Positions 1 through 64,000 of a DNA stretch of 64,000 nt are shown in pieces. The stretch lies in contig NC_086110.1 in the NCBI RefSeq assembly GCF_963921235.1, forward strand, positions 21,018,001-21,082,000, read 5' to 3'. The position numbers and the translations under genes were made by a program. The stretch is from Mobula hypostoma (Eukaryota). The notes under the pieces were generated by a model. The model was not told where the DNA came from, did no database searches, and was given only the letters and a program-made list of their open reading frames with translations. Numbering within the stretch: position 1 is the first letter of the stretch; every line of letters starts with the position of its first letter.

Positions 1-883
1 TCAATGGCCCACTCTATGTCATCACGTGGGACAATATATCTTTCCACCATTCATCTGCAGTGACTGGCTGGTTTCAGGCTTATCCATCCATGTCCGTGAA
101 ACTCTTTTCACCGCACTCCCCATTCCTCAACCCTGCTGGGTTTTTCCCTTCCTGCAGATGGCAGGCGTCATTACAACCAAAGGCCGCTGATGGACACTAT
201 GATTGAGGATCACCATGCAGACGTCCAGGGCTGGATTTGGCATCCTGGGGGTGCATTGCTAGGGAGCACATTCGATGTGATGTTGTTGAAAACATGAGGT
301 CAAACCGGGGACAAAATAGATCAGAGATGACCATTATTGTACGGCATTTCTGTTAGCAGAGATGAATGATTTTTCTCCCCTAAAGGTGTGGTCAATTTTG
401 TCTTTCACTTTCATGTAACAACAGTTGAGATTCCAGACTGTGTGTGTCGGTTTGCATTCTTGCCTCTCATCCTGTTGATCCTTCAAAGTTCTTACTCAAG
501 ATTGGAGTTGTAATCATTGTATTTACAATAATAGACAAAGTGTCCTGATCTCTGGCATTATACATAGTATGCGCCAAGCATCACAATGTGCAACTGACTA
601 CACTGATCATGTTATGCCTCTTTGAGAAGGATGGCCAGTGTTTTGCCAGTGATTACCCAGTGATCACTGATATGTGTTAGTGATGTAATGCTGTGTGCTA
701 CTGTTTTAATTGAATTATTCACTTTTGCTGCAAATATTTATTGTTTTGATTTGCTGAGTGCAATTTGCAGTGAGAATGAGGAGTTTAGCACAATGGATTA
801 GTCTTTTGCAGCCTGTGTCGACTGTTTAGAGAATGTGGCTACTGTTTTGACCTGTGTGGTTAAGCGACTGAGAAAAACTGTAA
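1..883 (+). mobile_element. Degenerate Tc1/mariner (IS630-like, ISRm11-type) DNA transposon, 3' part, in ctrb-A intron 4
   Basis: Remnant motifs [18 protein letters not shown] and CIAREHIxCDV; terminal ...TGAGAAAAACTGTAA. Same element at about 30850-32262. Confidence 0.6.
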
Positions 884-1578
884 TAGGGCTAATAGTATGT
901 TCTCTTTTCATTTGATCTAAAATTGCCAGGATACCAAACATTAATGACTTAAGTTAGTTCTCACTTGATATAAGTGAGATAGGAATAAAACTTCAGTTTA
1001 TTTTGTTGGTTCCAAGCTATAAGTATTCAACAGTCTTGAGACTGACCTCATTTTGTTCTGGCTGTGAGCCTAATGATTCGTCAGCATTGACATTTCCAGA
1101 GAGGTCATGTATTCCGACGTGAAATGTCTAATCTGTTTGCTTCATGTTTGTACTTATGACTGATTTTGTCGTTTCACTTACTACACTGCAAGTAAAATTT
1201 ATTGCTGGAAGGCCCATGTGTCAGGGTATTGGGGCTAGTGCAGAGGAAAATTAATCTGATTAAAACTGGGGCCCCAGTGCCTGACGAAAGTGACGTGTAA
1301 TAATCTTTTATCATCTTCGTCAGCACCTGAAGTAATTCTTGCTTTTGCTTGTTATCGATATCTAGTGATTCTATTCTTGGTGCTATGAAGTTTATCATGG
1401 AGAGGCATATTCATATTGGAGATTGAAACCACTTTCGGTGTTGGACACCCCTTACTAAGATCCTGTGTCCTGTCTGTATGGCATCCATCTCTGCACATCA
1501 TTTTGGATCCTAACAGTACTGTAGCCCAAATTTGACCTGAATTCAAACAAATTCCTAGTTTTACAGGGAGATGCATAC

Positions 1579-1660
1579 CTTAGCAATGGACATGGACTTC
1601 TGGCTGGCTTCAGCTTTTGAGCTTTTGTCATAGGCACCAACAATAGCAAAGTCGTTCGTA
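1579..1660 (-). CDS. ctrb: ctrb-A exon 4
   Basis: 82 nt, [27 protein letters not shown], cag/gtatgc. Confidence 0.88.
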
Positions 1661-2643
1661 CTGTATGTGACAAAAGAAAAACAAAAGCAGTGACAGAGTT
1701 TGCTTGTTGCAAGATACCAGCAACTCCAAGCTTCATCAGTGGTGGGGGGGTGGGTGGGGGGGGGGTGGAGGGAAAATTGTACTTTCCAGTCAACGATTTC
1801 CCAAACTATTCATGCAAGGATCTTCCCTCGTTAGGTCAATGTTCATGCCCACAAGAGCAATTTTTCTTTGCCTCATATATCACTTTGAACAAAAATATCA
1901 GTTAAAGCTGCATCATCCCTCAGGAATTAGAGAATGATTCACCAGCACATTTCTTTCTCTCTTTGTAGGTGTTAAGACTTACCTCACTTCACAATGTGCA
2001 GCGGTGACAACCCAGTTTTCATTGATCAAGGAACCGCCGCAGAAATGCCAACCAGAATCAGTCTGTTACACGAGGAAAAAGGATGCTCAGTATTACCATA
2101 AAAACATCTTAAGCTTTTCTCCACCATACAGAAGTAGTTTTATTGAAATTTGACAGTGACTCTTGTCATGTGTGATGCCAAGCAGAGCTACCGGACGGAT
2201 AATGCTAATGAGAGAGATATCGGAAGACAATGGAGAAACATTCAAAATGCTAATAAGAGAGAAGAGAGAGATCAACGAGAAAGAAACACAATTCAGATAT
2301 TGACTTTGAACCTGAACTGTTTGAAGTTTGATGGACAGGTGATACCCCAGCAGGGGGATAAAAAGAGCAGGTTTGCTAAGGCACAACACGCCATGAGACC
2401 CAGGAAAGAGCAGTGTGCCGCCAAAAGTTGGTGAGAGTTTGGAGGACCGGTTCATGGGGATTGGTCAGAGGCCCACAGGGGGTAAAGGTACGATCGATGG
2501 GAACCTGGGGTGTGTGTCCGCCCTTGCCTGGGTGCCAGGTTCACCACGGAAGAACGATCGTATCCGGAACGGAGCGGTCACAGTCGATGACCACAGTGGG
2601 ATTAGAAGACATCGAAAGGTCTGCCCGAAACCAACTGCATCTC

Positions 2644-2683
<40 letters not shown>

Positions 2684-3955
2684 CCTTCAACGGTACAACA
2701 ACAGCAATTACTTCGAACTGCACTAAACTGAACTGAACTCTGCTTCATTTAAGACTGATCATTTTACCCCTAGACTGCGATAGAGCTTGGTTGATTCCTA
2801 TTACCCCAGTTCTGTGTATATGTGTGTATTATCATTGCTAACCTGTAGATATATATCCTTGTGATTAGTGTACTGTATTACTTATTTCTTTAATAAAACT
2901 TTATTAGTTCCTAGTAATCACAGACTCCAAAGGGGATTCCATTTCTGATGGTTTGGAAACCCAGCTAAGGGGTACGTAACACTCTCTATTGCAAATTGGG
3001 TAAAAGGAAACAAGACTCATAATATAACAAGGAAGTTATCATATGTCATTGGATCATGAATTCAAAGAAATTCGTTGAAGAACAAAATTTTAAAGATGCA
3101 ATAAATAACTACTGTAAAACTAAACTTCAGTTTTAAATGAAAGATATGATTAGAAATAGGGCTAATATTGTAATACCAAGAACAGTTAAGTGGGATTTAG
3201 AAAATGATGTGGAAATCTGAAAAGTTGGGTAAGAATTGCTTAAGGGGAGTTTGAAAAATGAATAAAAGATAATGTAAGGAAGTTTATGGGGGTATAAGAT
3301 ATTTTCCTGGAGAATGTTTAAAGTAAAGAGAGCCTGGAACCAATCTGAGAGGAGAGATGGAGATGAATTGTGCAAGATGAAATGACAGCAAGATATTAAG
3401 CACTGGATTATATGATGCAAGTACTAATGGAATAAGAATCTGGATGCTACACAGAGGGATATGTCACTGCAGGAAGGGAGCAGTTCTAAAATGGAATCAA
3501 GAAGCTCCATGCAGTCGAAATAATTTGTAAAGGAGGATAATGTAATCTTAGTGTTCAAATTGCCATTTAGCACTGGAGAATTACTAATCAAAAGATAGAG
3601 AAAGATAGGCCAAGTAATCATAAACCAACTGGTATGAGGACATTTATGGATCAACTCTGAGAATCTATAATTTCCCACAATTAGTAAGAATTCAGACATA
3701 CATTAATTAAGAATAACCAGTTTGGATTTGTTAAAGATAAATAGTGATTTTGTAGAGGATTGTAGAAAGTCTATATTACATCAAGGTTTTAAGAAAGTAA
3801 TTCACGTGAAGCTTGTTAAATAAAAACAGACAAACGTATAATAGGACAGATAAAAAGTTGATTGACAGAAACAAGAGAGAGAGAGAGAGAGAGGGTGAGA
3901 AAGAGAGTGTGAGAGAGTGATAGTGAGAGAGAGAGAGGGTGAGAAGGATTGAGAG

Positions 3956-3987
<32 letters not shown>

Positions 3988-4938
3988 TGAAAGAGAGAGA
4001 GAGTGAAAGAGAGTAGACTGGGTGGGACAGAGAGGGAAACTGTGCACCCCAAACAATGGTGCTCAGTTCACTGTCCGACAAATTAAAGAAACTTCAGGGA
4101 AACCTCTGTAATATTCAAAATTAGGAAAATGGATAATTTTTTTGAGAGTTGTGGTGACTAAAAGCAAAACGGGATTATTTAAAGAAATGCCACTGGAATG
4201 CAAACATATTTACTTTTTAATCTGTGGAACAGGGATGAGCAGAGAAAGCTCTTCATATAACTTCATCTTTTGAGCAAAGAGCTGCAAATATTGCCCATTA
4301 CTGTGTCTATTAACCAAACAGGATGCAATATAAATACAGAAGTATCTGGCCTTTTGCAGCAATTTCAACAGTTCTAAGGCTTTCGTATTTTTACATGTCC
4401 GAGTTGCTAGCTCAATGTTCAACCCAGCACGGATGGAAAGTGTGCAAGAGAGCCGGCTGGATTCGAACTCGGGACCCTTCGCGCTGAAAGCGGGCAATGA
4501 TGCCACTATGCCACCAGCCGGCGAGTCTAGTGATTAGGTTAGGGTCAAGTCGGGGGTTGCTGGGCAATGTGGCTCGAAGGGCTGGAAGGGCCTATTCCGT
4601 GTTGTCTCTCTATAACCATAAGTACTAAATAACAAAAACAAATAACTTACTAGGTAACATTAACTGACCTGCAGGGAAACCTGCCAGGGCCAGGATCCTG
4701 GAACAGCCTCTTCACCATTGACAATTCGACTGTAGCCTGACACAACCGGGGTGATGGCTGGAGATCCGCAGCCTGCACCTGGGTGGAGAGAAGCAGTTGT
4801 TCTATGTAAATGTTGCCTATTGCATTCAACACAGCACCCTCCGTTCCAATGGTTAAAAGTAGAATTCTAATTTCAAGTGATATTACCATAAGTGACTCCA
4901 ATGAAAGCGAAGCAGTGGAGAAGCCACAGAAACGCCAT
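1579..4938 (-). CDS. ctrb: Chymotrypsinogen B-like copy A, exons 1-4 (exons 5-7 would lie beyond the window start)
   Basis: join(4887-4938,4669-4772,1983-2062,1579-1660), all GT/AG, phases 1/0/2/0: [106 protein letters not shown]. No lesions seen. Confidence 0.92.
1983..2062 (-). CDS. ctrb: ctrb-A exon 3 (catalytic His57)
   Basis: 80 nt, [26 protein letters not shown]. Confidence 0.95.
2164..2981 (+). mobile_element. Solo LTR in ctrb-A intron 2
   Basis: TG...CA ends, 4-bp TSD CTCT (2160-2163 / 2982-2985), internal AATAAA and (CT)n. Absent at the orthologous position in copies B, C and D. Confidence 0.85.
3873..4015. repeat. Imperfect (GA)n microsatellite
   Basis: GA/GAGT runs; shorter versions in copies B (about 34405-34505) and C (about 45040-45145). 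Confidence 0.9.
4386..4522 (-). mobile_element. tRNA-derived SINE in ctrb intron 2
   Basis: A box TGGCATAGTGG, B box GAGTTCGAATCC, A-rich tail; also at about 34867-35003(-) and 44531-44667(+). Confidence 0.75.
4669..4772 (-). CDS. ctrb: ctrb-A exon 2 (propeptide and activation site R-IVNG)
   Basis: 104 nt, [34 protein letters not shown]. Confidence 0.95.
4887..4938 (-). CDS. ctrb: ctrb-A exon 1 (signal peptide)
   Basis: accATGG Kozak context, 52 nt, [17 protein letters not shown](G), gtaata donor. Confidence 0.92.
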
Positions 4939-4976
4939 GGTGAGCTTATAACATTCTTTAAGAGACTGATGATTGG

Positions 4977-4983
4977 TTTTATA
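4977..4983 (-). promoter_or_regulatory. TATA box of ctrb-A
   Basis: TATAAAA about 40 nt upstream of the ATG; conserved in B (35458-35464) and C (42714-42720). Confidence 0.8.
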
Positions 4984-5573
4984 GGGTCTATTTGCCATGA
5001 ACTTTACACTTCAAAGTCATGAATAAAAAATGCTCTGTGTGCAAAAGTTAATAACAGCATATGTTGCTTATTCCTTTTCCAAGTAAACAAATATTATACA
5101 AGGTTGTGCAAACTCTGGAAAAATGGCAATTATCCTAAACAAATGCAAATAAGGCACATACGGTCTTTGACACATAACTTCTCAGCTCTCTGCATTCTAG
5201 CACTTGATCACAATGAGTTGCCGGTAAACACTTGCACAGGTCAATGCAGTTCAGTGGCTGCGTTCCGAGCATCAGTGTCTTCACATTCAGTTGCTCCGAT
5301 CCACCCCCATTTGTTGATCCAGTAAGAAAAATACAAAGTTTGTTCTGGAAGACCAAATCAGCCGGCCTCAGCCCTAGTAAGTGCTAAACTCTCCGGAGAC
5401 ATACAGTATACAGTCACCTAGCAACACACACAAAATGCTGGAGCATCTCAGTCGGTCAGGCAGCATCTATGGAGGGGAATAAAGAGTCGATCTTTCAGGC
5501 TGAGACCCTTCATCAGGATTGGAAAGGGAGGGGGAAGAAGCCAAATGAGAAGGTGGGGAAGGAGTACAAGCTT

Positions 5574-7815
5574 AATAAAGAGGTACACACTAATTTGCTA
5601 GATTATGTTTTAAAATTTAAAGAAAGATTATATAAAGCTTGTAGCTTGGCATAGGAACATTTGAAGTTGGCTCAAGTGAAGATGAAGACCTGGTATGATA
5701 AGGAAGCTAGAATGAGGTTATTTAAACCTGGAGATAAGGTGCTGGTTCTTTTCCCACTGCAAAGGAACCAATTACAAGCTAAATTTCATGGTCCTTATGA
5801 AATTAAATCTAAAGTAAATGATGTGGATTATGTGATAAAAACCCCAGATCAAAGAAAGACAACACAGCTGTGTCATATAAATATGATAAAACCATATTAT
5901 GAGAGAGAAGCTTCTACTATGACTGATGTGATCAATAATGAGTTTGATCTTTCTAAAAACTTAATGGATGATTCATCTGAAACTCATTTTAAACCCAACA
6001 TTATTTCAGCCAGGTTACCAAATTCAAAAATTCTAGAAAATATTGATGAAAAATTATCTCATTTACAGCCAGAGCAGAGAGAGAGAGAAGATAAAAGAGT
6101 TAATTTTTAAATATAGAGATTTATTTCCAAATGTTCCTAGAAGAACCACCGTAGCTACGCGTGATGTAGATGTTGGAGATGCAAAACCCATAAAACAACA
6201 TCCGTATCGAATGAACAGGGAAAACTCTGAACTTACCAAACAAGAAATTAAGTGTATGTCAGAGAATGATATTATTAGACATTCTAATTCGGATTGGAGT
6301 TCACCGTGTGTTATGGTGCCTAAGCCAGACAATAGTGTTAGGTTTTGTACAGATTACAGGAAGGTGAATGCTGTGACAAAAGCTGATGCATATCCAATCC
6401 CTAGGGTAGATGATTGTGCGGATAAAGTTGGACAAGCCAAATTCCTTACAAAGATTGATTTGTTGAAAGTTTATTGGTGTGTTCCATTGACGGATAGAGG
6501 TAGAGAGATTTCAGCATTTGTAACCCCATCTAGGTTATATGAATGTAATGTTCTTCCATTTAGGATGAAGAATGCACCAGGTACTTTTCTGAGAATGACT
6601 AATAGTGTAATTCATGGATTAAAAGATACAGATGCCTGTATTGATGATTTAGTTAGAGGAAATAATACGTGGAAAGCACACATTACTGCAGTGGAGAAAC
6701 TATTGGATAGACTTTCAAAAGCCAACTTAACTATTAACTTAGCTAAAAGTGAATTTGGTCATGCCACTGTGATTCTTAAGGAAAAGGGTTAAGGAAATCA
6801 AACTCCAATTTAATAACACAGTTCAATGTTACAGGAGTACAATATTTTGATCACTCATATTAAGGGTAAAGATAATGTGATTGCTGATTGTCTATCTAGA
6901 TGTTAAATGTACAATGAAATTTTTTTATAGAGTGGTATTTTAACATTTGTAACACTCATGCTGTATATTAGTTTGTAAAGTGCTGAAAGATAAGACTGTA
7001 TATATTGTGTACGTTGTAAATTTTATACCTTTGTATTTTTTGTGTAAATTGTTAATTGTTAAAATTTTGTTCCTTAAGAGACCAAATTTTTTTTGGAGGG
7101 AGGTGTTACATACCTCAAGGTGATCTTGTGAGAATGATGTAGCGGTCTTTTGGAGGTCACCTGATGTAATTTTCCCGCCGATGTGAGGTCACACGATGAC
7201 ATGTGCACCATGAGTATAAAAGGGAAGATCTCTGGTGACGCAGTTAGTTATTAGTTTTCCAACTAGAACGTTTGTCAATGTCTCCGTTCTGTTGTGTATT
7301 TGTTTTTATGATGCAGTTTCATTTTTAAAATGGAGTGTTACATTCTGTTGCAAGGTAAGATAGTGCTGAATTGGCAGTTTACCCTTTTTGCCAGATTTGT
7401 TAATGTACCTTTTCAGTAGTATTGGAGAGCGAAGACTTCATCGAAGTACAGGATTGAAGGATTAAGAGAAGGTGGTATCGTTCGTCAATTTAATAAAGGA
7501 TCAACCTTATTGAGTCTTCGTTGAAGAAGTAGCGACCTGCATCGAGATAACTCTTGCCAAAGGAACAAGGTAGTTCATGCAGAATTTGCTCTCTGGAAAT
7601 TAAGGTCAGTTGTTTTAAGCCGTTTATTTCCTTCAGTATGAATCCTTTGGACAGAACCAGCAGGAAAGTCGCGTCTATGAAGAAATCCTTCTCCAGAGAA
7701 GTCTCTCCCAATTGAATGTATAAATCTGTTGGACTTTCGAATTTACCATTTTAAGAACTGTGTTTGACTTTACCGCTTTAAGAACTGTTTTCACATTTAT
7801 CTCTTTAAGAACCAG
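5574..7815 (+). mobile_element. Gmr1-like Ty3/Gypsy LTR retrotransposon fragment (integrase C-terminus, RT, RNase H end, PPT, 3' LTR)
   Basis: ORF 5661-6110 has the integrase GPY/F tail (FKPGDKVLV...FHGPYEI...HINMIKPY). ORF 6043-6792 is RT (WSSPCVMVPKPD, RFCTDYRKVN, PFRMKNAPGTF, CIDD). RH tail LQEYNILITHIKGKDNVIADCLSR. Purine tract GGAGGGAGG then TGTTACA at 7104. Contains stops, frameshifts and an internal deletion. Confidence 0.88.
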
Positions 7816-8421
7816 GCTTGTTTATAAAACAGAAATGCACGGTACACAAGGGAGCACAAAGGATGGGTAAAACAATGGTTAAATGGCAGAAAACAAAGAT
7901 GTTGATTTTTGGATTTGAATGATAGTGTTGTCCCCTTTGCTGTCTCTTTCTTGGTTCTTTATGCCTGCAGGCATTCTGTCAAAAAGCACTAAACAGAAAC
8001 TGTAGTTCCTTTCTTTTTATCCAAACTTTTAACCAGAGCACCAAGTGAGATTCAGAAACTGAAGGAAACATATTTGCTTTCACAAGTTTTGTTGTGGAGC
8101 AGAAATTCTACAGAACTTTCTCAGGGGAGTGACCATAAGCCCATAAGACATCAGAGCAGAATTAGGCTAATTCAGTCCAAATGGTCAGCTCCACCAGTCC
8201 ATCACGGCTGATTTCATATCCCTTTCAACCCAGGAATTCTGCCAGTTTTCCACAGCAGATCTAAGGAAAACTCACATATGTACTGCATCAACTAATGTAC
8301 ACTATGGAAGTGCAAAAATAATGTCTCATTATTTGTCTTCAAATAATCAAAATATATAAGAAAAGAAGCAGATTAGCAACTTGCTGTTTGGAAAGGAATG
8401 ACACTCATTGGTTCGTTAACA

Positions 8422-9113
8422 CTATTGACAATAAACTGGACTGGTCTAAGAACACTGAGGCTGTCTACAAGGGTCAGAGCCGTCCCTATTTCCTGAGGAG
8501 ACTGAGGTCCTTTAACATCTGCCGGACGATGCTGAGGATGTTCTACGAGTCTGTGGTGGCCAGTGCTATCATATTTGCTGTTCTGTGTTGGGGCAGCAGG
8601 CTGAGGGTGGCAGACACCAGCAGAATCAACAAACTCATTCGTAAGGTCAGTGATATTGTGGGGATGGAACTGGACTCTCTGACGGTGGTGTCTGAAAAGA
8701 GGATGCTGTCCAAGTTGCATGCCATCTTGGTCAATATCTCCCATCCACTACATAATGTACTGGGTGGGCACAGGAGTACATTCAACCAGAGACTCATTCC
8801 TCCGAGATGCAACACAGAGCGTCATAGGAAGTCGTTCCTGTCTGTGGCCATCAAATTTTACAACCCTTGGGGGGTCAGACACCCTGAGCCGATAGGCTGG
8901 TACTGGACTTATTTCATAATTTACTGGCATAATTTACATATTACTGTTTAACTATTTATTACCATTTCTATTACTATTTATTATTTCTATGACTATTACT
9001 ATTTACTAATAGTAATACTACTATTACTATTTCTATTACTATTTATTATTTATGGTGTAACTGTAACAAAAACCAATTTCCCCCGGGATCAATAACTATG
9101 ACTATGACTATGC
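8422..9113 (+). mobile_element. 5'-truncated Rex1/Babar-type LINE
   Basis: RT C-terminus (KGQSRPYFLRRLRSFNIC...FYESVVASAI...RHRKSFLSVAIKFYN), (ACTATG)n tail, TSD TAACA. Empty site in the inverted copy near 39600. Confidence 0.85.
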
Positions 9114-9549
9114 TAACAACACAAGAGATTCAGTATTGTAGGTTAACAAATAGCTGCAGAGAGAAAGCTTCCAACAGGTAACTGGATACACGTGACCTTG
9201 TCTTATGTAAATAACCGGTTTCTTGCACAACACTTCAGCAAAGTGGAAAATAGGAAACTCTATTCTGTTTGCTTCAGCAGAGCCCAACTCAGGTTTTCCT
9301 CTAATTATTAGAAGTTTTAAACAACAACTTCCCTTCAACCATTCAGTTCTGGAACCAACCCATACAACCCTAATCACTACCACAGCAGAGAAATGCTAGC
9401 TATGACCACTTTGACCTGCAATGACATTGCTGTTGTAGTTGTGATCTTTCCTACATCATTTAAGTTTTTCTTGTGAATGTTGTGTATGTCTCGCCTTGTC
9501 CCTTTGACACCGTTGCAACCAAGTTTTTCATTGCACCTGTGTTTGCTTT

Positions 9550-9728
9550 TTATTCAGAGACACAGCACGGTAACAGGTCCTTCTTGCGCTGCCCAACTGC
9601 ACCCATGTGACCTGTTGAGCTAATGAACTGCATGTTGGAACGTGGGAGGAAATCGGAGCACCCAGAGGAAAGCCAAGCGGTGACGGGAAGAACATGCGAA
9701 CTCCTTACAGACAGTGACAGGAACATAC
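9550..9728 (-). mobile_element. V-SINE/HE1-like SINE
   Basis: GGGAGGAAATCGGAGCACCCAGAGGAAAGCCAAGCGGTGACGGGAAGAAC core; inverted copy at about 38990-39168. Confidence 0.65.
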
Positions 9729-9790
9729 CCCTTATACATGCACTTGGGCATAAACTTAACTTTGACTTAGACCCACATTAACTTACTTCA

Positions 9791-9887
9791 AGCAGCACAC
9801 ACCAAAGTTGCTGGTGATCGCAGCAGGCCAGGCAGCATCTCTAGGAAGAGGGACAGTAGACGTTTCAGGCCGAGACCCTTCGTCAGG
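9791..9887. mobile_element. Short Penelope-derived terminal fragment with TSD
   Basis: CAGCAGGCCAGGCAGCATCT...GAGACCCTTCGTCAGG flanked by the direct repeat AACTTACTTCA. Confidence 0.6.
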
Positions 9888-10929
9888 AACTTACTTCATG
9901 TCATGAAGTTATCTCTGGACTGAAGAAGGATTTGAATAAAAACCGAACATGCTGGAAACTTGGGAAGTCAGGCCCCTTCCATGGAAAGGGGAACAGCTCA
10001 CTCTCCATGAGTTTTTCCAACATTTTCTGCTATGATTTCACCTTTCCATCTTCTGCAGTTCTTTTGATTTTCATCAAGCATTGGAATATATGCCTGTTCA
10101 AGTGCTGATGATAAAGCTACCAATAAGTGGGGTTGCTAATTAATAGTTTTAATCAAATAGTGCATGAAGTAGAAATTCTGCTCTGTCAATAGCAGAAGGC
10201 AAACTGATTCACACACCATTGTTCTGGAACTCTGCAGCCCTTTCCAGATCCCCACTCCACTGTTCAGCTGTGTGACGGCCGCATGTGAAATAAGACAGTG
10301 GCTTCGTTTCTATTCTGCTTTTATTGACATTAGCCCAGGATTTTAGTTGGGCCTACACTCATCACCCCCTGCATTGGGGAGATTTGCTCTTTTCGACTGC
10401 AGGAATTCTGAAGCTCTGTTGCTAATCCAATGCCCTGTAGGCAGTAGAATAAAGTGAACTTCAAATCATTCAGTTGCTCTGAACTGAAATATTGCTTCCA
10501 TCCGTTGGAGATAGAAGCAGGCATGGGTACTGTAGGCACTTATTTTGGGAATTGCTCATGAAGCAATGGAGGGGAGGAGAGGTGTTACAGCCAGGATCAG
10601 AAATGTTTGGGATTTTCCAGTGCCTCTTTCAGTGCCTCGCTTCCCCAGAGCAGGACAAACCAGTAGGCTTGGCCTCCCTCAGTTTATCAAAGTTTATTTC
10701 TTTCAATATTCAAGATTGTTTATCGCCATTCTTTGGTACAAGTGTAAAGAAGAGCAAGATGATCTGGATCCAATACAGCTTTAAAAAGTACAGGAAGCAT
10801 AAAGAACACAATAAAAACAAAAATAATCGCAATGTGTTATTTATTGATTAGCAAATATAAAAGCAATCCTATAAATCACAATAGGTGAGTAACTGTTTGA
10901 GTGTGACCAATATGTACAGAAGATTATTG

Positions 10930-11200
10930 TACTGTATATACCTCATGGACAGGGACTAGCTCGCCGTATATACCATATATACAGGAAATTAGCTTACTGT
11001 ATATACTACATGGATGAGGATTAGTTTACTGTATATACCATATGCATAGATTAGTTTACCATATACACCATATGTACAGGGGATTAGCTTACTGTATATA
11101 CCGTATGTATAGGGGATTAGTTTATCATGTATACCGTATGGACAGGGGATTAGTTTTCTGTATATACCATAGGTATAGGGGATTAATTTACTGTATATAC
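10930..11200. repeat. Minisatellite, about 33-bp unit
   Basis: About 8 degenerate copies of CTGTATATACCATATGTACAGGGGATTAGTTTA. Confidence 0.85.
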
Positions 11201-11239
11201 AGAGACTGACCGTATGCACATAAAGTGTATAGATTACAT

Positions 11240-11445
11240 TGAGTGGCTAATGTGAATGTAGTGGTGATGAGTGGGTTAATGTGAATGTAGTGGTGATGAG
11301 TGGGTTAATGTGAATGTAGTGGTGATGTGTGGGTTAATGTGAATGTAGTGGTGATGAGTGGGTTAATGTGAATATAGTGGTGATGAGTGGGTTAATGTGG
11401 ATGTAGTGGTGATGAGTGGGTTAATCTGGATGTAGTCTGATGGGT
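11240..11445. repeat. Minisatellite, 29-bp unit
   Basis: About 7 copies of GTGAATGTAGTGGTGATGAGTGGGTTAAT. Confidence 0.9.
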
Positions 11446-12732
11446 GATTTAATGGGCGGCGGTGTTGATCAGTCTGAAAACTTTGGAAAGTAATAGCTTT
11501 TTTCGTTTTGGACCTGGTGTAAATGCTGCATAGCCCATCCAAAAGGCATCAGAGACAGCAATTTCCTCTAGTTCTATGCTGGGCATAGTGAGTCACTGCC
11601 TTTCAATCCCAAATCATTGAGTGCAGGGGACCGCTCCATCTGGCATCTGCCCTGATGCCACACGCAGACTGTCGGTTTCACAGCGCCGTTCGGGCAGAGT
11701 AAAGTCGAGTGCATCCATTTTGAGAAGCAGGAATTGTGTGGGGGCTCTGATCAAACTGCATAGGAGAACTTGCTCCTCTATCATAATCCACTGCCTATGT
11801 CCTCCTTCACAAAAATCACAGTGGCTACACTCTTGATCAATGAAAGGGCTGTAAAAATCCCAGAGAATTGCCCTCGCGTGTCATTTGTGGAGGTGTAGTT
11901 CATAAAACATCCAAACCACTATGAATGGGGAAAAAAGCAGAGGGATTTACAGCACAAGAAGAGACTGATGTCTCCAGTTACTCCTTTAAACATGAGGTGG
12001 CTTCAGGTAATAAGTTCCAGACCCCAACCTCACTTTCGGTTCAGAAATTTTTTCTCAACTGCCCCCAGTTGTTCTTGTTACTAAACTCTGTTAAGGGAAA
12101 TAGGGTCCTCACTGTTTATTCAGCCTGGGCCCCTCAGAATTTTATGCACGTCAATTAAATCTTCCCTGGTCTGGAAATGTCCTTGTAAATCTCTTCCACC
12201 CACATTGAGTGCTATCACAGTGTGTCTGTAGTGTACCGACCAGAAATGCTGACAGGTTTGCCTCTGCCATCTTATTCAGCATCATCTCCCTGCTCTTGTT
12301 CTTAGAGAATCAGCAAGTATCCGAAATGCCTTTTTTAACCACTTGATCTGCTTGTCTACTCACATCCAGGGATTCGTGATTCCATGCTTCTTCCACGTTC
12401 TTAGCATCAAACCATTTCTGGTGCACCAGCGCCTCCCCCATTCCTCCCCCTCCCACCTAAATGGGAGGGAGGGAGAGGGGGAGAGAGAGGGAGAGGGAGA
12501 GATTGTCTTTATTCCCTAGACTCTTAACCCTGTCAGAAAATTTCTCTTTTTTCCCAGTCTTTGTTTTCTCTTCCATCCAGTTCTTGCCCCATTCCTCCCA
12601 GGCTTCTATGTACTGGAGAGGACCGCATAAAAAGTATCGGGGTCTCCGAAAGTTGGTAAAGAAATTGAAGCAAAATACATGGTGATGTAGGAGTTATAAA
12701 TGTGGGACGTGTTACCTTAGAAATGCTTTGAT

Positions 12733-12746
12733 GCGCCACCTACTGG
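12733..12746 (-). promoter_or_regulatory. Candidate CTCF binding site
   Basis: CCAGTAGGTGGCGC matches CCASYAGRKGGCRS at every position. Confidence 0.5.
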
Positions 12747-13031
12747 AAACTTTAATTAACTACCACAGCCTGAAATTTCTACTGCAAAGTACAAGTTAAC
12801 TTTCACCAGAACAAGCTGCATATTTGTTCTTGGTTTTCAGTGTATTTGACAGAGAAACACATAGCGGCTTACGCACACAGACGCAATGATGATGTAAATT
12901 ACACAATTTTTTGTATCCTCGATTGGGACTGGTTGTTAAGCCTCAGAGTCGGGTTTAATTGGAAGTTTAAGGCCAATTGGCCTTTGTTAATGAGGGTTGA
13001 GCCGTTGAGAATCAGATAGGACAGTTGAGTC

Positions 13032-14230
13032 ATACACAAAATGCTGGATGAACTCAGCAGGTCGGGCAGCATTCACACACAAAATGCTGGTGACACGCAG
13101 CAGGCCAGGCAGCATCTATAGGAAGAGGTACAGTCGATGATACAGGCCAAGACCCTTCGTCAGGACTAACTGAAAGAAGAGATAGTAACAGATTTGACAG
13201 TGAGAAGGGGAGGGGGAGATCCAAAATGATAGGAGAAGACAGGAGAGGGAGGGATGAAGCTAAGAGCTGGAAAGTTGATTGGCAAAAGGGATACAGAGCT
13301 GGAGAAGGGAGAGGATCATGGGACAGGAGGCCTAGGGGGAAAGAAAGGGGGAGGGGAGCCTAGAGGAAGATAGAGAGCAGGCAAGGAGTGATTGTGAGAG
13401 GGACAGAGAGAGAAAAAAGACCCAATGCAGACTGGGAGACCGTTTCGCAGAACACCTACCCTCTGTCTGCCAGAGAAAGCAGGATCTCCCAGTGGCCACA
13501 CATTTTAATTCCACGTCCCATTTCCATTCTGATATGTCAATCCATGACGTCCTCTACTGTGAAGATGAAGTCACAATCAGGTTGGAGGAACAGCACTTTA
13601 TATTCCATCTGGATAGCCTCCAACCTGATGGCATGGACATTAATTTCTCTAACTTCCGTTAATGCCCATCTCCCCCTTCGTACCCCATTCCTTATTTATT
13701 TATTTACTTATTAATTCTCCTTCCCCCCCCCCCGCCACTTTTCTCTCTCTCTTTTTTCTCTCTCTGTCCCTCTCACAATCACTCCTTGCCTGCTGTCTAT
13801 CTTCCTCTGGGCTCCCCTCCCCCTTTCTTTCCCCCTAGGCCTCCCATCCCATGATCCTCTCCCTTCCCCAGCTCTCTGTCCCCTTTGCCAATCACCTGTC
13901 CAGCTTTTAGCTTCATCCCTCCCCCTCCTGTCTTCTCGTATCATTTCGGATCTCCCCCTCCCACTTTCAAATCTCTTACTATCTCTTCTTTCAGTTAGTC
14001 CTAACGAAGCGTCTCGGCCCGAAACATCGACTGTACTTCTTCTTATAGATGCTGCCTGGCCTGCTGTGTTCCACCAGCATTTTGTGTGTGTTGCTTGAAT
14101 TTCCAGCATCTGCAGATTTCCTCGTGTTTGCGGGCAGCATTCACGTTCACTTCCATGAATGCTGCTGATTTTCGACTGAGTTCCTTCAGCATTTTGTGTG
14201 TGTTACTTTGGACTTTCAGCATCTACAGAA
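13032..14230. mobile_element. Penelope-like element ends: inverted pseudo-LTRs around a GIY-YIG C-terminal remnant
   Basis: About 13075-13415 and 13740-14090 are inverted copies; the middle encodes RLGDRFAEHL...RLEEQHFIFHLDSLQPDGMDINFSNFR*. Confidence 0.75.
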
Positions 14231-14844
14231 TTTGTTGAATTTACCACGCTGTTCCTTCATTGGCGCTCGTTCCCTCTCTCCACATGCCGCCACTGATCGT
14301 GGGCAAAAACTCATTCACACCGCTGCAAAAGGTACAATGCGATGTTAAAAATCAGTGTAATCTCGAGGCAGCAATTTTGTGTTTATATCTCGGAGCTTTA
14401 GGGCCTGCTGGATCTTCTGATCTCCCTAAAACGTTTTTTTCCCCAGTGTAAATTCTCTGGAGCTGTTACACTTTATTCTGCATTCTGTTATTATTTTACC
14501 TCTTTGTATTGTGTAATGATTTGATTGGTATGAACAGTAGGCAAGGCAGACTTTTCACTGTACTGAGGTACATAAGACGATATTAAACTAATTCCAATTC
14601 CAGTTTATTTGCAGTGAAATTTTTATTCACACTGTTACGTAACCGGCAACAATGAATATCAATCGAGACCGGTTATATAAAAACAACCAAACATCAGGTG
14701 ATCTGCACCGGACCATTACATCATTCTCACAAGATCTCCTTGAGGAATGTGACAACATTGACACCCGTACAAAAGTAACAGGATAGACCTGAACCCGAGG
14801 GGGACCAATATATTCACTAGAAGTGTTGGGAAGGGTTTAAACTC

Positions 14845-16890
14845 TTTGGGTAGGGGATGGGAAACTGAGTGATAGGGCCATTGGTATACAAGCAGAGGTA
14901 GTGTGTAGTGAAACTGTGACGAAGGACAGGCAGATGAAAGAGCAAAATAGCCGGCAGTTGGATGAGTTGCAGTGTAACGGGGGACAAGTGCAGGGCATCA
15001 GAGCATTGGGCTCTGAGGTTTCTAAGAGCACCTGAATTTGCTAATTGTTGCTTAACAGTTATTAATGGTTTAAGAGTTCCTTGTGTTTCTCGAGCGACTC
15101 GCACTTTGTAGTGCAGTTATCTGGTGCTTTCTGTTTAAGTTTGTTAAGTTTATTTTGATAGGCTGAGATTCTGTGTTAGTTTTATTCTTGAAGCAGATGC
15201 CCGATTAGCTCCAATCGGGATGTCCTAATTTTGAGAACAATTTGTCTCACTTGGTCGAGCTACCTCTGTATAAGCTCTCGTTTCTGTCTCTACATGGAAG
15301 TCTTTATCTCCGATGTTGCCAGTGCACACCACAGCATTTATCTACCAGCATCACTGAAGGACATCTTGAACAAGTCCCTCATTCAGGACTTCCAGTGGAC
15401 ACAGATCTGTGGCCCCGTCACAATCACGGATTCGGCAGCCCAGCAGATACGGCAATTGAGCTCGTGAATATGCTCGTCTCAGCTAATTATCATTTCACTG
15501 TAATAGTACTTAACTCCATTCGTTCTGTCGTAATATTTGTCGTGACTTGGACACAGCAACACTTCGTTGCTTGCATTCTGCCTTACCTGAGGAAATTGGA
15601 CTGTTGAGTCAACTCACCCTGAAAACTAGCGGTATTCATTTACTGTTTAGTTGTTCTTTTCCAGCTGCAGTGTAGGCTTTGTTTTCCATTTGAGAGTTTC
15701 AGTTAATGGCCTTGTTTGGCCTAGCATTTATTGTTTTCTTTTCCCTTTAACACCACTCGCACTAAAGTCTGTGAACTATCGACCTGTTTCAGTGTCTCTC
15801 ACTCCACACTTGGGGCATATCTGAACTCAGTGATAACAAGACTGAAAAGGATGATGAATACAGGACTGAAGATGTTGTATTTGGATGCACTCAGTATGCT
15901 TAATAAGGTAGATTATCGTGTAGCATGGTTAGAGTTTAGTGGGTATGACGTTGTGGGCATCACTGAGTTGTGTCTGGAAGATTATAGTTGAGAGCTTAAC
16001 GTCCAAGGATACACATTTAATCAAAAGGACAGGCAGGTGTCCCCCCACCCCGTTTTATTAAAACAAATCAAATCCTTTTAGGTGACATGGGATTGGAAGA
16101 TGTGGAATCGTTGTGGGTAGAATTAAGGAACTGCAAGGGCAAGAAGTCCCATATCGGAGTTATATACAGGCCTTCAAACAGTAGCCAAGATGTGGGCTTA
16201 AAATAACAATGGGAGATAGAAAATACATGCCAAAGGTAATGTTATGATGGTCATGAAGGATTTCAATATGCAAGTAGGTTGGGGAAAATCAAGTTGGTAC
16301 TGAATTTGGATTTATAGAATGCCTATGAGATGGCCCTTTAGAGCAGTTTGTGGTTGAACCCACTAGGGGATAGGTTATTCTGCATTTGATGTTTTGTAAT
16401 GAACCAGATTGAATTAGGAAGCTTAAGGTTAAGTAACCCTTAGGAGACAGTCACCGTAATATGATAGAATTCACCCTGGAATGTGAGAGGGAGATTCTAA
16501 AGTCAGATGTTTCCATATTGCAGTGGAGTAAAGGAAATTACAGAGGCTTGAGAGAGAAGCTTGAGAGAGATGTTTCCTATAGTGGGGGAGTTTAGGACCA
16601 GAAGAGAAAACCTCATAATAGAGAGGCATTGATTTGCAATGGAGATGAGGAGGACTTTCTTCAGCCAGTGAGTGGTGAATCTGTGTAATATGTTGCCACA
16701 GGCAGCTGAGGAGGCCAAGTCATTGTGTGTATTTAAAGCAAAGGTTGATAGGTTCTGATTAGTCGGGGTGTGAAAGGTTATGGGGAGAAGGCGGGACAAT
16801 GGGTTTGAGAGGGAAATGGATCAGCCATGATCAAATGGTGGAGCAGACTCAATGGGCTGAATGGCCTAATTCTGTTCCTGTGTCTTATGG
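14845..16890 (+). mobile_element. Degenerate CR1 LINE (ORF2 endonuclease start and 3' end), interrupted by an LTR-like insert at about 14990-15838
   Basis: LKMLYLDALSMLNKVD...GYDVVGITE endonuclease start; CR1-type 3' end (...GGGCTGAATGGCCTAATTCTGTTCCT). Boundaries approximate. Confidence 0.65.
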
Positions 16891-17394
16891 TGTTCCAAAT
16901 GACAATTTTCACTTACTCATTGAATAATATTCAAGCTCCATTTTTCACCCTGACTGGAATATTGATCATCTTCAACCTTCAATACAACTTCATAGATTTG
17001 CCCTGACTGCTTTATCCATGCAGGGTTATCCCAACTCTGGACCATTCCAGTCTGCGGCTGCAGATCTCTGCAACTTCACACAGTGCTGTTCTCTGCTTGA
17101 ACACGGAGATCACCCTGACGCCCAGCTCAGAGAAAGAGATTTCATCTGTTTTCCCTTCAGCTCCCAAGAGCAGGCAGAGTGGACACAGACATGTTCCGCA
17201 CCGGAAGCTTCCCCACCATCCAAGTATTCAAAGCCCGCAACCATGACCTTACAGAGCATCTGCACCCTCCACCCTTCCTGGCAGCTGCCTGCCTGAAGTG
17301 CCTGGGTCTGGCCCTCAAAGATCTCAGTAGCTTGCTTTACACACAAGGGTGATCCCTGCAAGCTTTGTTTGTCAGCAGCCTATCCTGGGTCCTC

Positions 17395-17810
17395 TAACTC
17401 CATTTCTCCCTATCACCTTTCCCGTTTTCTTTCTCCCTCTCTTTTCTTCCTTTATTCACTTTCGTTCTCTTCCTTTTCCCTACTCCCTCTGTCTTTGCCA
17501 TACCCCTCCTCTTCTCACTCAACCACTCTCTCTACTACTTTTCCCTGCAATCCCATCGTTTTCTCCTCTGACTTTCTTCCTCCTGTTCACTCCCTCTCTT
17601 TCCTATCTCCTCTTTATTCACCTCCTTTGCTCCCGTTCCTTTCCCGTTCTCATTTCATTCTTCCCTCCTTTTCTCTCCTTCCCTTTCCCTCCACCCATCC
17701 TCTTTATTCACTCACTTCCTTCACTCCTCCTGCTTTGTCTCCCTTTGCTTTGTTTTTTGCTCCCCTTGTCTTCCCTCCTTCCCTGCCCTTCTTCCCTCCC
17801 CTTCCTCATT
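17395..17810. repeat. Polypyrimidine low-complexity tract
   Basis: About 400 bp of almost pure C/T. Confidence 0.85.
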
Positions 17811-18946
17811 TTGGCTTCAAGCTTCAGTGTGCGCTGATAAAAATTGTTGAGTGTCAAAACATTTCCTAATTCTCATTGACTGCTGCGCTAACCAGAGCAT
17901 TCAGATTGAGTATTGAACATTTAGAAAACAAACATCTGCATCTTAATTGGACAACCTCAGACCTCTATTACTGGCTGCCATTTTGATAGTGTGCTCCATT
18001 GAAAATCTGAGGAGGATTATGTCATGGAGTCAGTTATAATGCTGTGTTGACCTGACCCCAACAACACATTTACTGCTGTCCAGTTGAATACGTGTTAAAG
18101 AGCCTGATTGAAGCACTCTCCATGATAATGAAAGGAATTACTTGCAGGTTGCTTGTTTTTTCTGGTGTCTTTCACTCTACAGTTCACAGAACCCTCAGCA
18201 TTGTCAAGGACACCTCCCATCCGTCCCAAAATCTCCTTGACCTCCTACCTGAATAAGAGCCTCTATCCCCAGGCTGAGATAATCAACCTCAGATCCTAAA
18301 TATGTACCAGACTGAGATTCTAGAAGCAGCTTCCGCAAACAGAAGTATATTTCAGCAACATGAGTGCCCTCTAGGTCATCGCTATCAACTAAGGATGAAC
18401 AATATTTAAATTTTTAATTGGTGAGATATTGCAGAATTGAAATTACATTTCTTTCCTCTGTTTATTTGAGTAGACATGGTTAAAGTTTCTGTTCAAAGTG
18501 CAAAGAAAGACACTTTTGTGTAATACATTTGTATTCTACAAAATGTAACAAAGTCCTCCACCTCACCCCAAATAACTGGCGGCAAATTTAAGGAATATTG
18601 TATTTGCCCTTTAACCGTATGGTAAAAATTTGGCTTTAAATTAGACAAATAATTCACCAAATTCTCTCTGTCATTAGAAATTTTGGGGCATTTGTGACAA
18701 ATTACTGGTGGATCCATTATTTCCTATCACAAAAGGAGTTTAAGAAAAATTTGGATAGGTACGTGGATGAGAGGGGTATAGAGGGCTATGGTTTAGGGAC
18801 TAGGCAGAAGACCAGTTTGGCATGGAGTAGATGGGCTGAAGGGCCTATTTCTGGGCTGTAGTGCTCTATGACTCTCTCACACTAAATTACAAGCTGAGCT
18901 GGGCTGCACTCCACTGCAAGTTTCTCCTTCTCATCAAAGTAAAACG

Positions 18947-18952
18947 TTTATT
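18947..18952 (-). terminator. PolyA signal of agrp-1
   Basis: AATAAA about 105 nt after the stop; conserved at 54112-54117 in copy 2. Confidence 0.65.
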
Positions 18953-19056
18953 TCAACTGCAAACTTACAAGTTGCACATGGAAAGCAACATAACGTAATA
19001 TAAATCTGTTTACATCTAAAACAGAGAAGTTGTCAACAGAGCGGACATGTACAAAG

Positions 19057-19245
19057 CTAGTTCTTGCCCTGGTCACAGTCACTACCGATTTTCCTGCAGT
19101 AACAAATAGCTTTAAAGAATCTGCAGTAACAAATGGTGCATGGATCACAGCAAGGCAGAGCATGGCCAAAGCAGGACTCTAGGTGTCGAACGCATCTCCT
19201 GGGCGAACGCTCTGATCTATCCATTTCGACTGCATCGAACATCAG
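19057..19245 (-). CDS. agrp: agrp-1 last coding exon (cystine knot, RFF pharmacophore)
   Basis: LMFDAVEMDRSERSPRRCVRHLESCFGHALPCCDPCTICYCRFFKAICYCRKIGSDCDQGKN*. Confidence 0.96.
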   Translation of the reverse strand: MMFDAVEMDRSERSPRRCVRHLESCFGHALPCCDPCTICYCRFFKAICYCRKIGSDCDQGKN

Positions 19246-20965
19246 CTGTAAGAGAAAGTGTTAAAGTTTACAGAATATGAAATGTCACATACCATTTTCA
19301 ATTTCTCCAACTTTGCAACGAGAATAACTAGTTGCATTTAACATTTAAACATGGACTACCAACTATATACCCTGTGGGCCAAATGGTCTCCTCGTTCATT
19401 AAGGAGATATAATGCCGTAACCCTGGGACTATGTAAACCGGCATTGCCTCTTCCATACATAAGTCAGGGAGTGATTAAACCAACCTGGGCTAGCCCGGGT
19501 AAGGAGGGTGTCTTGGCATTCAGCAGAGCTAAGCCTGTCAATAGGCAGATGTCTCCAGGTTACTCTGCTTTAAGAAACACAAGGCAACAGAAATGACCTC
19601 ATGACAGATTAGTTGAGGCTGAAAAATGCAGGTCTTGTTGGTGCTGGAGAGGACAGAACATCGTTGCAGAAACACCTAAAGTACCCCAATATCAGAGTGA
19701 CGTTGGGATTAAAAACTGTGTGAGAATATTTCCTCATTCATAATTTTCTACTATTTTAACTAAGAAACAATTTTATATTAAATAAATACAATTCATATTA
19801 AAGAATCCTAAATATTAAATAGCAGATGATTGTGTACTAATGTTGGGCCAGAACAGTGAATAACAGAATTTAATTGAACTGCTGATGTTTCAGCTTTAAT
19901 TCGTATTATATTTTACAATATTTGTTATAAAAAGTCAAATTTTAAATGTAATTAAAAGTTGATCAGTTTACTGGATATCAGTCACTCTGCCTTTGGAACG
20001 ATAAGATATAAAAACTGGATTTACCTCAGGATTGAGCATCATCTTTTCTGACATTTGATGTTCTTTTTCCAATGTGGGTTTAGTCAGTGGACCTGAATTC
20101 ACAACATTAACAGAATTCGTCAAATGTCTATCCTGTTGTTCATGCAAACATTAAATTTCAGGGCATGAAATGGTGACTTGGTAGATTGCAATAATATTGA
20201 CCTAAAATAAAGGCTGCTGCACAAACCATTCTCTACTTTTCTCAAAGGATTTGTGTTCTACCACATTAACATTCCCCAGAAGTTTGGAGAAGAACCCAGA
20301 GAATTCAAACAAACAAAACTGACAGAGTGAACTGTAAGAACAAAGAATAAGAGACAATAGAAAGGCACTCAATCTCCAACAGACTCTCAGCCATACAGAA
20401 GACTCACTCAATGATAAAGTGAGGTTTAAGAGTAAATTATTTCTAAAGGTGACAGAGCACAACAAAAGTATGTTCTGGGTGTAATGTCAGGGATATCCAA
20501 AATGAGTTCTACATTGCTAATTAGAGACTACTCTAACAAACTGCCTATGTACATTGAATGAGAGTATTGGCTTCACGGTAAACAAGAGCTGGTCACTTAC
20601 TTTTCTTCCAGTGAAATATATTTTTGTAGGTTTCCTATGCGGAACCTGTACCATGCTCTCCCACTGGAGTCATTAATCCATTCAATATTCTTGGATAAAA
20701 TGCAACAGTCAACTGCGACTGAAGCAGTAGATAATTAGTCACACTGAGAGCCTCAGACCAGGATTAATGCAGAGAGTGCAGAATTAAATGGAGATGGTTA
20801 ATACTCACCTGCAGCAGAAAATAGGGTCTTGCCCCTGCTCAGGGATGTAAAGTCGGCATTTGTGGTCACATCTCTAACGGCGTTGGAATCCAGTTCAGCT
20901 CTGATGGCACCGAAGCAGAGAATGAGCTGTAGAGCACAGCAGTAGAGCAGCATGGCATTAACCAT
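19057..20965 (-). CDS. agrp: Agouti-related protein (AgRP1-type) copy 1, 137 aa, intact
   Basis: join(20809-20965,20025-20092,19057-19245), phases 1/0, GT/AG. Signal peptide MVNAMLLYCCALQLILCFGAIRA; RSERSPRR processing site; 10-Cys knot C-x6-C-x6-CC-x2-C-x2-CYC-RFF-KAI-CYC-x6-C. Confidence 0.93.
20025..20092 (-). CDS. agrp: agrp-1 middle coding exon
   Basis: 68 nt, (G)PLTKPTLEKEHQMSEKMMLNPE; ttcag/gtaaat; phases fit both neighbouring exons. Confidence 0.75.
20809..20965 (-). CDS. agrp: agrp-1 first coding exon (signal peptide)
   Basis: cctgcag|GTATC ATG..., 157 coding nt, gtgagt donor. Confidence 0.88.
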
Positions 20966-21142
20966 GATACCTGCAGGATAATGGCACAACACTCAGCAGG
21001 GCAGCAACACCCCACCACAAGAAAAATAATCTGTTTCTATTAATACACTGGGCAATAACCCTACTTTCTCTATCATCAGCGTATAACGCATCTGCTGAAG
21101 TTGGATCTCAGAAATCACTTTGATTTAATAATCTCCATTTAC

Positions 21143-21253
21143 CTGCAAGGAACAGCTCATGAAGTGAAAGTGAACTTTTTCATTCCCCAGTCGGTGGTTG
21201 CTGAGAGCTGCTATCTGTTTTTGAACTCCTGTGTTCACACTTCCTGGTTTATA
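21143..21253 (-). promoter_or_regulatory. agrp-1 TATA box (21248-21253) and probable non-coding first exon (about 21143-21222)
   Basis: TATAAA followed about 105 nt later by the donor CAG|GTAAAT; conserved in copy 2 (TATA 56406-56411). Confidence 0.55.
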
Positions 21254-22207
21254 TCGACTGGATTTATTAACTTCAACGTCACACTGACGCCATCACTGAA
21301 ATGGGATTTGGATCCACCTCCAGCAATGTTTCTTTAAAGTCACCTAATTTAGTTTCATGTTAGTCCTGACTGAGTGAATAGCATTCTCAGTCAGAAAGCT
21401 GTACATTTGAGTCCTACTGCAGAGATCTGAGCACAAAATCCAGCGTGCCACTTTAGTACAATGCTGAAGAGCAGTGAACTATTAGAAGTCTTTTCTTTCC
21501 ATAAGGCATTAATTCCATTTCAGGTCACAGGGCATTATCTGATGTGTTCTCCCAGGCTCCTGAGTTGACCCAAGTTGTCCATGCCAGACAAGAAATTCAT
21601 CTACACTTTGGCCAGCATGCTTTCATATACATCAACCTGTCTCTTCATTTTTTTGTGTGTGGGGGAGGGGGATTTGGAGGTCGATGTGCCTGTTCCATTT
21701 TTATTCATTTGCTTTGTGCGGGGAGGAGGGATTTGGGGTTTGATGCTCGTGCTGCTTTCTTGGTTTTGTGGCTATCGGGAGAAGAACGATTTCAGAGTTG
21801 TATACTTTGATAATAAATGAACCTTTGACTCTATGTCTCTAACAAGGAAGATAATCCAGACAATTTTATAGGCTGTAGTAGTCTGGGGCCACATGCAAGC
21901 TTAAAGGCATGTAAGGTCTTTCAAGGTAGAGGTGTTAAAACAGCATTCTCAGAACAAAAATCTGATATTATCTGAGCTCAGTATGAAAAGGGAAAGTGAT
22001 CTAACAGTGGATAGCATCACATTTATTCATGTTATGCTGCAGGAGTTTAGAAGCTGTAATAGGTAGCCTAGATGGAATAGAATCCCTGGATGTAGTGTTC
22101 TTGGATTTTTGGAAGTCCTTGATAAAGTCATGCTTAAGGGCATCCCGATGGGTGGCATGACAGTGCAGCAGACGGAGCTGCCTCATACCTCCAGCGACCC
22201 GGGATGG

Positions 22208-23305
22208 AACATAGAACATAGAATAGTACAGCACAGTACAGACCCTTCGGCCCACAACATTGTGCTGACCCTCAAACCCTGACTCCCATATAAGCCCCCA
22301 CCTTAAATTCCTCCATATACCTGTCTAGTAGTCTCTTAAACTTCACTAGTGTATCTGCCTCCACCACTGACTCAGGCAGTGCATTCCACGCACCAACCAC
22401 TCTCTGAGTAAAAAACCTTCCTCTAATATCCCCCTTGAACTTCTCACCCCTTACCTTAAAGCCATGTCCTCTTGTATTGAGCAGTGGTGCCCTGGGGAAG
22501 AGGCGCTGGCTATCCACTCTATCTATTCCTCTTATTATCTTGTATACCTCTATCATGTCTCCTCTCATCCTCCTTCTCTCCAAAGAGTAAAGCCCTAGCT
22601 CCCTTAATCTCTGATCATAATCCATACTCTCTAAACCAGGCAGCATCATGGTAAGTCTCCTCTGTACCCTTTCCAATGCTTCTACATCCTTCCTGTAGTG
22701 AGGTGACCAGAACAGGACACAGTACTCCAAGTGTGGCCTAACCAGAGTTTTATAGAGCTGCATCATTACATCGCGACTCTTAAACTCTATCCCTCAATTT
22801 ATGAAAGCTAACACCCCATAAGCTTTCTTAACTACCCTATCCACCTGTGAGGCAACTTTCAGGGATCTGTGGACATGTGTCCCGAGATCCCTCTGCTCCT
22901 CCACACTACCAAGTATCCTGCCATTTATTTTGTACTCTGCCTTGGAGTTTGTCCTTCCAAAGTGTACTACCTCATATTTCTCCAGGTTGAACTCCATCTG
23001 CCACTTCTCAGCCCACTTCTGCATCCTATCAAAGTCTCTCTACAATCTTTGACAATCCTCTACACTATCCACAACATCACCAACCTTTGTGTCGTCTGCA
23101 AACTTGCCAACCCACCCTTCTACCCCCACATCCAGGTCGTTAATAAAAATCACGAAAAGTAGAGGTCCCAGAACAGATCCTTGTGGGACACCACTAGTCA
23201 CAATCCTCCAGTCTGAATGTACTCTCTCCACCACCGCCTCCTGCCTTCTGCAGGCATGCCAATTCTGAATCCACCTGGCCAAACTTCCCTGGATCCCATG
23301 CCTTC
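22208..23305 (-). mobile_element. Young 5'-truncated CR1 LINE
   Basis: SGVPQGSVLGPLLFVIFINDLD, KFADDTK and LYKTLVRPHLEYC motifs; (TTCTAT)n tail. Confidence 0.92.
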
Positions 23306-23865
23306 TTGACCCAAGTTGCCCATGCCAGACAAGAAATTCATCTACACTCATCTACACTTTGGCCCTCATGCTTTCATACACATCAATCTGTCCAAGTGCT
23401 TCAAGAATGCTGGGATTGCATCCACTTCTACCTTCTTCTCCAGAGGCCTGACCACATATTCACAACCCTGTGTCAAAAACATTCTCCTCAGATCTCCTTT
23501 AAACCTTTCCCTCCCGCTTCAATCCACGCCCTGTAGTTTTAGAGTCCCCTACCTCTGGAAAAGTGCTGTGACCGTACCCAACCTCATCCCCTCATTCTTT
23601 TATTAACCCTTCAGATTCCTGCACTCCTGTGAGGACAATCCCAGCCTATCCAATCTTTCCTTATAACTAAAGACCTTCATTCCAGGGAACATCATGATGA
23701 ACATCTCCTTCCTTCTTTCTGGAGCTGTTGCAATATCTGATAATAATGAGTATCTATTGTTGATGAGGTAGGGGGTCATTCACATTCTTGTGTTGATTTA
23801 GCAAATGCTATCAATTTTAGTGCTCCCGCAGCTGATACTTTAGTTAGTAATAGTTTTAACAGTTT

Positions 23866-24855
23866 TAGAATCAGAATCAGAATCAGAATCAGCTTTATTA
23901 TCACTGGCATGTGTCGTGAAATTTGTTAACTTAGCAACAGCAGTTCAATGCAAAATATAATATAGAAGAGAATCAATCAATCAATCAATTACAATATATA
24001 TATTGAATAGATTAAAAATAATGCAAAAACAGAAATAATATATATATTTTAAAAAGTGAGGTAGTGTTCACAGGTTCAATGTCCATTTGGGAATTGGATG
24101 GCAGAGGGGAAGAAGCTGTTCCTAACTCGCTGAGTGTGTGCCTTCAGGCTTCTGTACCTCCTCCCTGATGGTAACAGTGAGAAAAGGGCATGCCCTGGGT
24201 GCTGGAGGTTAATAATGGATGCTGCCTTTCTGAGACACCGCTCCTTGAAGATGTCCTGGGTACTTTGCAGGCTAGTACCCAAGATGAAGCCGACTAAATC
24301 TACAACCCTCTGCAGCTTCTTTCAATCCTGTGCAGTAGCCTCCCCATACCAGACAGTGATGCAGCCGGTCAGAATGCTCTCCATGGTACATTTATAGAGG
24401 TTTTTAAGTGTTTTTGTTGATATACCAAATCTATTCAAACTCCTAATGAAGTATATTTTCTGTTTTGCCTTCTTTATAGCTGCATCGATATGTTGGGACC
24501 AGGTGGGGTCCTCAGAGATCTTGACACCCAGGAACTTGAAACTGCTCACTCTCTCCACTTCTGATCCATCTATGAGGATTGGTATGTGTTCCTACGTCTT
24601 ACCCTTCCTGAAGTCCACAATCAGCTCTTTCGTCTTACTGATGTTGAGTGCCAGGTTGTTCCTGCAGCACCACTCCACTGGTTGGCATATCTCGCTCCTG
24701 TACACCCTCTCATCTCCGTCTGAGATTCTACCAACAATGGTTGTATCATCAGCAAATTCATGGATGATATTTGAACTATGCCTAGCCACACAGTCACGTG
24801 TATATAGAGAGTAGAGCAGTGGACTACGTACACACCCCTGAGGTGCACCAGTGGG
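23866..24855 (-). mobile_element. Rex1/Babar-type LINE fragment
   Basis: EFADDTTIVGRIS, LNISKTKELIVDFRK, ERVSSFKFLGV, RNSFFPSAI; (ATTCTG)n tail. Confidence 0.88.
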
Positions 24856-25644
24856 GATAGAATATCTATCTCCCAGCTTTTATAGGACGTAGATGTTCCA
24901 ATTTGCTGGGATTGATAATGAAGGAATGACAGAGATATATCAATAATTACATTGACTCCATACCACTAGGCATTTAGATGATGTTATCAGGGATAATGAA
25001 GATAGGATTCAAACACTGGGGTTCAATAGTGTAGTGATCAGAACTGCACTCATTGTTCAAGTGCAGCCTCACCAACATCTTGTACATCTGCTTGTCCTCA
25101 TCTAGGTGTAGATGGGTTGATGGAAATTTGGACAAAATGGGTGATGGTAGGATTAGTGTGGTTAGGTGATGGAAACGTGATGTGGGGTGATCAGCCAGGC
25201 TTGATGAGTTGAAGAGCCTGTGCTGGATCTCTGTAACCATATGGAAATTCACTGCCTGGGCAACACGGAGTGGAAGCAAGATGCTGGACTTATCAAAGGC
25301 AGCATATTTGGAAATCAAACACTTTTTTTCTTAAAGATCTATAACTGACTGTAGATTACAGAATCATAGTGCACCACAGCACAGAGACAGGCTCTTCGGC
25401 CCATCTAGACCATGCCGAGCTAGTAGTTTACCTCGTCCCATTGACCTGCACCTGAACCAAAGCCATTCGTATTTCCACTATTCATGTACTTACCCAAATT
25501 TCTCTTGAATGCTGTTTGTTCCACACTCAGTCCCCTCTCTGAATGAAGAAATTCCCCCTCATTTCCCCTCCACTTCCACTGGCAGCTCATTACACACTCT
25601 CACCACTCTGTGTGAAAAAGTGTCCCCTTAAATATTTCACCTTT

Positions 25645-26205
25645 CATCCCGGTAGCCACCCACTTCAACTCTGCTTCCCACTCCCATTCAGATATGTCCA
25701 TACGTGGCCTCCTCTACTGCCATGATGAGGCTAAACACAGTTTGGAGGAACAACACCTCATATACCGTCTAGGTAGTCTCCAGCCCCTTGGTATGAACAT
25801 AGAATTCTCCAACTTCCGGTAATTCCCTCCCCCTCCCCCTCCATTCCCCATCCCTACGTCACTCTGCCCCCTCCCCCAGCTGCCTATCACCTCCCTCTTG
25901 GTTCCGCCTCCTTCTACTACCCATTGTGTTTTCCCCTATTCTTTCTTCACCTTTCCTGCCTATCACCTCCCTGCCTCCCTTACCCCACCCCTTTATCTTT
26001 CCCCTTACTGGTTTTTCACCTGGAACCTACCAGCCTTCTCCTTCCCACCCTCCCCCCACCTTCTTTATAGGGCCTCTGCCCCTTCCCCCTACAGTCCTGA
26101 CAAAGGGTTCCGGCCTGAAACGTCGACCGATCTTTTCCACAGATGCTGCCTCACCTGCTGAGTTCCTCCAGCGTGTTGTGAATGTTGTTTTGACCCCAGC
26201 ATCTG
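25645..26205 (+). mobile_element. Penelope-like element 3' fragment
   Basis: LEEQHLIYRLGSLQPLGMNIEFSNFR* followed by pyrimidine-rich pseudo-LTR. Confidence 0.75.
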
Positions 26206-26430
26206 AAGATTATTTTGTGTTCTGAGGGAGAAAAGCCTGCTTGCAATTAACCTATCTATACCTTTCATAATTTTGTACATCTCTAGCAAATCCCCCCACA
26301 TTCTCCTATGCTGCTAACTTATTCACCCTTTCCCTATAACTCATATATTACTTAGATTTATTAATAACTTATATTTCCAGACAGGCCTTAAAGAACAACA
26401 CAGGTTTAGAATTCATGTTGAAGAAGTACA

Positions 26431-26436
26431 TTTATT
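26431..26436 (-). terminator. PolyA signal of ctrb-B
   Basis: AATAAA 30 nt after TAA; same in copy C (53134-53139). Confidence 0.8.
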
Positions 26437-26466
26437 TTCATTTGCATTTCACATGTTGTTTTGCAC

Positions 26467-26628
26467 TTAGTTGTCAGCAATGGTGCTATCGATCCAGTCC
26501 CTGAGCTCCGTCACGCGGGCATAGACAGCAGGAGTGCTGGTGGAGCAATAGCCACTGCCCCAGGAAACGATGCCAACCAAGTTCCATACGTTGTGCTTCT
26601 GACAGACAAGTGGGCCGCCAGAGTCATC
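26467..26628 (-). CDS. ctrb: ctrb-B exon 7 (Ser195; G193D; Ala226)
   Basis: [53 protein letters not shown]. Confidence 0.93.
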
Positions 26629-29600
26629 CTGTAAACAAGTCACAGCCTCAGACTTGGTCAAATTTCCTTTTTGCAACTTAAAAGAGGTTGAAGTACTTTG
26701 AAAAGGTTTCATACCATGCCAGATGAGGCACCAGCTGCCCCAGCGCAGATCATGATATCGGTGACACTGCTACCCCAGTAGTTCCGGCAGTTCACGTTGG
26801 AGAGGAGAGGAAGAGCAGCTTGCTGAAGTTTGTTAGGTCGTTTAGCAGCTGTGGAAACGTTAGATGATACTTCAATCAATTTTGCTTTTTTTTTTAAGGG
26901 TCATACTCCAATGAAAGTAAAAGGGTATATTTTCAGCCATTAGAAACCTTTTATAGGCCTATTGATTGACTATACCTCTTTCCGGCCTGTCTCCCTTTTC
27001 TCAATTCTTGTGCTTCCACTGTATCTATTGCCAGGATAAGGCTTTTCTTTCCAGGACAGGGAGGAGGTGAACAGCGAGGTGTAGCATTTCTGTTGCATGC
27101 AGGGATATGTGAGAGAGACTAGTGGGGAGGGCTAAATGGACAAAGGAATCATGGAGAGAGCAATCCCTATGAAACGTGGATAGTGGGGGAGGGGGGGTAA
27201 AGATGTGTTTGGTGCTAGGATCCCACTGAAGATGTGGAGAGTGGAGGGAAGGTAACGATGTGTTGGCGGTAGGATCCCTTTGCAGACGGCGGAAGTTGTG
27301 GAGGATGATGCGTTGGGTGCAGTGGCTCATGAGGTGACAGGTCAGGACAAGAGGAACTCTATCCTTGTTCAGGTGGCAGGAAGATGGGGTGGACGTGGAT
27401 GTCCGGGAAATGGAGGAGATGCAGGTGAGGAAGAGAAACCCCGTTCTTTGTCCTTATCCCTGGGACAGATGCGACAGAGGTGAAGGAACTGAGCAAAGGG
27501 AATGGCGTTTTTACAGGAGATCGGGTGGAAATAGTATCGTCAAGATGGCCGTGGGAATCAGCAGGTTTATAAAAGATGTCAGTAGATAGTTGGTCTCCAG
27601 AGATGGAGACAGAGAGATCGAGAAAGGGGAGGGAGGTGTCAGAAACGGACCAAGTGAATTTAAAGGTAGGGTGGAAGTTGAAGGCAAAGTTTATGAAATT
27701 GATGAGCTCAGCATGTAGGTGTGAAGCAGCATCTATGCAGTTGTCAATGTAGTGCAGAAAGAGTTGGGGAGTTTGACCAGAGAAGGCTTGGAACATGGAC
27801 TGCTCTACGCAGCCAGTGAAAAGGTAGGCGTAGCTGGGGCCCATACAGGTACCCACGGCTACCCCTAGGGTTTGGAAAAAGTGAGAGGGACCAAAGGAGA
27901 AATTGTTAAGGGTGGGAACCAGTTCTGCTAGACAGGAAGGTATTGGTGGAGGGGAACTGGTTGGGTCCTTTGGAGGGAAAAATACAGAGAACTTTAAGGC
28001 CTTCTTGATGGGGGATAGAAAGTTATAGGGACTGGACATCCATGGTGAAAATGAGGCGGTCGGGGCAGGGAATTGAACATTATTGAGGAGATCGCGAGCA
28101 TGAGAAGTGTGGCTGTGTTGATCTGGGAAGGGACTGAACCAAGGGGAATATAATGGAGTTGAGGTATGTGGACATGAGTTCAGTGGGGCAGGAGTTGGCA
28201 GAGACAATGGTCTTACTCGTACAGTCACGTTTGTGGATCTTGGGTAGAAGGTAGAAACAAGCATTGCGGGTTAAGGAAACTATAAGTTTGGTGGCAGTGA
28301 ATGGGAGTTCACAAAGTTGATGAGATCAGTGATGGTGACACTGACGGTCCAGAATATGGTCCTTTTCAAGGAGGTGTCTTGAGAGTTTCCGACTGGCATC
28401 AGCAAGGTCGAGGTCAGTCCGCCACACAGCAATAGCTCCCCCTTTGACTGCAGGTTTGCTGGTAAGGTTGTGATTGGTGTGGAGAGAGTGGAGGGCAGTG
28501 CATTCAGAGGGAGTAAGACTGGAGGAGGAGGAGAGGAGTGCTGAAATTGAGGCAGTTGATATTTCGTTGGGAATTAGAGATGAAAAGATCTGGAGCTGGC
28601 AGAGAACCAGAGCGGGATGTCCAAGAGAAGGTGTAGGATTGGATATGGGAGGAGGGGTCATTGGTGCAGTGGACTGAGGGCCCGACAATGGAGGGGGCAA
28701 AACTCGTCCTACATTTGGGAAGGTGACAGTGAGGGAGCACTTAGGGACCAGTGACTATATTTCTAATAGTTTTTAAAGGGTTATGGAAAGGGACAGAACT
28801 GGTCCACAGGTTCAAGTTCTAAGCTGGGGCAAGGATAATTTTAACAGTATGAGACAGGAGGTTGCAACGATTGTTTGGGGTAGGTAGTTTGTTGACACAG
28901 AGCCCACAGGTAAGTGGGAGTCTTTTAAAAGTGATCTAGTAAGATCTCAAAGCCTACATGTTCCTGTTGGAGCGTAGGGCAAGGCAGGCAGGAGTACGGA
29001 ACCTTGGACAATGAGGGATATTGAGGCCCTGACCCTGGAGAAAACGAGGCATAGGTTAGGTACAAGCAGCTGGGATCAAGCAATTCTCTGGAGGGATATA
29101 GGGTTAAACAGGGGGAATGAGGGATTTTTGACAGAGAATATGAATAAAATTCTACACAGATTGTATGTATATTAACATAGAAACAGAATAAGGCCCCTCA
29201 AAGATCACAAGAACATATCTTTGTGTGGAGCCACAGGAGGCAGGCATGGTCCTTAATGAATATCTCTCCTCTGTTATTTTTTAACCACAGAGAGTTGTAT
29301 GAATGGCAGGGCACTGGGGAGTGGTGTAGAACAGAGTGAAAGTCACAGGTAGGTGAAGAGGTGAAGAAGGCTTTTGACACACTGGCCTTTGTCTCTCAGG
29401 CCAATGAGTAGAGAAGTTGGGAAGTCATGTCATTTTGTGGTTGTATTGGACGCTGGTAATACTGCTCTTGGAATATTGTATTCATTTTTGGTCGCCTTGC
29501 TGCAGTAAAGGTGTTGTTAGACTGGAAGAGGTGTAAAAAAGATTTATAAGGATGCTGCCAGGATTTGAATAAATGAATTATAGGGAGAGGTTGAAGAGGC

Positions 29601-32600
29601 TAGGACTTTATTCCTTAGAGCATTAAGGACTGAAGATGATCTTATAGAGAGGTATAAAATCATGAGTGGCAAAGATAGGGTGAATGTATTCCGTCTTTTT
29701 CCTCAGAGTTGGGACATCAAGACCAAGAGGGCATAGGTTTAAGGTGAGAGTGGAAAGATTTCAGAGAAACTTGAGGGACAACCTTTTTTGTTCCACAAAG
29801 GGTGGTATCTATGCAGAATCAGCTACTAGAAGAAGTGGTAAGGCAAATATAATGACAACTTTTAAAAGACAGTTGGACAGGTACCTGGATTGGAAAGGAT
29901 TAGAAAGTTATGACACATGGATAAAAGAGGTTTTGAAGGTTATGGGACCATGGATTAGAAAGGTTTAGAAGGTTATTGGTCCATGGATCAGAAAGGTTTA
30001 GAAAGTTATGGGCCAACATTGGCAAATGGCACTAGGTTGGATGGGGTACCTTAGTCTGCTTGGACCAATTGGGCAGAAAGACCCATTTCCAATCTATATG
30101 ACAATGTGAACACCCTATCGGTGGATTAGTTGTAGAAGCCCACAATATCCCTCTGATGAACAGAATTATCCTGTTCCTTGACCAGAGAAACTTGTTGCAG
30201 CCATGAAGTATTATTCATAGCATAACCTTTCAGATTGCCAATCATCTTGGGAATCTATCCGCTGCTCCCTGTCAGGGTAAGGGTACAAAGGCACAGAGCT
30301 CGGAACTGCAACACTGTAATTTGTAAAGTTTTGAACTGACATACGGTAAGCACGAGTCCTTCCCCATCCCGTTGTGACACACATCATGCCCTCTGGGTAG
30401 TTATCAGATACAGCGGCGAGACAGACTGGCGACACATGACTGTTGAACTGAACGGGGGTTGCAAGCTTCACCACAGAAAGATCATAATTAATGGTGGATG
30501 GGTTCCACTTGGGGTGTGTAATGACCTGTAACAGAGAGAACATGGATGACGGCTGTTCCTAGTACTCATCTTTTACAGTTGGCACTTGCTTGAGACCGAT
30601 AACTTCAGACTCTCCTGGATTTCATGTCAATGGAGCTGCACTCATGAATGGGGAATTGCTTCTTCAAAATAGAATTCAAAAGCCCTTCATTAGAAAACCA
30701 AGTCAGCAATTTAAAGAAAAATAGATAGACTTACAAGCTGGAAGTGGAAATAAGTGGAGCATTCTGTGGTTTACCATTACACTGGTGCTGTCGTCTTGTA
30801 TAAAACATCTTCAGTTTTTCCTTTCTGAATTTGATTAACTTTTCTGAGATAATTAGTTTTTTTTAGTTGCCCAGACACTTCAATCAAGCCAGCAGTTCAT
30901 GTGCTCATTTCTAAACTCTATATGAGCAAAAAAACAATCACCTCAGCACAATAAGGCAACCATTTCTCATTGCATCTACATCTGTCTCAAATGTTAATGA
31001 ACTTCTTGCAAACCGCTCGATACCAGGACACAACAGTGGTCAGAAGACAAAAAGAAGATGCAAAAATCATTCAGAAGTGTCAGCAATCAATCCCAAATCA
31101 TTTACTCAAAATGGCTCTGCTTTGCAACAGATTAAGCAATCGTTGGTAATCTGTTGATACACCAACCTTATCTAGGACAAGGAGACAAAGGATGAATCAT
31201 GTCGAGAAAAAGGTGCCAGTCCAGCTATCAGGACAGAGAGGTTCAAACATTACCGTGTGTGCAGTCATATAGACACTGACATTCTGGCATACAGCCCAAA
31301 GACTGGACCTTATACCGACCCACACATTATCAAATTCCCTGATGGGTTTTACAGGCAACCCTTAGTGAACAGGACACCAGGATCAATGGCCACTCTATGT
31401 CATCATGTGGGACAATATATCTTTCCACCATTCATCTGCAGTGACTGGCTGGTTTCAGGCTTATCTATCCATGTCCGTGAAACTCTTTTCACCGCACTCC
31501 CCATTCCTCAACTCTCCTGGGTTTTTTCCCTTCCTGCAGATGGCAGGCGTTATTCCGACCAAAGGACGCTGATGGACACTATGATTGAGGATCACCATGC
31601 AGACGTCCAGGGCTGGATTTGGCATCCCAGTGGGTGCATTGCTAGGGAGCACATTCGCTGTGATGTTGGTGAAAACATGAGGCCAAACCGGGGACAAAAT
31701 AGATCAGTGGACCATTATTGTACGGCATTTCTGTTATCAGAGATGAATGATTTTTCTCCCCTAAAGGTGTGGGCAATTTTGTCTTTGACTTTCATGTAAC
31801 AACAGTTGAGATTCCAGACTGTGTGTGTAGGTTTGCATTCTTGCCTCTCATCCTGTTGATCCTTCAAAGTTCTTACTCAAGATTGGAGTTGTAATCATAG
31901 TATTTACAATAATAGACAAAGTGTCCTGATCTCTGGCGTTATACATAGTATGCGCCAAGCATCACAATGTGCAACTGACTACACTGATCATGTTATGCCT
32001 CTTTGAGAAGGATGGCCAGTGTTTTGCAGTGATTACCCAGTGATCACTGATATGTGTTAGAGATGTAATGCTGTGTGCTACTGTTTTAATTGAATTATTC
32101 ACTTTTGCTGCAAATATTTATTGTTTTGGTTTGCTGAGTGTAATTTGCAGTGAGAATGAGGAGTCTAGCACAATGAATTAGTCCTTTGCAGCCTGTGTCG
32201 ACTGTTTAGAGAATGTGGCTACTGTTTTGACCGTGTGGTTAAGCGACTGAGAAAAACTGTAATAGGGCTAATAGTGTGTTCTCTTTTAATTTGATCTAAC
32301 ATGGCCATAATACCAAGCATTAATGACTTAAGTTAGTTCTCACTTGATATAAGTGAGATAGGAATAAGACTTTAGTTTATTTTGTTGGTTCCAAGCTATA
32401 AGTATTCAACAGTCTTGAGACTGACCTCGTTTTGTTCTGGCTGTGAGCCTAATGATTTGTCAGCATTGACATTTCCAGAGAGTCATGCATTCCAATGTGA
32501 AATGTCTAATCTGTTTGCTTCATGTTTGTACTTATGACTGAGTTTGTCTTTTCACTTACTACACTGCAAGTAACATTTATTGCTGGAAGGCGCATGTGTC

Positions 32601-35419
32601 AGGGTATTGAGGCTAGTGCAGAGGAAAATTAATCTGATTAAAACTGGGGCCCCAATGCCTAAGGGAAGTGACGTGTAATAATCTTTTATCATCTTCGTCA
32701 GCACCTGAAATAATTCTTGCTTTTGCTTGTTATTGATATCTTGTGATTCTATTCTTGGTGCTATGAAGTTTATCATGGTGAGGCATATTCATATTGGAGA
32801 TTGAAACCACTTTTGGTGTTGGACACCCCTTACTAAGATCCTGTGTCCTGTCTGTATGGCATCCATCTCTGCACATCATTTTGGATCCTAACAGTACTGT
32901 AGCCTAAACTTGACCTGAATTCAAACAAATTCCTAGTTTTACAGGGAGATACGTACCTTAGCAATGGACATGGACTTCTGGCTGGCTTCAGCTTTTGAGC
33001 TTTTGTCATGGGCACCAACAATAGCAAAGTCGTTCGTACTGTATGTGACAAAAGAAAAACAAAAGCAGTGACAGAGTTTGCTTGTTGCAAGATACCAGCA
33101 ACTCCAAGCTTCATCAGTGGTGGGGGTGGAGGGAAAATTGTACTTTCCAGTCAACGATTTCCCAAACTATTCATGCAAGGATCTTCCCTCATTAGGTCAA
33201 TGTTCATGCCCACAAGAGCAATTTTTCTTTGCCTCATATATAACTTTGAACAAAAATATCAGTTAAAGCTGCATCATCCCTCAGGAATTAGAGAATGATT
33301 CACCAGCACATTTCTTTCTCTCTTTGTAGGTGTTAAGACTTACCTCACTTCACAATGTGCAGCGGTGACAACCCAGTTTTCATTGATCAAGGAACCGCCG
33401 CAGAAATGCCGACCAGAGTCAGTCTGTTACACGAGGAAAAAGGATGCTCAGTATTACCATAAAAACACCTTAAGTTTTTCTCCACCATACAGAAGTAGTT
33501 TTATTGAAAGTTGACAGTGACTCCAGATTGCAAATTGGGTAAAAGGAAACAAGACTCATAATATAACAAGGAAGTTATCAAACGTCATTGGATCATGAAT
33601 TCAAAGAAATTCGTTGAAGAACGAAGTTCTAAAGATGCATTAAATAACTACTGTAAAACTAAACTTTAATTTTAAATGAAACATATGATGAGAAATAGGG
33701 CTAATACTGTAATACCAAGAACAGTTAAGTGGGATTTAGAAAATGATGTGGAAATCTGAAAAGTTGGATAAGAATTGCTTAAAGGGAGTTTGAAAAATGA
33801 ATAAAAGATAATGTAAGGAAGTTTATGGGGATATAAGATATTTTCCTGAAGAATATTTAAAGTAAAGAGAGCCTGGAACCAATCTGAGAGGAGAGACGGA
33901 GATGAATTGTGCAAGATGAAATGGCAGCAAGATATTAAGCACTGGATTATATGATGCAAGTACTAATGGAATGAGAATCTGGATGCTACACAGAGGGATA
34001 TGTCACTGCAGGAAGGGAGCAGTTCTAAAATGAAGGAATCAAGAAGCTCCATGCAGTTGAAATAATTTGTAAAGGAGGATAATGTAATCTTAGTGTTCAA
34101 ATTGCCATTTAGCACTGGAGAATTACTAATCAAAAGATAGAGAAAGATAGGCCAAGTAATCATAAACCAACTGGTATGAGGACATTTATGGATCAACTCT
34201 GAGAATCTATAATTTCCCACAATTAGTAAGAATTCAGACATACATTAATTAAGAATAACCAGCTTGGATTTGTTGAAGATAAATAGTGATTTAGTAGTAT
34301 ATTGTAGAAAGTACATATTACATCAAGGTTTTAAGAAAGTAATTCACGTGAAGCTTGTTAAATAAAAACAGACAAACGTATATTAGGACAGATAAAACAG
34401 AAACAAGAGAGACAGAGAGAGAGGGTGAGAAAGAGAGTGCGAGAGAGTGAGAGTGAGACAGAGAGAGAGGGTGAGAAAGAGAGAGAGAGAGAGAGTGAAA
34501 GAGATGAGACTGGGTGGGACAGAGAGGGAAACTGTGCACCCCAAACAATGGTACTGAGTTCAATTAAAGACACTTCAGGAAAACCTCTCTAATATTCAAA
34601 ATTAGGAAAATGGATAATTTTTTTGAGAGTTGTGGTGACTAAAACCAAAACAGGATTATTTAAAGAAATGCCACTGGAATGCAAACATATTTACTTTTTA
34701 ATCTGTGGAACAGGGATGAGCAGAGAAAGCTCTTCATATAACTTCCCCTTTTGAGCGAAGAGCAGCAAGTATTGCCCATTACTGTGTCTATTAACCAAAC
34801 AGGATGCAATATAAATACAGAAGTATCTGGCCTTTTGTAGCAATTTCAACAGTTCTAAGGCTTTCGTATTTTTACGAGGCCGAGTTGCTAGCTCGATGTT
34901 CAACCCAGCACGGATGGAAAGTGTGCAAGAGAGCCGGCTGGATTCGAACTCGGGACCCTTCGCGCTGAAAGCGGGCAATGATGCCACTATGCCACCAGCC
35001 GGCGAGTCTAGTGATTAGGTTAGGGTCAAATCGGGGGTTGCTGGGCAATGTGGCTCGAAGGGCTGGAAGGGCCTATTCCATGTTGTCTCTCTATAACCAT
35101 AAGTACTAAATAACAAAAACAAATAACTTACTAGGTAACATTAACTGACCTGCAGGGAAATCTGCCAGGGCCAGGATCCTGGAACAGCCTCTTCACCACT
35201 GACAATTCGACTGTAGCCTGACACAACCGGGGTGATGGCTGGAGATCCGCAGACTGCACCTGGGTGGAGAGAAGCAGTTGTTCTATGTAAATGTTGCCTA
35301 TTGCATTCAACACGGCACCCTCCGTTCCAATGGTTAAAAGTAGAATTCTAATTTCAAGTGATATTACCATAAGTGACTCCAATGAAAGCGGAGCAGGAGA
35401 GAAGCCACAGAAACGCCAT
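26467..35419 (-). CDS. ctrb: Chymotrypsinogen B-like copy B, complete 7-exon 264-aa ORF, probably catalytically impaired
   Basis: join(35368-35419,35150-35253,33344-33423,32957-33038,30345-30525,26715-26848,26467-26628) = 795 nt, all GT/AG. Triad AAHC / NYDL / DSGGP present, but ASSGMDDSGGP replaces ASSCMGDSGGP. Confidence 0.88.
26715..26848 (-). CDS. ctrb: ctrb-B exon 6 (C191G)
   Basis: 134 nt, [44 protein letters not shown]. Confidence 0.93.
27050..28665 (-). mobile_element. Penelope-like element RT fragment in ctrb intron 5
   Basis: LNNFSF...[16 protein letters not shown]...HYIDNCI...FHPTFKFT...LPFLDLSV...TDIFYKP; related pieces at about 51690-52510(+) and 56545-57980(-). Confidence 0.85.
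28725..30105 (+). mobile_element. Degenerate CR1 LINE in ctrb-B intron 5 (internally deleted relative to C and D)
   Basis: CR1 ORF2 remnants ([20 protein letters not shown]); homologs at 48370-50750(-) and 58245-60510(+). Confidence 0.75.
30345..30525 (-). CDS. ctrb: ctrb-B exon 5 (Asp102)
   Basis: 181 nt, [36 protein letters not shown]...[12 protein letters not shown]. Confidence 0.95.
30850..32262 (+). mobile_element. Degenerate Tc1/mariner ISRm11-type transposon in ctrb-B intron 4
   Basis: [22 protein letters not shown] and [15 protein letters not shown] remnants; TIR-like ends (left boundary approximate). Confidence 0.6.
32957..33038 (-). CDS. ctrb: ctrb-B exon 4
   Basis: 82 nt, [27 protein letters not shown]. 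Confidence 0.88.
33344..33423 (-). CDS. ctrb: ctrb-B exon 3
   Basis: [26 protein letters not shown] (W>R relative to the other copies). Confidence 0.93.
35150..35253 (-). CDS. ctrb: ctrb-B exon 2
   Basis: (V)[34 protein letters not shown]. Confidence 0.93.
35368..35419 (-). CDS. ctrb: ctrb-B exon 1
   Basis: [17 protein letters not shown]; TATA box at 35458-35464. Confidence 0.9.
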
Positions 35420-37687
35420 GGTGAGCTTATAACATTCTTTAAGAGACTGATGATTGGTTTTATAGGGTCTATTTGCCATGAACTTTACACTTCAAAGTCA
35501 TGAATAAAAAATGCTCTGTGTGCATAAGTTAATGACAGCATATGTTGCTTATTCCTTTTCCAAGGAAACAAATATTATACAAGGTTGTTCAAACTCTGGA
35601 AAAATGGCAAATATCTTAAACAAATGCAAATAAGGCACATACGGTCTTTGACACATAACTTCTCAGCTCTCTGCATTCTAGCACTTGATCACAATGAGTT
35701 GCCGGCAAACACTTGCACAGGTCAATGCAGTTCAGTGGCTGCGTTCCGAGCATCAGTGTCTTCACATTCAGTGAAGCTCCGATCCACCCCCATTTGTTGA
35801 TCCAGTAAGCAAAATACAAAGATTGTTCTGGAAGACCAAATCAGCCGGCCTCAGCCCTGGTAACTGCTAAACTCTCCGGAGACATACAGTATACAGTCAC
35901 CTAGCAACACACACAAAATGCTGGAGCATCTCAGTAGGTCAGGCAGCATCTACGGAGAGGAATAAAGAGTCGATCTTTCAGGCTGAGACCTTTCATCAGG
36001 ATTGGAAAGGGAGGGGGAAGAAGCCAAATGAGAAGATGGGGAAGGAGTACAAGCTAAAAGGTGATAGGCGAAGCCAAGGTGAGGGGGAAGGTGGGTGGTG
36101 GAGGGCGGGAATGAAGTGAGGAGTTCGGAGGTGGTAAGTGGATAAGGCAAAGGGCAGTAGGAGAAGGTATCGGATTGAAGAGGAGAGTGGACATGGGAAT
36201 GCGAAGGAGAAGGGGCACCAGGAGGAGGGGATGGGCAGATTAAGAGAAGAGGGGAGTCAAAATGGGGAATGCGAAAAAGGGAGAAAGTGGAGGGGGGCGG
36301 AATTACTGGAAGTGACTGGATGCAAACCTAATGAAGTGAAGGTGTCTTTGAGAATCAGAATTAAACGTACTGTTGCCATACAGGCCTAAAATGATCAGCC
36401 TCAACAATCTCACTGAAGTCTCACATTAACTTATTGGTGACACTTTCTTCAAAGCACTTTCAACGTCTTTTCCCAAACCTTTAATGTACCTCACTCGTGG
36501 CCCTCTGAGTTCTCTCTTTCTCCCGGTCAGGGAACTGAGCTGGAAACTTGCTCTACTCTCACATGCAGTGTGAAGCTGGAGAGATCTAGATGACTGCCTT
36601 GGATTGAATTACATTTTTTAGAGATTATTTTTGGATGTTGTATGTTTCTGATGACACGAACCCCTGGGTTTCACACAGTGGGAGTGTCATAAATAACAAA
36701 GAATGATATTTATAAAGAAAGCTAGTTTTCTTACATAAAATTCATGCATAATATTTATCATACCCTGTACATATGAGAAAATGTCCTTACAGTTCTGTTT
36801 TTCATTTAACTTCCATTTTAATAGGTGTTTAGATTCACCTAATATAGTACCAAGAATACTTACTCGTAAACCAATCAGGAGCACTAGTAGTCCACTCGGC
36901 CCTTTGATATTGTCTACCGTTCCTTATGATTATGGCTAATCTGAATGACCCTACCTGCAGTAACTTTTTAAACTTCGGCTTACCAACAATCTATCTAACA
37001 CTGCCTTAAAAATATTACCAAACTCTGTTTCCAACACTGTTTAAGGTAGAAGGTCCTGGAAACTCATGACCTTCTGAAAGAGAAAACAATCTCCCCTCAT
37101 CTCTTTCTCAATTGAGCAAAGAGTATTTTTAAACAGCGATCCCCAGTTAGAGGTTCTCCTACAAGGAAACATCCTCTTCACATTCACATTATCAAGTCCC
37201 CTCAGAGTCAAATGTGTTTCAAACATGTCAAAGCCCCACTATGCTGGTGAGACCTGGTGGAGATTGGGGGGGGCCGATTCATCGAGCACTACAACAGACA
37301 GGATTTCTTGGTGGCCACCCATTTTAATACCAATCCCCATTCCCATTCCAACATTTCAGTCCATGGCCTCCTCTCTTACCCTTCTCTTCTCCTCACCTGT
37401 CATCACCTCTCTCTCTAGTGCCCCTCCTTCTTCTCTCTCTCCCATGGTCTACTGCCCTCTCCAATTAGATTCCTTCTTCTTCAACTATTTACATCATGCA
37501 CCTACCTTCTCCCAACTTCTCATTTCATCCCCTCTCCAGCACCTGGTTTCACCTATCACTTTCCAGCTTGGACTCCATCCCTTCAACCCACCAAGTGAGA
37601 CCTGGTGGAGATTGAGGGGGGCCGCTTTGTCGAGCACTACAACAGACAGGATTTCTCGGTGGCCACCCATTTCAATACCAATCCCCA

Positions 37688-40600
37688 TTCCTGTACTTTT
37701 TAAAGCTGTATTGGATCCAGATCATTTTGTTCTTCTTTACACTTGTACCAAAGAATGGTGATAAACAATCTTGAATATTGAAAGAAATAAACTTTGATAA
37801 GCTGAGGGAGGCCCAGTCTGCTGGTTTGTCCTGCTCTGGGGAAGCGAGGCACTGGAAAATCCCAAACATTTCTGATCCTGGCTGTAACACCTCTCCTCCC
37901 CTCCATTACTTCATGAGCAATTCCCAAAATAAGTGCCTACAGTACCCATGCCTGCTCCTATCTCCAACGGATGAAAGCAATATTTCAGTTCAGAGCAACT
38001 GAATGATTTGAAGTTCACTTTATTCTACTGCCTACAGGGCATTGGATTAGCAACAGAGCTTCAGAATTCCTGCAGTCGAAAAGAGCAAATCTCCCCAATG
38101 CAGGGGGTGATGAGTGTAGGCCCAACTAAAATCCTGGGCTAATGTCAATAAAAGCAGACTAGAAACAAAGCAACTGTCTTATTTCATACAACACACATCA
38201 AAGTTGCTGGTGAACGCAGCAGGCCAAGCAGCAACTGTAGGAAGAGGTGCAGTCGACGTTTCAGGCCGAGATCCTTCGTCAGGACACGTCAGCAACTTTG
38301 ATGTGTGTTGCTTGAATTTCCAGCATCTGCAGAATTCCTGTTGTTTGCGTCTTATTTCATATGCAACTAAAATCCTGGGCTAATGTCAATAAAAGAAGAC
38401 TAGAAACGAAGCCACTGTCTTATTTCACATGTAGCCGTCACACAGCTGAACAGTGGAGTGGGTATCTGGAAAGGGCTGCAGAGTTCCAGAACAATGGTGT
38501 GTGAATCAGTTTGCCTTCTGCTATTGACAGAGCAGAATTTCTACTTCATGCACTATTTGATTAAAACTATTAATTAGCAACCCCACTTATTGGTAGCTTT
38601 ATCATCAGCACTTGAACAGGCATATATTCCAATGCTTGATGAAAATCAAAAGAACTGCAGAAGATGGAAAGGTGAAATCATAGCGGAAAATGTTGGAAAA
38701 ACTCATGGAGAGTGAGCTGTTCCCCTTTCCATTGGAAGGGGCCTGAGTTCCCAAGTTTCCAGCATGTTGGGTTTTTATTCAAATCCTTCTTCAGTCCAGA
38801 GATTACTTCATGACATGAAGTAAGTTCCTGACGAAGGGTCTCAGCCTGAAACGTCGACTGTCCCTCTTCCTAGAGATGCTGCCTGGCCTGCTGCGTTCAC
38901 CAGCAACTTTGGTGTGTGATGCTTGAAGTAAATTAACATGGGTCTAAGTCAAAGTTAAGTTTATGCCCAAGTGCATGTATAAGGGGTATGTTCCTGTCAC
39001 TGTCTGTAAGGAGTTTGCATGTTCTTCCCGTCACCGCTTGGCTTTCCTCTGGGTGCTCCGATTTCCTCCCACGTTCCAACATGCAGTTCATTAGCTCAAC
39101 AGGTCACATGGGTGCAGTTGGGCAGCGCAAGAAGGACCTGTTACCGTGCTGTGTCTCTGAATAAAAAGCAAACACGAGTGCAATGGAAAACTTGGTTGCA
39201 ACGGTGTCAAAGGGACAAGGCGAGACATACACAACATTCACAAGAAAAACGTAGATGATATAGGAAAGATCACAACTACAACAAAAATGCAATTGCAGGT
39301 CAAAGTGGTCATAGCTAGCATTTCTCTGCTGTGGTAGTGATTAGGGTTGTATGGGTTGGTTCCAGAACTGAATGGTTGAAGGGAAGTTGCTGTTTAAAAC
39401 TTCTAATAATTAGAGGAAAACCTGAGTTGGGCTCTGCTGAAGCAAACAGAATAGAGTTTCCTATTTTCCACTTTGCTGAAGTGTTGTGCAAGAAACCGGT
39501 TATTTACATAAGACAAGGTCACATGTATCCAGTTACCTGTTGGAAGCTTTCTCTCTGCAGCTATTTGATAACCTACGATACTGAATCTCTTGTGCTGTTA
39601 ACGAACCAATAAGTGTCGTTCCTTTCCAAACAGAAAGTTGCTAATCTGCTTCTTTTCTTATATATTTTGATTATTTGAAGACAAATAATGAGACATTATT
39701 TTTACACTTCCATAGTGTACATTGGTTGATGCAGTACATATGTGAGTTTTCCTTAGGTCTGCTGTGGAAAACTGGCAGAATTCCTGGGTTGAAAGGAATA
39801 TGAAATCAGCCGTGATGGACTGGTGGAGCTGACCATTTGGACTGAATTAGCCTAATTCTGCTCCTGTGTCTTATGGGCTTATGGTCACTCCCCTGAGAAA
39901 GTTCTATAGAATTTCTGCTCCACAACAAAACTTGTGAAAGCAAATATGTTTCCTTCAGTTTCTGAATCTCACTTGGTGCTCCGGTTAAAAGTTTGGATAA
40001 AAAGGAAGGAACTACAGTTTCTGTTTACTGCTTTTTGACAGAATGCCTGCAGGCATAAAGAATCAAGAGAGAGACAGCAAAGGGGACAACACTATCATTC
40101 AAACCCAAAAATCAACATCTTTGTTTTCTGCCCTTTAACCATTGTTTTACCTATCCTTTGTGCTCCCTTGTGTACCGTGCATTTCTGTTTTGTAAACAAG
40201 CCTGGTTCTTAAAGCGATAAATGTGAAAATAGTTCTTAAAGCAGTAAAGTCAAACACAGTTCTTAAAATGGTAAATTCGAAAGTCCAACAGATTTATACA
40301 TTCAATTGGGAGGGACTTCTCTGGAGAAGGATTTCTTCATAGACGCGACTTTCCTGCTGGTTCTGTCCAAAGGATTCATACTGAAGGAAATAAACGGCTT
40401 AAAACAACTGACCTTAATTTCTAAAGAGCAAATTCTGCATGAACTACCTTTCTCCTTTGGCAAGAGTTATCTCGATGCAGGTCGCTACTTCTTCAACGAA
40501 GACTCAATAAGGTCGATCCTTTATTAAACTGACGAACGATACCACCTTCTCTTAATCCTTCAATCCTGTACTTCGATGAAGTCTTCACTCTCCAATACTA

Positions 40601-41083
40601 CTGAAAAGGTACATTAACAAATCTGGCAAAAAGGGTAAACTGCCAATTCAGCACTATTGTACCTTGCAACAGAACGTAACACTCCATTTTAAAAATGAAA
40701 CTGCATCATAAAAACAAATACACAACAGAACGGAGACATTGACAAACGTTCTAGTTGGAAAACTAATAACTAACTGCGTCACCAGAGATCTTCCCTTTTA
40801 TACTCGTGGTGCACATGTCATCACATGACCTCATATCGGCGGGAAAATTACATCAGGTGACCTCCAAAAGACCATTACATCATTCTCACAAGATCACCTT
40901 GAGGTATGTAACAACTCCTCCAAAAAAAAGAGTTGGTCCCTTAAGGAACAAAACTTTAACAATTAACAATTTACACAAAAATATACAAAGGTATAAAATT
41001 TACAACGTACACAATATATACAGTCTTATCTTTCAGCACTTTACAAACTAATTTACAGCATGAGTGTTACAAATGTTAAAATA
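37688..41083 (-). repeat. Inverted duplicate of about 6936-10795 (Gypsy PPT/LTR plus unique sequence)
   Basis: Near-identical ORF-track peptides on opposite strands (9108-9383 vs 39331-39612; 7490-7711 vs 40306-40527); lacks the Rex1 insert. Confidence 0.92.
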
Positions 41084-42754
41084 AGATTTTTTTTCTCTTT
41101 CAGAAGGTCATGAGTTTCCAGGACCTTCTACCTTAAACAGCATTGGAAACAGAGTTTTGTAATATTTTTAAGGCAGTGTTAGATAGATTTTTGGTAAGCC
41201 AAAGTCTAAAAGGTTACTGCAGGTAGGGTCATTCAGATTAGCCATAATCATAAGGAATGGTAGACAATATCAAAAGGCCAAGTGGCTTACAAGTGCTCCT
41301 GATTTGTTTACGTGTAAGTATTCTTGGTACTATATTAGGTGAATCTAAGCACCTATTAAAATGGAAGTCAAATGAAAATCAGAACTGTAAGGACATTTTC
41401 TCACACATACAGGGTATGATAAATATTATGCATGAATTTTATGTAAGAAAGCTAACTTTCCTTATAAATATCATTCTTTGTTATTTATGACACTCCCACT
41501 GTGTGAAACCCAGGGGTTCATGTCATCAGAAACATACAGCACCCAAAAATAATCTCTAAAAAATGTAATTCAATCCAAGGCAGTCATCTAGATCTCTCCA
41601 GCTTCACACTGCATGTGAGAGTAGAGCAAGTTTCCAGCTCAGTTCCCTGACCGGGAGAAAGAGAGAACTCAGAGGGCCACGAGTGAGGTACATTAAAGGT
41701 TTGGGAAAAGACGTTGAAAGTGCTTTGAAGAAAGTGTCACCAATAAGTTAATGTGAGACTTCAGTGAGATTGTTGAGGCTGATCATTTTAGGCCTGTATG
41801 GCAACAGTACGTTTAATTCTGATTCTCAAAGACACCTGCACTTCATTAGGTTTGCATCCAGTCACTTCCAGTAATTCCGCCCCCCTCCACTTTCTCCCTT
41901 TTTCGCATTCCCCATTTTGACTCCCCTCTTCTCTTAATCTGCCCATCCCCTCCTCCTGGTGCCCCTCCTCCTTCGCATTCCCATGTCCACTCTCCTCTTC
42001 AATCCGATACCTTCTCCTACTGCCCTTTGCCTTATCCACTTACCACCTCCGAACTCCTCACTTCATTCCCGCCCTCCACCACCCACCTTCCCCCTCACCT
42101 TGGCTTCGCCTATCACCTTTTAGCTTGTACTCCTTCCCCACCTTCTCATTTGGCTTCTTCCCCCTTCCTTTCCAATCCTGATGAAGGGTCTCAGCCTGAA
42201 AGATCGACTCTTTATTCCCCTCCATAGATGCTGCCTGACCTACTGAGATGCTTCAGCATTTTGTGTGTGTTGCTAGGTGACTGTATACTGTATGTCTCCG
42301 GAGAGTTTAGCACTTACCAGGGCTGAGGCCGGCTGATTTGGTCTTCCAGAACAATCTTTGTATTTTTCTTACTGGATCAACAAATGGGGGTGGATCGGAG
42401 CTTCACTGAATGTGAAGACACTGATGCTCGGAACACAGCCACTGAACTGCATTGACCTGTGCAAGTGTTTGCCGGCAACTCATTGTGATCAAGTGCTAGA
42501 ATGCAGAGAGCTGAGAAGTTATGTGTCAAAGACCATATGTGCCTTATTTGCATTTGTTTAAGATATTTGCCATTTTTCCAGAGTTTGCACAACCTTGTAT
42601 AATATTTGTTTCCTTTGAAAAGGAACAAGGAACATATGCTGTTATTAACTTTTGCACACAGAGCATTTTTTTATTCATGACTTTGAAGTATAAAGTTCAT
42701 GGCAACTAGACCCTATAAAACCAATCATCAGTCTCTTAAAGAATGTTATAAGCT

Positions 42755-42953
42755 TGCTGGGCACGTGGACTCAAGGTCGCTAGTTCGAATCTCAACTGTG
42801 GCAGTGTGTTTGTGCCCTTGAGCAAGACACGTAATCACACATTGCTCTAGTCTGTGCGAGCAGTGGCGCCCCACACAGACTTCCAATCTGAGCCTTGTAA
42901 GGCATGAAAATGCCCGACACAGGCCTCTCATGGTCTGAGTCGACGTTCCCCCC
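42755..42953 (+). mobile_element. tRNA-derived SINE inserted in the ctrb-C 5'UTR
   Basis: 199 bp, B box AGTTCGAATCT, TSD TAAGCT (42749-42754 / 42954-42959); absent in A and B. Confidence 0.85.
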
Positions 42954-43191
42954 TAAGCTCACCATGGTGTTTCTGTGGCTTCTCTCCTGCTCCGCTTTCT
43001 TTGGAGTCACTTATGGTAATATCACTTGAAATTAGAATTCTACTTTTAACCATTGGAACGGAGGGTGCCGTGTTGAATGCAATTGGCAACATCTACATAG
43101 AGCAACTGCTTCTCTCCACCCAGGTGCAGGCTGCGGATCTCCACCCATCACCCCGGTTCTGTCAGGCTACAGTCGAATTGTTAATGGTGAA

Positions 43192-44435
43192 CAATCAGCA
43201 GCCATGGGCTCTTCTCAGCAGCTGCCTAGAACTCTGAAAATTAAAATAAATGATGCCCACGAAGCAGGAGAGGGCTATAAGAAGATAGCAAAGCATTTTC
43301 AGGTAGCCGTTTCCTCAGTTCGTAATGTAATTAAGAAATGGCAGTTAACAGGAACGGTGGAGGTCAAGTTGAGGTCTGGAAGACCAAGAAAACTTTCCAA
43401 GAGAACTGCTTGTAGGATTGCTAGAAAGGCAAATCAAAACCCCCATTTGACGGCAAAAGACCTTCAGGAAGATTTAGCAGACTCTGGAGTGGTGGTACAC
43501 TGTTCTACTGTGCAGCAACACCTGCACAGATATGACCCTCAAGGAAGAAAAACTTTCCTGCGTCCTCACCACAAAATTCAGTGTCAGAAGCTTGCAAAGG
43601 AACATCTAAACAAGCCTGATGCATTTTGAAAACAAGTCCTGTGGACTGATGAAGTTAAAATAGAACTTTTTGGCCGCAATGAGCAAAGGTATGTTTGGAG
43701 AAAAAAGGGTGCAGAATTTCATGAAAACAACACCTCTCCAACAGTTAAGCACGGGGGTAGATCGATCACGTTTTAGGCTTGTGTTGCAGCCAGTGGCACG
43801 GGGAACATTTCACTGGTAGAGGGAAGAATGAATTCAATTAAATACCAGCAAATTCTGGAAGTAAACGTCATACCATCTGTAAAAAAGCTGAAGATGAAAA
43901 GAGGATGGTTTCTATAACAGGATAATGATTCTAAACGCACCTCAAAATCCACAATGGACTACCTGAAGAGGCACAAGCTGAAGGTTTTGCCATGGCCCTC
44001 ACAGTCCCCTGACCTAAACATCTTCGAAAAACTGTGGATAGACCTCAAAAGAGCAGTGCATGTAAGACGGCCCAAGAATCTCACAGAACTACAAGCCTTT
44101 TGCAAGGAAGAATGGGTGAAAATCCCCCAAACAAGAATTGAAAGACTCTTAGCTGGCTACAGAAAGCGTTTACAAGTTGTGACACTTGCCAAAGGGGGTG
44201 TTACTAAGTACTGACCAGGCAGGGTGCCCAAACCTTTGTTTCAGGCCCTTTTCCTTTTTTTGTTATTTTGAAACTGTAAAAGATGGAAATAAAAAAGTAA
44301 TCTTGTTTAAAATATTAAAGAAATGTGTCATCTCTAACTTCATGCCTTTTGGAAATCAGGTCATCTTTTACTCGCTTAGCTATTCACAGTAACAGAAATT
44401 TTGACCAGGGTTGCCCAAACTTTTGCATACCACTG
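43192..44435 (+). mobile_element. Tc1-family (IR/DR type) DNA transposon, left end deleted, transposase with nonsense codons
   Basis: PAI/RED domain with SGRPRK; WTDEVK, QDND and SPDLNIFE catalytic motifs (43204-44214). Right IR about 44215-44435 has two direct repeats (AGGGT(T)GCCCAAAC), ends CACTG and is followed by TA. Confidence 0.93.
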
Positions 44436-46128
44436 TATTTAGAGAGACAACACAGAATAGGCCCTTCCAGCCCTTCGAGCCACATTGCCCAGCAACACTG
44501 GATTTGACCCTAACCTAATCACTAGACTCACCGGCTGGTGGCATAGTGGCATCATTGCTGGACTTCAGCGCAAAGGGTCCCGAGTTCGAATCCAGCCGGC
44601 TCCCTTGCACGCTTTGCATCCATGCTGGGTTGAACGTCGAGCTAGCAACTTGGCCTTGTAAAAATATGAAAGCCTTAGAACTGTTGAAATTGCTACAAAA
44701 GGCCAGATAATTCTGTATTTATATTGCATCCTGTTTGGTTAATAGACACAGTAATGGGCAATACTTGCTGCTCTTTGCTCAAAAGGGGAAGTCATATGAA
44801 GAGCTTTCTCTGCTCATCCCTGTTCCACAGATTAAAAAGTAAATATGTTTGCATTCCAGTTTTAAAAAAACAGGATTATTTTCTTTAAATAATCCTGTTT
44901 TGCTTTCAGTCACCACAACTCTCAAAAAAATTATCTATTTTCCTAATTTTGAATATTAGAGAGGTTTTCCTGAAGTGTCTTTAATTGAACTCAGTACCGT
45001 TGTTTGGGGTGCACAGTTTCCCTCTCTGTCCCACCCAGTCTACTCTCTTTCACTCTCTCCCTCTCTCTCTCTCTTTCTCACCCTCTCTCTCTGTCTCACT
45101 CTCACTCTCTCGCACTCTCTTTCTCACCCTCTCTCTCTGTCTCTCTTGTTTCTGTTTTATCTGTCCTAATATATGTTTGTCTGTTTTTATTTAACAAGCT
45201 TCACGTGAATTACTTTCTTAAAACCTTGATGTAATATGTACTTTCTACAATATGCTACTAAATCACTATTTATCTTCAACAAATCCAAGCTGGTTATTCT
45301 TAATTAATGTATTTTTGAATTCTTACTAATTGTGGGAAATTATAGATTCTCAGAGCTGATCCTTAAATGTCCTCATACCAGTTGGTTTATGATTATTTGG
45401 CCTATCTTTCTCTATCCTTTGATTAGTAATTCTCCAGTGCTAAATCGCAATTTGAACACTAAGATTACATTATCCTCCTTTACAAATTATTTCAACTGCA
45501 TGGAGCTTCTTGATTCCTTCATTTTAGAACTGCTCCCTTCCTGCAGTGACATATCCCTCTGTGTAGCATCCAGATTCTCATTCCATTAGTACTTGCATCA
45601 TATAATCCAGTGCTTAATATCTTGCTGCCATTTCATCTTGCACAATTCATCTCCGTCTCTCCTCTCACATTGGTTCCAGGCTCTCTTTACTTTAAATATT
45701 CTTCAAGAAAATATCTTATATCCCCATAAACTTCCTTACATTATCTTTTATTCATTTTTCAAACTCCCTTTAAGCAATTCTTATCCAACTTTTCAGATTT
45801 CCACATCATTTTCTAAATCCCACTTAACTGTTCTTGGTATTACAGTATTAGCCTTATTTCTAATCATATGTTACATTTAAAATTAAAGTTTAGTTTTACA
45901 GTAGTTATTTATTGCAGCTTTAGAACTTTGCTCTTCAACGAATTTCTTTGAATTCATGATCCAATGACGTTTGATAACTTCCTTGTTATATTATGAGTCT
46001 TGCTTCCTTTTACTCAATTTGCAATCTGGAGTCACTGTCAACTTTCAATAAAACTACTTCTGTATGGTGGAGAAAAACTTAAGATGCTTTTATGGTAATA
46101 CTGAGCACCCTTTTTCCTCGTGTAACAG

Positions 46129-46208
46129 ACTGATTCTGGTTGGCATTTCTGCGGCGGTTCCTTGATCAATGAAAACTGGGTTGTCACCGCTGCACATTGT
46201 GAAGTGAG
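46129..46208 (+). pseudogene. ctrb: ctrb-C exon 3
   Basis: [26 protein letters not shown]. Confidence 0.9.
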
Positions 46209-46532
46209 GTAAGCCTTAACGCCTACAAAGAGAGAAAGAAATGTGCTGGTGAATCATTCTCTAATTCCTGAGGGATGATGCAGCTTTAACTGATATTTTT
46301 GTTCAAAGTTATATATGAGGCAAAGAAAAGTTGCTCTTGTGGGCATGAACATTGACCTAATGAGGGAAGATCCTTGCATGAATAGTTTGGGAAATCGTTG
46401 ACTGGAAAGTACAATTTTCCCTCAACCCCCAGCCACCCCCCCTCCCCCCACCACTGATGAATCTTGGAGTTGCTGGTATCTTGCAACAAGCAAACTCTGT
46501 CACTGCTTTTGTTTTTCTTTTGTCACATACAG

Positions 46533-46614
46533 TACGAACGACTTTGCTATTGTTGGTGCCTATGACAAAAGCTCAAAAGCTGAAGCCAGCCAGAAATCCA
46601 TGTCCATTGCTAAG
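46533..46614 (+). pseudogene. ctrb: ctrb-C exon 4
   Basis: [27 protein letters not shown]. Confidence 0.85.
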
Positions 46615-47962
46615 GTACGTACCTCCCTGTAAAACTAGGAATTTGTTTGAATTCAGGTCAAATTTGGGCTACAGTACAGTTAGGATCCAAAATGATGTGC
46701 AGAGATGGATGCCATACAGACAGGACACAGGATCTTAGTAAGGGGTGTCCATTACCGAAAGTGGTTTCAATCTCCAATATGAATATGCCTCACCATGATA
46801 AACTTCATAGCACCAAGAATAGAATCACGAGATATTGATAACAAGCAAAAGCAAGAATTATTTCAGGTGCTGCTGAAGATGATAAAAGATTGTTACATAT
46901 CACTTCCCTCAGGCGTTGGGGCCCCAGTTTCAATCAGATTAATTTTCCTCTGCACTAGCCCCAATACCCTGACACATGGGCCTTCCAGCAATAAATGTTA
47001 CTTGCAGTGTAGTAAGTGAAAAGACAAACTCAGTCATAAGGACAAACATGAAGCAAACAGATTAGACATTTCATGTTGGAATGCATGGCATAGAGTGGCC
47101 ATTGATCCTGGCGTCCTGTTCACTAAGGGTTGCCTGTAAAGCCCATCAGGGAATTTGATAATGTGTGGGTTGGTATAAGGTCCAGTCTTTGGGCTGTATG
47201 CCAGAATGCCAGTGTCTATATGACTGCACACACGGTAATGTTTGAACCTCTCTGTCCTGATAGCTGGACTGGCACCCTTTTCTCTACATGATTTGCCCTT
47301 TGTCTCCTTGTCCTAGATAAGGTTGGTGTATCAACAGATTACCAACGATTGCTTAATTCTTTGCAAAGCTGAACCATTTTGAGTCAATGATTTGGGATTG
47401 ATTGCTGACACTTCTGAATGATGTTTGCATCTTCTTTTTGTCTTCTGACCATCGTTGTGTTCTGGTGTCGAGTGGTTTGCAAGAAGTTCATTAGCATTTG
47501 AGACAGATGTAGATGCAATGAGAAATTGTTGTCTATTGTGCTGAGGTGATTGCTGTTTTGCTCATATAGAGTTTAGAAATGAGCACATGAACTGCTGGCT
47601 TGATCGAAGTGTCTAGGCAACTGAAAAAAACTAATTATCCCAAAAAAGTTAATCAAATTCGGAAAGGAAAAACTGAAGATGTTTTATGCAAGACGACAGC
47701 ACCAGTGTAATGGTAAACCACAGAATGCAGCCACTTATTTCCACTTCCAGCTTGTAAGTCTATCTATTTTTCTTTAAATTGCTGACTTTGTTTTCTAATG
47801 AAGGGCTTTTGAATTCTATTTTGAAGAAGCAATTCCCCATTCATGAGTGCAGCTCCATTGACATGAAATCCAGGAGAGTCTGAAGTTATCGGTCTCAAGC
47901 AAGTGCCAACTGTAAAAGATGAGTACTAGGCACAGCCGTCATCCATGTTCTCTCTGTTACAG

Positions 47963-48143
47963 GTCATTACACACCCCAAGTGGAACCCATCCACCATTAA
48001 TTATGATGTTTCTGTGGTGAAGCTTGCAACCCCCGTTCAGTTCAACAGTCATGTGTCGCCAGTCTGTCTCGCCGCTGTATCTGATAACTACCCAGAGGGC
48101 ATGATGTGTGTCACAACGGGATGGGGAAGGACTCGTGCTTATC
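47963..48143 (+). pseudogene. ctrb: ctrb-C exon 5
   Basis: [21 protein letters not shown]...GWGRTRAY. Confidence 0.9.
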
Positions 48144-48369
48144 GTATGTCAGTTCAAAACTTTACAAATTACAGTGTTGCAGTTCCGAGCTCTGTGCCTT
48201 TATACCCTTACCCTGACAGGGAGCAGTGGATAGATTCCCAAGATGATTGGCAATCTGGAAGGTTATGCTATGAATAATACTTCATGGCTGCAACAAGTTT
48301 CTCTGGTCAAGGAACAGGATAATTCTGTTCATCAGAGGGATATTGTGGGCTTCTACAACTGATCCAGTG

Positions 48370-50750
48370 ATAGGGTGTTCACATTGTCATATAGATTGGA
48401 AATGGGTCTTTCTGCCCAATTGGTCCAAGCAGACTAAGGTACCCCATCCAATCTAGTGCCATTTGCTAATGTTTGGCCCATAACATTCTAAACCTTTCCA
48501 ATCCACAGACTCATAGCCTTCTAATTCTTTCAAAACCATAGACCCATAATCTAACTCTTTCCAATCCATGGACCCATAACCTTCTAAACCTTTCTGATCC
48601 ATGGACCCATATCCTTCTATTCCTTTCCAATCCATGGTCCCATAACCTTCAAAACCTCTTTAATGCATGCATCATAACTTTCTAATCCTTTCCAATTCAG
48701 GTACCTGTCCAACTGTCTTTTAAAAGTTGTCATTTTATTTGCCTTACCACTTCTGGTAGCTGATTCTGCATAGATACCACCCTTTGTGGAACAAAAAAGG
48801 TTGTCCCTCAAGTTTCTTTGAGATCTTTCCACCCTCACCTTAAACCTACGCCCTCTTGGTCTTGATGTCCCAACTCTGGGAAAAAAGACAGAATACATTC
48901 ACCCTATCTTTGCCACTCATGATTTTATACCTCTCTATAAGATCATCTTCAGTCCTCTATGCTCTAAGGAATAAAGTACTAGCCTCTTCAACCTCTCCCT
49001 ATAATTCAGTTATTCAAATCCTGGCAACATCGTTATAAATCCTTTTCACACTTCTTCCAGTCTAACAACACCTTTACTACAGCAAGGCGACCAAAAATGA
49101 ATACAATATTCCAAAAGCAGTCTTACCAGCGTCCAGTACAACCACAACATGACATGACTTCCCAACTTCTCTACTCATTGGCCTGAGAGATAAAGGCCAG
49201 TACAAACAAAGCCTTCTTCACCTCCTCGTCTACCTGTGACTTTCACTCTGTTCTACACCACTCCCCAGTGCCCTGCCATTCACTGTGAAAATCCTACCTG
49301 GATTTGACTTTCCAAAATATAGCACTTCATATTTATCTGAATTCAATCTAATTTTCCACTTTTTGCCCCATTTACCCAGTTGATCAAGATCTCCTGTAAT
49401 TTTTGATAACCCTTTTCCATTGTCCACTATACCATCTGCTTTAATGTTGAATGCAGACTTATTAACCATGCCTTGCAGATTATTATCCAAATCATTGATA
49501 AACAATGGGCTGAGCACAGCCCCTGAGGCACTCCATTTGTCATGTGTTTCTAGTCCAATAAGCAACCTTCTACCATCACCCTTTGCTTTCTACCATCAAG
49601 ACAATCATGTATCCAATTAGCCAGCTCTCTCTGCATTCTATGTAATCTCACCTTCTGGAGCAGCCTACCATGTGGAACCTTATCAAAGGCCTCACTGAAT
49701 TCCATATAAACTAGATCTACCACCCTCCCCTCATAGACTTTCTATGACACATACTCAATCAAGTTCGTAAGACATGATCTCCCATGCACAAAACCATACT
49801 GACCTAATCAATCCCTGACTTTCCAGATTGACATACATTTTGTCTCTCAGAATCCTTTCCAGTAACTGACAGATGTTAGACCTACTGCTTTATAGTTCCC
49901 AGGTTTTTCTTTGCCCCCTTCTTAAATAAAGGCACAACATTTGCTACTCTCTGTCTACTGTCTCCTCAGTTGTGGCTAACGATGATGCAAATATCTCAGA
50001 CAAGGCTCCCACAATTTCTTCTCTAGTTTCCCATAGTATTCTTTGATAAACTTGGTCAAACCTGTTGATTTGTCTACTTTCCTACCTTTTAAGTCATACA
50101 GCACCCTTCTACTGTAATGCAGACTATCCCTAAGACAACTCCATTTAAATTTCCTAGTTGTTAAGTTTTCATGCAACTCTCAATGGGAAAAAAAAAACAG
50201 AGGAGAGATATTCATTAAGGACTTTGCCTGCCTCCTGTGGCTCCACACAAAGATATGTCTCTGTGATCTTTGAGGGGCCTTATTCTGTTTCTACGTTAAT
50301 ATACTTATACAATCTCTGTAGAATTTTGTTAATATTCTCTGTCAAAGTTCCCTCACGCCCCCTGTTTGCCCTATATCCCTCCAGAGATTTACTTGATCCC
50401 AGCTGCTTGTACCTAACCCATGCCTCCTTTTCTCCAGGGTCAGGGCCTCAATATCCCTCATTATCCAAGGTTCCATACTCCTGCCTGCCTAGCCCTACAC
50501 TCTAACAGGAACATGCAGGTTTTGAGCTCTCACTAGATCACATTTAAAAGACTCCCACTTACCTGTGGGCTCTGTGCCAATAAACTACCTACTCCAAACA
50601 ATCGTTGCATCCTCCTGTCTCATACTGTTAAAATTATTCTTGCCCCAGCTTAGAACTTGAACCTGTGGACCAGTTCTGTCCCTTTCCATAACCCTTTAAT
50701 AACTAATAGAACTATAGTCACTGGTCCCTAATTGCTCCCTCAGTGTCTCC
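48370..50750 (-). mobile_element. Degenerate CR1 LINE in ctrb-C intron 5
   Basis: GAVLSPLFINDLD RT remnant. Confidence 0.8.
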
Positions 50751-52721
50751 TTCCTCAGTCTCGGTCGAGTTTTGCCCTCTCCATTGTCGGGCCCTCAGTA
50801 TACTGTCCAAGGTAACTTCCTTGAAATCACCTTAAGCCCTTAACTGTATGTATGTTCCTCAGTATTTTAGGAAAGTTTAAATCTCCTTCAAGAATACTCC
50901 TAGTATTCTTGCATCTCTCGACAATCTCCCTGCATGTTTATTCCTCTACTTCCCGTTCAAAATTGGGAGGCCTATAGTACAATCCCAACATTATTTCTCG
51001 GCTCCACCCACAAAGCCTCATTGGACATGAACCACAAACCTGATGCAGTCTGTCCATTCCAGAGTCATTTGTCGGGTACTCGACTTGAACATCAGCAAAG
51101 GCAAATTTTCAAAGAAACAGCAACTTAGAGGTATATGGTCATCAATCAATTTGTGCTGACATTGGAAAACATAGTTTTCAACAGATTGTGGAAAGAATTC
51201 CTGAGTTAGCTTCTTGCTTTATTTGTTTTAACGTAATATTATTGCATCATAGGATAACTTCACTCACCTCAACTCTGAACTGATACCACAACCTACACAC
51301 TCACTTTCATGGACACTGAAATCATATATTCTGTATTTATTTATTTGTTTATTTATTTTTGCACAGGTTGTTTTCCTATGAACAGTGGCTATTTGTATTT
51401 GTTAACGTAGCTTTTTCATAAATTCTATTGTACTTGTAAGTGCCCGCAAGAAAAATGAATCTCAATTTGGCACACGATGACATAGACATACACACTTTCA
51501 TGATAAATTTACTGACACGCTGACTTTACTTTTAATCAGACTGAATCAGTTATATGGAGGAGAGGAGCAAATCCTAGGGGCCTAGATAGAGTGCCGTGGA
51601 CAGGATGTTTCCTAGAGTGGAGGAGTCTAAGAGCAGAGGGCTCAGGCTTACAATAGAAGAATGCTCCTTTAGAACAGGGATGAGGAGGAAATTCTCTCCA
51701 ACCCCAGTCCTCTCAGGATCCCCCGTCACTTTTTGGGTCCTAAGAGCCACCATCTTCTTCCCACCTAACCTTCCCAGAACACCCTAACCCTCCACCAACT
51801 CCCCAACTCTTTCTGCACTACATTGACAACTGCATAGATGCTGCTTCACACCTTCATGCTGAGCTCATCAATTTCATAAACTTTGCCTTCAACTTCCACC
51901 CTACCCTTAAATTCACTTGGTCCATTTCTGACACCTCCCTCCCCTTTCTCGATCTCTCTGTCTCCATCTCTGGAGACCAACTATCTACTGACAACTTTTA
52001 TAAACCTGCTGATTCCTACGGTTATCTTGACGATACTATTTCCACACGATATCCTGTAAAAACACCATTCCCTTTGCTCAGTTCCTTCACCTCTGTCGAG
52101 TCTGTCCTAGGGATAAGGACAAAGAACGGGGTTTCTCTTCCTCACCTGCATCTCCTCCATTTCCCGGACATCCACGTCCACCCCATCTTCCTGCCACCTG
52201 AACAAGGATAGAGTTCCTCTTGTCCTGACCTGTCACCTCATGAGCCACTGCACCCAACGCATCATCCTCCACAACTTCCGCCGTCTGCAAAGGGATCCAA
52301 CCGCCAACACATCGTTACCTTCCCTCCACTCTCCACATCTTCAGTGGGATCCTAGCACCAAACACATCTTTACCCCCCTCCCCCACTATCCATGTTACAT
52401 AGGGATTGCTCCCTCCATGATTCCTTTGTCCATTCAGCCCTCCCCACTAGTCTCTCTCACATATCCCTGCATGCAACAGAAATGCTACACCTCGCTGTTC
52501 ACCTCCTCCCTGTCCTGGAAAGAAAAGCCTTATCCTGGCAATAGATACAGTGGAAGCACAAGAATTGAGAAAAGGGAGACAGGCCGGAAAGAGGTATAGT
52601 CAATCAGTAGGTTTATAAAAGGTTTCTAATGGCTGAAAATATACCCTTTTACTTTCATTGGAATATGACCCTTAAAAAAATAAAGCAAAACTGATTGAAG
52701 TATCATCTAACATTTCCACAG

Positions 52722-52855
52722 CTGCTAAACGACCTAACAAACTTCAGCAAGCTGCTCTTCCTCTCCTCTCCAACGTGAACTGCAGGAACTACTGGGGTAG
52801 CAGTGTCACCGATGTCATGATCTGCGCTGGTGCTGCTGGTGCCTCGTCTTGCATG
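52722..52855 (+). pseudogene. ctrb: ctrb-C exon 6
   Basis: [44 protein letters not shown]. Confidence 0.9.
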
Positions 52856-52941
52856 GTATGAAACCTTTTCAAAGTACTTCAACCTCTTTTAAGTTGCAAA
52901 AAGGCAATGAGACCAAGTCTGAGGCTGTGACTTGTTTACAG

Positions 52942-53103
52942 GGTGACTCTGGCGGCCCACTTGTCTGTCAGAAGCACAACGTCTGGAACTTGGTTGGCAT
53001 CGTTTCCTGGGGCAGTGGCTATTGCTCCACCAGCACTCCTGGTGTCTATGCCCGCGTGACGGAGCTCAGGGACTGGATCGATAGCACCATTGCTGACAAC
53101 TAA
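52942..53103 (+). pseudogene. ctrb: ctrb-C exon 7 (Gly226)
   Basis: [53 protein letters not shown]. Confidence 0.9.
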
Positions 53104-53441
53104 GTGCAAAACAACATACGAAATGCAAATGAAAATAAATGTACTTCTTCAACATGAATTCTAAACCTGTGCTGTTCTTTAAGGCCTGTCTGGAAATATA
53201 AGTTATTAATAAATCTAAGTAATATATGAGTTATAGGGAAAGGGTGAATAAGTTAGCAGCATAGGAGAATGTGGGGGGATTTGCTGGAGATGTACAAAAT
53301 TATGAAAGGTATAGATAGGTTAAATGCAAGCAGGTTTTTCTCCCTCAGAACACAAAATAATCTTCAGATGCTGGGGTCAAAACAACACTCACAACACGCT
53401 GGAGGAACTCAGCAGGTTGAAAACCGGTAATGCCAAACCCA

Positions 53442-56400
53442 TGAGATAATCAATCTCAGGTCCTAAATTTGTACCGGACTGAGATTCTAGAAGCAGCTTC
53501 CGCAAACAGAAGTATATTTCAGCAACATGAGTGCCCTCTAGGTCATCGCTATCAACTAAGGATGAACAATATTTAAATTTTTAATTGGTGATATATTGCA
53601 GAATTGAAATTACATTTCTTTCCTGTTTATGTAAGTAGACATGGTTAAAGTTTCTGTTCAAAGTGCAAAGAAAGACACTCCTGTGTAATACATTTGTATT
53701 CTACAAAATGTAACAGAGTCCTCCACCTCCCCCAACATAACTGGTAGCAAATTTAAGGAATTTTGTAATTGCACTTTAACCGTATGGTAAAAATTGAGCT
53801 TTAAATTAGACAAATAAATCACCAAATTCTCTCTGTCATTAGAAATTTTGGGGCATTTGTGACAAATTACTGGTAGATCCATTATTTCCTATCACAAGAG
53901 GGGTTTAAGAAAAGTTTGGACAGGTACATGAATAAGAGGGGTATGGAGGGCTATGGTTTAGGGACCTGGCAGAAGACCAGTTTGGTATGGAGTAGATGGG
54001 CTGAAGGGCCTATTTCTGGGCTGTAGTGCTCTATGACTCTCTCACACTAAATTAAGAGCTGAGCTGGGCTGCACTCCACTGCAAGTTTCTCCTTCTCATC
54101 AAAGTAAAACGTTTATTTCAACTGCAAACTTACAAGTTGCACATGGAAAGCAACATAACATAATATAAAGCTGTTTACGTCTAAAACAGAGAAGTTGTCA
54201 AGAGGACAAGTACAAAGCTAGTTCTTGACCAGGTCACAGTCACTACCGATTTTCCTGCAGTAACAAATAGCAGTAAAGAATCTGCAGTAACAAATGGCGC
54301 ATAAATCACAGCAAGGCAGAGCATGGCCAAAGCAGGACTCTAGGTGTCGAACGCATCTCCTGGGCGAACGCTCTGATCTATCCGTCTCGACTGCATCAAA
54401 CATCAGCTGTAAGAGAAAATGTTAAAGTTTACAGAATATGAAATGTCACATACCATTTTCAATTTCTCCAATTTTGCAACAAGAACAACGAGTCGCATTT
54501 AACATTTAAACATGGACTACCGACTATATACCCTGTGGGCCAAATGGTCTCCTCGTTCTTTAAGGAGATATAATGCCGTAAACCTGGAACTATGTAAACC
54601 AGCATTGCCTCTTCCTTATATAAGTCAGGGAGCGGTTAAACCAACCTGGGCTAGCCCGGGTAAGGAGGGTGTCTTGGCATTCAGCAGAGCTAAGCCTGTC
54701 AATAGGCAGATGTCTCCAGGTTACTCTGCTTTAAGAAACACAAGGCAACAGAAATGTCCTCATAACAGATTAGTTGAGGCTGAAAAATGCAGGTCTTGTT
54801 GGTGCTGGAGAGGACAGAACATCGTTGCAGAAACACCTAAGGTACCCCAATATCAGAGTGACGTTGGGATTAAAAATTGTGTGAGAATATTTCCTCATTC
54901 ATAATTTTCTTTTATTTTAACTAAGAAACAATTTTATATTAAATAAATACAATTCATATTAAAGAATCCTAAATATTAAATAGCAGATGATTGTGTAATG
55001 TTGGGCCAGAACAGTGAATAACAGAATTTAATTGAACTGCTGATGTTTCAGCTTTAAATCGTATTATATTTTACAATATCTGTTATAAAAAGTCAAATTT
55101 GAAAAGTAATTAAAACTTAATCAGTTTACCAGATATCAGTCACTCTGCCTTTGGAACGATAATATATAAAAACTGGATTTACCTCAGGATTGAGCATAAT
55201 CTTTTCTGCCATTTGATGTTCTTTTTCCAATGTGGGTTTAGTCAGTGGACTTGAATTCACAACATTAACAGAATTCGTCAAATGTCTATCCTGTTGTTCA
55301 TGCAAACATTAAATGTCAGTGCATGAAATGGTGACTTGGTAGATGGCAATAATAATGACCTAAAATAAAGGCTGCCGCACAAACCATTCTCTACCTTTCT
55401 CAATGGATTTGTGCTCTACCACATTAACATTCCCCAGAAGTCTGGAGAAGAACCAAAAGAATTCAAACAAACAAAACTGACAGAGTGAACTGTAAGAACA
55501 AAGAATAAGAGACAATAGAAAGGCACTCAATCTCCAACAGACTCTCAACCATACAGGAGACTCACTCAATGATAAAGTGAGGTTTAAGAGTAAATTATTT
55601 CTAAAGGTGACAGAGCACAACAAAAGTATGTTCTGGGTGTAATGTCAGGGATATCCAAAATGAGTTCTACATTGCTAATTAGAGACTACTCTAACAAACT
55701 GCCTATGTACATTGAATGAGAGTATTGGCTTCACTGTAAACAAGAGCTGATCACTTATTTTTCTTCCAGTGAAATATATTTTTGTAGGTTTCCTATGCGG
55801 AACCTGTACCATGCTCTCCCAGTAGAGTCATAAATCCATTCAATACTCTTGGACAAAATGCAACAGTCAACTGCGACTGAAGCAGTAGATAATTAGTCAC
55901 GCTGAGAGCCAAAGACCAGGATTAATGCAGAGAGTGCAGAATTAAATGGAGATGGTTAATACTCACCTGCAGCAGAAAATAGGGTCTTGCCCCTGCTCAG
56001 GGATGTAAAGTCGGCATTTGTGGTCACATCTCTAACGGCGTTGGAATCCAGTTCAGCTCTGATGGCACCGAAGCAGAGAATGAGCTGTAGAGCACAGCAG
56101 TAGAGCAGCATGGCATTAACCATGATACCTGCAGGATAATGGCACAACACTCAGCAGGGTAGCAACACCCCACCACAAGAAAAATAATCTGTTTCTATTA
56201 ATACACTGGGCAACAACCCTACTTTCTCTATCATCAGCGTATAACGCATCTGCTGAAGTTGGATCTCAGAAATCACTTTGATTTAATAATCTCCATTTAC
56301 CTGCAAGGAACAGCTCATGAAGTGAAAGTGAACTTTTTCTTTCCCCAGTCGGTGGTTGCTGAGAGCTGCTATCTGTTTTTGAACTCCTGTGTTCACACTT

Positions 56401-56521
56401 CCTGGTTTATATCGACTGGATTTACTAACTTCAACGTCACTCTGACACCATCACTGAAATGGGATTTGGATCCACCTTTAGCAATGTTTCTTTAAAGTCA
56501 CCTAATTTAGTTTCATGTTAG
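53442..56521 (+). repeat. Direct duplicate of 18275-21363 (whole agrp transcription unit)
   Basis: Collinear high identity; both junctions carry about 24-bp fillers unrelated to the immediate flanks. Confidence 0.93.
54218..56123 (-). pseudogene. agrp: Agouti-related protein copy 2: reading frames open but middle-exon acceptor AG>AA; probable pseudogene
   Basis: Exons 55967-56123, 55183-55250, 54218-54406; knot CVRHLESCFGHALPCCDLCAICYCRFFTAICYCRKIGSDC; base 55251 destroys the CAG acceptor. Confidence 0.75.
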
Positions 56522-56544
56522 GGAATGACGTAAACAGCTTTATA

Positions 56545-57980
56545 TCAGGTTTATAAAAGTTGTCAGTAGATAGTTGGTCTCCAGAGATGGAGACAGAGAG
56601 ATCGAGAAAGGGTAGGGAGGTGTCAGAAATGGACCAAGTGAATTTAAGGGTAGGGTGGAAGTTGAAAGCAAAGTTTATGAAATTGATGAGCTCAGCATGA
56701 AGGTGTGAAGCAGCATCTATGCAGTTGTCAATGTAGTGCAGAAAGAGTTGGGGAGTTTGACCAGAGAAGGCTTGGAACATGGACTGCTCTACGCAGCCAA
56801 TGAAAAGGTAGGCGTAGCTGGGGCCCATATAGGTACCCACGGCTACCCCTAGAGTTTGGAAAAAGTGAGAGGGACCAAAGGAGAAATTGTTAAGGGTGGG
56901 GACCAGTTCTGCCAGACAGGAGGGTATTGATGGAGGGGAACAAGTAGGGTCTTTTGGAGGGAAAAATACAGAGAACTTTAAGGCCTTCTTGATGGGGGAT
57001 AGAAATGTATAGGGACTGGACATCCATGGTGAAAATGAGATGGTCAGGGCAGGGAATTGAACATTATTGAGGAGATCAAGAGCATGAGAAGTGTTGCTGT
57101 GTTGATCTGGGAAGGGACTGAACCAAGGGGGATATAATGGAGTTGAGGTATGTGGACATGAGTTCAGTGGGGCAGGAGCTGGCAGAGACAATGGTCTTAT
57201 TCAGACAGTCACGTTTGTGGATCTTGGGTAGAAGGTAGAAACAAGCAGTGTGAGATAAGGGAACTATGAGTTTGGTGGCAGTGAATGGAAGGTCACAAAG
57301 TTGATGAGATCAGTGATGGCAACACTGAGGCTCCAGAATATTGTCCTTTTCAAGGAGGTGTCTTGAGAGTTTCTGACTGGCATCAGCAAGGTCGAGGTCA
57401 GTCTGCCACACAGCAATAGCACCCTCTTTGACTGCAGGTTTGCTGGTAAGGTTGTGACTGGTGTGGAGAGCGTGGAGGGCAGTACATTCAGAGGGAGTAA
57501 GGCTGGAGGAGGAGGAGAGGAGTGCTGAAATTGTGGCGGTTGATGTTTCGTTGGGAATTAGAGGTGAAAGATCTGGAGCTGGCAGAGAACTAAAGCCGGA
57601 TGTCCAAGAGAAGGTGTGGGATTGGATATGGGAGAAGGGTCATTGGTGCAGGGTGGGGGAATCTTGCCAAAGAACTGGGCTTGGAGACGGAGGCGACAAA
57701 AGAGGACTTCAGCAACCTGCCAGGCATAGAACTCACTCTGATGCAGGCAAAGGAGGACAAACATGAGACCTTTGCTGAGGACGGAACATTCCACCTCAGA
57801 GAGGGGAAGGATGGAGAGAATGGGGAAGACATGGCAAGGATTCGAGCTGGGATTGGAAGGGGGAGGAGAGCAGGGTGAGGGTTAGGGTGTTCTGGGAAGG
57901 TAGGGTGGGAAGAAGATGGTGGCTCTGAGGACCCAAAAAGTGACGGGGGATCTTGAGAGACCTGGGGTCGGAGAGAATTT
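56545..57980 (-). mobile_element. Penelope-like RT fragment (ctrb-D intron 5)
   Basis: ORF 56502-57191 is homologous to 27359-28264. Confidence 0.85.
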
Positions 57981-58244
57981 CCTCCTCATCCCTGTTCTAA
58001 AGGAGCATTCTTCTATTGTAAGACTGAGCCCTCTGCTCTTAGACTCCTCCACTCTAGGAAACATCCTGTCCACGGCACTCCATCTAGGCCCCTTGGATTT
58101 GCTCCTCTCCTCCATATAACTGATTCAGTCTGATTAAAAGTAAAGTCAAAATGCCAGTAAATTTATCATGAAAGTGCGTACATATATGTTATGGTGTGCC
58201 GAATTGAGGTTCATTTTGATTGCAGGCATTTACAAGAACAATAG

Positions 58245-60510
58245 AAGTACGGAACCTTGGATAACGAGGGATATTGAGGCCCTGACCCTGGAGAAAAGGA
58301 GGCATGGGTTAGGTACAAGCAGCTGGGATCAAGCAAATCTCTGGAGGGATATTGGACAGACAGGGGGCGTGAGGGAACTTTGACAGAGAATATTAACAAA
58401 GTTCTACAGAGATTGTATAAGTATATTAACGTAGAAACAGAATAAGGCCCCTCAAAGATCACAGAGACATATCTTTGTGTGGAGCCACAGGAGGCAGGCA
58501 AAGTTCTTAATGAATATCTCTCCTCTGTTTTTTTTTACCATTGAGAGTTGCATGAAACCTTAACAACTAGGAAATTTAAATGGAGTTGTCTTGGGGATAG
58601 TCTGCATTGCAGTAGAAGGGTGCTGTATGTCTTAAAAGGTAGGAAGGTAGACAAATCAACAGGTTTGACCAAGTGTATCAAAGAATACTATGGGAAACTA
58701 GAGAAGAAATTGTGGGAGCCTTGTCTCAGATATTTGCATCATCGTTAGCCACAACTGAGGAGACAGTAGGCAGGAGAGTAGCAAATGTTGTGCCTTTATT
58801 TAAGAAGGGGGCAAAGAAAAACCTGGGAACTATAAAGCAGTAGGTCTAACATCTGTCAGTTACTAGAAAGGATTCTGAGAGACAAAATATATGTCAATCT
58901 GGAAAGTCAGGGACTGATTAGGTCAGTATGGTTTTGTGCATGGGAGATCATGTCTTACGAACTTGATTGAGTATGTGTCATAGAAAGTCTATGAGGGGAG
59001 GGTGGTAGATCTAGTTTATATGGAATTCAGTGAGGCCTTTGATAAGGTTCCACATGGTAGGCTGCTCCAGAAGGTGAGATTACATAGAATGCAGAGAGAG
59101 CTGGCTAATTGGATACATGATTGTCTTGATGGTAGAAAGCAAAGGGTGATGGTAGAAGGTTGCTTATTGGACTAGAAACACATGACAAATGGTGTGCCCC
59201 AGGGGCTGTGCTCAGCCCATTGTTTATCAATGATTTGGATAATAATCTGCAAGGCACGGTTAATAAGTCTGCATTCAACATTAAAGCAAATGGTATAGTG
59301 GACAATGGAAAAGGGTTATCAAAAATTACAGGCAGATCTTGATCAACTGGGTAAATGGGGCAAAGGGTGGAAAAATGGGTTGAATTCAGATAAATATGAA
59401 GTGCTATATTTTGGAAAGTCAAATCCAGGTAGGATTTTCACAGTGAATGGCAGGGCACTGGGGAGTGGTGTAGAACAGAGTGAAAGTCACAGGTAGACGA
59501 GGAGGTGAAGAAGGCTTTGGCACACTGGCCTTTATCTCTCAGGCCAATGAGTAGAGAAGTTGGGAAATCATATCATGTTGTGGTTGTACTGGACGCTGGT
59601 AAGACTGCTCTTGGAATATTGTATTCATTTTTGGTCGCCTTGCTGTAGTAAAGGTGTTGTTAGACTGGAAGAGGTGTAAAAAAGATTTATAAGGATGCTG
59701 CCAGGATTTGAATAAATGAATTATAGGGAGAGGTTGAAGAGGGTAGGACTTTATTCCTTAGAGCATTAAGGACTGAAGATGATCTTATAGAGAGGTATAA
59801 AATCATGAGTGGCAAAGATAGGGTGAATGTATTCCGTCTTTTTCCCCCAGAGTTGGGACATCAAGACCAAGAGGGCATAGGTTTAAGGTGTGAGTGGAAA
59901 GATTTCAGAGAAACTTGAGGGACAACCTTTTTCATTCCACAAAGGGTGGTATCTATGCAGAATCAGCTACTGGAAGAAGTGGTAAGGCAAATATAATGAC
60001 AACTTTTAAAAGACATGTTGGACAGGTACATGGATTGGAAAGGATTAGAAAGTTATGACACATGGATTAAAGAGGTTTTGAAGGTTATGGGACCATGGAT
60101 TGGAAAGGCTTAGAAGCTTATGGGTCTGTGGATTGGAAAGGTTTAGAAGGATATGGGTCCATGGATTGGAAATGTTTAGAAGGATATGGGTCTATGGATT
60201 GGAAAGGTGTAGAAGTTTATGGGTCTGTGGATTGGAAAGGTTATAAAGTTATTGTTCTATGAATTAGAAAGGTTTAGAAGGTTATGGGTCTATGGATTGG
60301 AAAGGTTAGGTTATGGGTCCATGGATTGGAAAGAGTTAGATTATGGGTCTATGGTTTTGAAAGGTTTAGAAGGTTATGGGTCTGTGGATTGGAAAGGTTT
60401 AGAACGTTATGGTCCAAACATTGGCAAATGGCACTAGATTGGATGGGGTACCTTAGTCTGCTTGGACCAATTGGGCAGAAGGACCCACTTCCAATCTATA
60501 TGACACTGTG
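58245..60510 (+). mobile_element. Degenerate CR1 LINE (ctrb-D intron 5) with expanded 33-bp tandem array near its 3' end
   Basis: Homologous to 48370-50480; array at about 60030-60415. Confidence 0.8.
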
Positions 60511-60746
60511 AACACCTTATCGCTGGATCAGTTGTAGAAGCCCACGATATCCCTCTGATGAACAGAATTATCCTGTTCCTTGACCAGAGAAACTTGTTGC
60601 AGCCATGAAGTATTATTCATAGCATAACCTTCCAGATTGCCAATCATCTTGGGAATCTATCCACTGCTCCCTGTCAGGGTAAGGGTACAAAGGCACAGAG
60701 CTCGGAACTGCAACACTGTAATTTGTAAAGTTTTGAACTGACATAC

Positions 60747-62750
60747 GATAAGCACGAGTCCTTCCCCATCCCGTTGTGACACACATCATGCCCTCTGGGT
60801 AGTTATCAGATACAGCGGCGAGACAGACTGGTGACACATGACTGTTGAACTGAACGGGGGTTGCAAGCTTCACCACAGAAACATCATAATTAACGGTGGA
60901 TGGGTTCCACTTGGGGTGTGTAATGACCTGTAACAGAGAGAACATGGATGACGGCTGTGCCTAGTACTCATCTTTTACAGTTGGCACTTGCTTGAGACCG
61001 ATAACTTCAGACTCTCCTGGATTTCATGTCAATGGAGCTGCACTCATGAATGGGGAATTGCTTATTCAAAATAGAATTCAAAAGCCCTTCATTAGAAAAC
61101 AAAGTCAGCAATTTAAAGAGAAATAGATAGACTTACAAGCTGGAAGTGGAAATAAGTGGCTGCATTCTGTGGTTTACCATCACACTGGTGCTGTCGTCTT
61201 GTATAAAACATCTTCAGTTTTTCCTTTCTGAATATGATTAATATTTTTGGGATAATTAGTTTTTTTTCAGTTGCCTAGACACTTCGATCAAGCCAGCAGT
61301 TCATGTGCTCATTTCTAAACTCTATATGAGCAAAACAGCAATCACCTCAGCACAATAGACAACAATTTCTCATTGCATCTACATCTGTCTCAAATGCTAA
61401 TGAACTTCTTGCAAACCACTCGACACCAGGACACAACGATGGTCAGAAGACAAAAAGAAGATGCAAACATCATTCAGAAGTATCAGCAATCAATCCCAAA
61501 TCATTGACTCAAAATGGTTCAGCTTTGCAAAGAATTAAGCAATCGTTGGTAATCTGTTGATACACCAACCTTATCTAGGACAAGGAGACAAAGGGCAAAT
61601 CATGTAGAGAAAAGGGTGCCAGTCCAGCTACCAGGACAGAGAGGTTCAAACATTACCGTGTGTGCAGTCATATAGACACTGGCATTCAGGCATACAGCCC
61701 AAAGACTGGACCTTATACCGACCCACACATTATCAAATTCCCTGATGGGCTTTACAGGCAACCCTTAGTGAACAGGACACCAGGATCAATGGCCACTCTA
61801 TGCCATGCATTCCAACATGAAATGTCTAATCTGTTTGCTTCATGTTTGTACTTATGACTGAGTTTGTCTTTTCACTTACTACACTGCAAGTAACATTTAT
61901 TGCTGGAAGGCCCATGTGTCAGGGTATTGGGGCTAGTGCAGAGGAAAATTAATCTGATTGAAACTGGGGCCCCAACGCCTGAGGGAAGTGATATGTAACA
62001 ATCTTTTATCATCTTCAGCAGCACCTGAAATAATTCTTGCTTTTGCTTGTTATCGATATCTAGTGATTCTATTCTTGGTGCTATGAAGTTTATCATGGAG
62101 AGGCATATTCATATTGGAGATTGAAACCACTTTCGGTGTTGGACACCCCTTACTAAGATCCTGTGTCCTGTCTGTACGGCATCCATCTCTGCACATCATT
62201 TTGGATCCTAACAGTACTGTAGCCCAAATTTGACCTGAATTCAAACAAATTCCTAGTTTTACAGGGAGATACATACCTTAGCAATGGACATGGATTTCTG
62301 GCTGGCTTCAGCTTTTGAGCTTTTGTCATGGGCACCAACAATAGCAAAGTCGTTCGTACTGTATGTGACAAAAGAAAAACAAAAGCAGTGACAGAGTTTG
62401 CTTGTTGCAAGATACCAGCAACTCCAAGCTTCATCAGTGGTGGGGGGGGGGGGTGGAGGGAAAATTGTACTTTCCAGTCAACGATTTCCCAAACTATTCA
62501 TGCAAGGATCTTCCCTCGTTAGGTCAATGTTCATGCCCACAAGAGCAATTTTTCTTTGCCTCATATATCACTTTGAACAAAAATATCAGTTAAAGCTGCA
62601 TCATCCCTCAGGAATTAGAGAATGATTCACCAGCACATTTCTTTCTCTCTTTGTAGGTGTTAAGGCTTACCTCACTTCACAATGTGCAGCGGTGACAACC
62701 CAGTTTTCATTGATCAACTAACCACCGCAGAAATGCCAACCAGAGTCACT
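60747..62750 (-). pseudogene. ctrb: Chymotrypsinogen B-like copy D: exons 3-5 only in window, nonsense codon, exons 6-7 deleted
   Basis: Exons 62671-62750 (HFCGG*LIN, TAG at 62718-62720), 62277-62358, 60747-60927; intron 5 runs into agrp-2 near 56545. Confidence 0.9.
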
Positions 62751-63271
62751 CTGTTACACGAGGAAAAAGGATGCTCAGTATTACCACAAAAACACCTTAA
62801 GTTTTTCTCCACCATACGGAAGTAGTTTTATTGAAAGTTGACAGTGACTCCAGATTGCAAATTGGGTAAAAGGAAGCAAGACTCATAATATAACAAGGAA
62901 GTTATCAAACGTCATTGGATCATGAATTCAAAGAAATTCGTTGGAGAAAAAAGTTCTAAAGATGCAATAAATAACTACCGCAAAACTTTAATTTTAAATG
63001 TAACATATGATGAGAAATAGGGCTAATATTGTAATACCAAGAACAGTTAAGTGGGATTTAGAAAATGATGTGGAAATCTGAAAAGTTGGATAAGAATAAG
63101 TTGGAAAGGGAGTTTGAAAAATGAATAAAAGATAATGTAAGGCAGTTTATGGGGATATAAGATATTTTCCTGAAGAATATTTAAAGTAAAGAGAGCCTGG
63201 AACCAATGTGAGAGGAGAGACGGAGATGAATTGTGCAAGATGAAATGGCAGCAAGATATTAGGCACTGGAT

Positions 63272-64000
63272 GGAGTTCTGCCTGCAGCTCAACGGAGTAA
63301 CGTGTAAAGTCTGTGGCTGCCTTTAATTCCTCCTTTTCCCCAATTTAATTCTTGAATTATTCAACTTATATTTTCTGTATCTTGGAAGGAAATAGTGGTT
63401 ATTATGTCGTATCCTTTAAGAAGTGGAAAACAGCCTTCTAAACCCAGCAATGGAAAGGGAAAAACTTCAAAAGAAAAATCAGAAGACATGCCTGTCTGGG
63501 CTGAGCGTTTGGAACGTGCGTTGATGGATCTCGATAACAAAGTGGTTAATAACACTTCTGAATTGAAGTCGTTCCGACAGAGTGTACAGACTATTGAGGA
63601 AAATATTCTTTCCCTGAATACTGAGCTTAAAGAATCGAAATGTCAGATTGCGGATATTTCAACCCGATTGGAACAGACTCAACGCAAAATTGTCCATTTA
63701 GAGGCAAAGTCTTGAAGAAACAACATTCGTATTTTAGGTCTTTCGGAAGGCTCAGAATTTGAGGATCTATTGGATTATTTTGCCAATCTGTTTCACTCTC
63801 TGCTCCCAGATATTCTGTCTCAGCCGCCCGATATTGAAAGAGCTCACAGAATTTTCACTGCGTCAGGTAAAGCTCGACCAATTTTAGTCAACTTTCTTCG
63901 CTTTAAAGTTAAAGACCAAATTATAAAATGTGCAAGAAAACAGAAAGTTTTTAAATTTAACGGTTCCGAGATCCGTTTTTATGAAGATTATCCACGGGAA
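63272..64000 (+). mobile_element. LINE-1 5' end and ORF1 (one nonsense codon), inserted in ctrb-D intron 2
   Basis: ATG 63404, coiled coil, LEAKS*RNNIRILGLSEG, IERAHR, RPILVNF, FNGSEIRFYEDYP (L1 ORF1p motifs); homology to the other copies stops at 63271. Confidence 0.85.

Follow-up and report, generated by a model that had tools for sequence, protein, structure and literature searches.

The 64,000-nt window of the Mobula hypostoma genome analysed here carries two copies of the gene for agouti-related protein (AgRP), designated agrp1 and agrp2, and is best explained by a real segmental duplication specific to the Mobula lineage, in which copy 1 is a working AgRP gene and copy 2 is an unprocessed pseudogene that has been partly homogenised by gene conversion; a probability of roughly three in four is assigned to this reading. 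The duplicated unit is a known gene and its second copy a lineage-specific duplicate, which on the state of its sequence is most likely a decaying pseudogene.

The duplicated block and its protease setting

The anatomy of the locus was read directly from the window, which contains no N runs (Table 1). A megablast of the window against itself disclosed a direct repeat of 96.05% identity over 3090 columns, and global alignment of the two blocks, with 3079 positions aligned, counted 112 mismatches and five small indels, the offset being 35,158 bp throughout. In each block, one Agouti knot exon stands on the minus strand together with both upstream coding exons, and no third agouti exon was found in the window. 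The preliminary description had reported two near-identical agrp units 35 kb apart, each downstream of a same-strand chymotrypsinogen gene (ctrb), and both statements hold: the units are a 3.09-kb block at 96% identity, both on the minus strand, with agrp1 below ctrb-B and agrp2 below ctrb-D. On the minus strand, 5.5 kb separate the last exon of ctrb-B from the agrp1 start codon downstream of it, and agrp2 adjoins ctrb-D, a minus-strand gene that ends after exon 5, and stands tail-to-tail with the plus-strand ctrb-C.

Table 1. Features of the AgRP-chymotrypsinogen locus, in window coordinates
Feature	Position	Strand	Description
Duplicated block copy 1	18275..21363	-	full AgRP coding region, ~400 nt upstream and ~780 nt downstream; self-megablast
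Duplicated block copy 2	53442..56521	-	self-megablast match to copy 1
agrp1 exon A	20809..20965	-	signal peptide and N-terminal pro-region; ATG 20965, donor GT, ends phase 1; tblastn with ray and shark AgRPs
agrp1 exon B	20025..20092	-	canonical AG acceptor and GT donor
agrp1 exon C	19057..19245	-	cystine knot with RFF and stop codon; Pfam Agouti 54.1 bits, PDB 1HYK E 2.7e-14
Conserved non-coding element	21201..21505	-	-236 to -540 from agrp1 ATG; 77-91% identity to Pristis, 58-77% to Amblyraja
agrp1/ctrb-B spacer	21364..26152	-	ancestral AgRP upstream region and LINE tail 22272-22766; absent at copy 2; no self-match
Mismatch-free tract	20755..21001 (= 55913-56159)	-	247 nt spanning exon A without a difference (mean 3.6%)
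agrp2 exon A	55967..56123	-	nucleotide-identical to copy 1
agrp2 exon B	55183..55250	-	S67A, M70I; AA precedes in place of AG
agrp2 exon C	54218..54406	-	ten Cys and RFF retained; M83T, P110L (CCDPC to CCDLC), N120T, Q134L, G135V; Pfam 53.0 bits
agrp2 intron-1 acceptor	55251..55251	-	G to A; derived in copy 2
ctrb-A	1..5575	-	5' part, exons 2-3 intact, remainder beyond window; ancestral downstream neighbour of AgRP
ctrb-B	26153..37092	-	upstream of agrp1; ORF complete; SSCM to SSGM, GDSGGP to DDSGGP (Cys191 and Gly193 lost)
ctrb-C	42119..53417	+	inverted, head-to-head with B; Tc1/Sleeping-Beauty-type transposase in exon 2; 3' end adjoins agrp2 block
ctrb-D	56546..64000	-	direct copy of B; in-frame stop in exon 3; exons 6-7 and intergenic spacer deleted

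Four chymotrypsinogen copies, ctrb-A to ctrb-D, are arranged in direct and inverted orientation within the window. PF00089 matches fall on the ctrb exons, bovine chymotrypsinogen scores 81 bits against at most 57 for other proteases, and the flanking genes show the fold, the best matches and the His57/Ser195 motifs of chymotrypsinogens, with TAAHC and GDSGGP retained in ctrb-C. RefSeq holds ctrb-B as a 286-aa Trypsin-domain protein, and both ctrb-C, with a transposon in exon 2, and ctrb-D, with a stop codon and a 3' deletion, are dead as judged by these lesions. In Amblyraja (skate), a trypsin-family gene downstream of AgRP matches the ctrb-A exons; on this gene order, the ancestral protease neighbour of AgRP is the downstream ctrb-A rather than the upstream copy, and the adjacency of AgRP and chymotrypsinogen is ancestral in batoids. 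Self-megablast further revealed that the unit [ctrb-D...agrp2] repeats [ctrb-B...agrp1] in direct orientation but lacks 6.2 kb of it, ctrb-D intron 5 abutting agrp2 at -398 by deletion. The location of the agrp block within this larger repeat, together with the ancestral adjacency, bears out the earlier proposal that AgRP hitch-hiked on amplification of the protease locus.

Taken together, the order of rearrangements that we infer would begin with a batoid ancestor in which AgRP was followed by a chymotrypsinogen gene on the same strand. Amplification of this gene within the Mobula lineage would then have produced protease copies in direct and in inverted orientation, with the unit [ctrb ... 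AgRP] carried along in one of the duplications, and a subsequent loss of 6.2 kb would have removed exons 6-7 of ctrb-D together with the region upstream of AgRP. Copy 1 would have been kept as a working gene, and copy 2, with its frame open, would have lost the distal portion of its upstream element and its intron-1 acceptor, its coding sequence drifting at about the neutral rate and gene conversion with copy 1 over exon A partly homogenising it.

The conversion step is suggested by the mismatch-free tract spanning exon A, which is probably a gene-conversion tract. An explanation of the exon A identity by purifying selection was also considered and was rejected, because the tract is only 85% identical to Pristis (sawfish) and hence is not strongly constrained.

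That the second agrp copy is an assembly artefact, produced by uncollapsed haplotypes or a false duplication, is very improbable. Such an origin would fit the dual-form sites in run X1, whose roughly complementary depths (for instance 10.9 of 23 and 13.6 of 25) could look allele-like, these values being contig depth and not copy number. Both edges of block copy 2 adjoin very high-copy repeats, where contigs break. Against it, the copies differ by 3.6% and five indels, with derived changes over the whole block split symmetrically, 37:37, in a relative-rate test, and divergence of 3.6% is far above the expectation for alleles in an elasmobranch. Their flanks are wholly different, comprising ancestral sequence at one copy and, at the other, the 3' end of ctrb-C and intron 5 of ctrb-D, and the gap-free window carries four protease copies of which one is inverted. 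Moreover, run X1 contains the letter sets of both agrp copies, and a second organism, organism B, shares some of the letters derived in copy 2: its contigs have both letters at 54486 and 55105, two sites polarised with Pristis as copy-2-derived, and only the ancestral form of the knot exon, a pattern that hints at a copy-2 orthologue there. Finally, M. birostris, whose genome was assembled independently, has a comparable cluster in which two AgRP genes occur along with two trypsin genes placed head-to-head.

Coding and regulatory state of the two copies

agrp1 comprises signal-peptide, middle and knot exons whose splice borders are all AG/GT, as expected of an intact AgRP gene. Its 137-aa product agrees residue for residue with the Mobula hypostoma protein XP_062923496.1 in RefSeq, named "agouti-related protein-like", the gene of which has a matching CDS span of 1909 nt and an upstream trypsin-family gene. 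It is predicted to encode a secreted precursor whose RFF-bearing C-terminal cystine knot would antagonise melanocortin receptors. The flanks were compared directly with outgroup DNA: homology to Pristis and Amblyraja crosses the copy-1 block and continues past both of its edges in colinear order, and because this colinearity holds on both sides, copy 1 is the ancestral locus. In the spacer towards ctrb-B, colinear Pristis upstream matches were found at 21560, 23867-23954 and 24466-24853, and a LINE-like ORF supports the LINE tail. The identities of the conserved non-coding element upstream of agrp1 (Table 1) compare with a background of about 80% and lower; the element may represent a promoter or a non-coding 5' exon.

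At copy 2, homology to the outgroups stops at the block edges, 56521 and 53419, and upstream homology to both the outgroups and copy 1 ends at -398, where the breakpoint severs the conserved element, so that only its stretch proximal to about -398 remains. In intron 1, the acceptor G, kept in copy 1 and in Pristis, is replaced, so that AA stands where an intact functional gene has AG. The nearest alternative AG lies at +1 and leads to a frameshift with a stop after two codons, and skipping of exon B likewise shifts the frame and gives an early stop; no in-frame AG was found within 45 nt upstream of exon B. A purine-rich cryptic AG located 30 nt inside exon B would preserve the frame.

The polarity of the changes was determined directly with Pristis and, for the knot exon, independently through contigs of three other organisms. 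Copy 2 has accumulated nine derived coding changes (eight nonsynonymous) against three in copy 1, a difference that is not significant (Fisher p = 0.11), and pairwise NG86 comparison of agrp1 and agrp2 gave an omega of 0.85 (Nd 9.0, Sd 3.0). In the tree, the branch of agrp2 is 0.095 long and that of agrp1 0.017; a general acceleration of copy 2 is rejected by the symmetric relative-rate result. The 137-codon frame of agrp2 is still open, and all ten cysteines and the RFF are present; this state has an estimated chance of only about one in three under neutrality and is weak evidence either way. The replacement P110L need not inactivate the product, because Leu occupies this site in the AgRP of Narcine (P0004) and Ala in some teleosts. 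An earlier reading took no account of the 5' truncation, lost acceptor and near-neutral evolution of agrp2. As to expression, presumed RNA runs were considered and set aside, since any stretch of 6 kb or 2.2 kb gave a share of about 15%, which points to thin genomic coverage rather than to a transcript of AgRP.

It is unlikely that agrp2 is instead a second functional AgRP gene, which would diverge under positive selection, use a non-canonical or cryptic acceptor and be driven by the proximal 400 nt. The open ORF, with the Cys framework, the RFF and the signal peptide intact, would accord with this possibility, as would the partial retention of the upstream element and the tolerance of Mobula for extra AgRP genes, P0204, P0201 and P0203 all being intact. 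In the knot exon, each of the six changes derived in copy 2 is nonsynonymous, which would accord with it as well, but this 6:0 ratio does not differ significantly from the neutral 3:1 (p ~0.18), and omega does not exceed 1. The loss of the canonical acceptor with no in-frame AG in the 45 nt upstream and the truncated upstream element also weigh against function, as does a location between two dead protease copies; moreover, no RefSeq protein model for agrp2 was found in the 90% cluster containing P0101 and P0204.

A still less probable alternative confines the function of agrp2 to the 3' portion of a chimeric read-through transcript, ctrb-D::agrp2, in which ctrb exon 5 would be spliced 5 nt before the agrp2 ATG. 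The deletion has brought ctrb-D and agrp2 to within 0.4 kb on the same strand, and the phases fit: the exon 5 donor, C/GTATGT, is of phase 1, and the agrp exon A acceptor, cag/GTATCATG, is joined in the P0203 model of M. birostris to an upstream exon that is likewise of phase 1. The full chimeric ORF is nevertheless absent, the in-frame stop in ctrb-D exon 3 and the dead intron-1 acceptor of agrp2 both standing in its way. The peptide of the P0203 5' exon was not found in the window at up to three mismatches. Decay of copy 2 as a pseudogene, with probable loss of its expression and function, remains the preferred account.

Further AgRP genes in Mobula

The preliminary description had also supposed that AgRP1 is normally single-copy and that further copies may lie outside the window. 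Both suppositions agree with the databases: about 17 other cartilaginous fishes have one gene each, their multiple entries being isoforms only, and RefSeq contains a third M. hypostoma AgRP, the intact AgRP-like protein XP_062923492.1 (P0204), which is encoded by neither window copy. Both AgRP genes of M. birostris, P0201 and P0203, are intact. The duplicates stand in RefSeq as "agouti-related protein-like" and are not discussed in any paper found; the literature searched yielded none that deals with duplicated AgRP in rays.

A broader reading is offered tentatively, at rather less than even odds: the devil and manta rays of the genus Mobula may have undergone a true expansion of AgRP1 outside whole-genome duplication, each species expressing two or more intact paralogues kept similar by gene conversion within it. 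The pairs concerned would be P0101 and P0204 in M. hypostoma and P0201 and P0203 in M. birostris; T112 is common to the paralogues of one species and I30 to those of the other, a pattern read as gene conversion. If true, one paralogue would carry an altered residue, N120K, immediately behind the RFF pharmacophore, so that these giant filter-feeders would have a modified repertoire of melanocortin antagonists, and window copy 2 would be a decaying by-product of the expansion.

AgRP is a central appetite signal, and, whole-genome duplications apart, essentially all of the vertebrates covered by this survey have a single copy. The Mobula expansion would provide a clean natural case of a neuropeptide gene copied by hitch-hiking on an unstable digestive-protease cluster, and would illustrate how most such copies die, through loss of regulatory sequence at a breakpoint, splice-site decay and neutral drift. 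The candidates for new physiology would be the intact paralogues outside the window, not copy 2, which in annotation is best handled as a pseudogene.

Family placement and comparison with known systems

Both copies were placed directly in the AgRP family. PF05039 matches reach 54.1 bits for agrp1 and 53.0 bits for agrp2 against a cut-off of 27, and both knots follow the spacing C-x6-C-x6-CC-x2-C-x2-C-x-C-x6-C-x-C-x6-C with the RFF kept. The spacing C-x6-C-x6-CC defines the A1 class and C-x6-C-x5-CC the A2 class; ASIP1 has A1 spacing too (Vastermark 2012, PMC3397983), so that spacing alone cannot establish AgRP. The window knots score 56 bits against human AgRP (1HYK) and 39 bits against ASIP, the best 60 database relatives are all named AgRP, and in the tree both copies lie inside the elasmobranch AgRP clade with support of 97/90, apart from ASIP and from A2. 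By domain, spacing and greater closeness to AgRP than to ASIP or A2, both copies belong to the A1-class AgRPs, and the view that they are not the ancient agrp2/asip2 (A2) paralogue stands. A 406-aa protein of S. torazame in the AgRP cluster (P0216) was examined as a ctrb-AgRP fusion and rejected, as it contains no trypsin domain.

agrp1 resembles human AGRP (1HYK) and XP_062923496.1 in its three coding exons, signal peptide, A1-type ten-cysteine knot and RFF pharmacophore, and differs from known vertebrate AgRP in two lineage-specific knot changes, A112T and N120K, the latter directly after the RFF. agrp2 departs further from known AgRP: seven of its residues are derived, one of its splice acceptors is dead and its upstream region is cut short. 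The teleost A2 proteins (AgRP2/ASIP2) and ASIP1 share the Agouti domain PF05039 and the inhibitor-cystine-knot fold, and most retain the RFF; A2 proteins differ from the window copies in their C-x6-C-x5-CC spacing and separate tree clades, and ASIP in its lower score and the absence of the CYCRFF..CYCRK signature. In common with the unprocessed pseudogenes of tandem digestive-protease clusters, agrp2 shows a segmental origin, retained introns, regulatory loss at a breakpoint, a splice lesion, an omega near 1, degenerate neighbours and signs of gene conversion, whereas, unlike them, it is itself the passenger, a neuropeptide gene rather than a further protease, and its frame is still unbroken.

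The duplicated AgRP block and its chymotrypsinogen neighbors

The AgRP duplication is real and was carried along by amplification of a chymotrypsinogen cluster. Self-comparison revealed the window, which harbors no N runs, as a complex segmental duplication of direct and inverted blocks with 90-98% identity, in which 18275-21363 (holding copy 1, agrp1) and 53442-56521 (holding copy 2, agrp2) match in direct orientation at 96.05%. Global alignment of the two AgRP blocks gave 112 mismatches over 3079 aligned positions, and five small indels, with the offset constant at 35,158 bp. On the minus strand, a single Agouti-domain exon is present in each block (Pfam PF05039, 54.1 bits in copy 1 and 53.0 bits in copy 2; cut-off 27), while no third agouti exon was found within the 64-kb window. 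The two near-identical units, placed about 35 kb apart by the preliminary description, were thereby confirmed.

The flanking genes are chymotrypsinogens, matching bovine chymotrypsinogen A/B at 81 bits versus at most 57 bits for other serine proteases, and their exons match PF00089. The copy ctrb-D is a direct copy of ctrb-B from B-coordinate 27562 upward, and it is separated from the agrp2 block by 25 bp, compared with 6.2 kb between the equivalent points of the ctrb-B/agrp1 unit; thus [ctrb-D...agrp2] repeats [ctrb-B...agrp1] in direct orientation, less an internal 6.2 kb that was lost, which bears out the proposal that AgRP hitch-hiked on the protease locus. Exon 5 of ctrb-D and exon A of agrp2 are phase-compatible and in frame; a full chimeric ctrb-D::agrp2 ORF was ruled out by the ctrb-D exon 3 stop and the dead agrp2 intron-1 acceptor.

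Features of the AgRP and chymotrypsinogen copies in the window
Feature	Coordinates	Strand	Observation
ctrb-A	1-5575 (partial)	minus	exons 2-3 intact
Copy 1 exons A, B, C	20965-20809, 20092-20025, 19245-19057	minus	tblastn; all borders AG/GT; product 137 aa
ctrb-B	26153-37092	minus	complete; SSCM to SSGM, GDSGGP to DDSGGP
ctrb-C	42119-53417	plus	inverted, head-to-head with ctrb-B; exon 2 runs into Tc1/Sleeping-Beauty-type transposase
Copy 2 exons A, B, C	56123-55967, 55250-55183, 54406-54218	minus	tblastn; frame as in copy 1, open
ctrb-D	56546-64000 (partial)	minus	in-frame stop in exon 3; without exons 6-7

Uncollapsed haplotypes, by which the second AgRP copy would be an assembly artefact, are argued against by the 3.6% divergence with its symmetric split and indels, by the completely different flanks of the two copies, by the fourfold presence of the protease gene, once in inverted orientation, and by a comparable cluster in the independent M. 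birostris assembly. The retained contigs of one sequencing run carried the copy 1 letter at 25 of 27 listed variants, changed to copy-2 letters in places, and presented both forms at several sites; such mixed letters are expected from de Bruijn assembly of two paralogues.

Several further observations concern the cluster. In ctrb-B (26470-26900, minus strand; a 286-aa RefSeq protein), Cys191 and the oxyanion-hole Gly193 are lost, and its product may be a catalytically impaired pseudo-protease, not a working chymotrypsinogen. The exon 2 frame of ctrb-C (43036-43626, plus strand) passes after IVNGE into a transposase HTH (PF25787, PF01498). The inverted-repeat arms of ctrb-B and ctrb-C (35424-37092 versus 42754-41084) are about 97% identical around a centre near 39 kb, and the region 6936-10796 upstream of ctrb-A matches the 35424-42754 interval in inverted orientation; this palindrome may be the source of cluster instability. 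Both edges of the copy 2 block (53285-53481 and 56437-57421) are extremely high-copy repeats, whose summed word depth reached about 450,000 and about 50,000 in the four organisms compared, in Logan contigs that end at such repeats and whose depth does not equal copy number. On this evidence, transposable elements may mark the copy 2 breakpoints or may have mediated them.

Family placement and the ancestral locus

Both window copies display the cysteine spacing C-x6-C-x6-CC of the A1 class, which comprises ASIP1 and AgRP1 (Vastermark et al. 2012, PMC3397983). Assignment to AgRP1 from spacing therefore held only in part: the spacing rules out AgRP2/ASIP2, but the class also takes in ASIP1, so that AgRP identity needed sequence and a tree. 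Human AgRP (1HYK) scored 56 bits against the copies versus 39 bits for ASIP; 94 relatives emerged when the knot exon was searched exhaustively with HMMER, the nearest being cartilaginous-fish AgRPs and the best-ranked carrying the name AgRP. In the knot-domain tree, whose 57 columns leave the fine branching weak, both copies fell inside the elasmobranch AgRP clade (support 97/90), apart from x5-spaced A2 and ASIP-like sequences. By sequence, both are accordingly identifiable as AgRP, and the ancient agrp2/asip2 paralogue was rightly set aside. The HMMER list is headed by a predicted protein of 5033 aa in which 43 stretches match the Agouti domain; it is either a genuine poly-agouti protein or an odd gene prediction over a tandem array.

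Outgroup DNA around AgRP was taken from Pristis pectinata and Amblyraja radiata. Upstream of copy 1, Pristis is colinear past the block edge to 21560, with further spacer matches at 23867-23954 and 24466-24853, and on the downstream side its colinearity extends between 18163 and 7814 in the direction of ctrb-A. At copy 2, outgroup homology ends abruptly at 56521 and 53419, which places copy 1 at the ancestral locus and makes copy 2 the derived duplicate. In Amblyraja, the exons of ctrb-A are matched by a same-strand trypsin-family gene lying 3 kb downstream of AgRP; together with the outgroup flanks, this gene shows the ancestral order to have been AgRP then ctrb.

A further copy of AgRP exon A, with an open frame and encoding signal peptide and pro-region, is present in the skate (CM021382.1, L002:21131-21289), 3.2 kb downstream of its AgRP and about 50% identical to the window exon A. 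It is an independent partial AgRP duplication in the same AgRP/chymotrypsinogen interval. The 5' end of the trypsin-family gene model downstream (303 aa) coincides with it, and this model may use it as its own first exon.

Coding capacity and evolution of copy 2

By tblastn with cartilaginous-fish AgRPs, all three coding exons were placed in both copies. Copy 1 is the ancestral AgRP and is predicted to be functional, and copy 2, with a probability of about three in four, is an unprocessed pseudogene, on account of its truncated upstream region, lost splice acceptor, near-neutral coding evolution, dead neighbors, and lack of a RefSeq protein model (none in the 90% cluster).

Conservation marks an upstream element at -540 to -236 (identity 77-91% with Pristis, 58-77% with skate), and copy 2 is cut within it at about -398. 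Exon B of copy 2 is preceded by AA instead of AG through a G to A change at 55251, this G being kept in Pristis and copy 1. Use of the sole AG close by, 1 nt farther downstream, leads to a stop after two codons, skipping of exon B causes a frameshift, and inspection of the 45 nt upstream found no in-frame replacement AG. A purine-rich AG located 30 nt into exon B would preserve the frame but appears ill-suited as an acceptor.

Ten codons differ between the copies, none in exon A: two synonymously and eight nonsynonymously (S67A, M70I, M83T, P110L, T112A, K120T, Q134L, G135V), with a pairwise NG86 omega of 0.85. Polarised with Pristis, 37 changes are derived in copy 1 and 37 in copy 2, which ruled out generally faster evolution of copy 2. 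Coding derived changes numbered 3 in copy 1 versus 9 in copy 2 (8/9 nonsynonymous), and non-coding ones 34 versus 28, a contrast amounting to a trend only (Fisher p = 0.11). Polarising the knot exon with contigs of three other organisms gave the same outcome as Pristis: six derived changes in copy 2, all nonsynonymous, and three in copy 1 (N120K, A112T, and one synonymous). Between the copies, 247 nt spanning exon A (20755-21001) are free of differences; this stretch is only 85% identical to Pristis, which favors gene conversion over constraint.

AgRP loci in Mobula and other cartilaginous fishes

The copy 1 protein is identical to XP_062923496.1 ('agouti-related protein-like', Mobula hypostoma), whose gene has the same 1909-nt span from start to stop codon and lies on the same strand as a 286-aa trypsin-family gene with its 3' end 5.5 kb upstream. 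A third M. hypostoma AgRP locus, that of XP_062923492.1 (span 1913 nt), resides on the same chromosome; it differs from copy 1 by M71L and K120N and has the derived T112 in common with it. Its protein is encoded by neither window copy, so this AgRP locus, the third and an intact one, lies beyond the window, as the preliminary description had anticipated. Two loci, P0201 and P0203, were found in M. birostris, the P0203 model covering 39.7 kb and spanning two trypsin genes arranged head-to-head, in the layout of ctrb-C / ctrb-B / agrp1. In each Mobula species the paralogues have one residue in common that is peculiar to that species (T112 in M. hypostoma, I30 in M. birostris), a pattern compatible with either concerted evolution or independent duplications. 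The view that AgRP1 is normally single-copy agrees with the one locus each in Hypanus, Hemitrygon, Pristis, Amblyraja, Narcine, about ten sharks, and Callorhinchus, where extra entries are isoforms only.

The intact Mobula AgRP paralogues are the biologically interesting part; they are already listed in RefSeq, and no paper on them was found in the literature searched. As for the electric ray Narcine bancroftii, its AgRP model (XP_069755543.1; 237 aa with a long, probably spurious N-terminal extension) has CCDLC where CCDPC is usual, a Pro-to-Leu change also present in window copy 2.

What the first reader, a model, noticed from the sequence alone, without database searches (positions are those of the whole stretch)
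54112..62750. Deletion joins a chymotrypsinogen gene to AgRP: ctrb-D exon 5 is in frame with the agrp-2 first coding exon
Seen: relative to the agrp-1/ctrb-B unit, about 6.2 kb (equivalent to 21364-27561) is missing here. That removed ctrb exons 6-7, the ctrb polyA site and most agrp upstream DNA. The ctrb-D exon-5 donor (...GCT TAT C|gt, 60747) now has, as the next recognisable exon acceptor on the same strand, cag|GTATCATG of agrp-2 (56128). Joining gives CGT ATC ATG GTT (R-I-M-V), in frame, across a 4618-nt intron close to the normal intron 5 length (4578 nt in copy C). Inference: a pancreatic zymogen promoter could drive a ctrb-AgRP chimeric transcript, linking digestive-enzyme expression to a melanocortin-receptor antagonist. 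Caveat: this haplotype has a TAG in ctrb-D exon 3 and a broken agrp-2 acceptor, so it is more likely a decayed or non-coding chimera today.
Basis: partly seen in the sequence, partly recalled or inferred. Interest (0 to 1): 0.8.

Follow-up and report, generated by a model that had tools for sequence, protein, structure and literature searches.

The report
Broken chymotrypsinogen copy abutting duplicated AgRP
In a ray's cluster of duplicated digestive-enzyme genes, a 6.2 kb loss has left a truncated, stop-containing chymotrypsinogen copy just upstream of a damaged second copy of the appetite gene AgRP; the in-frame fusion is possible on paper, but the only RNA available is non-pancreatic and shows ordinary AgRP messages, so this looks like duplication debris.

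Summary
Compared with the agrp-1/ctrb-B unit, 6,198 bp (21364-27561) are missing between agrp-2 and ctrb-D. That interval holds ctrb exons 6-7, the poly(A) signal and LINE debris. The junction carries a 24-nt filler, and 19 nt of it are an inverted copy of the agrp-2 3'UTR. The ctrb-D exon 5 donor (60747) and the agrp-2 first coding exon acceptor (56128) are intact, lie 4,618 nt apart and join in frame.

The chimera itself has no support. ctrb-D has a TAG in exon 3, lacks the Ser195 exon, and its similarity to the other copies stops at an L1-like insert (63272), so no promoter is visible. agrp-2 keeps its own TATA box and non-coding first exon. Its next acceptor is AG>AA, it has Pro>Leu in the CCDPC knot motif, and it shows 8 non-synonymous against 2 synonymous changes.

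RNA contigs from two runs show only the normal four-exon AgRP message, mostly with agrp-1 letters. Those runs contain no chymotrypsinogen words, so pancreas remains untested. An in-frame join has a one-in-three chance.

Most likely this is a pair of pseudogenes in a decaying segmental-duplication array. Three of the four ctrb copies in the window are defective. Interest is low.

The parts
62671..62750 (-). ctrb-D exon 3 (His57 exon, TAAHC), with an in-frame TAG at 62718-62720 where copies A, B and C have TCC (Ser)
62277..62358 (-). ctrb-D exon 4, with intact splice sites
60747..60927 (-). ctrb-D exon 5 (Asp102 exon). The donor TATC|gtatgt is intact. Pfam Trypsin E=6.2e-15; best solved-structure match is chymotrypsinogen B (2jet_B, E=2.3e-16)
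56546..60746 (-). Remaining 5' part of ctrb-D intron 5. It holds a reverse-transcriptase-like retroelement fragment cut at the breakpoint (56546-~58200, sense strand), a LINE RT fragment (58557-59443, antisense, shared with copy C and absent from B) and a minisatellite (60028-60412)
56522..56545 (.). 24-nt junction filler. Positions 56527-56545 (19 nt) are an exact inverted copy of the agrp-2 3'UTR at 54163-54181
56371..56521 (-). Retained agrp-2 5' flank of about 150 bp, with the TATA-like GATATAAAC at 56405-56413
   Evidence: (sequence)
56301..56370 (-). agrp-2 non-coding first exon (x1nc), donor CAG|gtaaat. An RNA contig maps to this exon and is joined to c1
   Evidence: X17 record 15
55967..56128 (-). 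agrp-2 first coding exon (c1: 5-nt leader plus ATG, signal peptide), 162/162 identical to agrp-1. This is the acceptor proposed for the chimera
55183..55251 (-). agrp-2 second coding exon (c2, 55183-55250) with the mutated acceptor AG>AA at 55251. Using the AG one base downstream, or skipping the exon, both give early stops
54218..54406 (-). agrp-2 last coding exon (c3): agouti cystine-knot domain (Pfam PF05039, 53.3 bits) with CCDPC>CCDLC (54303-54304). It has 10 nt differences from agrp-1
54112..54117 (-). agrp-2 AATAAA poly(A) signal. RNA contigs of the expressed copy end near 54104
53418..53441 (.). Second 24-nt filler, between the inverted tail of ctrb-C (ends at 53417 inside a highly repeated element) and the start of the agrp-2 segment (53442)
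63272..64000 (+). L1-like ORF1 fragment (coiled coil, then RNNIRILGLSEGSE after a stop), antisense in ctrb-D intron 2. Similarity of D to copies A, B and C stops here
   Evidence: no significant Pfam domain match
21364..27561 (-). Reference interval in the agrp-1/ctrb-B unit that is missing in unit 2: the rest of intron 5, ctrb exons 6-7, the poly(A) signal and LINE-rich intergenic DNA

Best explanation
This is inert debris of a segmental-duplication array, not a working fusion gene. An [AgRP + chymotrypsinogen B] unit was duplicated, giving agrp-1/ctrb-B and agrp-2/ctrb-D. ctrb-C is an inverted sister copy of D, placed tail to tail with agrp-2 in the spacer. A 6.2 kb loss, sealed with a templated 24-nt filler, then removed D's exons 6-7 and poly(A) site. 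This left a 5' gene fragment (exons 3-5 in the window) pointing at agrp-2. Both partners are pseudogenes on this haplotype. ctrb-D has a premature TAG and no Ser195 exon. agrp-2 has a dead splice acceptor, a Pro>Leu change in the cystine knot and an excess of amino-acid changes. agrp-2 still has its own core promoter and first exon. If ctrb-D is transcribed at all, exon 5 could splice to the agrp-2 first coding exon, but the message would stop at the exon 3 TAG and be a target for nonsense-mediated decay. Shown: the structure, the lesions, the frame and the normal AgRP mRNA architecture. Inferred: the order of events, the repair mechanism and the lack of function.
For: The missing interval and its exact edges come. 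The templated inverted filler, a mark of a real repair or replication event rather than a misassembly, comes. The TAG, the missing exons 6-7 and the intact exon 5 donor come. The agrp-2 AG>AA acceptor, the 8:2 non-synonymous to synonymous ratio and early stops under either alternative splice come. The C at 55251 (intact AG) is shared by agrp-1, a second DNA sample and a related organism, so the lesion is derived. RNA contigs X15#10 and X17#15 show x1nc-c1-c2-c3, differ from agrp-2 at 9/203 (c3) and 4/66 (c2) positions, and carry no ctrb exon. Contigs specific to copies B, C and D all occur at similar depth in DNA sample X1, so the paralogues are real. C and D are sisters: AB|CD has 10 informative sites against 4 and 3, and C-D is 97.9% against B-D 94.8%. 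The array is decaying generally: B has C191G and G193D beside the catalytic serine, and C has a broken exon 2.
Against: No pancreas or gut RNA could be examined, since the RNA runs hold none of the sampled ctrb exon 5 words, so a chimeric transcript cannot be excluded. ctrb-D exons 1-2 and promoter may exist beyond 64000. The exon 5 donor and c1 acceptor are both intact, and only one other strong acceptor-like site lies between them (58287), so splicing is mechanistically plausible. Whether the TAG and the acceptor lesion are fixed in the species is unknown. No listed DNA contig bridges 56521/56546.
Confidence: 0.75

Rival explanations
1. One reading: ctrb-D is transcribed from a pancreatic zymogen promoter beyond the window, and exon 5 splices to agrp-2 c1, giving a ctrb-AgRP chimeric RNA. 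On this haplotype the RNA would be non-coding or degraded. On haplotypes without the lesions it would encode a secreted fusion precursor, from which the AgRP knot could be released at the RSPRR site.
For: The exon 5 donor and c1 acceptor are intact, the join is in frame and there is no stop in the 5-nt leader. The first 4.2 kb of the interval is ordinary ctrb intron 5, which is presumably transcribed through in working copies. There is precedent at the sister gene ASIP, where deletions or duplications create RALY-ASIP and ITCH-ASIP fusion genes that are transcribed (PMC6466734).
Against: There is a TAG in exon 3. No D promoter or exons 1-2 are seen, and an L1-like element sits in intron 2. No chimeric contig appears in the available RNA. 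agrp-2 is itself damaged. Unlike the RALY or ITCH fusions, the upstream partner would contribute five coding exons of a protease lacking its catalytic serine, plus an internal signal peptide. The in-frame property is a 1/3 chance.
Confidence: 0.12
2. There was no secondary deletion. The ctrb-D/agrp-2 junction was made during the duplication itself, by serial template switching (fold-back or MMBIR-type), so D never had exons 6-7.
For: Both edges of the 3.09 kb agrp-2 segment carry 24-nt fillers. One filler is a 19-nt inverted copy from 2.3 kb away, in the same inverted sense in which C relates to D. The B-C-D layout (direct, inverted, direct) resembles duplication/inverted-triplication products.
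Against: Divergence levels differ: C-D is 97-98%, but B-D is about 95% and agrp-1/agrp-2 is 96%. That fits separate steps better than one event. Templated fillers also arise in end-joining repair of simple deletions. The 212-bp block next to the breakpoint is not specially similar between C and D once B is included.
Confidence: 0.25
3. Assembly artefact: the junction or the second unit is a misjoin or a haplotype duplication.
For: No listed contig bridges 56521/56546. AgRP-body contigs in the DNA runs are a mosaic of agrp-1 and agrp-2 letters at twice the depth of ctrb-specific contigs, which is unexplained.
Against: The window has no N gaps. The copies differ by about 4%, far above allelic levels. 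D-specific contigs identical to the window, and B- and C-specific contigs, coexist at equal depth in sample X1. The agrp-2-specific letter at 56425 is present at depth 23. A templated inverted filler is a biological signature.
Confidence: 0.05

Closest known systems
RALY-ASIP (mouse lethal yellow, quail yellow) and ITCH-ASIP (sheep white, quail fawn-2) fusion genes
   Same: A deletion or duplication places the coding exons of an agouti-family gene downstream of another gene on the same strand, so the upstream gene's donor can splice to the first coding exon (PMC6466734).
   Different: In those cases the upstream partner contributes only non-coding exons, a normal ASIP protein is made, fusion transcripts are demonstrated and there is a phenotype. 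Here the partner would contribute protease coding exons 1-5, both partners carry disabling lesions, AgRP's own promoter exon is retained and no fusion transcript is seen.
Chymotrypsinogen B (CTRB1/CTRB2-type) gene clusters with inverted duplicates
   Same: Seven-exon S1 protease genes in direct and inverted copies. Exon 5 of D matches chymotrypsinogen B best. From my own knowledge, the human CTRB1-CTRB2 pair is also an inverted duplication with a known inversion polymorphism, and a chymotrypsin-like gene lies on the same chromosome arm as AGRP.
   Different: This is a ray-specific array of at least four copies. Three are defective in the window, and an AgRP copy sits inside the array.
Unprocessed pseudogenes and gene fragments left by segmental duplication and deletion, with templated-insertion junctions
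   Same: D is a truncated 5' gene fragment with a premature stop. The duplicate agrp-2 has a splice lesion and relaxed constraint. The junction has a filler copied from nearby sequence.
   Different: Nothing essential differs. The only unusual point is the accidental in-frame geometry between two unrelated secreted-protein genes.

Membership tests
Chymotrypsinogen B / S1 serine protease gene (ctrb-D) | Trypsin-fold domain sequence | tested here: met
   Exon 5 matches Pfam PF00089 at E=6.2e-15. The best solved-structure hits are chymotrypsinogen B and chymotrypsin.
Chymotrypsinogen B / S1 serine protease gene (ctrb-D) | Complete catalytic triad His57, Asp102, Ser195 | tested here: not met
   TAAHC (exon 3) and NYD (exon 5) are present. 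The exon 7 GDSGGP is absent, because exons 6-7 are missing from D.
Chymotrypsinogen B / S1 serine protease gene (ctrb-D) | Open reading frame and a complete seven-exon gene with promoter | tested here: not met
   TAG at 62720-62718. Exons 1-2 and the promoter are not in the window, and similarity to the other copies ends at the L1-like insert at 63272.
AgRP / agouti family (agrp-2) | C-terminal agouti cystine-knot domain with 10 Cys and the RFF triplet | tested here: met
   Pfam PF05039 at 53.3 bits against a cut-off of 27. It aligns to human AgRP 1HYK at E=1.5e-13 with all Cys and RFF kept, but CCDPC is CCDLC.
AgRP / agouti family (agrp-2) | Spliceable gene giving the full prepropeptide | tested here: not met
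   The acceptor of coding exon 2 is AA, not AG (55251). Both alternative splice outcomes end in early stops.
AgRP / agouti family (agrp-2) | Expression of this copy | tested here: inconclusive
   RNA contigs have the AgRP exon structure but carry mostly agrp-1-type letters in c2 and c3. Only the single diagnostic site in x1nc (56340) fits agrp-2.
Promoter-capture fusion gene at an agouti-family locus (RALY-ASIP type) | Structural juxtaposition on one strand, with an upstream donor facing the first coding exon acceptor | tested here: met
Promoter-capture fusion gene at an agouti-family locus (RALY-ASIP type) | Fusion transcript detectable | tested here: inconclusive
   There is no e5/c1 joint in two RNA runs, but those runs hold none of the sampled ctrb exon 5 words, so the relevant tissue was not sampled.
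Promoter-capture fusion gene at an agouti-family locus (RALY-ASIP type) | Product is an intact agouti-family protein | tested here: not met
   The upstream partner contributes coding exons with a TAG, and agrp-2 has a splice lesion.

The most novel reading that the evidence does not exclude
In other haplotypes or sister species, the same junction exists with an open ctrb-D frame and an intact agrp-2 acceptor. Pancreatic acinar cells would then secrete a chymotrypsinogen(1-5)-AgRP precursor, from which a convertase releases an active melanocortin antagonist, giving a gut-derived appetite signal in rays. The evidence does not exclude this. The acceptor lesion is derived, the donor and acceptor are intact, and pancreas RNA was unavailable.
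Probability: 0.03. Interest if true: 0.8.

Novelty: new member of a known kind. Interest (0 to 1): 0.2.

Why it matters
If a zymogen promoter really drove AgRP, it would be a natural promoter capture like lethal yellow, but at the appetite-regulating paralogue, linking digestion to melanocortin signalling. The evidence points instead to an ordinary by-product of segmental duplication: two disabled gene copies that happen to line up in frame. The remaining value is descriptive. It gives a ray-specific AgRP duplication inside a decaying chymotrypsinogen array, an RNA-confirmed four-exon AgRP gene model, and a clean templated-insertion breakpoint.

Tried and rejected
1. The first sequencing-run run failed because the machine was busy; it was repeated successfully.
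The retroelement cut by the breakpoint (56505-57191 and 27362-28264) and the L1-like ORF1 gave no significant Pfam domain. They are called RT-like and L1-like from motifs read in the sequence only.
3. I suspected the 212-bp block next to the breakpoint (99% C-D) marked a recent template switch. This was rejected: B-C is 98.1% and B-D 97.2%, so the block is simply conserved.
4. I considered that DNA sample X1 and organism B lack the acceptor lesion. This was not claimed, because Logan contigs drop minor branches and the AgRP-body contigs are a mosaic. Only the polarity is claimed: AG is ancestral.
5. Full-length AgRP or chymotrypsinogen homologue searches, and a search for an annotated chimeric protein, were not run. 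Spliced proteins have no reference form, and I did not type long sequences.
6. A paper on AgRP evolution (PMC3397983) has no mention of chymotrypsin neighbours.
7. Other scan notes added nothing on ctrb-D exons 1-2.
Full report
**Layout of the window.** Other notes of this scan say the genome is a ray. The window holds four chymotrypsinogen B-like copies and two AgRP copies in nested duplications.
- ctrb-A is on the minus strand, with exons 1-4 at 4938-1579; the rest lies off the window.
- agrp-1 is on the minus strand at 21212-19057.
- ctrb-B is on the minus strand, with seven exons at 35419-26467.
- ctrb-C is on the plus strand at 42964-53103.
- agrp-2 is on the minus strand at 56370-54218.
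- ctrb-D is on the minus strand, with exons 3-5 at 62750-60747.

Exon 5 of D is a Trypsin-domain piece (Pfam E=6.2e-15). Its best solved relatives are chymotrypsinogen B and chymotrypsin. The last exons of both AgRP copies match the Agouti domain (53-54 bits) and human AgRP (1HYK, E=1.5e-13).

Segment 18275-21363 equals 53442-56521 (96.05%), and 27562-28669 equals 56546-57651 (94.4%). So 21364-27561 (6,198 bp) is absent from unit 2. In unit 1 that interval contains the following:
- the 3' part of a reverse-transcriptase-like retroelement in intron 5;
- ctrb exon 6 (26848-26715) and exon 7 (26628-26467);
- an AATAAA;
- about 5 kb of LINE-rich intergenic DNA, ending about 150 bp upstream of the AgRP TATA box.

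The D exon 5 donor (TATC|gtatgt) and the agrp-2 first coding exon acceptor (ctgcag|GTATCATG) are intact and 4,618 nt apart. The join reads ...[16 protein letters not shown]..., in frame. The TAG in D exon 3 (62720-62718, TCC in the other copies) and the AG>AA acceptor of agrp-2 coding exon 2 (55251) are both present.

**The junction.** The 24 nt between the two matching blocks (56522-56545) are not random. Positions 56527-56545 are an exact inverted copy of 19 nt of the agrp-2 3'UTR (54163-54181). They match agrp-2's version, not agrp-1's. Templated fillers of this kind are left by polymerase-theta end joining or by replicative template switching. That argues for a real rearrangement rather than a misassembly. 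The other edge of the 3.09 kb agrp-2 segment (53418-53441) also has a 24-nt filler, of unknown source. It abuts the inverted tail of ctrb-C, which ends inside a very highly repeated element.

**Order of events (inferred).**
- Informative sites group A with B and C with D: 10 sites, against 4 and 3 for the alternatives.
- In the intron 4 to exon 5 region, C-D is 97.9% while B-D is 94.8%.
- C and D share an ~890 bp LINE fragment that B lacks.
- agrp-1 and agrp-2 differ by about 4%, like B and D.

A coherent history has three steps. First, the [AgRP + ctrb] unit was duplicated. Second, D was inverted-duplicated to give C, with agrp-2 in the spacer. Third, 6.2 kb were lost. The alternative, that the junction arose during one complex template-switching event, is not excluded; I give it about 0.25. 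The 212-bp block at the breakpoint, 99% identical between C and D, is not diagnostic, because B is 97-98% identical there too.

**State of the partners.** D lacks the Ser195 exon, has a premature stop, and its similarity to A, B and C stops at 63271. There an L1-like ORF1 fragment begins on the other strand. Exons 1-2 and the promoter, if they exist, are beyond the window.

agrp-2 keeps about 150 bp of 5' flank with its TATA-like box (56405-56413) and its non-coding first exon (56370-56301). Its first coding exon is identical to agrp-1's. The next acceptor is dead, and using the AG one base on, or skipping the exon, both give early stops. The coding differences are 8 non-synonymous against 2 synonymous. 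They include Pro>Leu in CCDPC, which human AgRP and agrp-1 keep. The array as a whole is decaying. B has Gly for Cys191 and Asp for Gly193 beside the catalytic serine, and C's exon 2 is interrupted after 68 nt.

**Sequencing runs.** Twenty-four runs in all were listed across the two searches. Four runs were laid on 53380-59300.

Two runs labelled 'RNA?' gave spliced contigs (X15 record 10, X17 record 15), so they do contain spliced RNA. The contigs join 56298-56365, 55965-56125/56133, 55183-55248 and 54204/54274-54406. Allowing for 2-3 nt of alignment ambiguity, these are the predicted x1nc, c1, c2 and c3 exons. Nothing is attached upstream of x1nc. These contigs differ from agrp-2 at 9 of 203 positions in c3 and 4 of 66 in c2, and the three c3 differences that are listed are agrp-1 states. 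They therefore confirm the gene model but do not show agrp-2 expression. The same runs contain none of the sampled words of ctrb exon 5, so they are not pancreas, and the chimera is untested where it matters.

In DNA sample X1, contigs identical to D, and contigs carrying C-specific and B-specific letters, all occur at depth of about 15-28. This supports three distinct loci. At 55251, agrp-1, X1 and a related organism (X5) all read C, so the acceptor lesion is derived. No listed contig bridges 56521/56546.

**Unexplained.** AgRP-body contigs in X1 and X5 have about twice the depth of ctrb-specific contigs. They are a mosaic of agrp-1 and agrp-2 states without private changes. A third AgRP copy outside the window, contig bubble-popping or gene conversion could each cause this.

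**Comparison with known cases.** The nearest analogues are the RALY-ASIP and ITCH-ASIP fusion genes at the sister locus (PMC6466734). In those a deletion or duplication lets a foreign promoter drive an agouti-family gene. They use non-coding upstream exons, make a normal protein and are demonstrably transcribed. Here five protease coding exons would be fused, both partners are broken, and AgRP's own promoter exon is still in place.

**Verdict.** The functional reading is unsupported and, on this haplotype, cannot yield a protein. In-frame geometry is a one-in-three accident. The locus is best described as a truncated chymotrypsinogen pseudogene next to a disabled AgRP duplicate.

Noticed in passing
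window 26467-26848 (ctrb-B exons 6-7): ctrb-B has an intact 266-aa reading frame but reads SSGM|DDSGGP where copy C has SSCM|GDSGGP. Cys191 is Gly (losing the 191-220 disulfide partner) and the oxyanion-hole Gly193 is Asp. IVNG is also IVSG at the activation N-terminus. It is probably an inactive protease or a young pseudogene.
   Followed up: partly
window 43124-43233 (ctrb-C exon 2): Exon 2 of copy C matches the other copies for only 68 of 110 nt and then runs into foreign sequence. Another note of the scan calls this a Tc1 insertion chimera. C is therefore defective too, although its exons 3-7 look intact (GDSGGP kept).
   Followed up: partly
window 35424-42754: ctrb-B and ctrb-C lie head to head. 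Their 5' regions form inverted arms (35424-37092 against 42754-41084, 97%) around a 4 kb spacer, which is itself an inverted copy of the region upstream of ctrb-A (6936-10796). B, C and D thus form a direct, inverted, direct series.
   Followed up: partly
window 53380-56477 in runs X1 and X5: DNA contigs over the AgRP body have about twice the depth of ctrb-specific contigs. They are a mosaic of agrp-1 and agrp-2 letters, and the RNA contigs share this type plus extra differences in c2. A third, expressed AgRP copy outside the window is possible.
   Followed up: partly
window 60028-60412: Minisatellite of about 33-35 bp units (...ccataaccttctaaacctttccaatccatagac...) in ctrb intron 5. It is also present in copies B and C.
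   Followed up: no
window 53380-53417 and 26090-26230: The tail of ctrb-C ends inside a very abundant repeat (GCTGGAGGAACTCAGCAGGT...; depth above 150,000 in DNA contigs and above 14,000 in RNA contigs). The left duplication breakpoint therefore lies in a high-copy, transcribed element.
   Followed up: no
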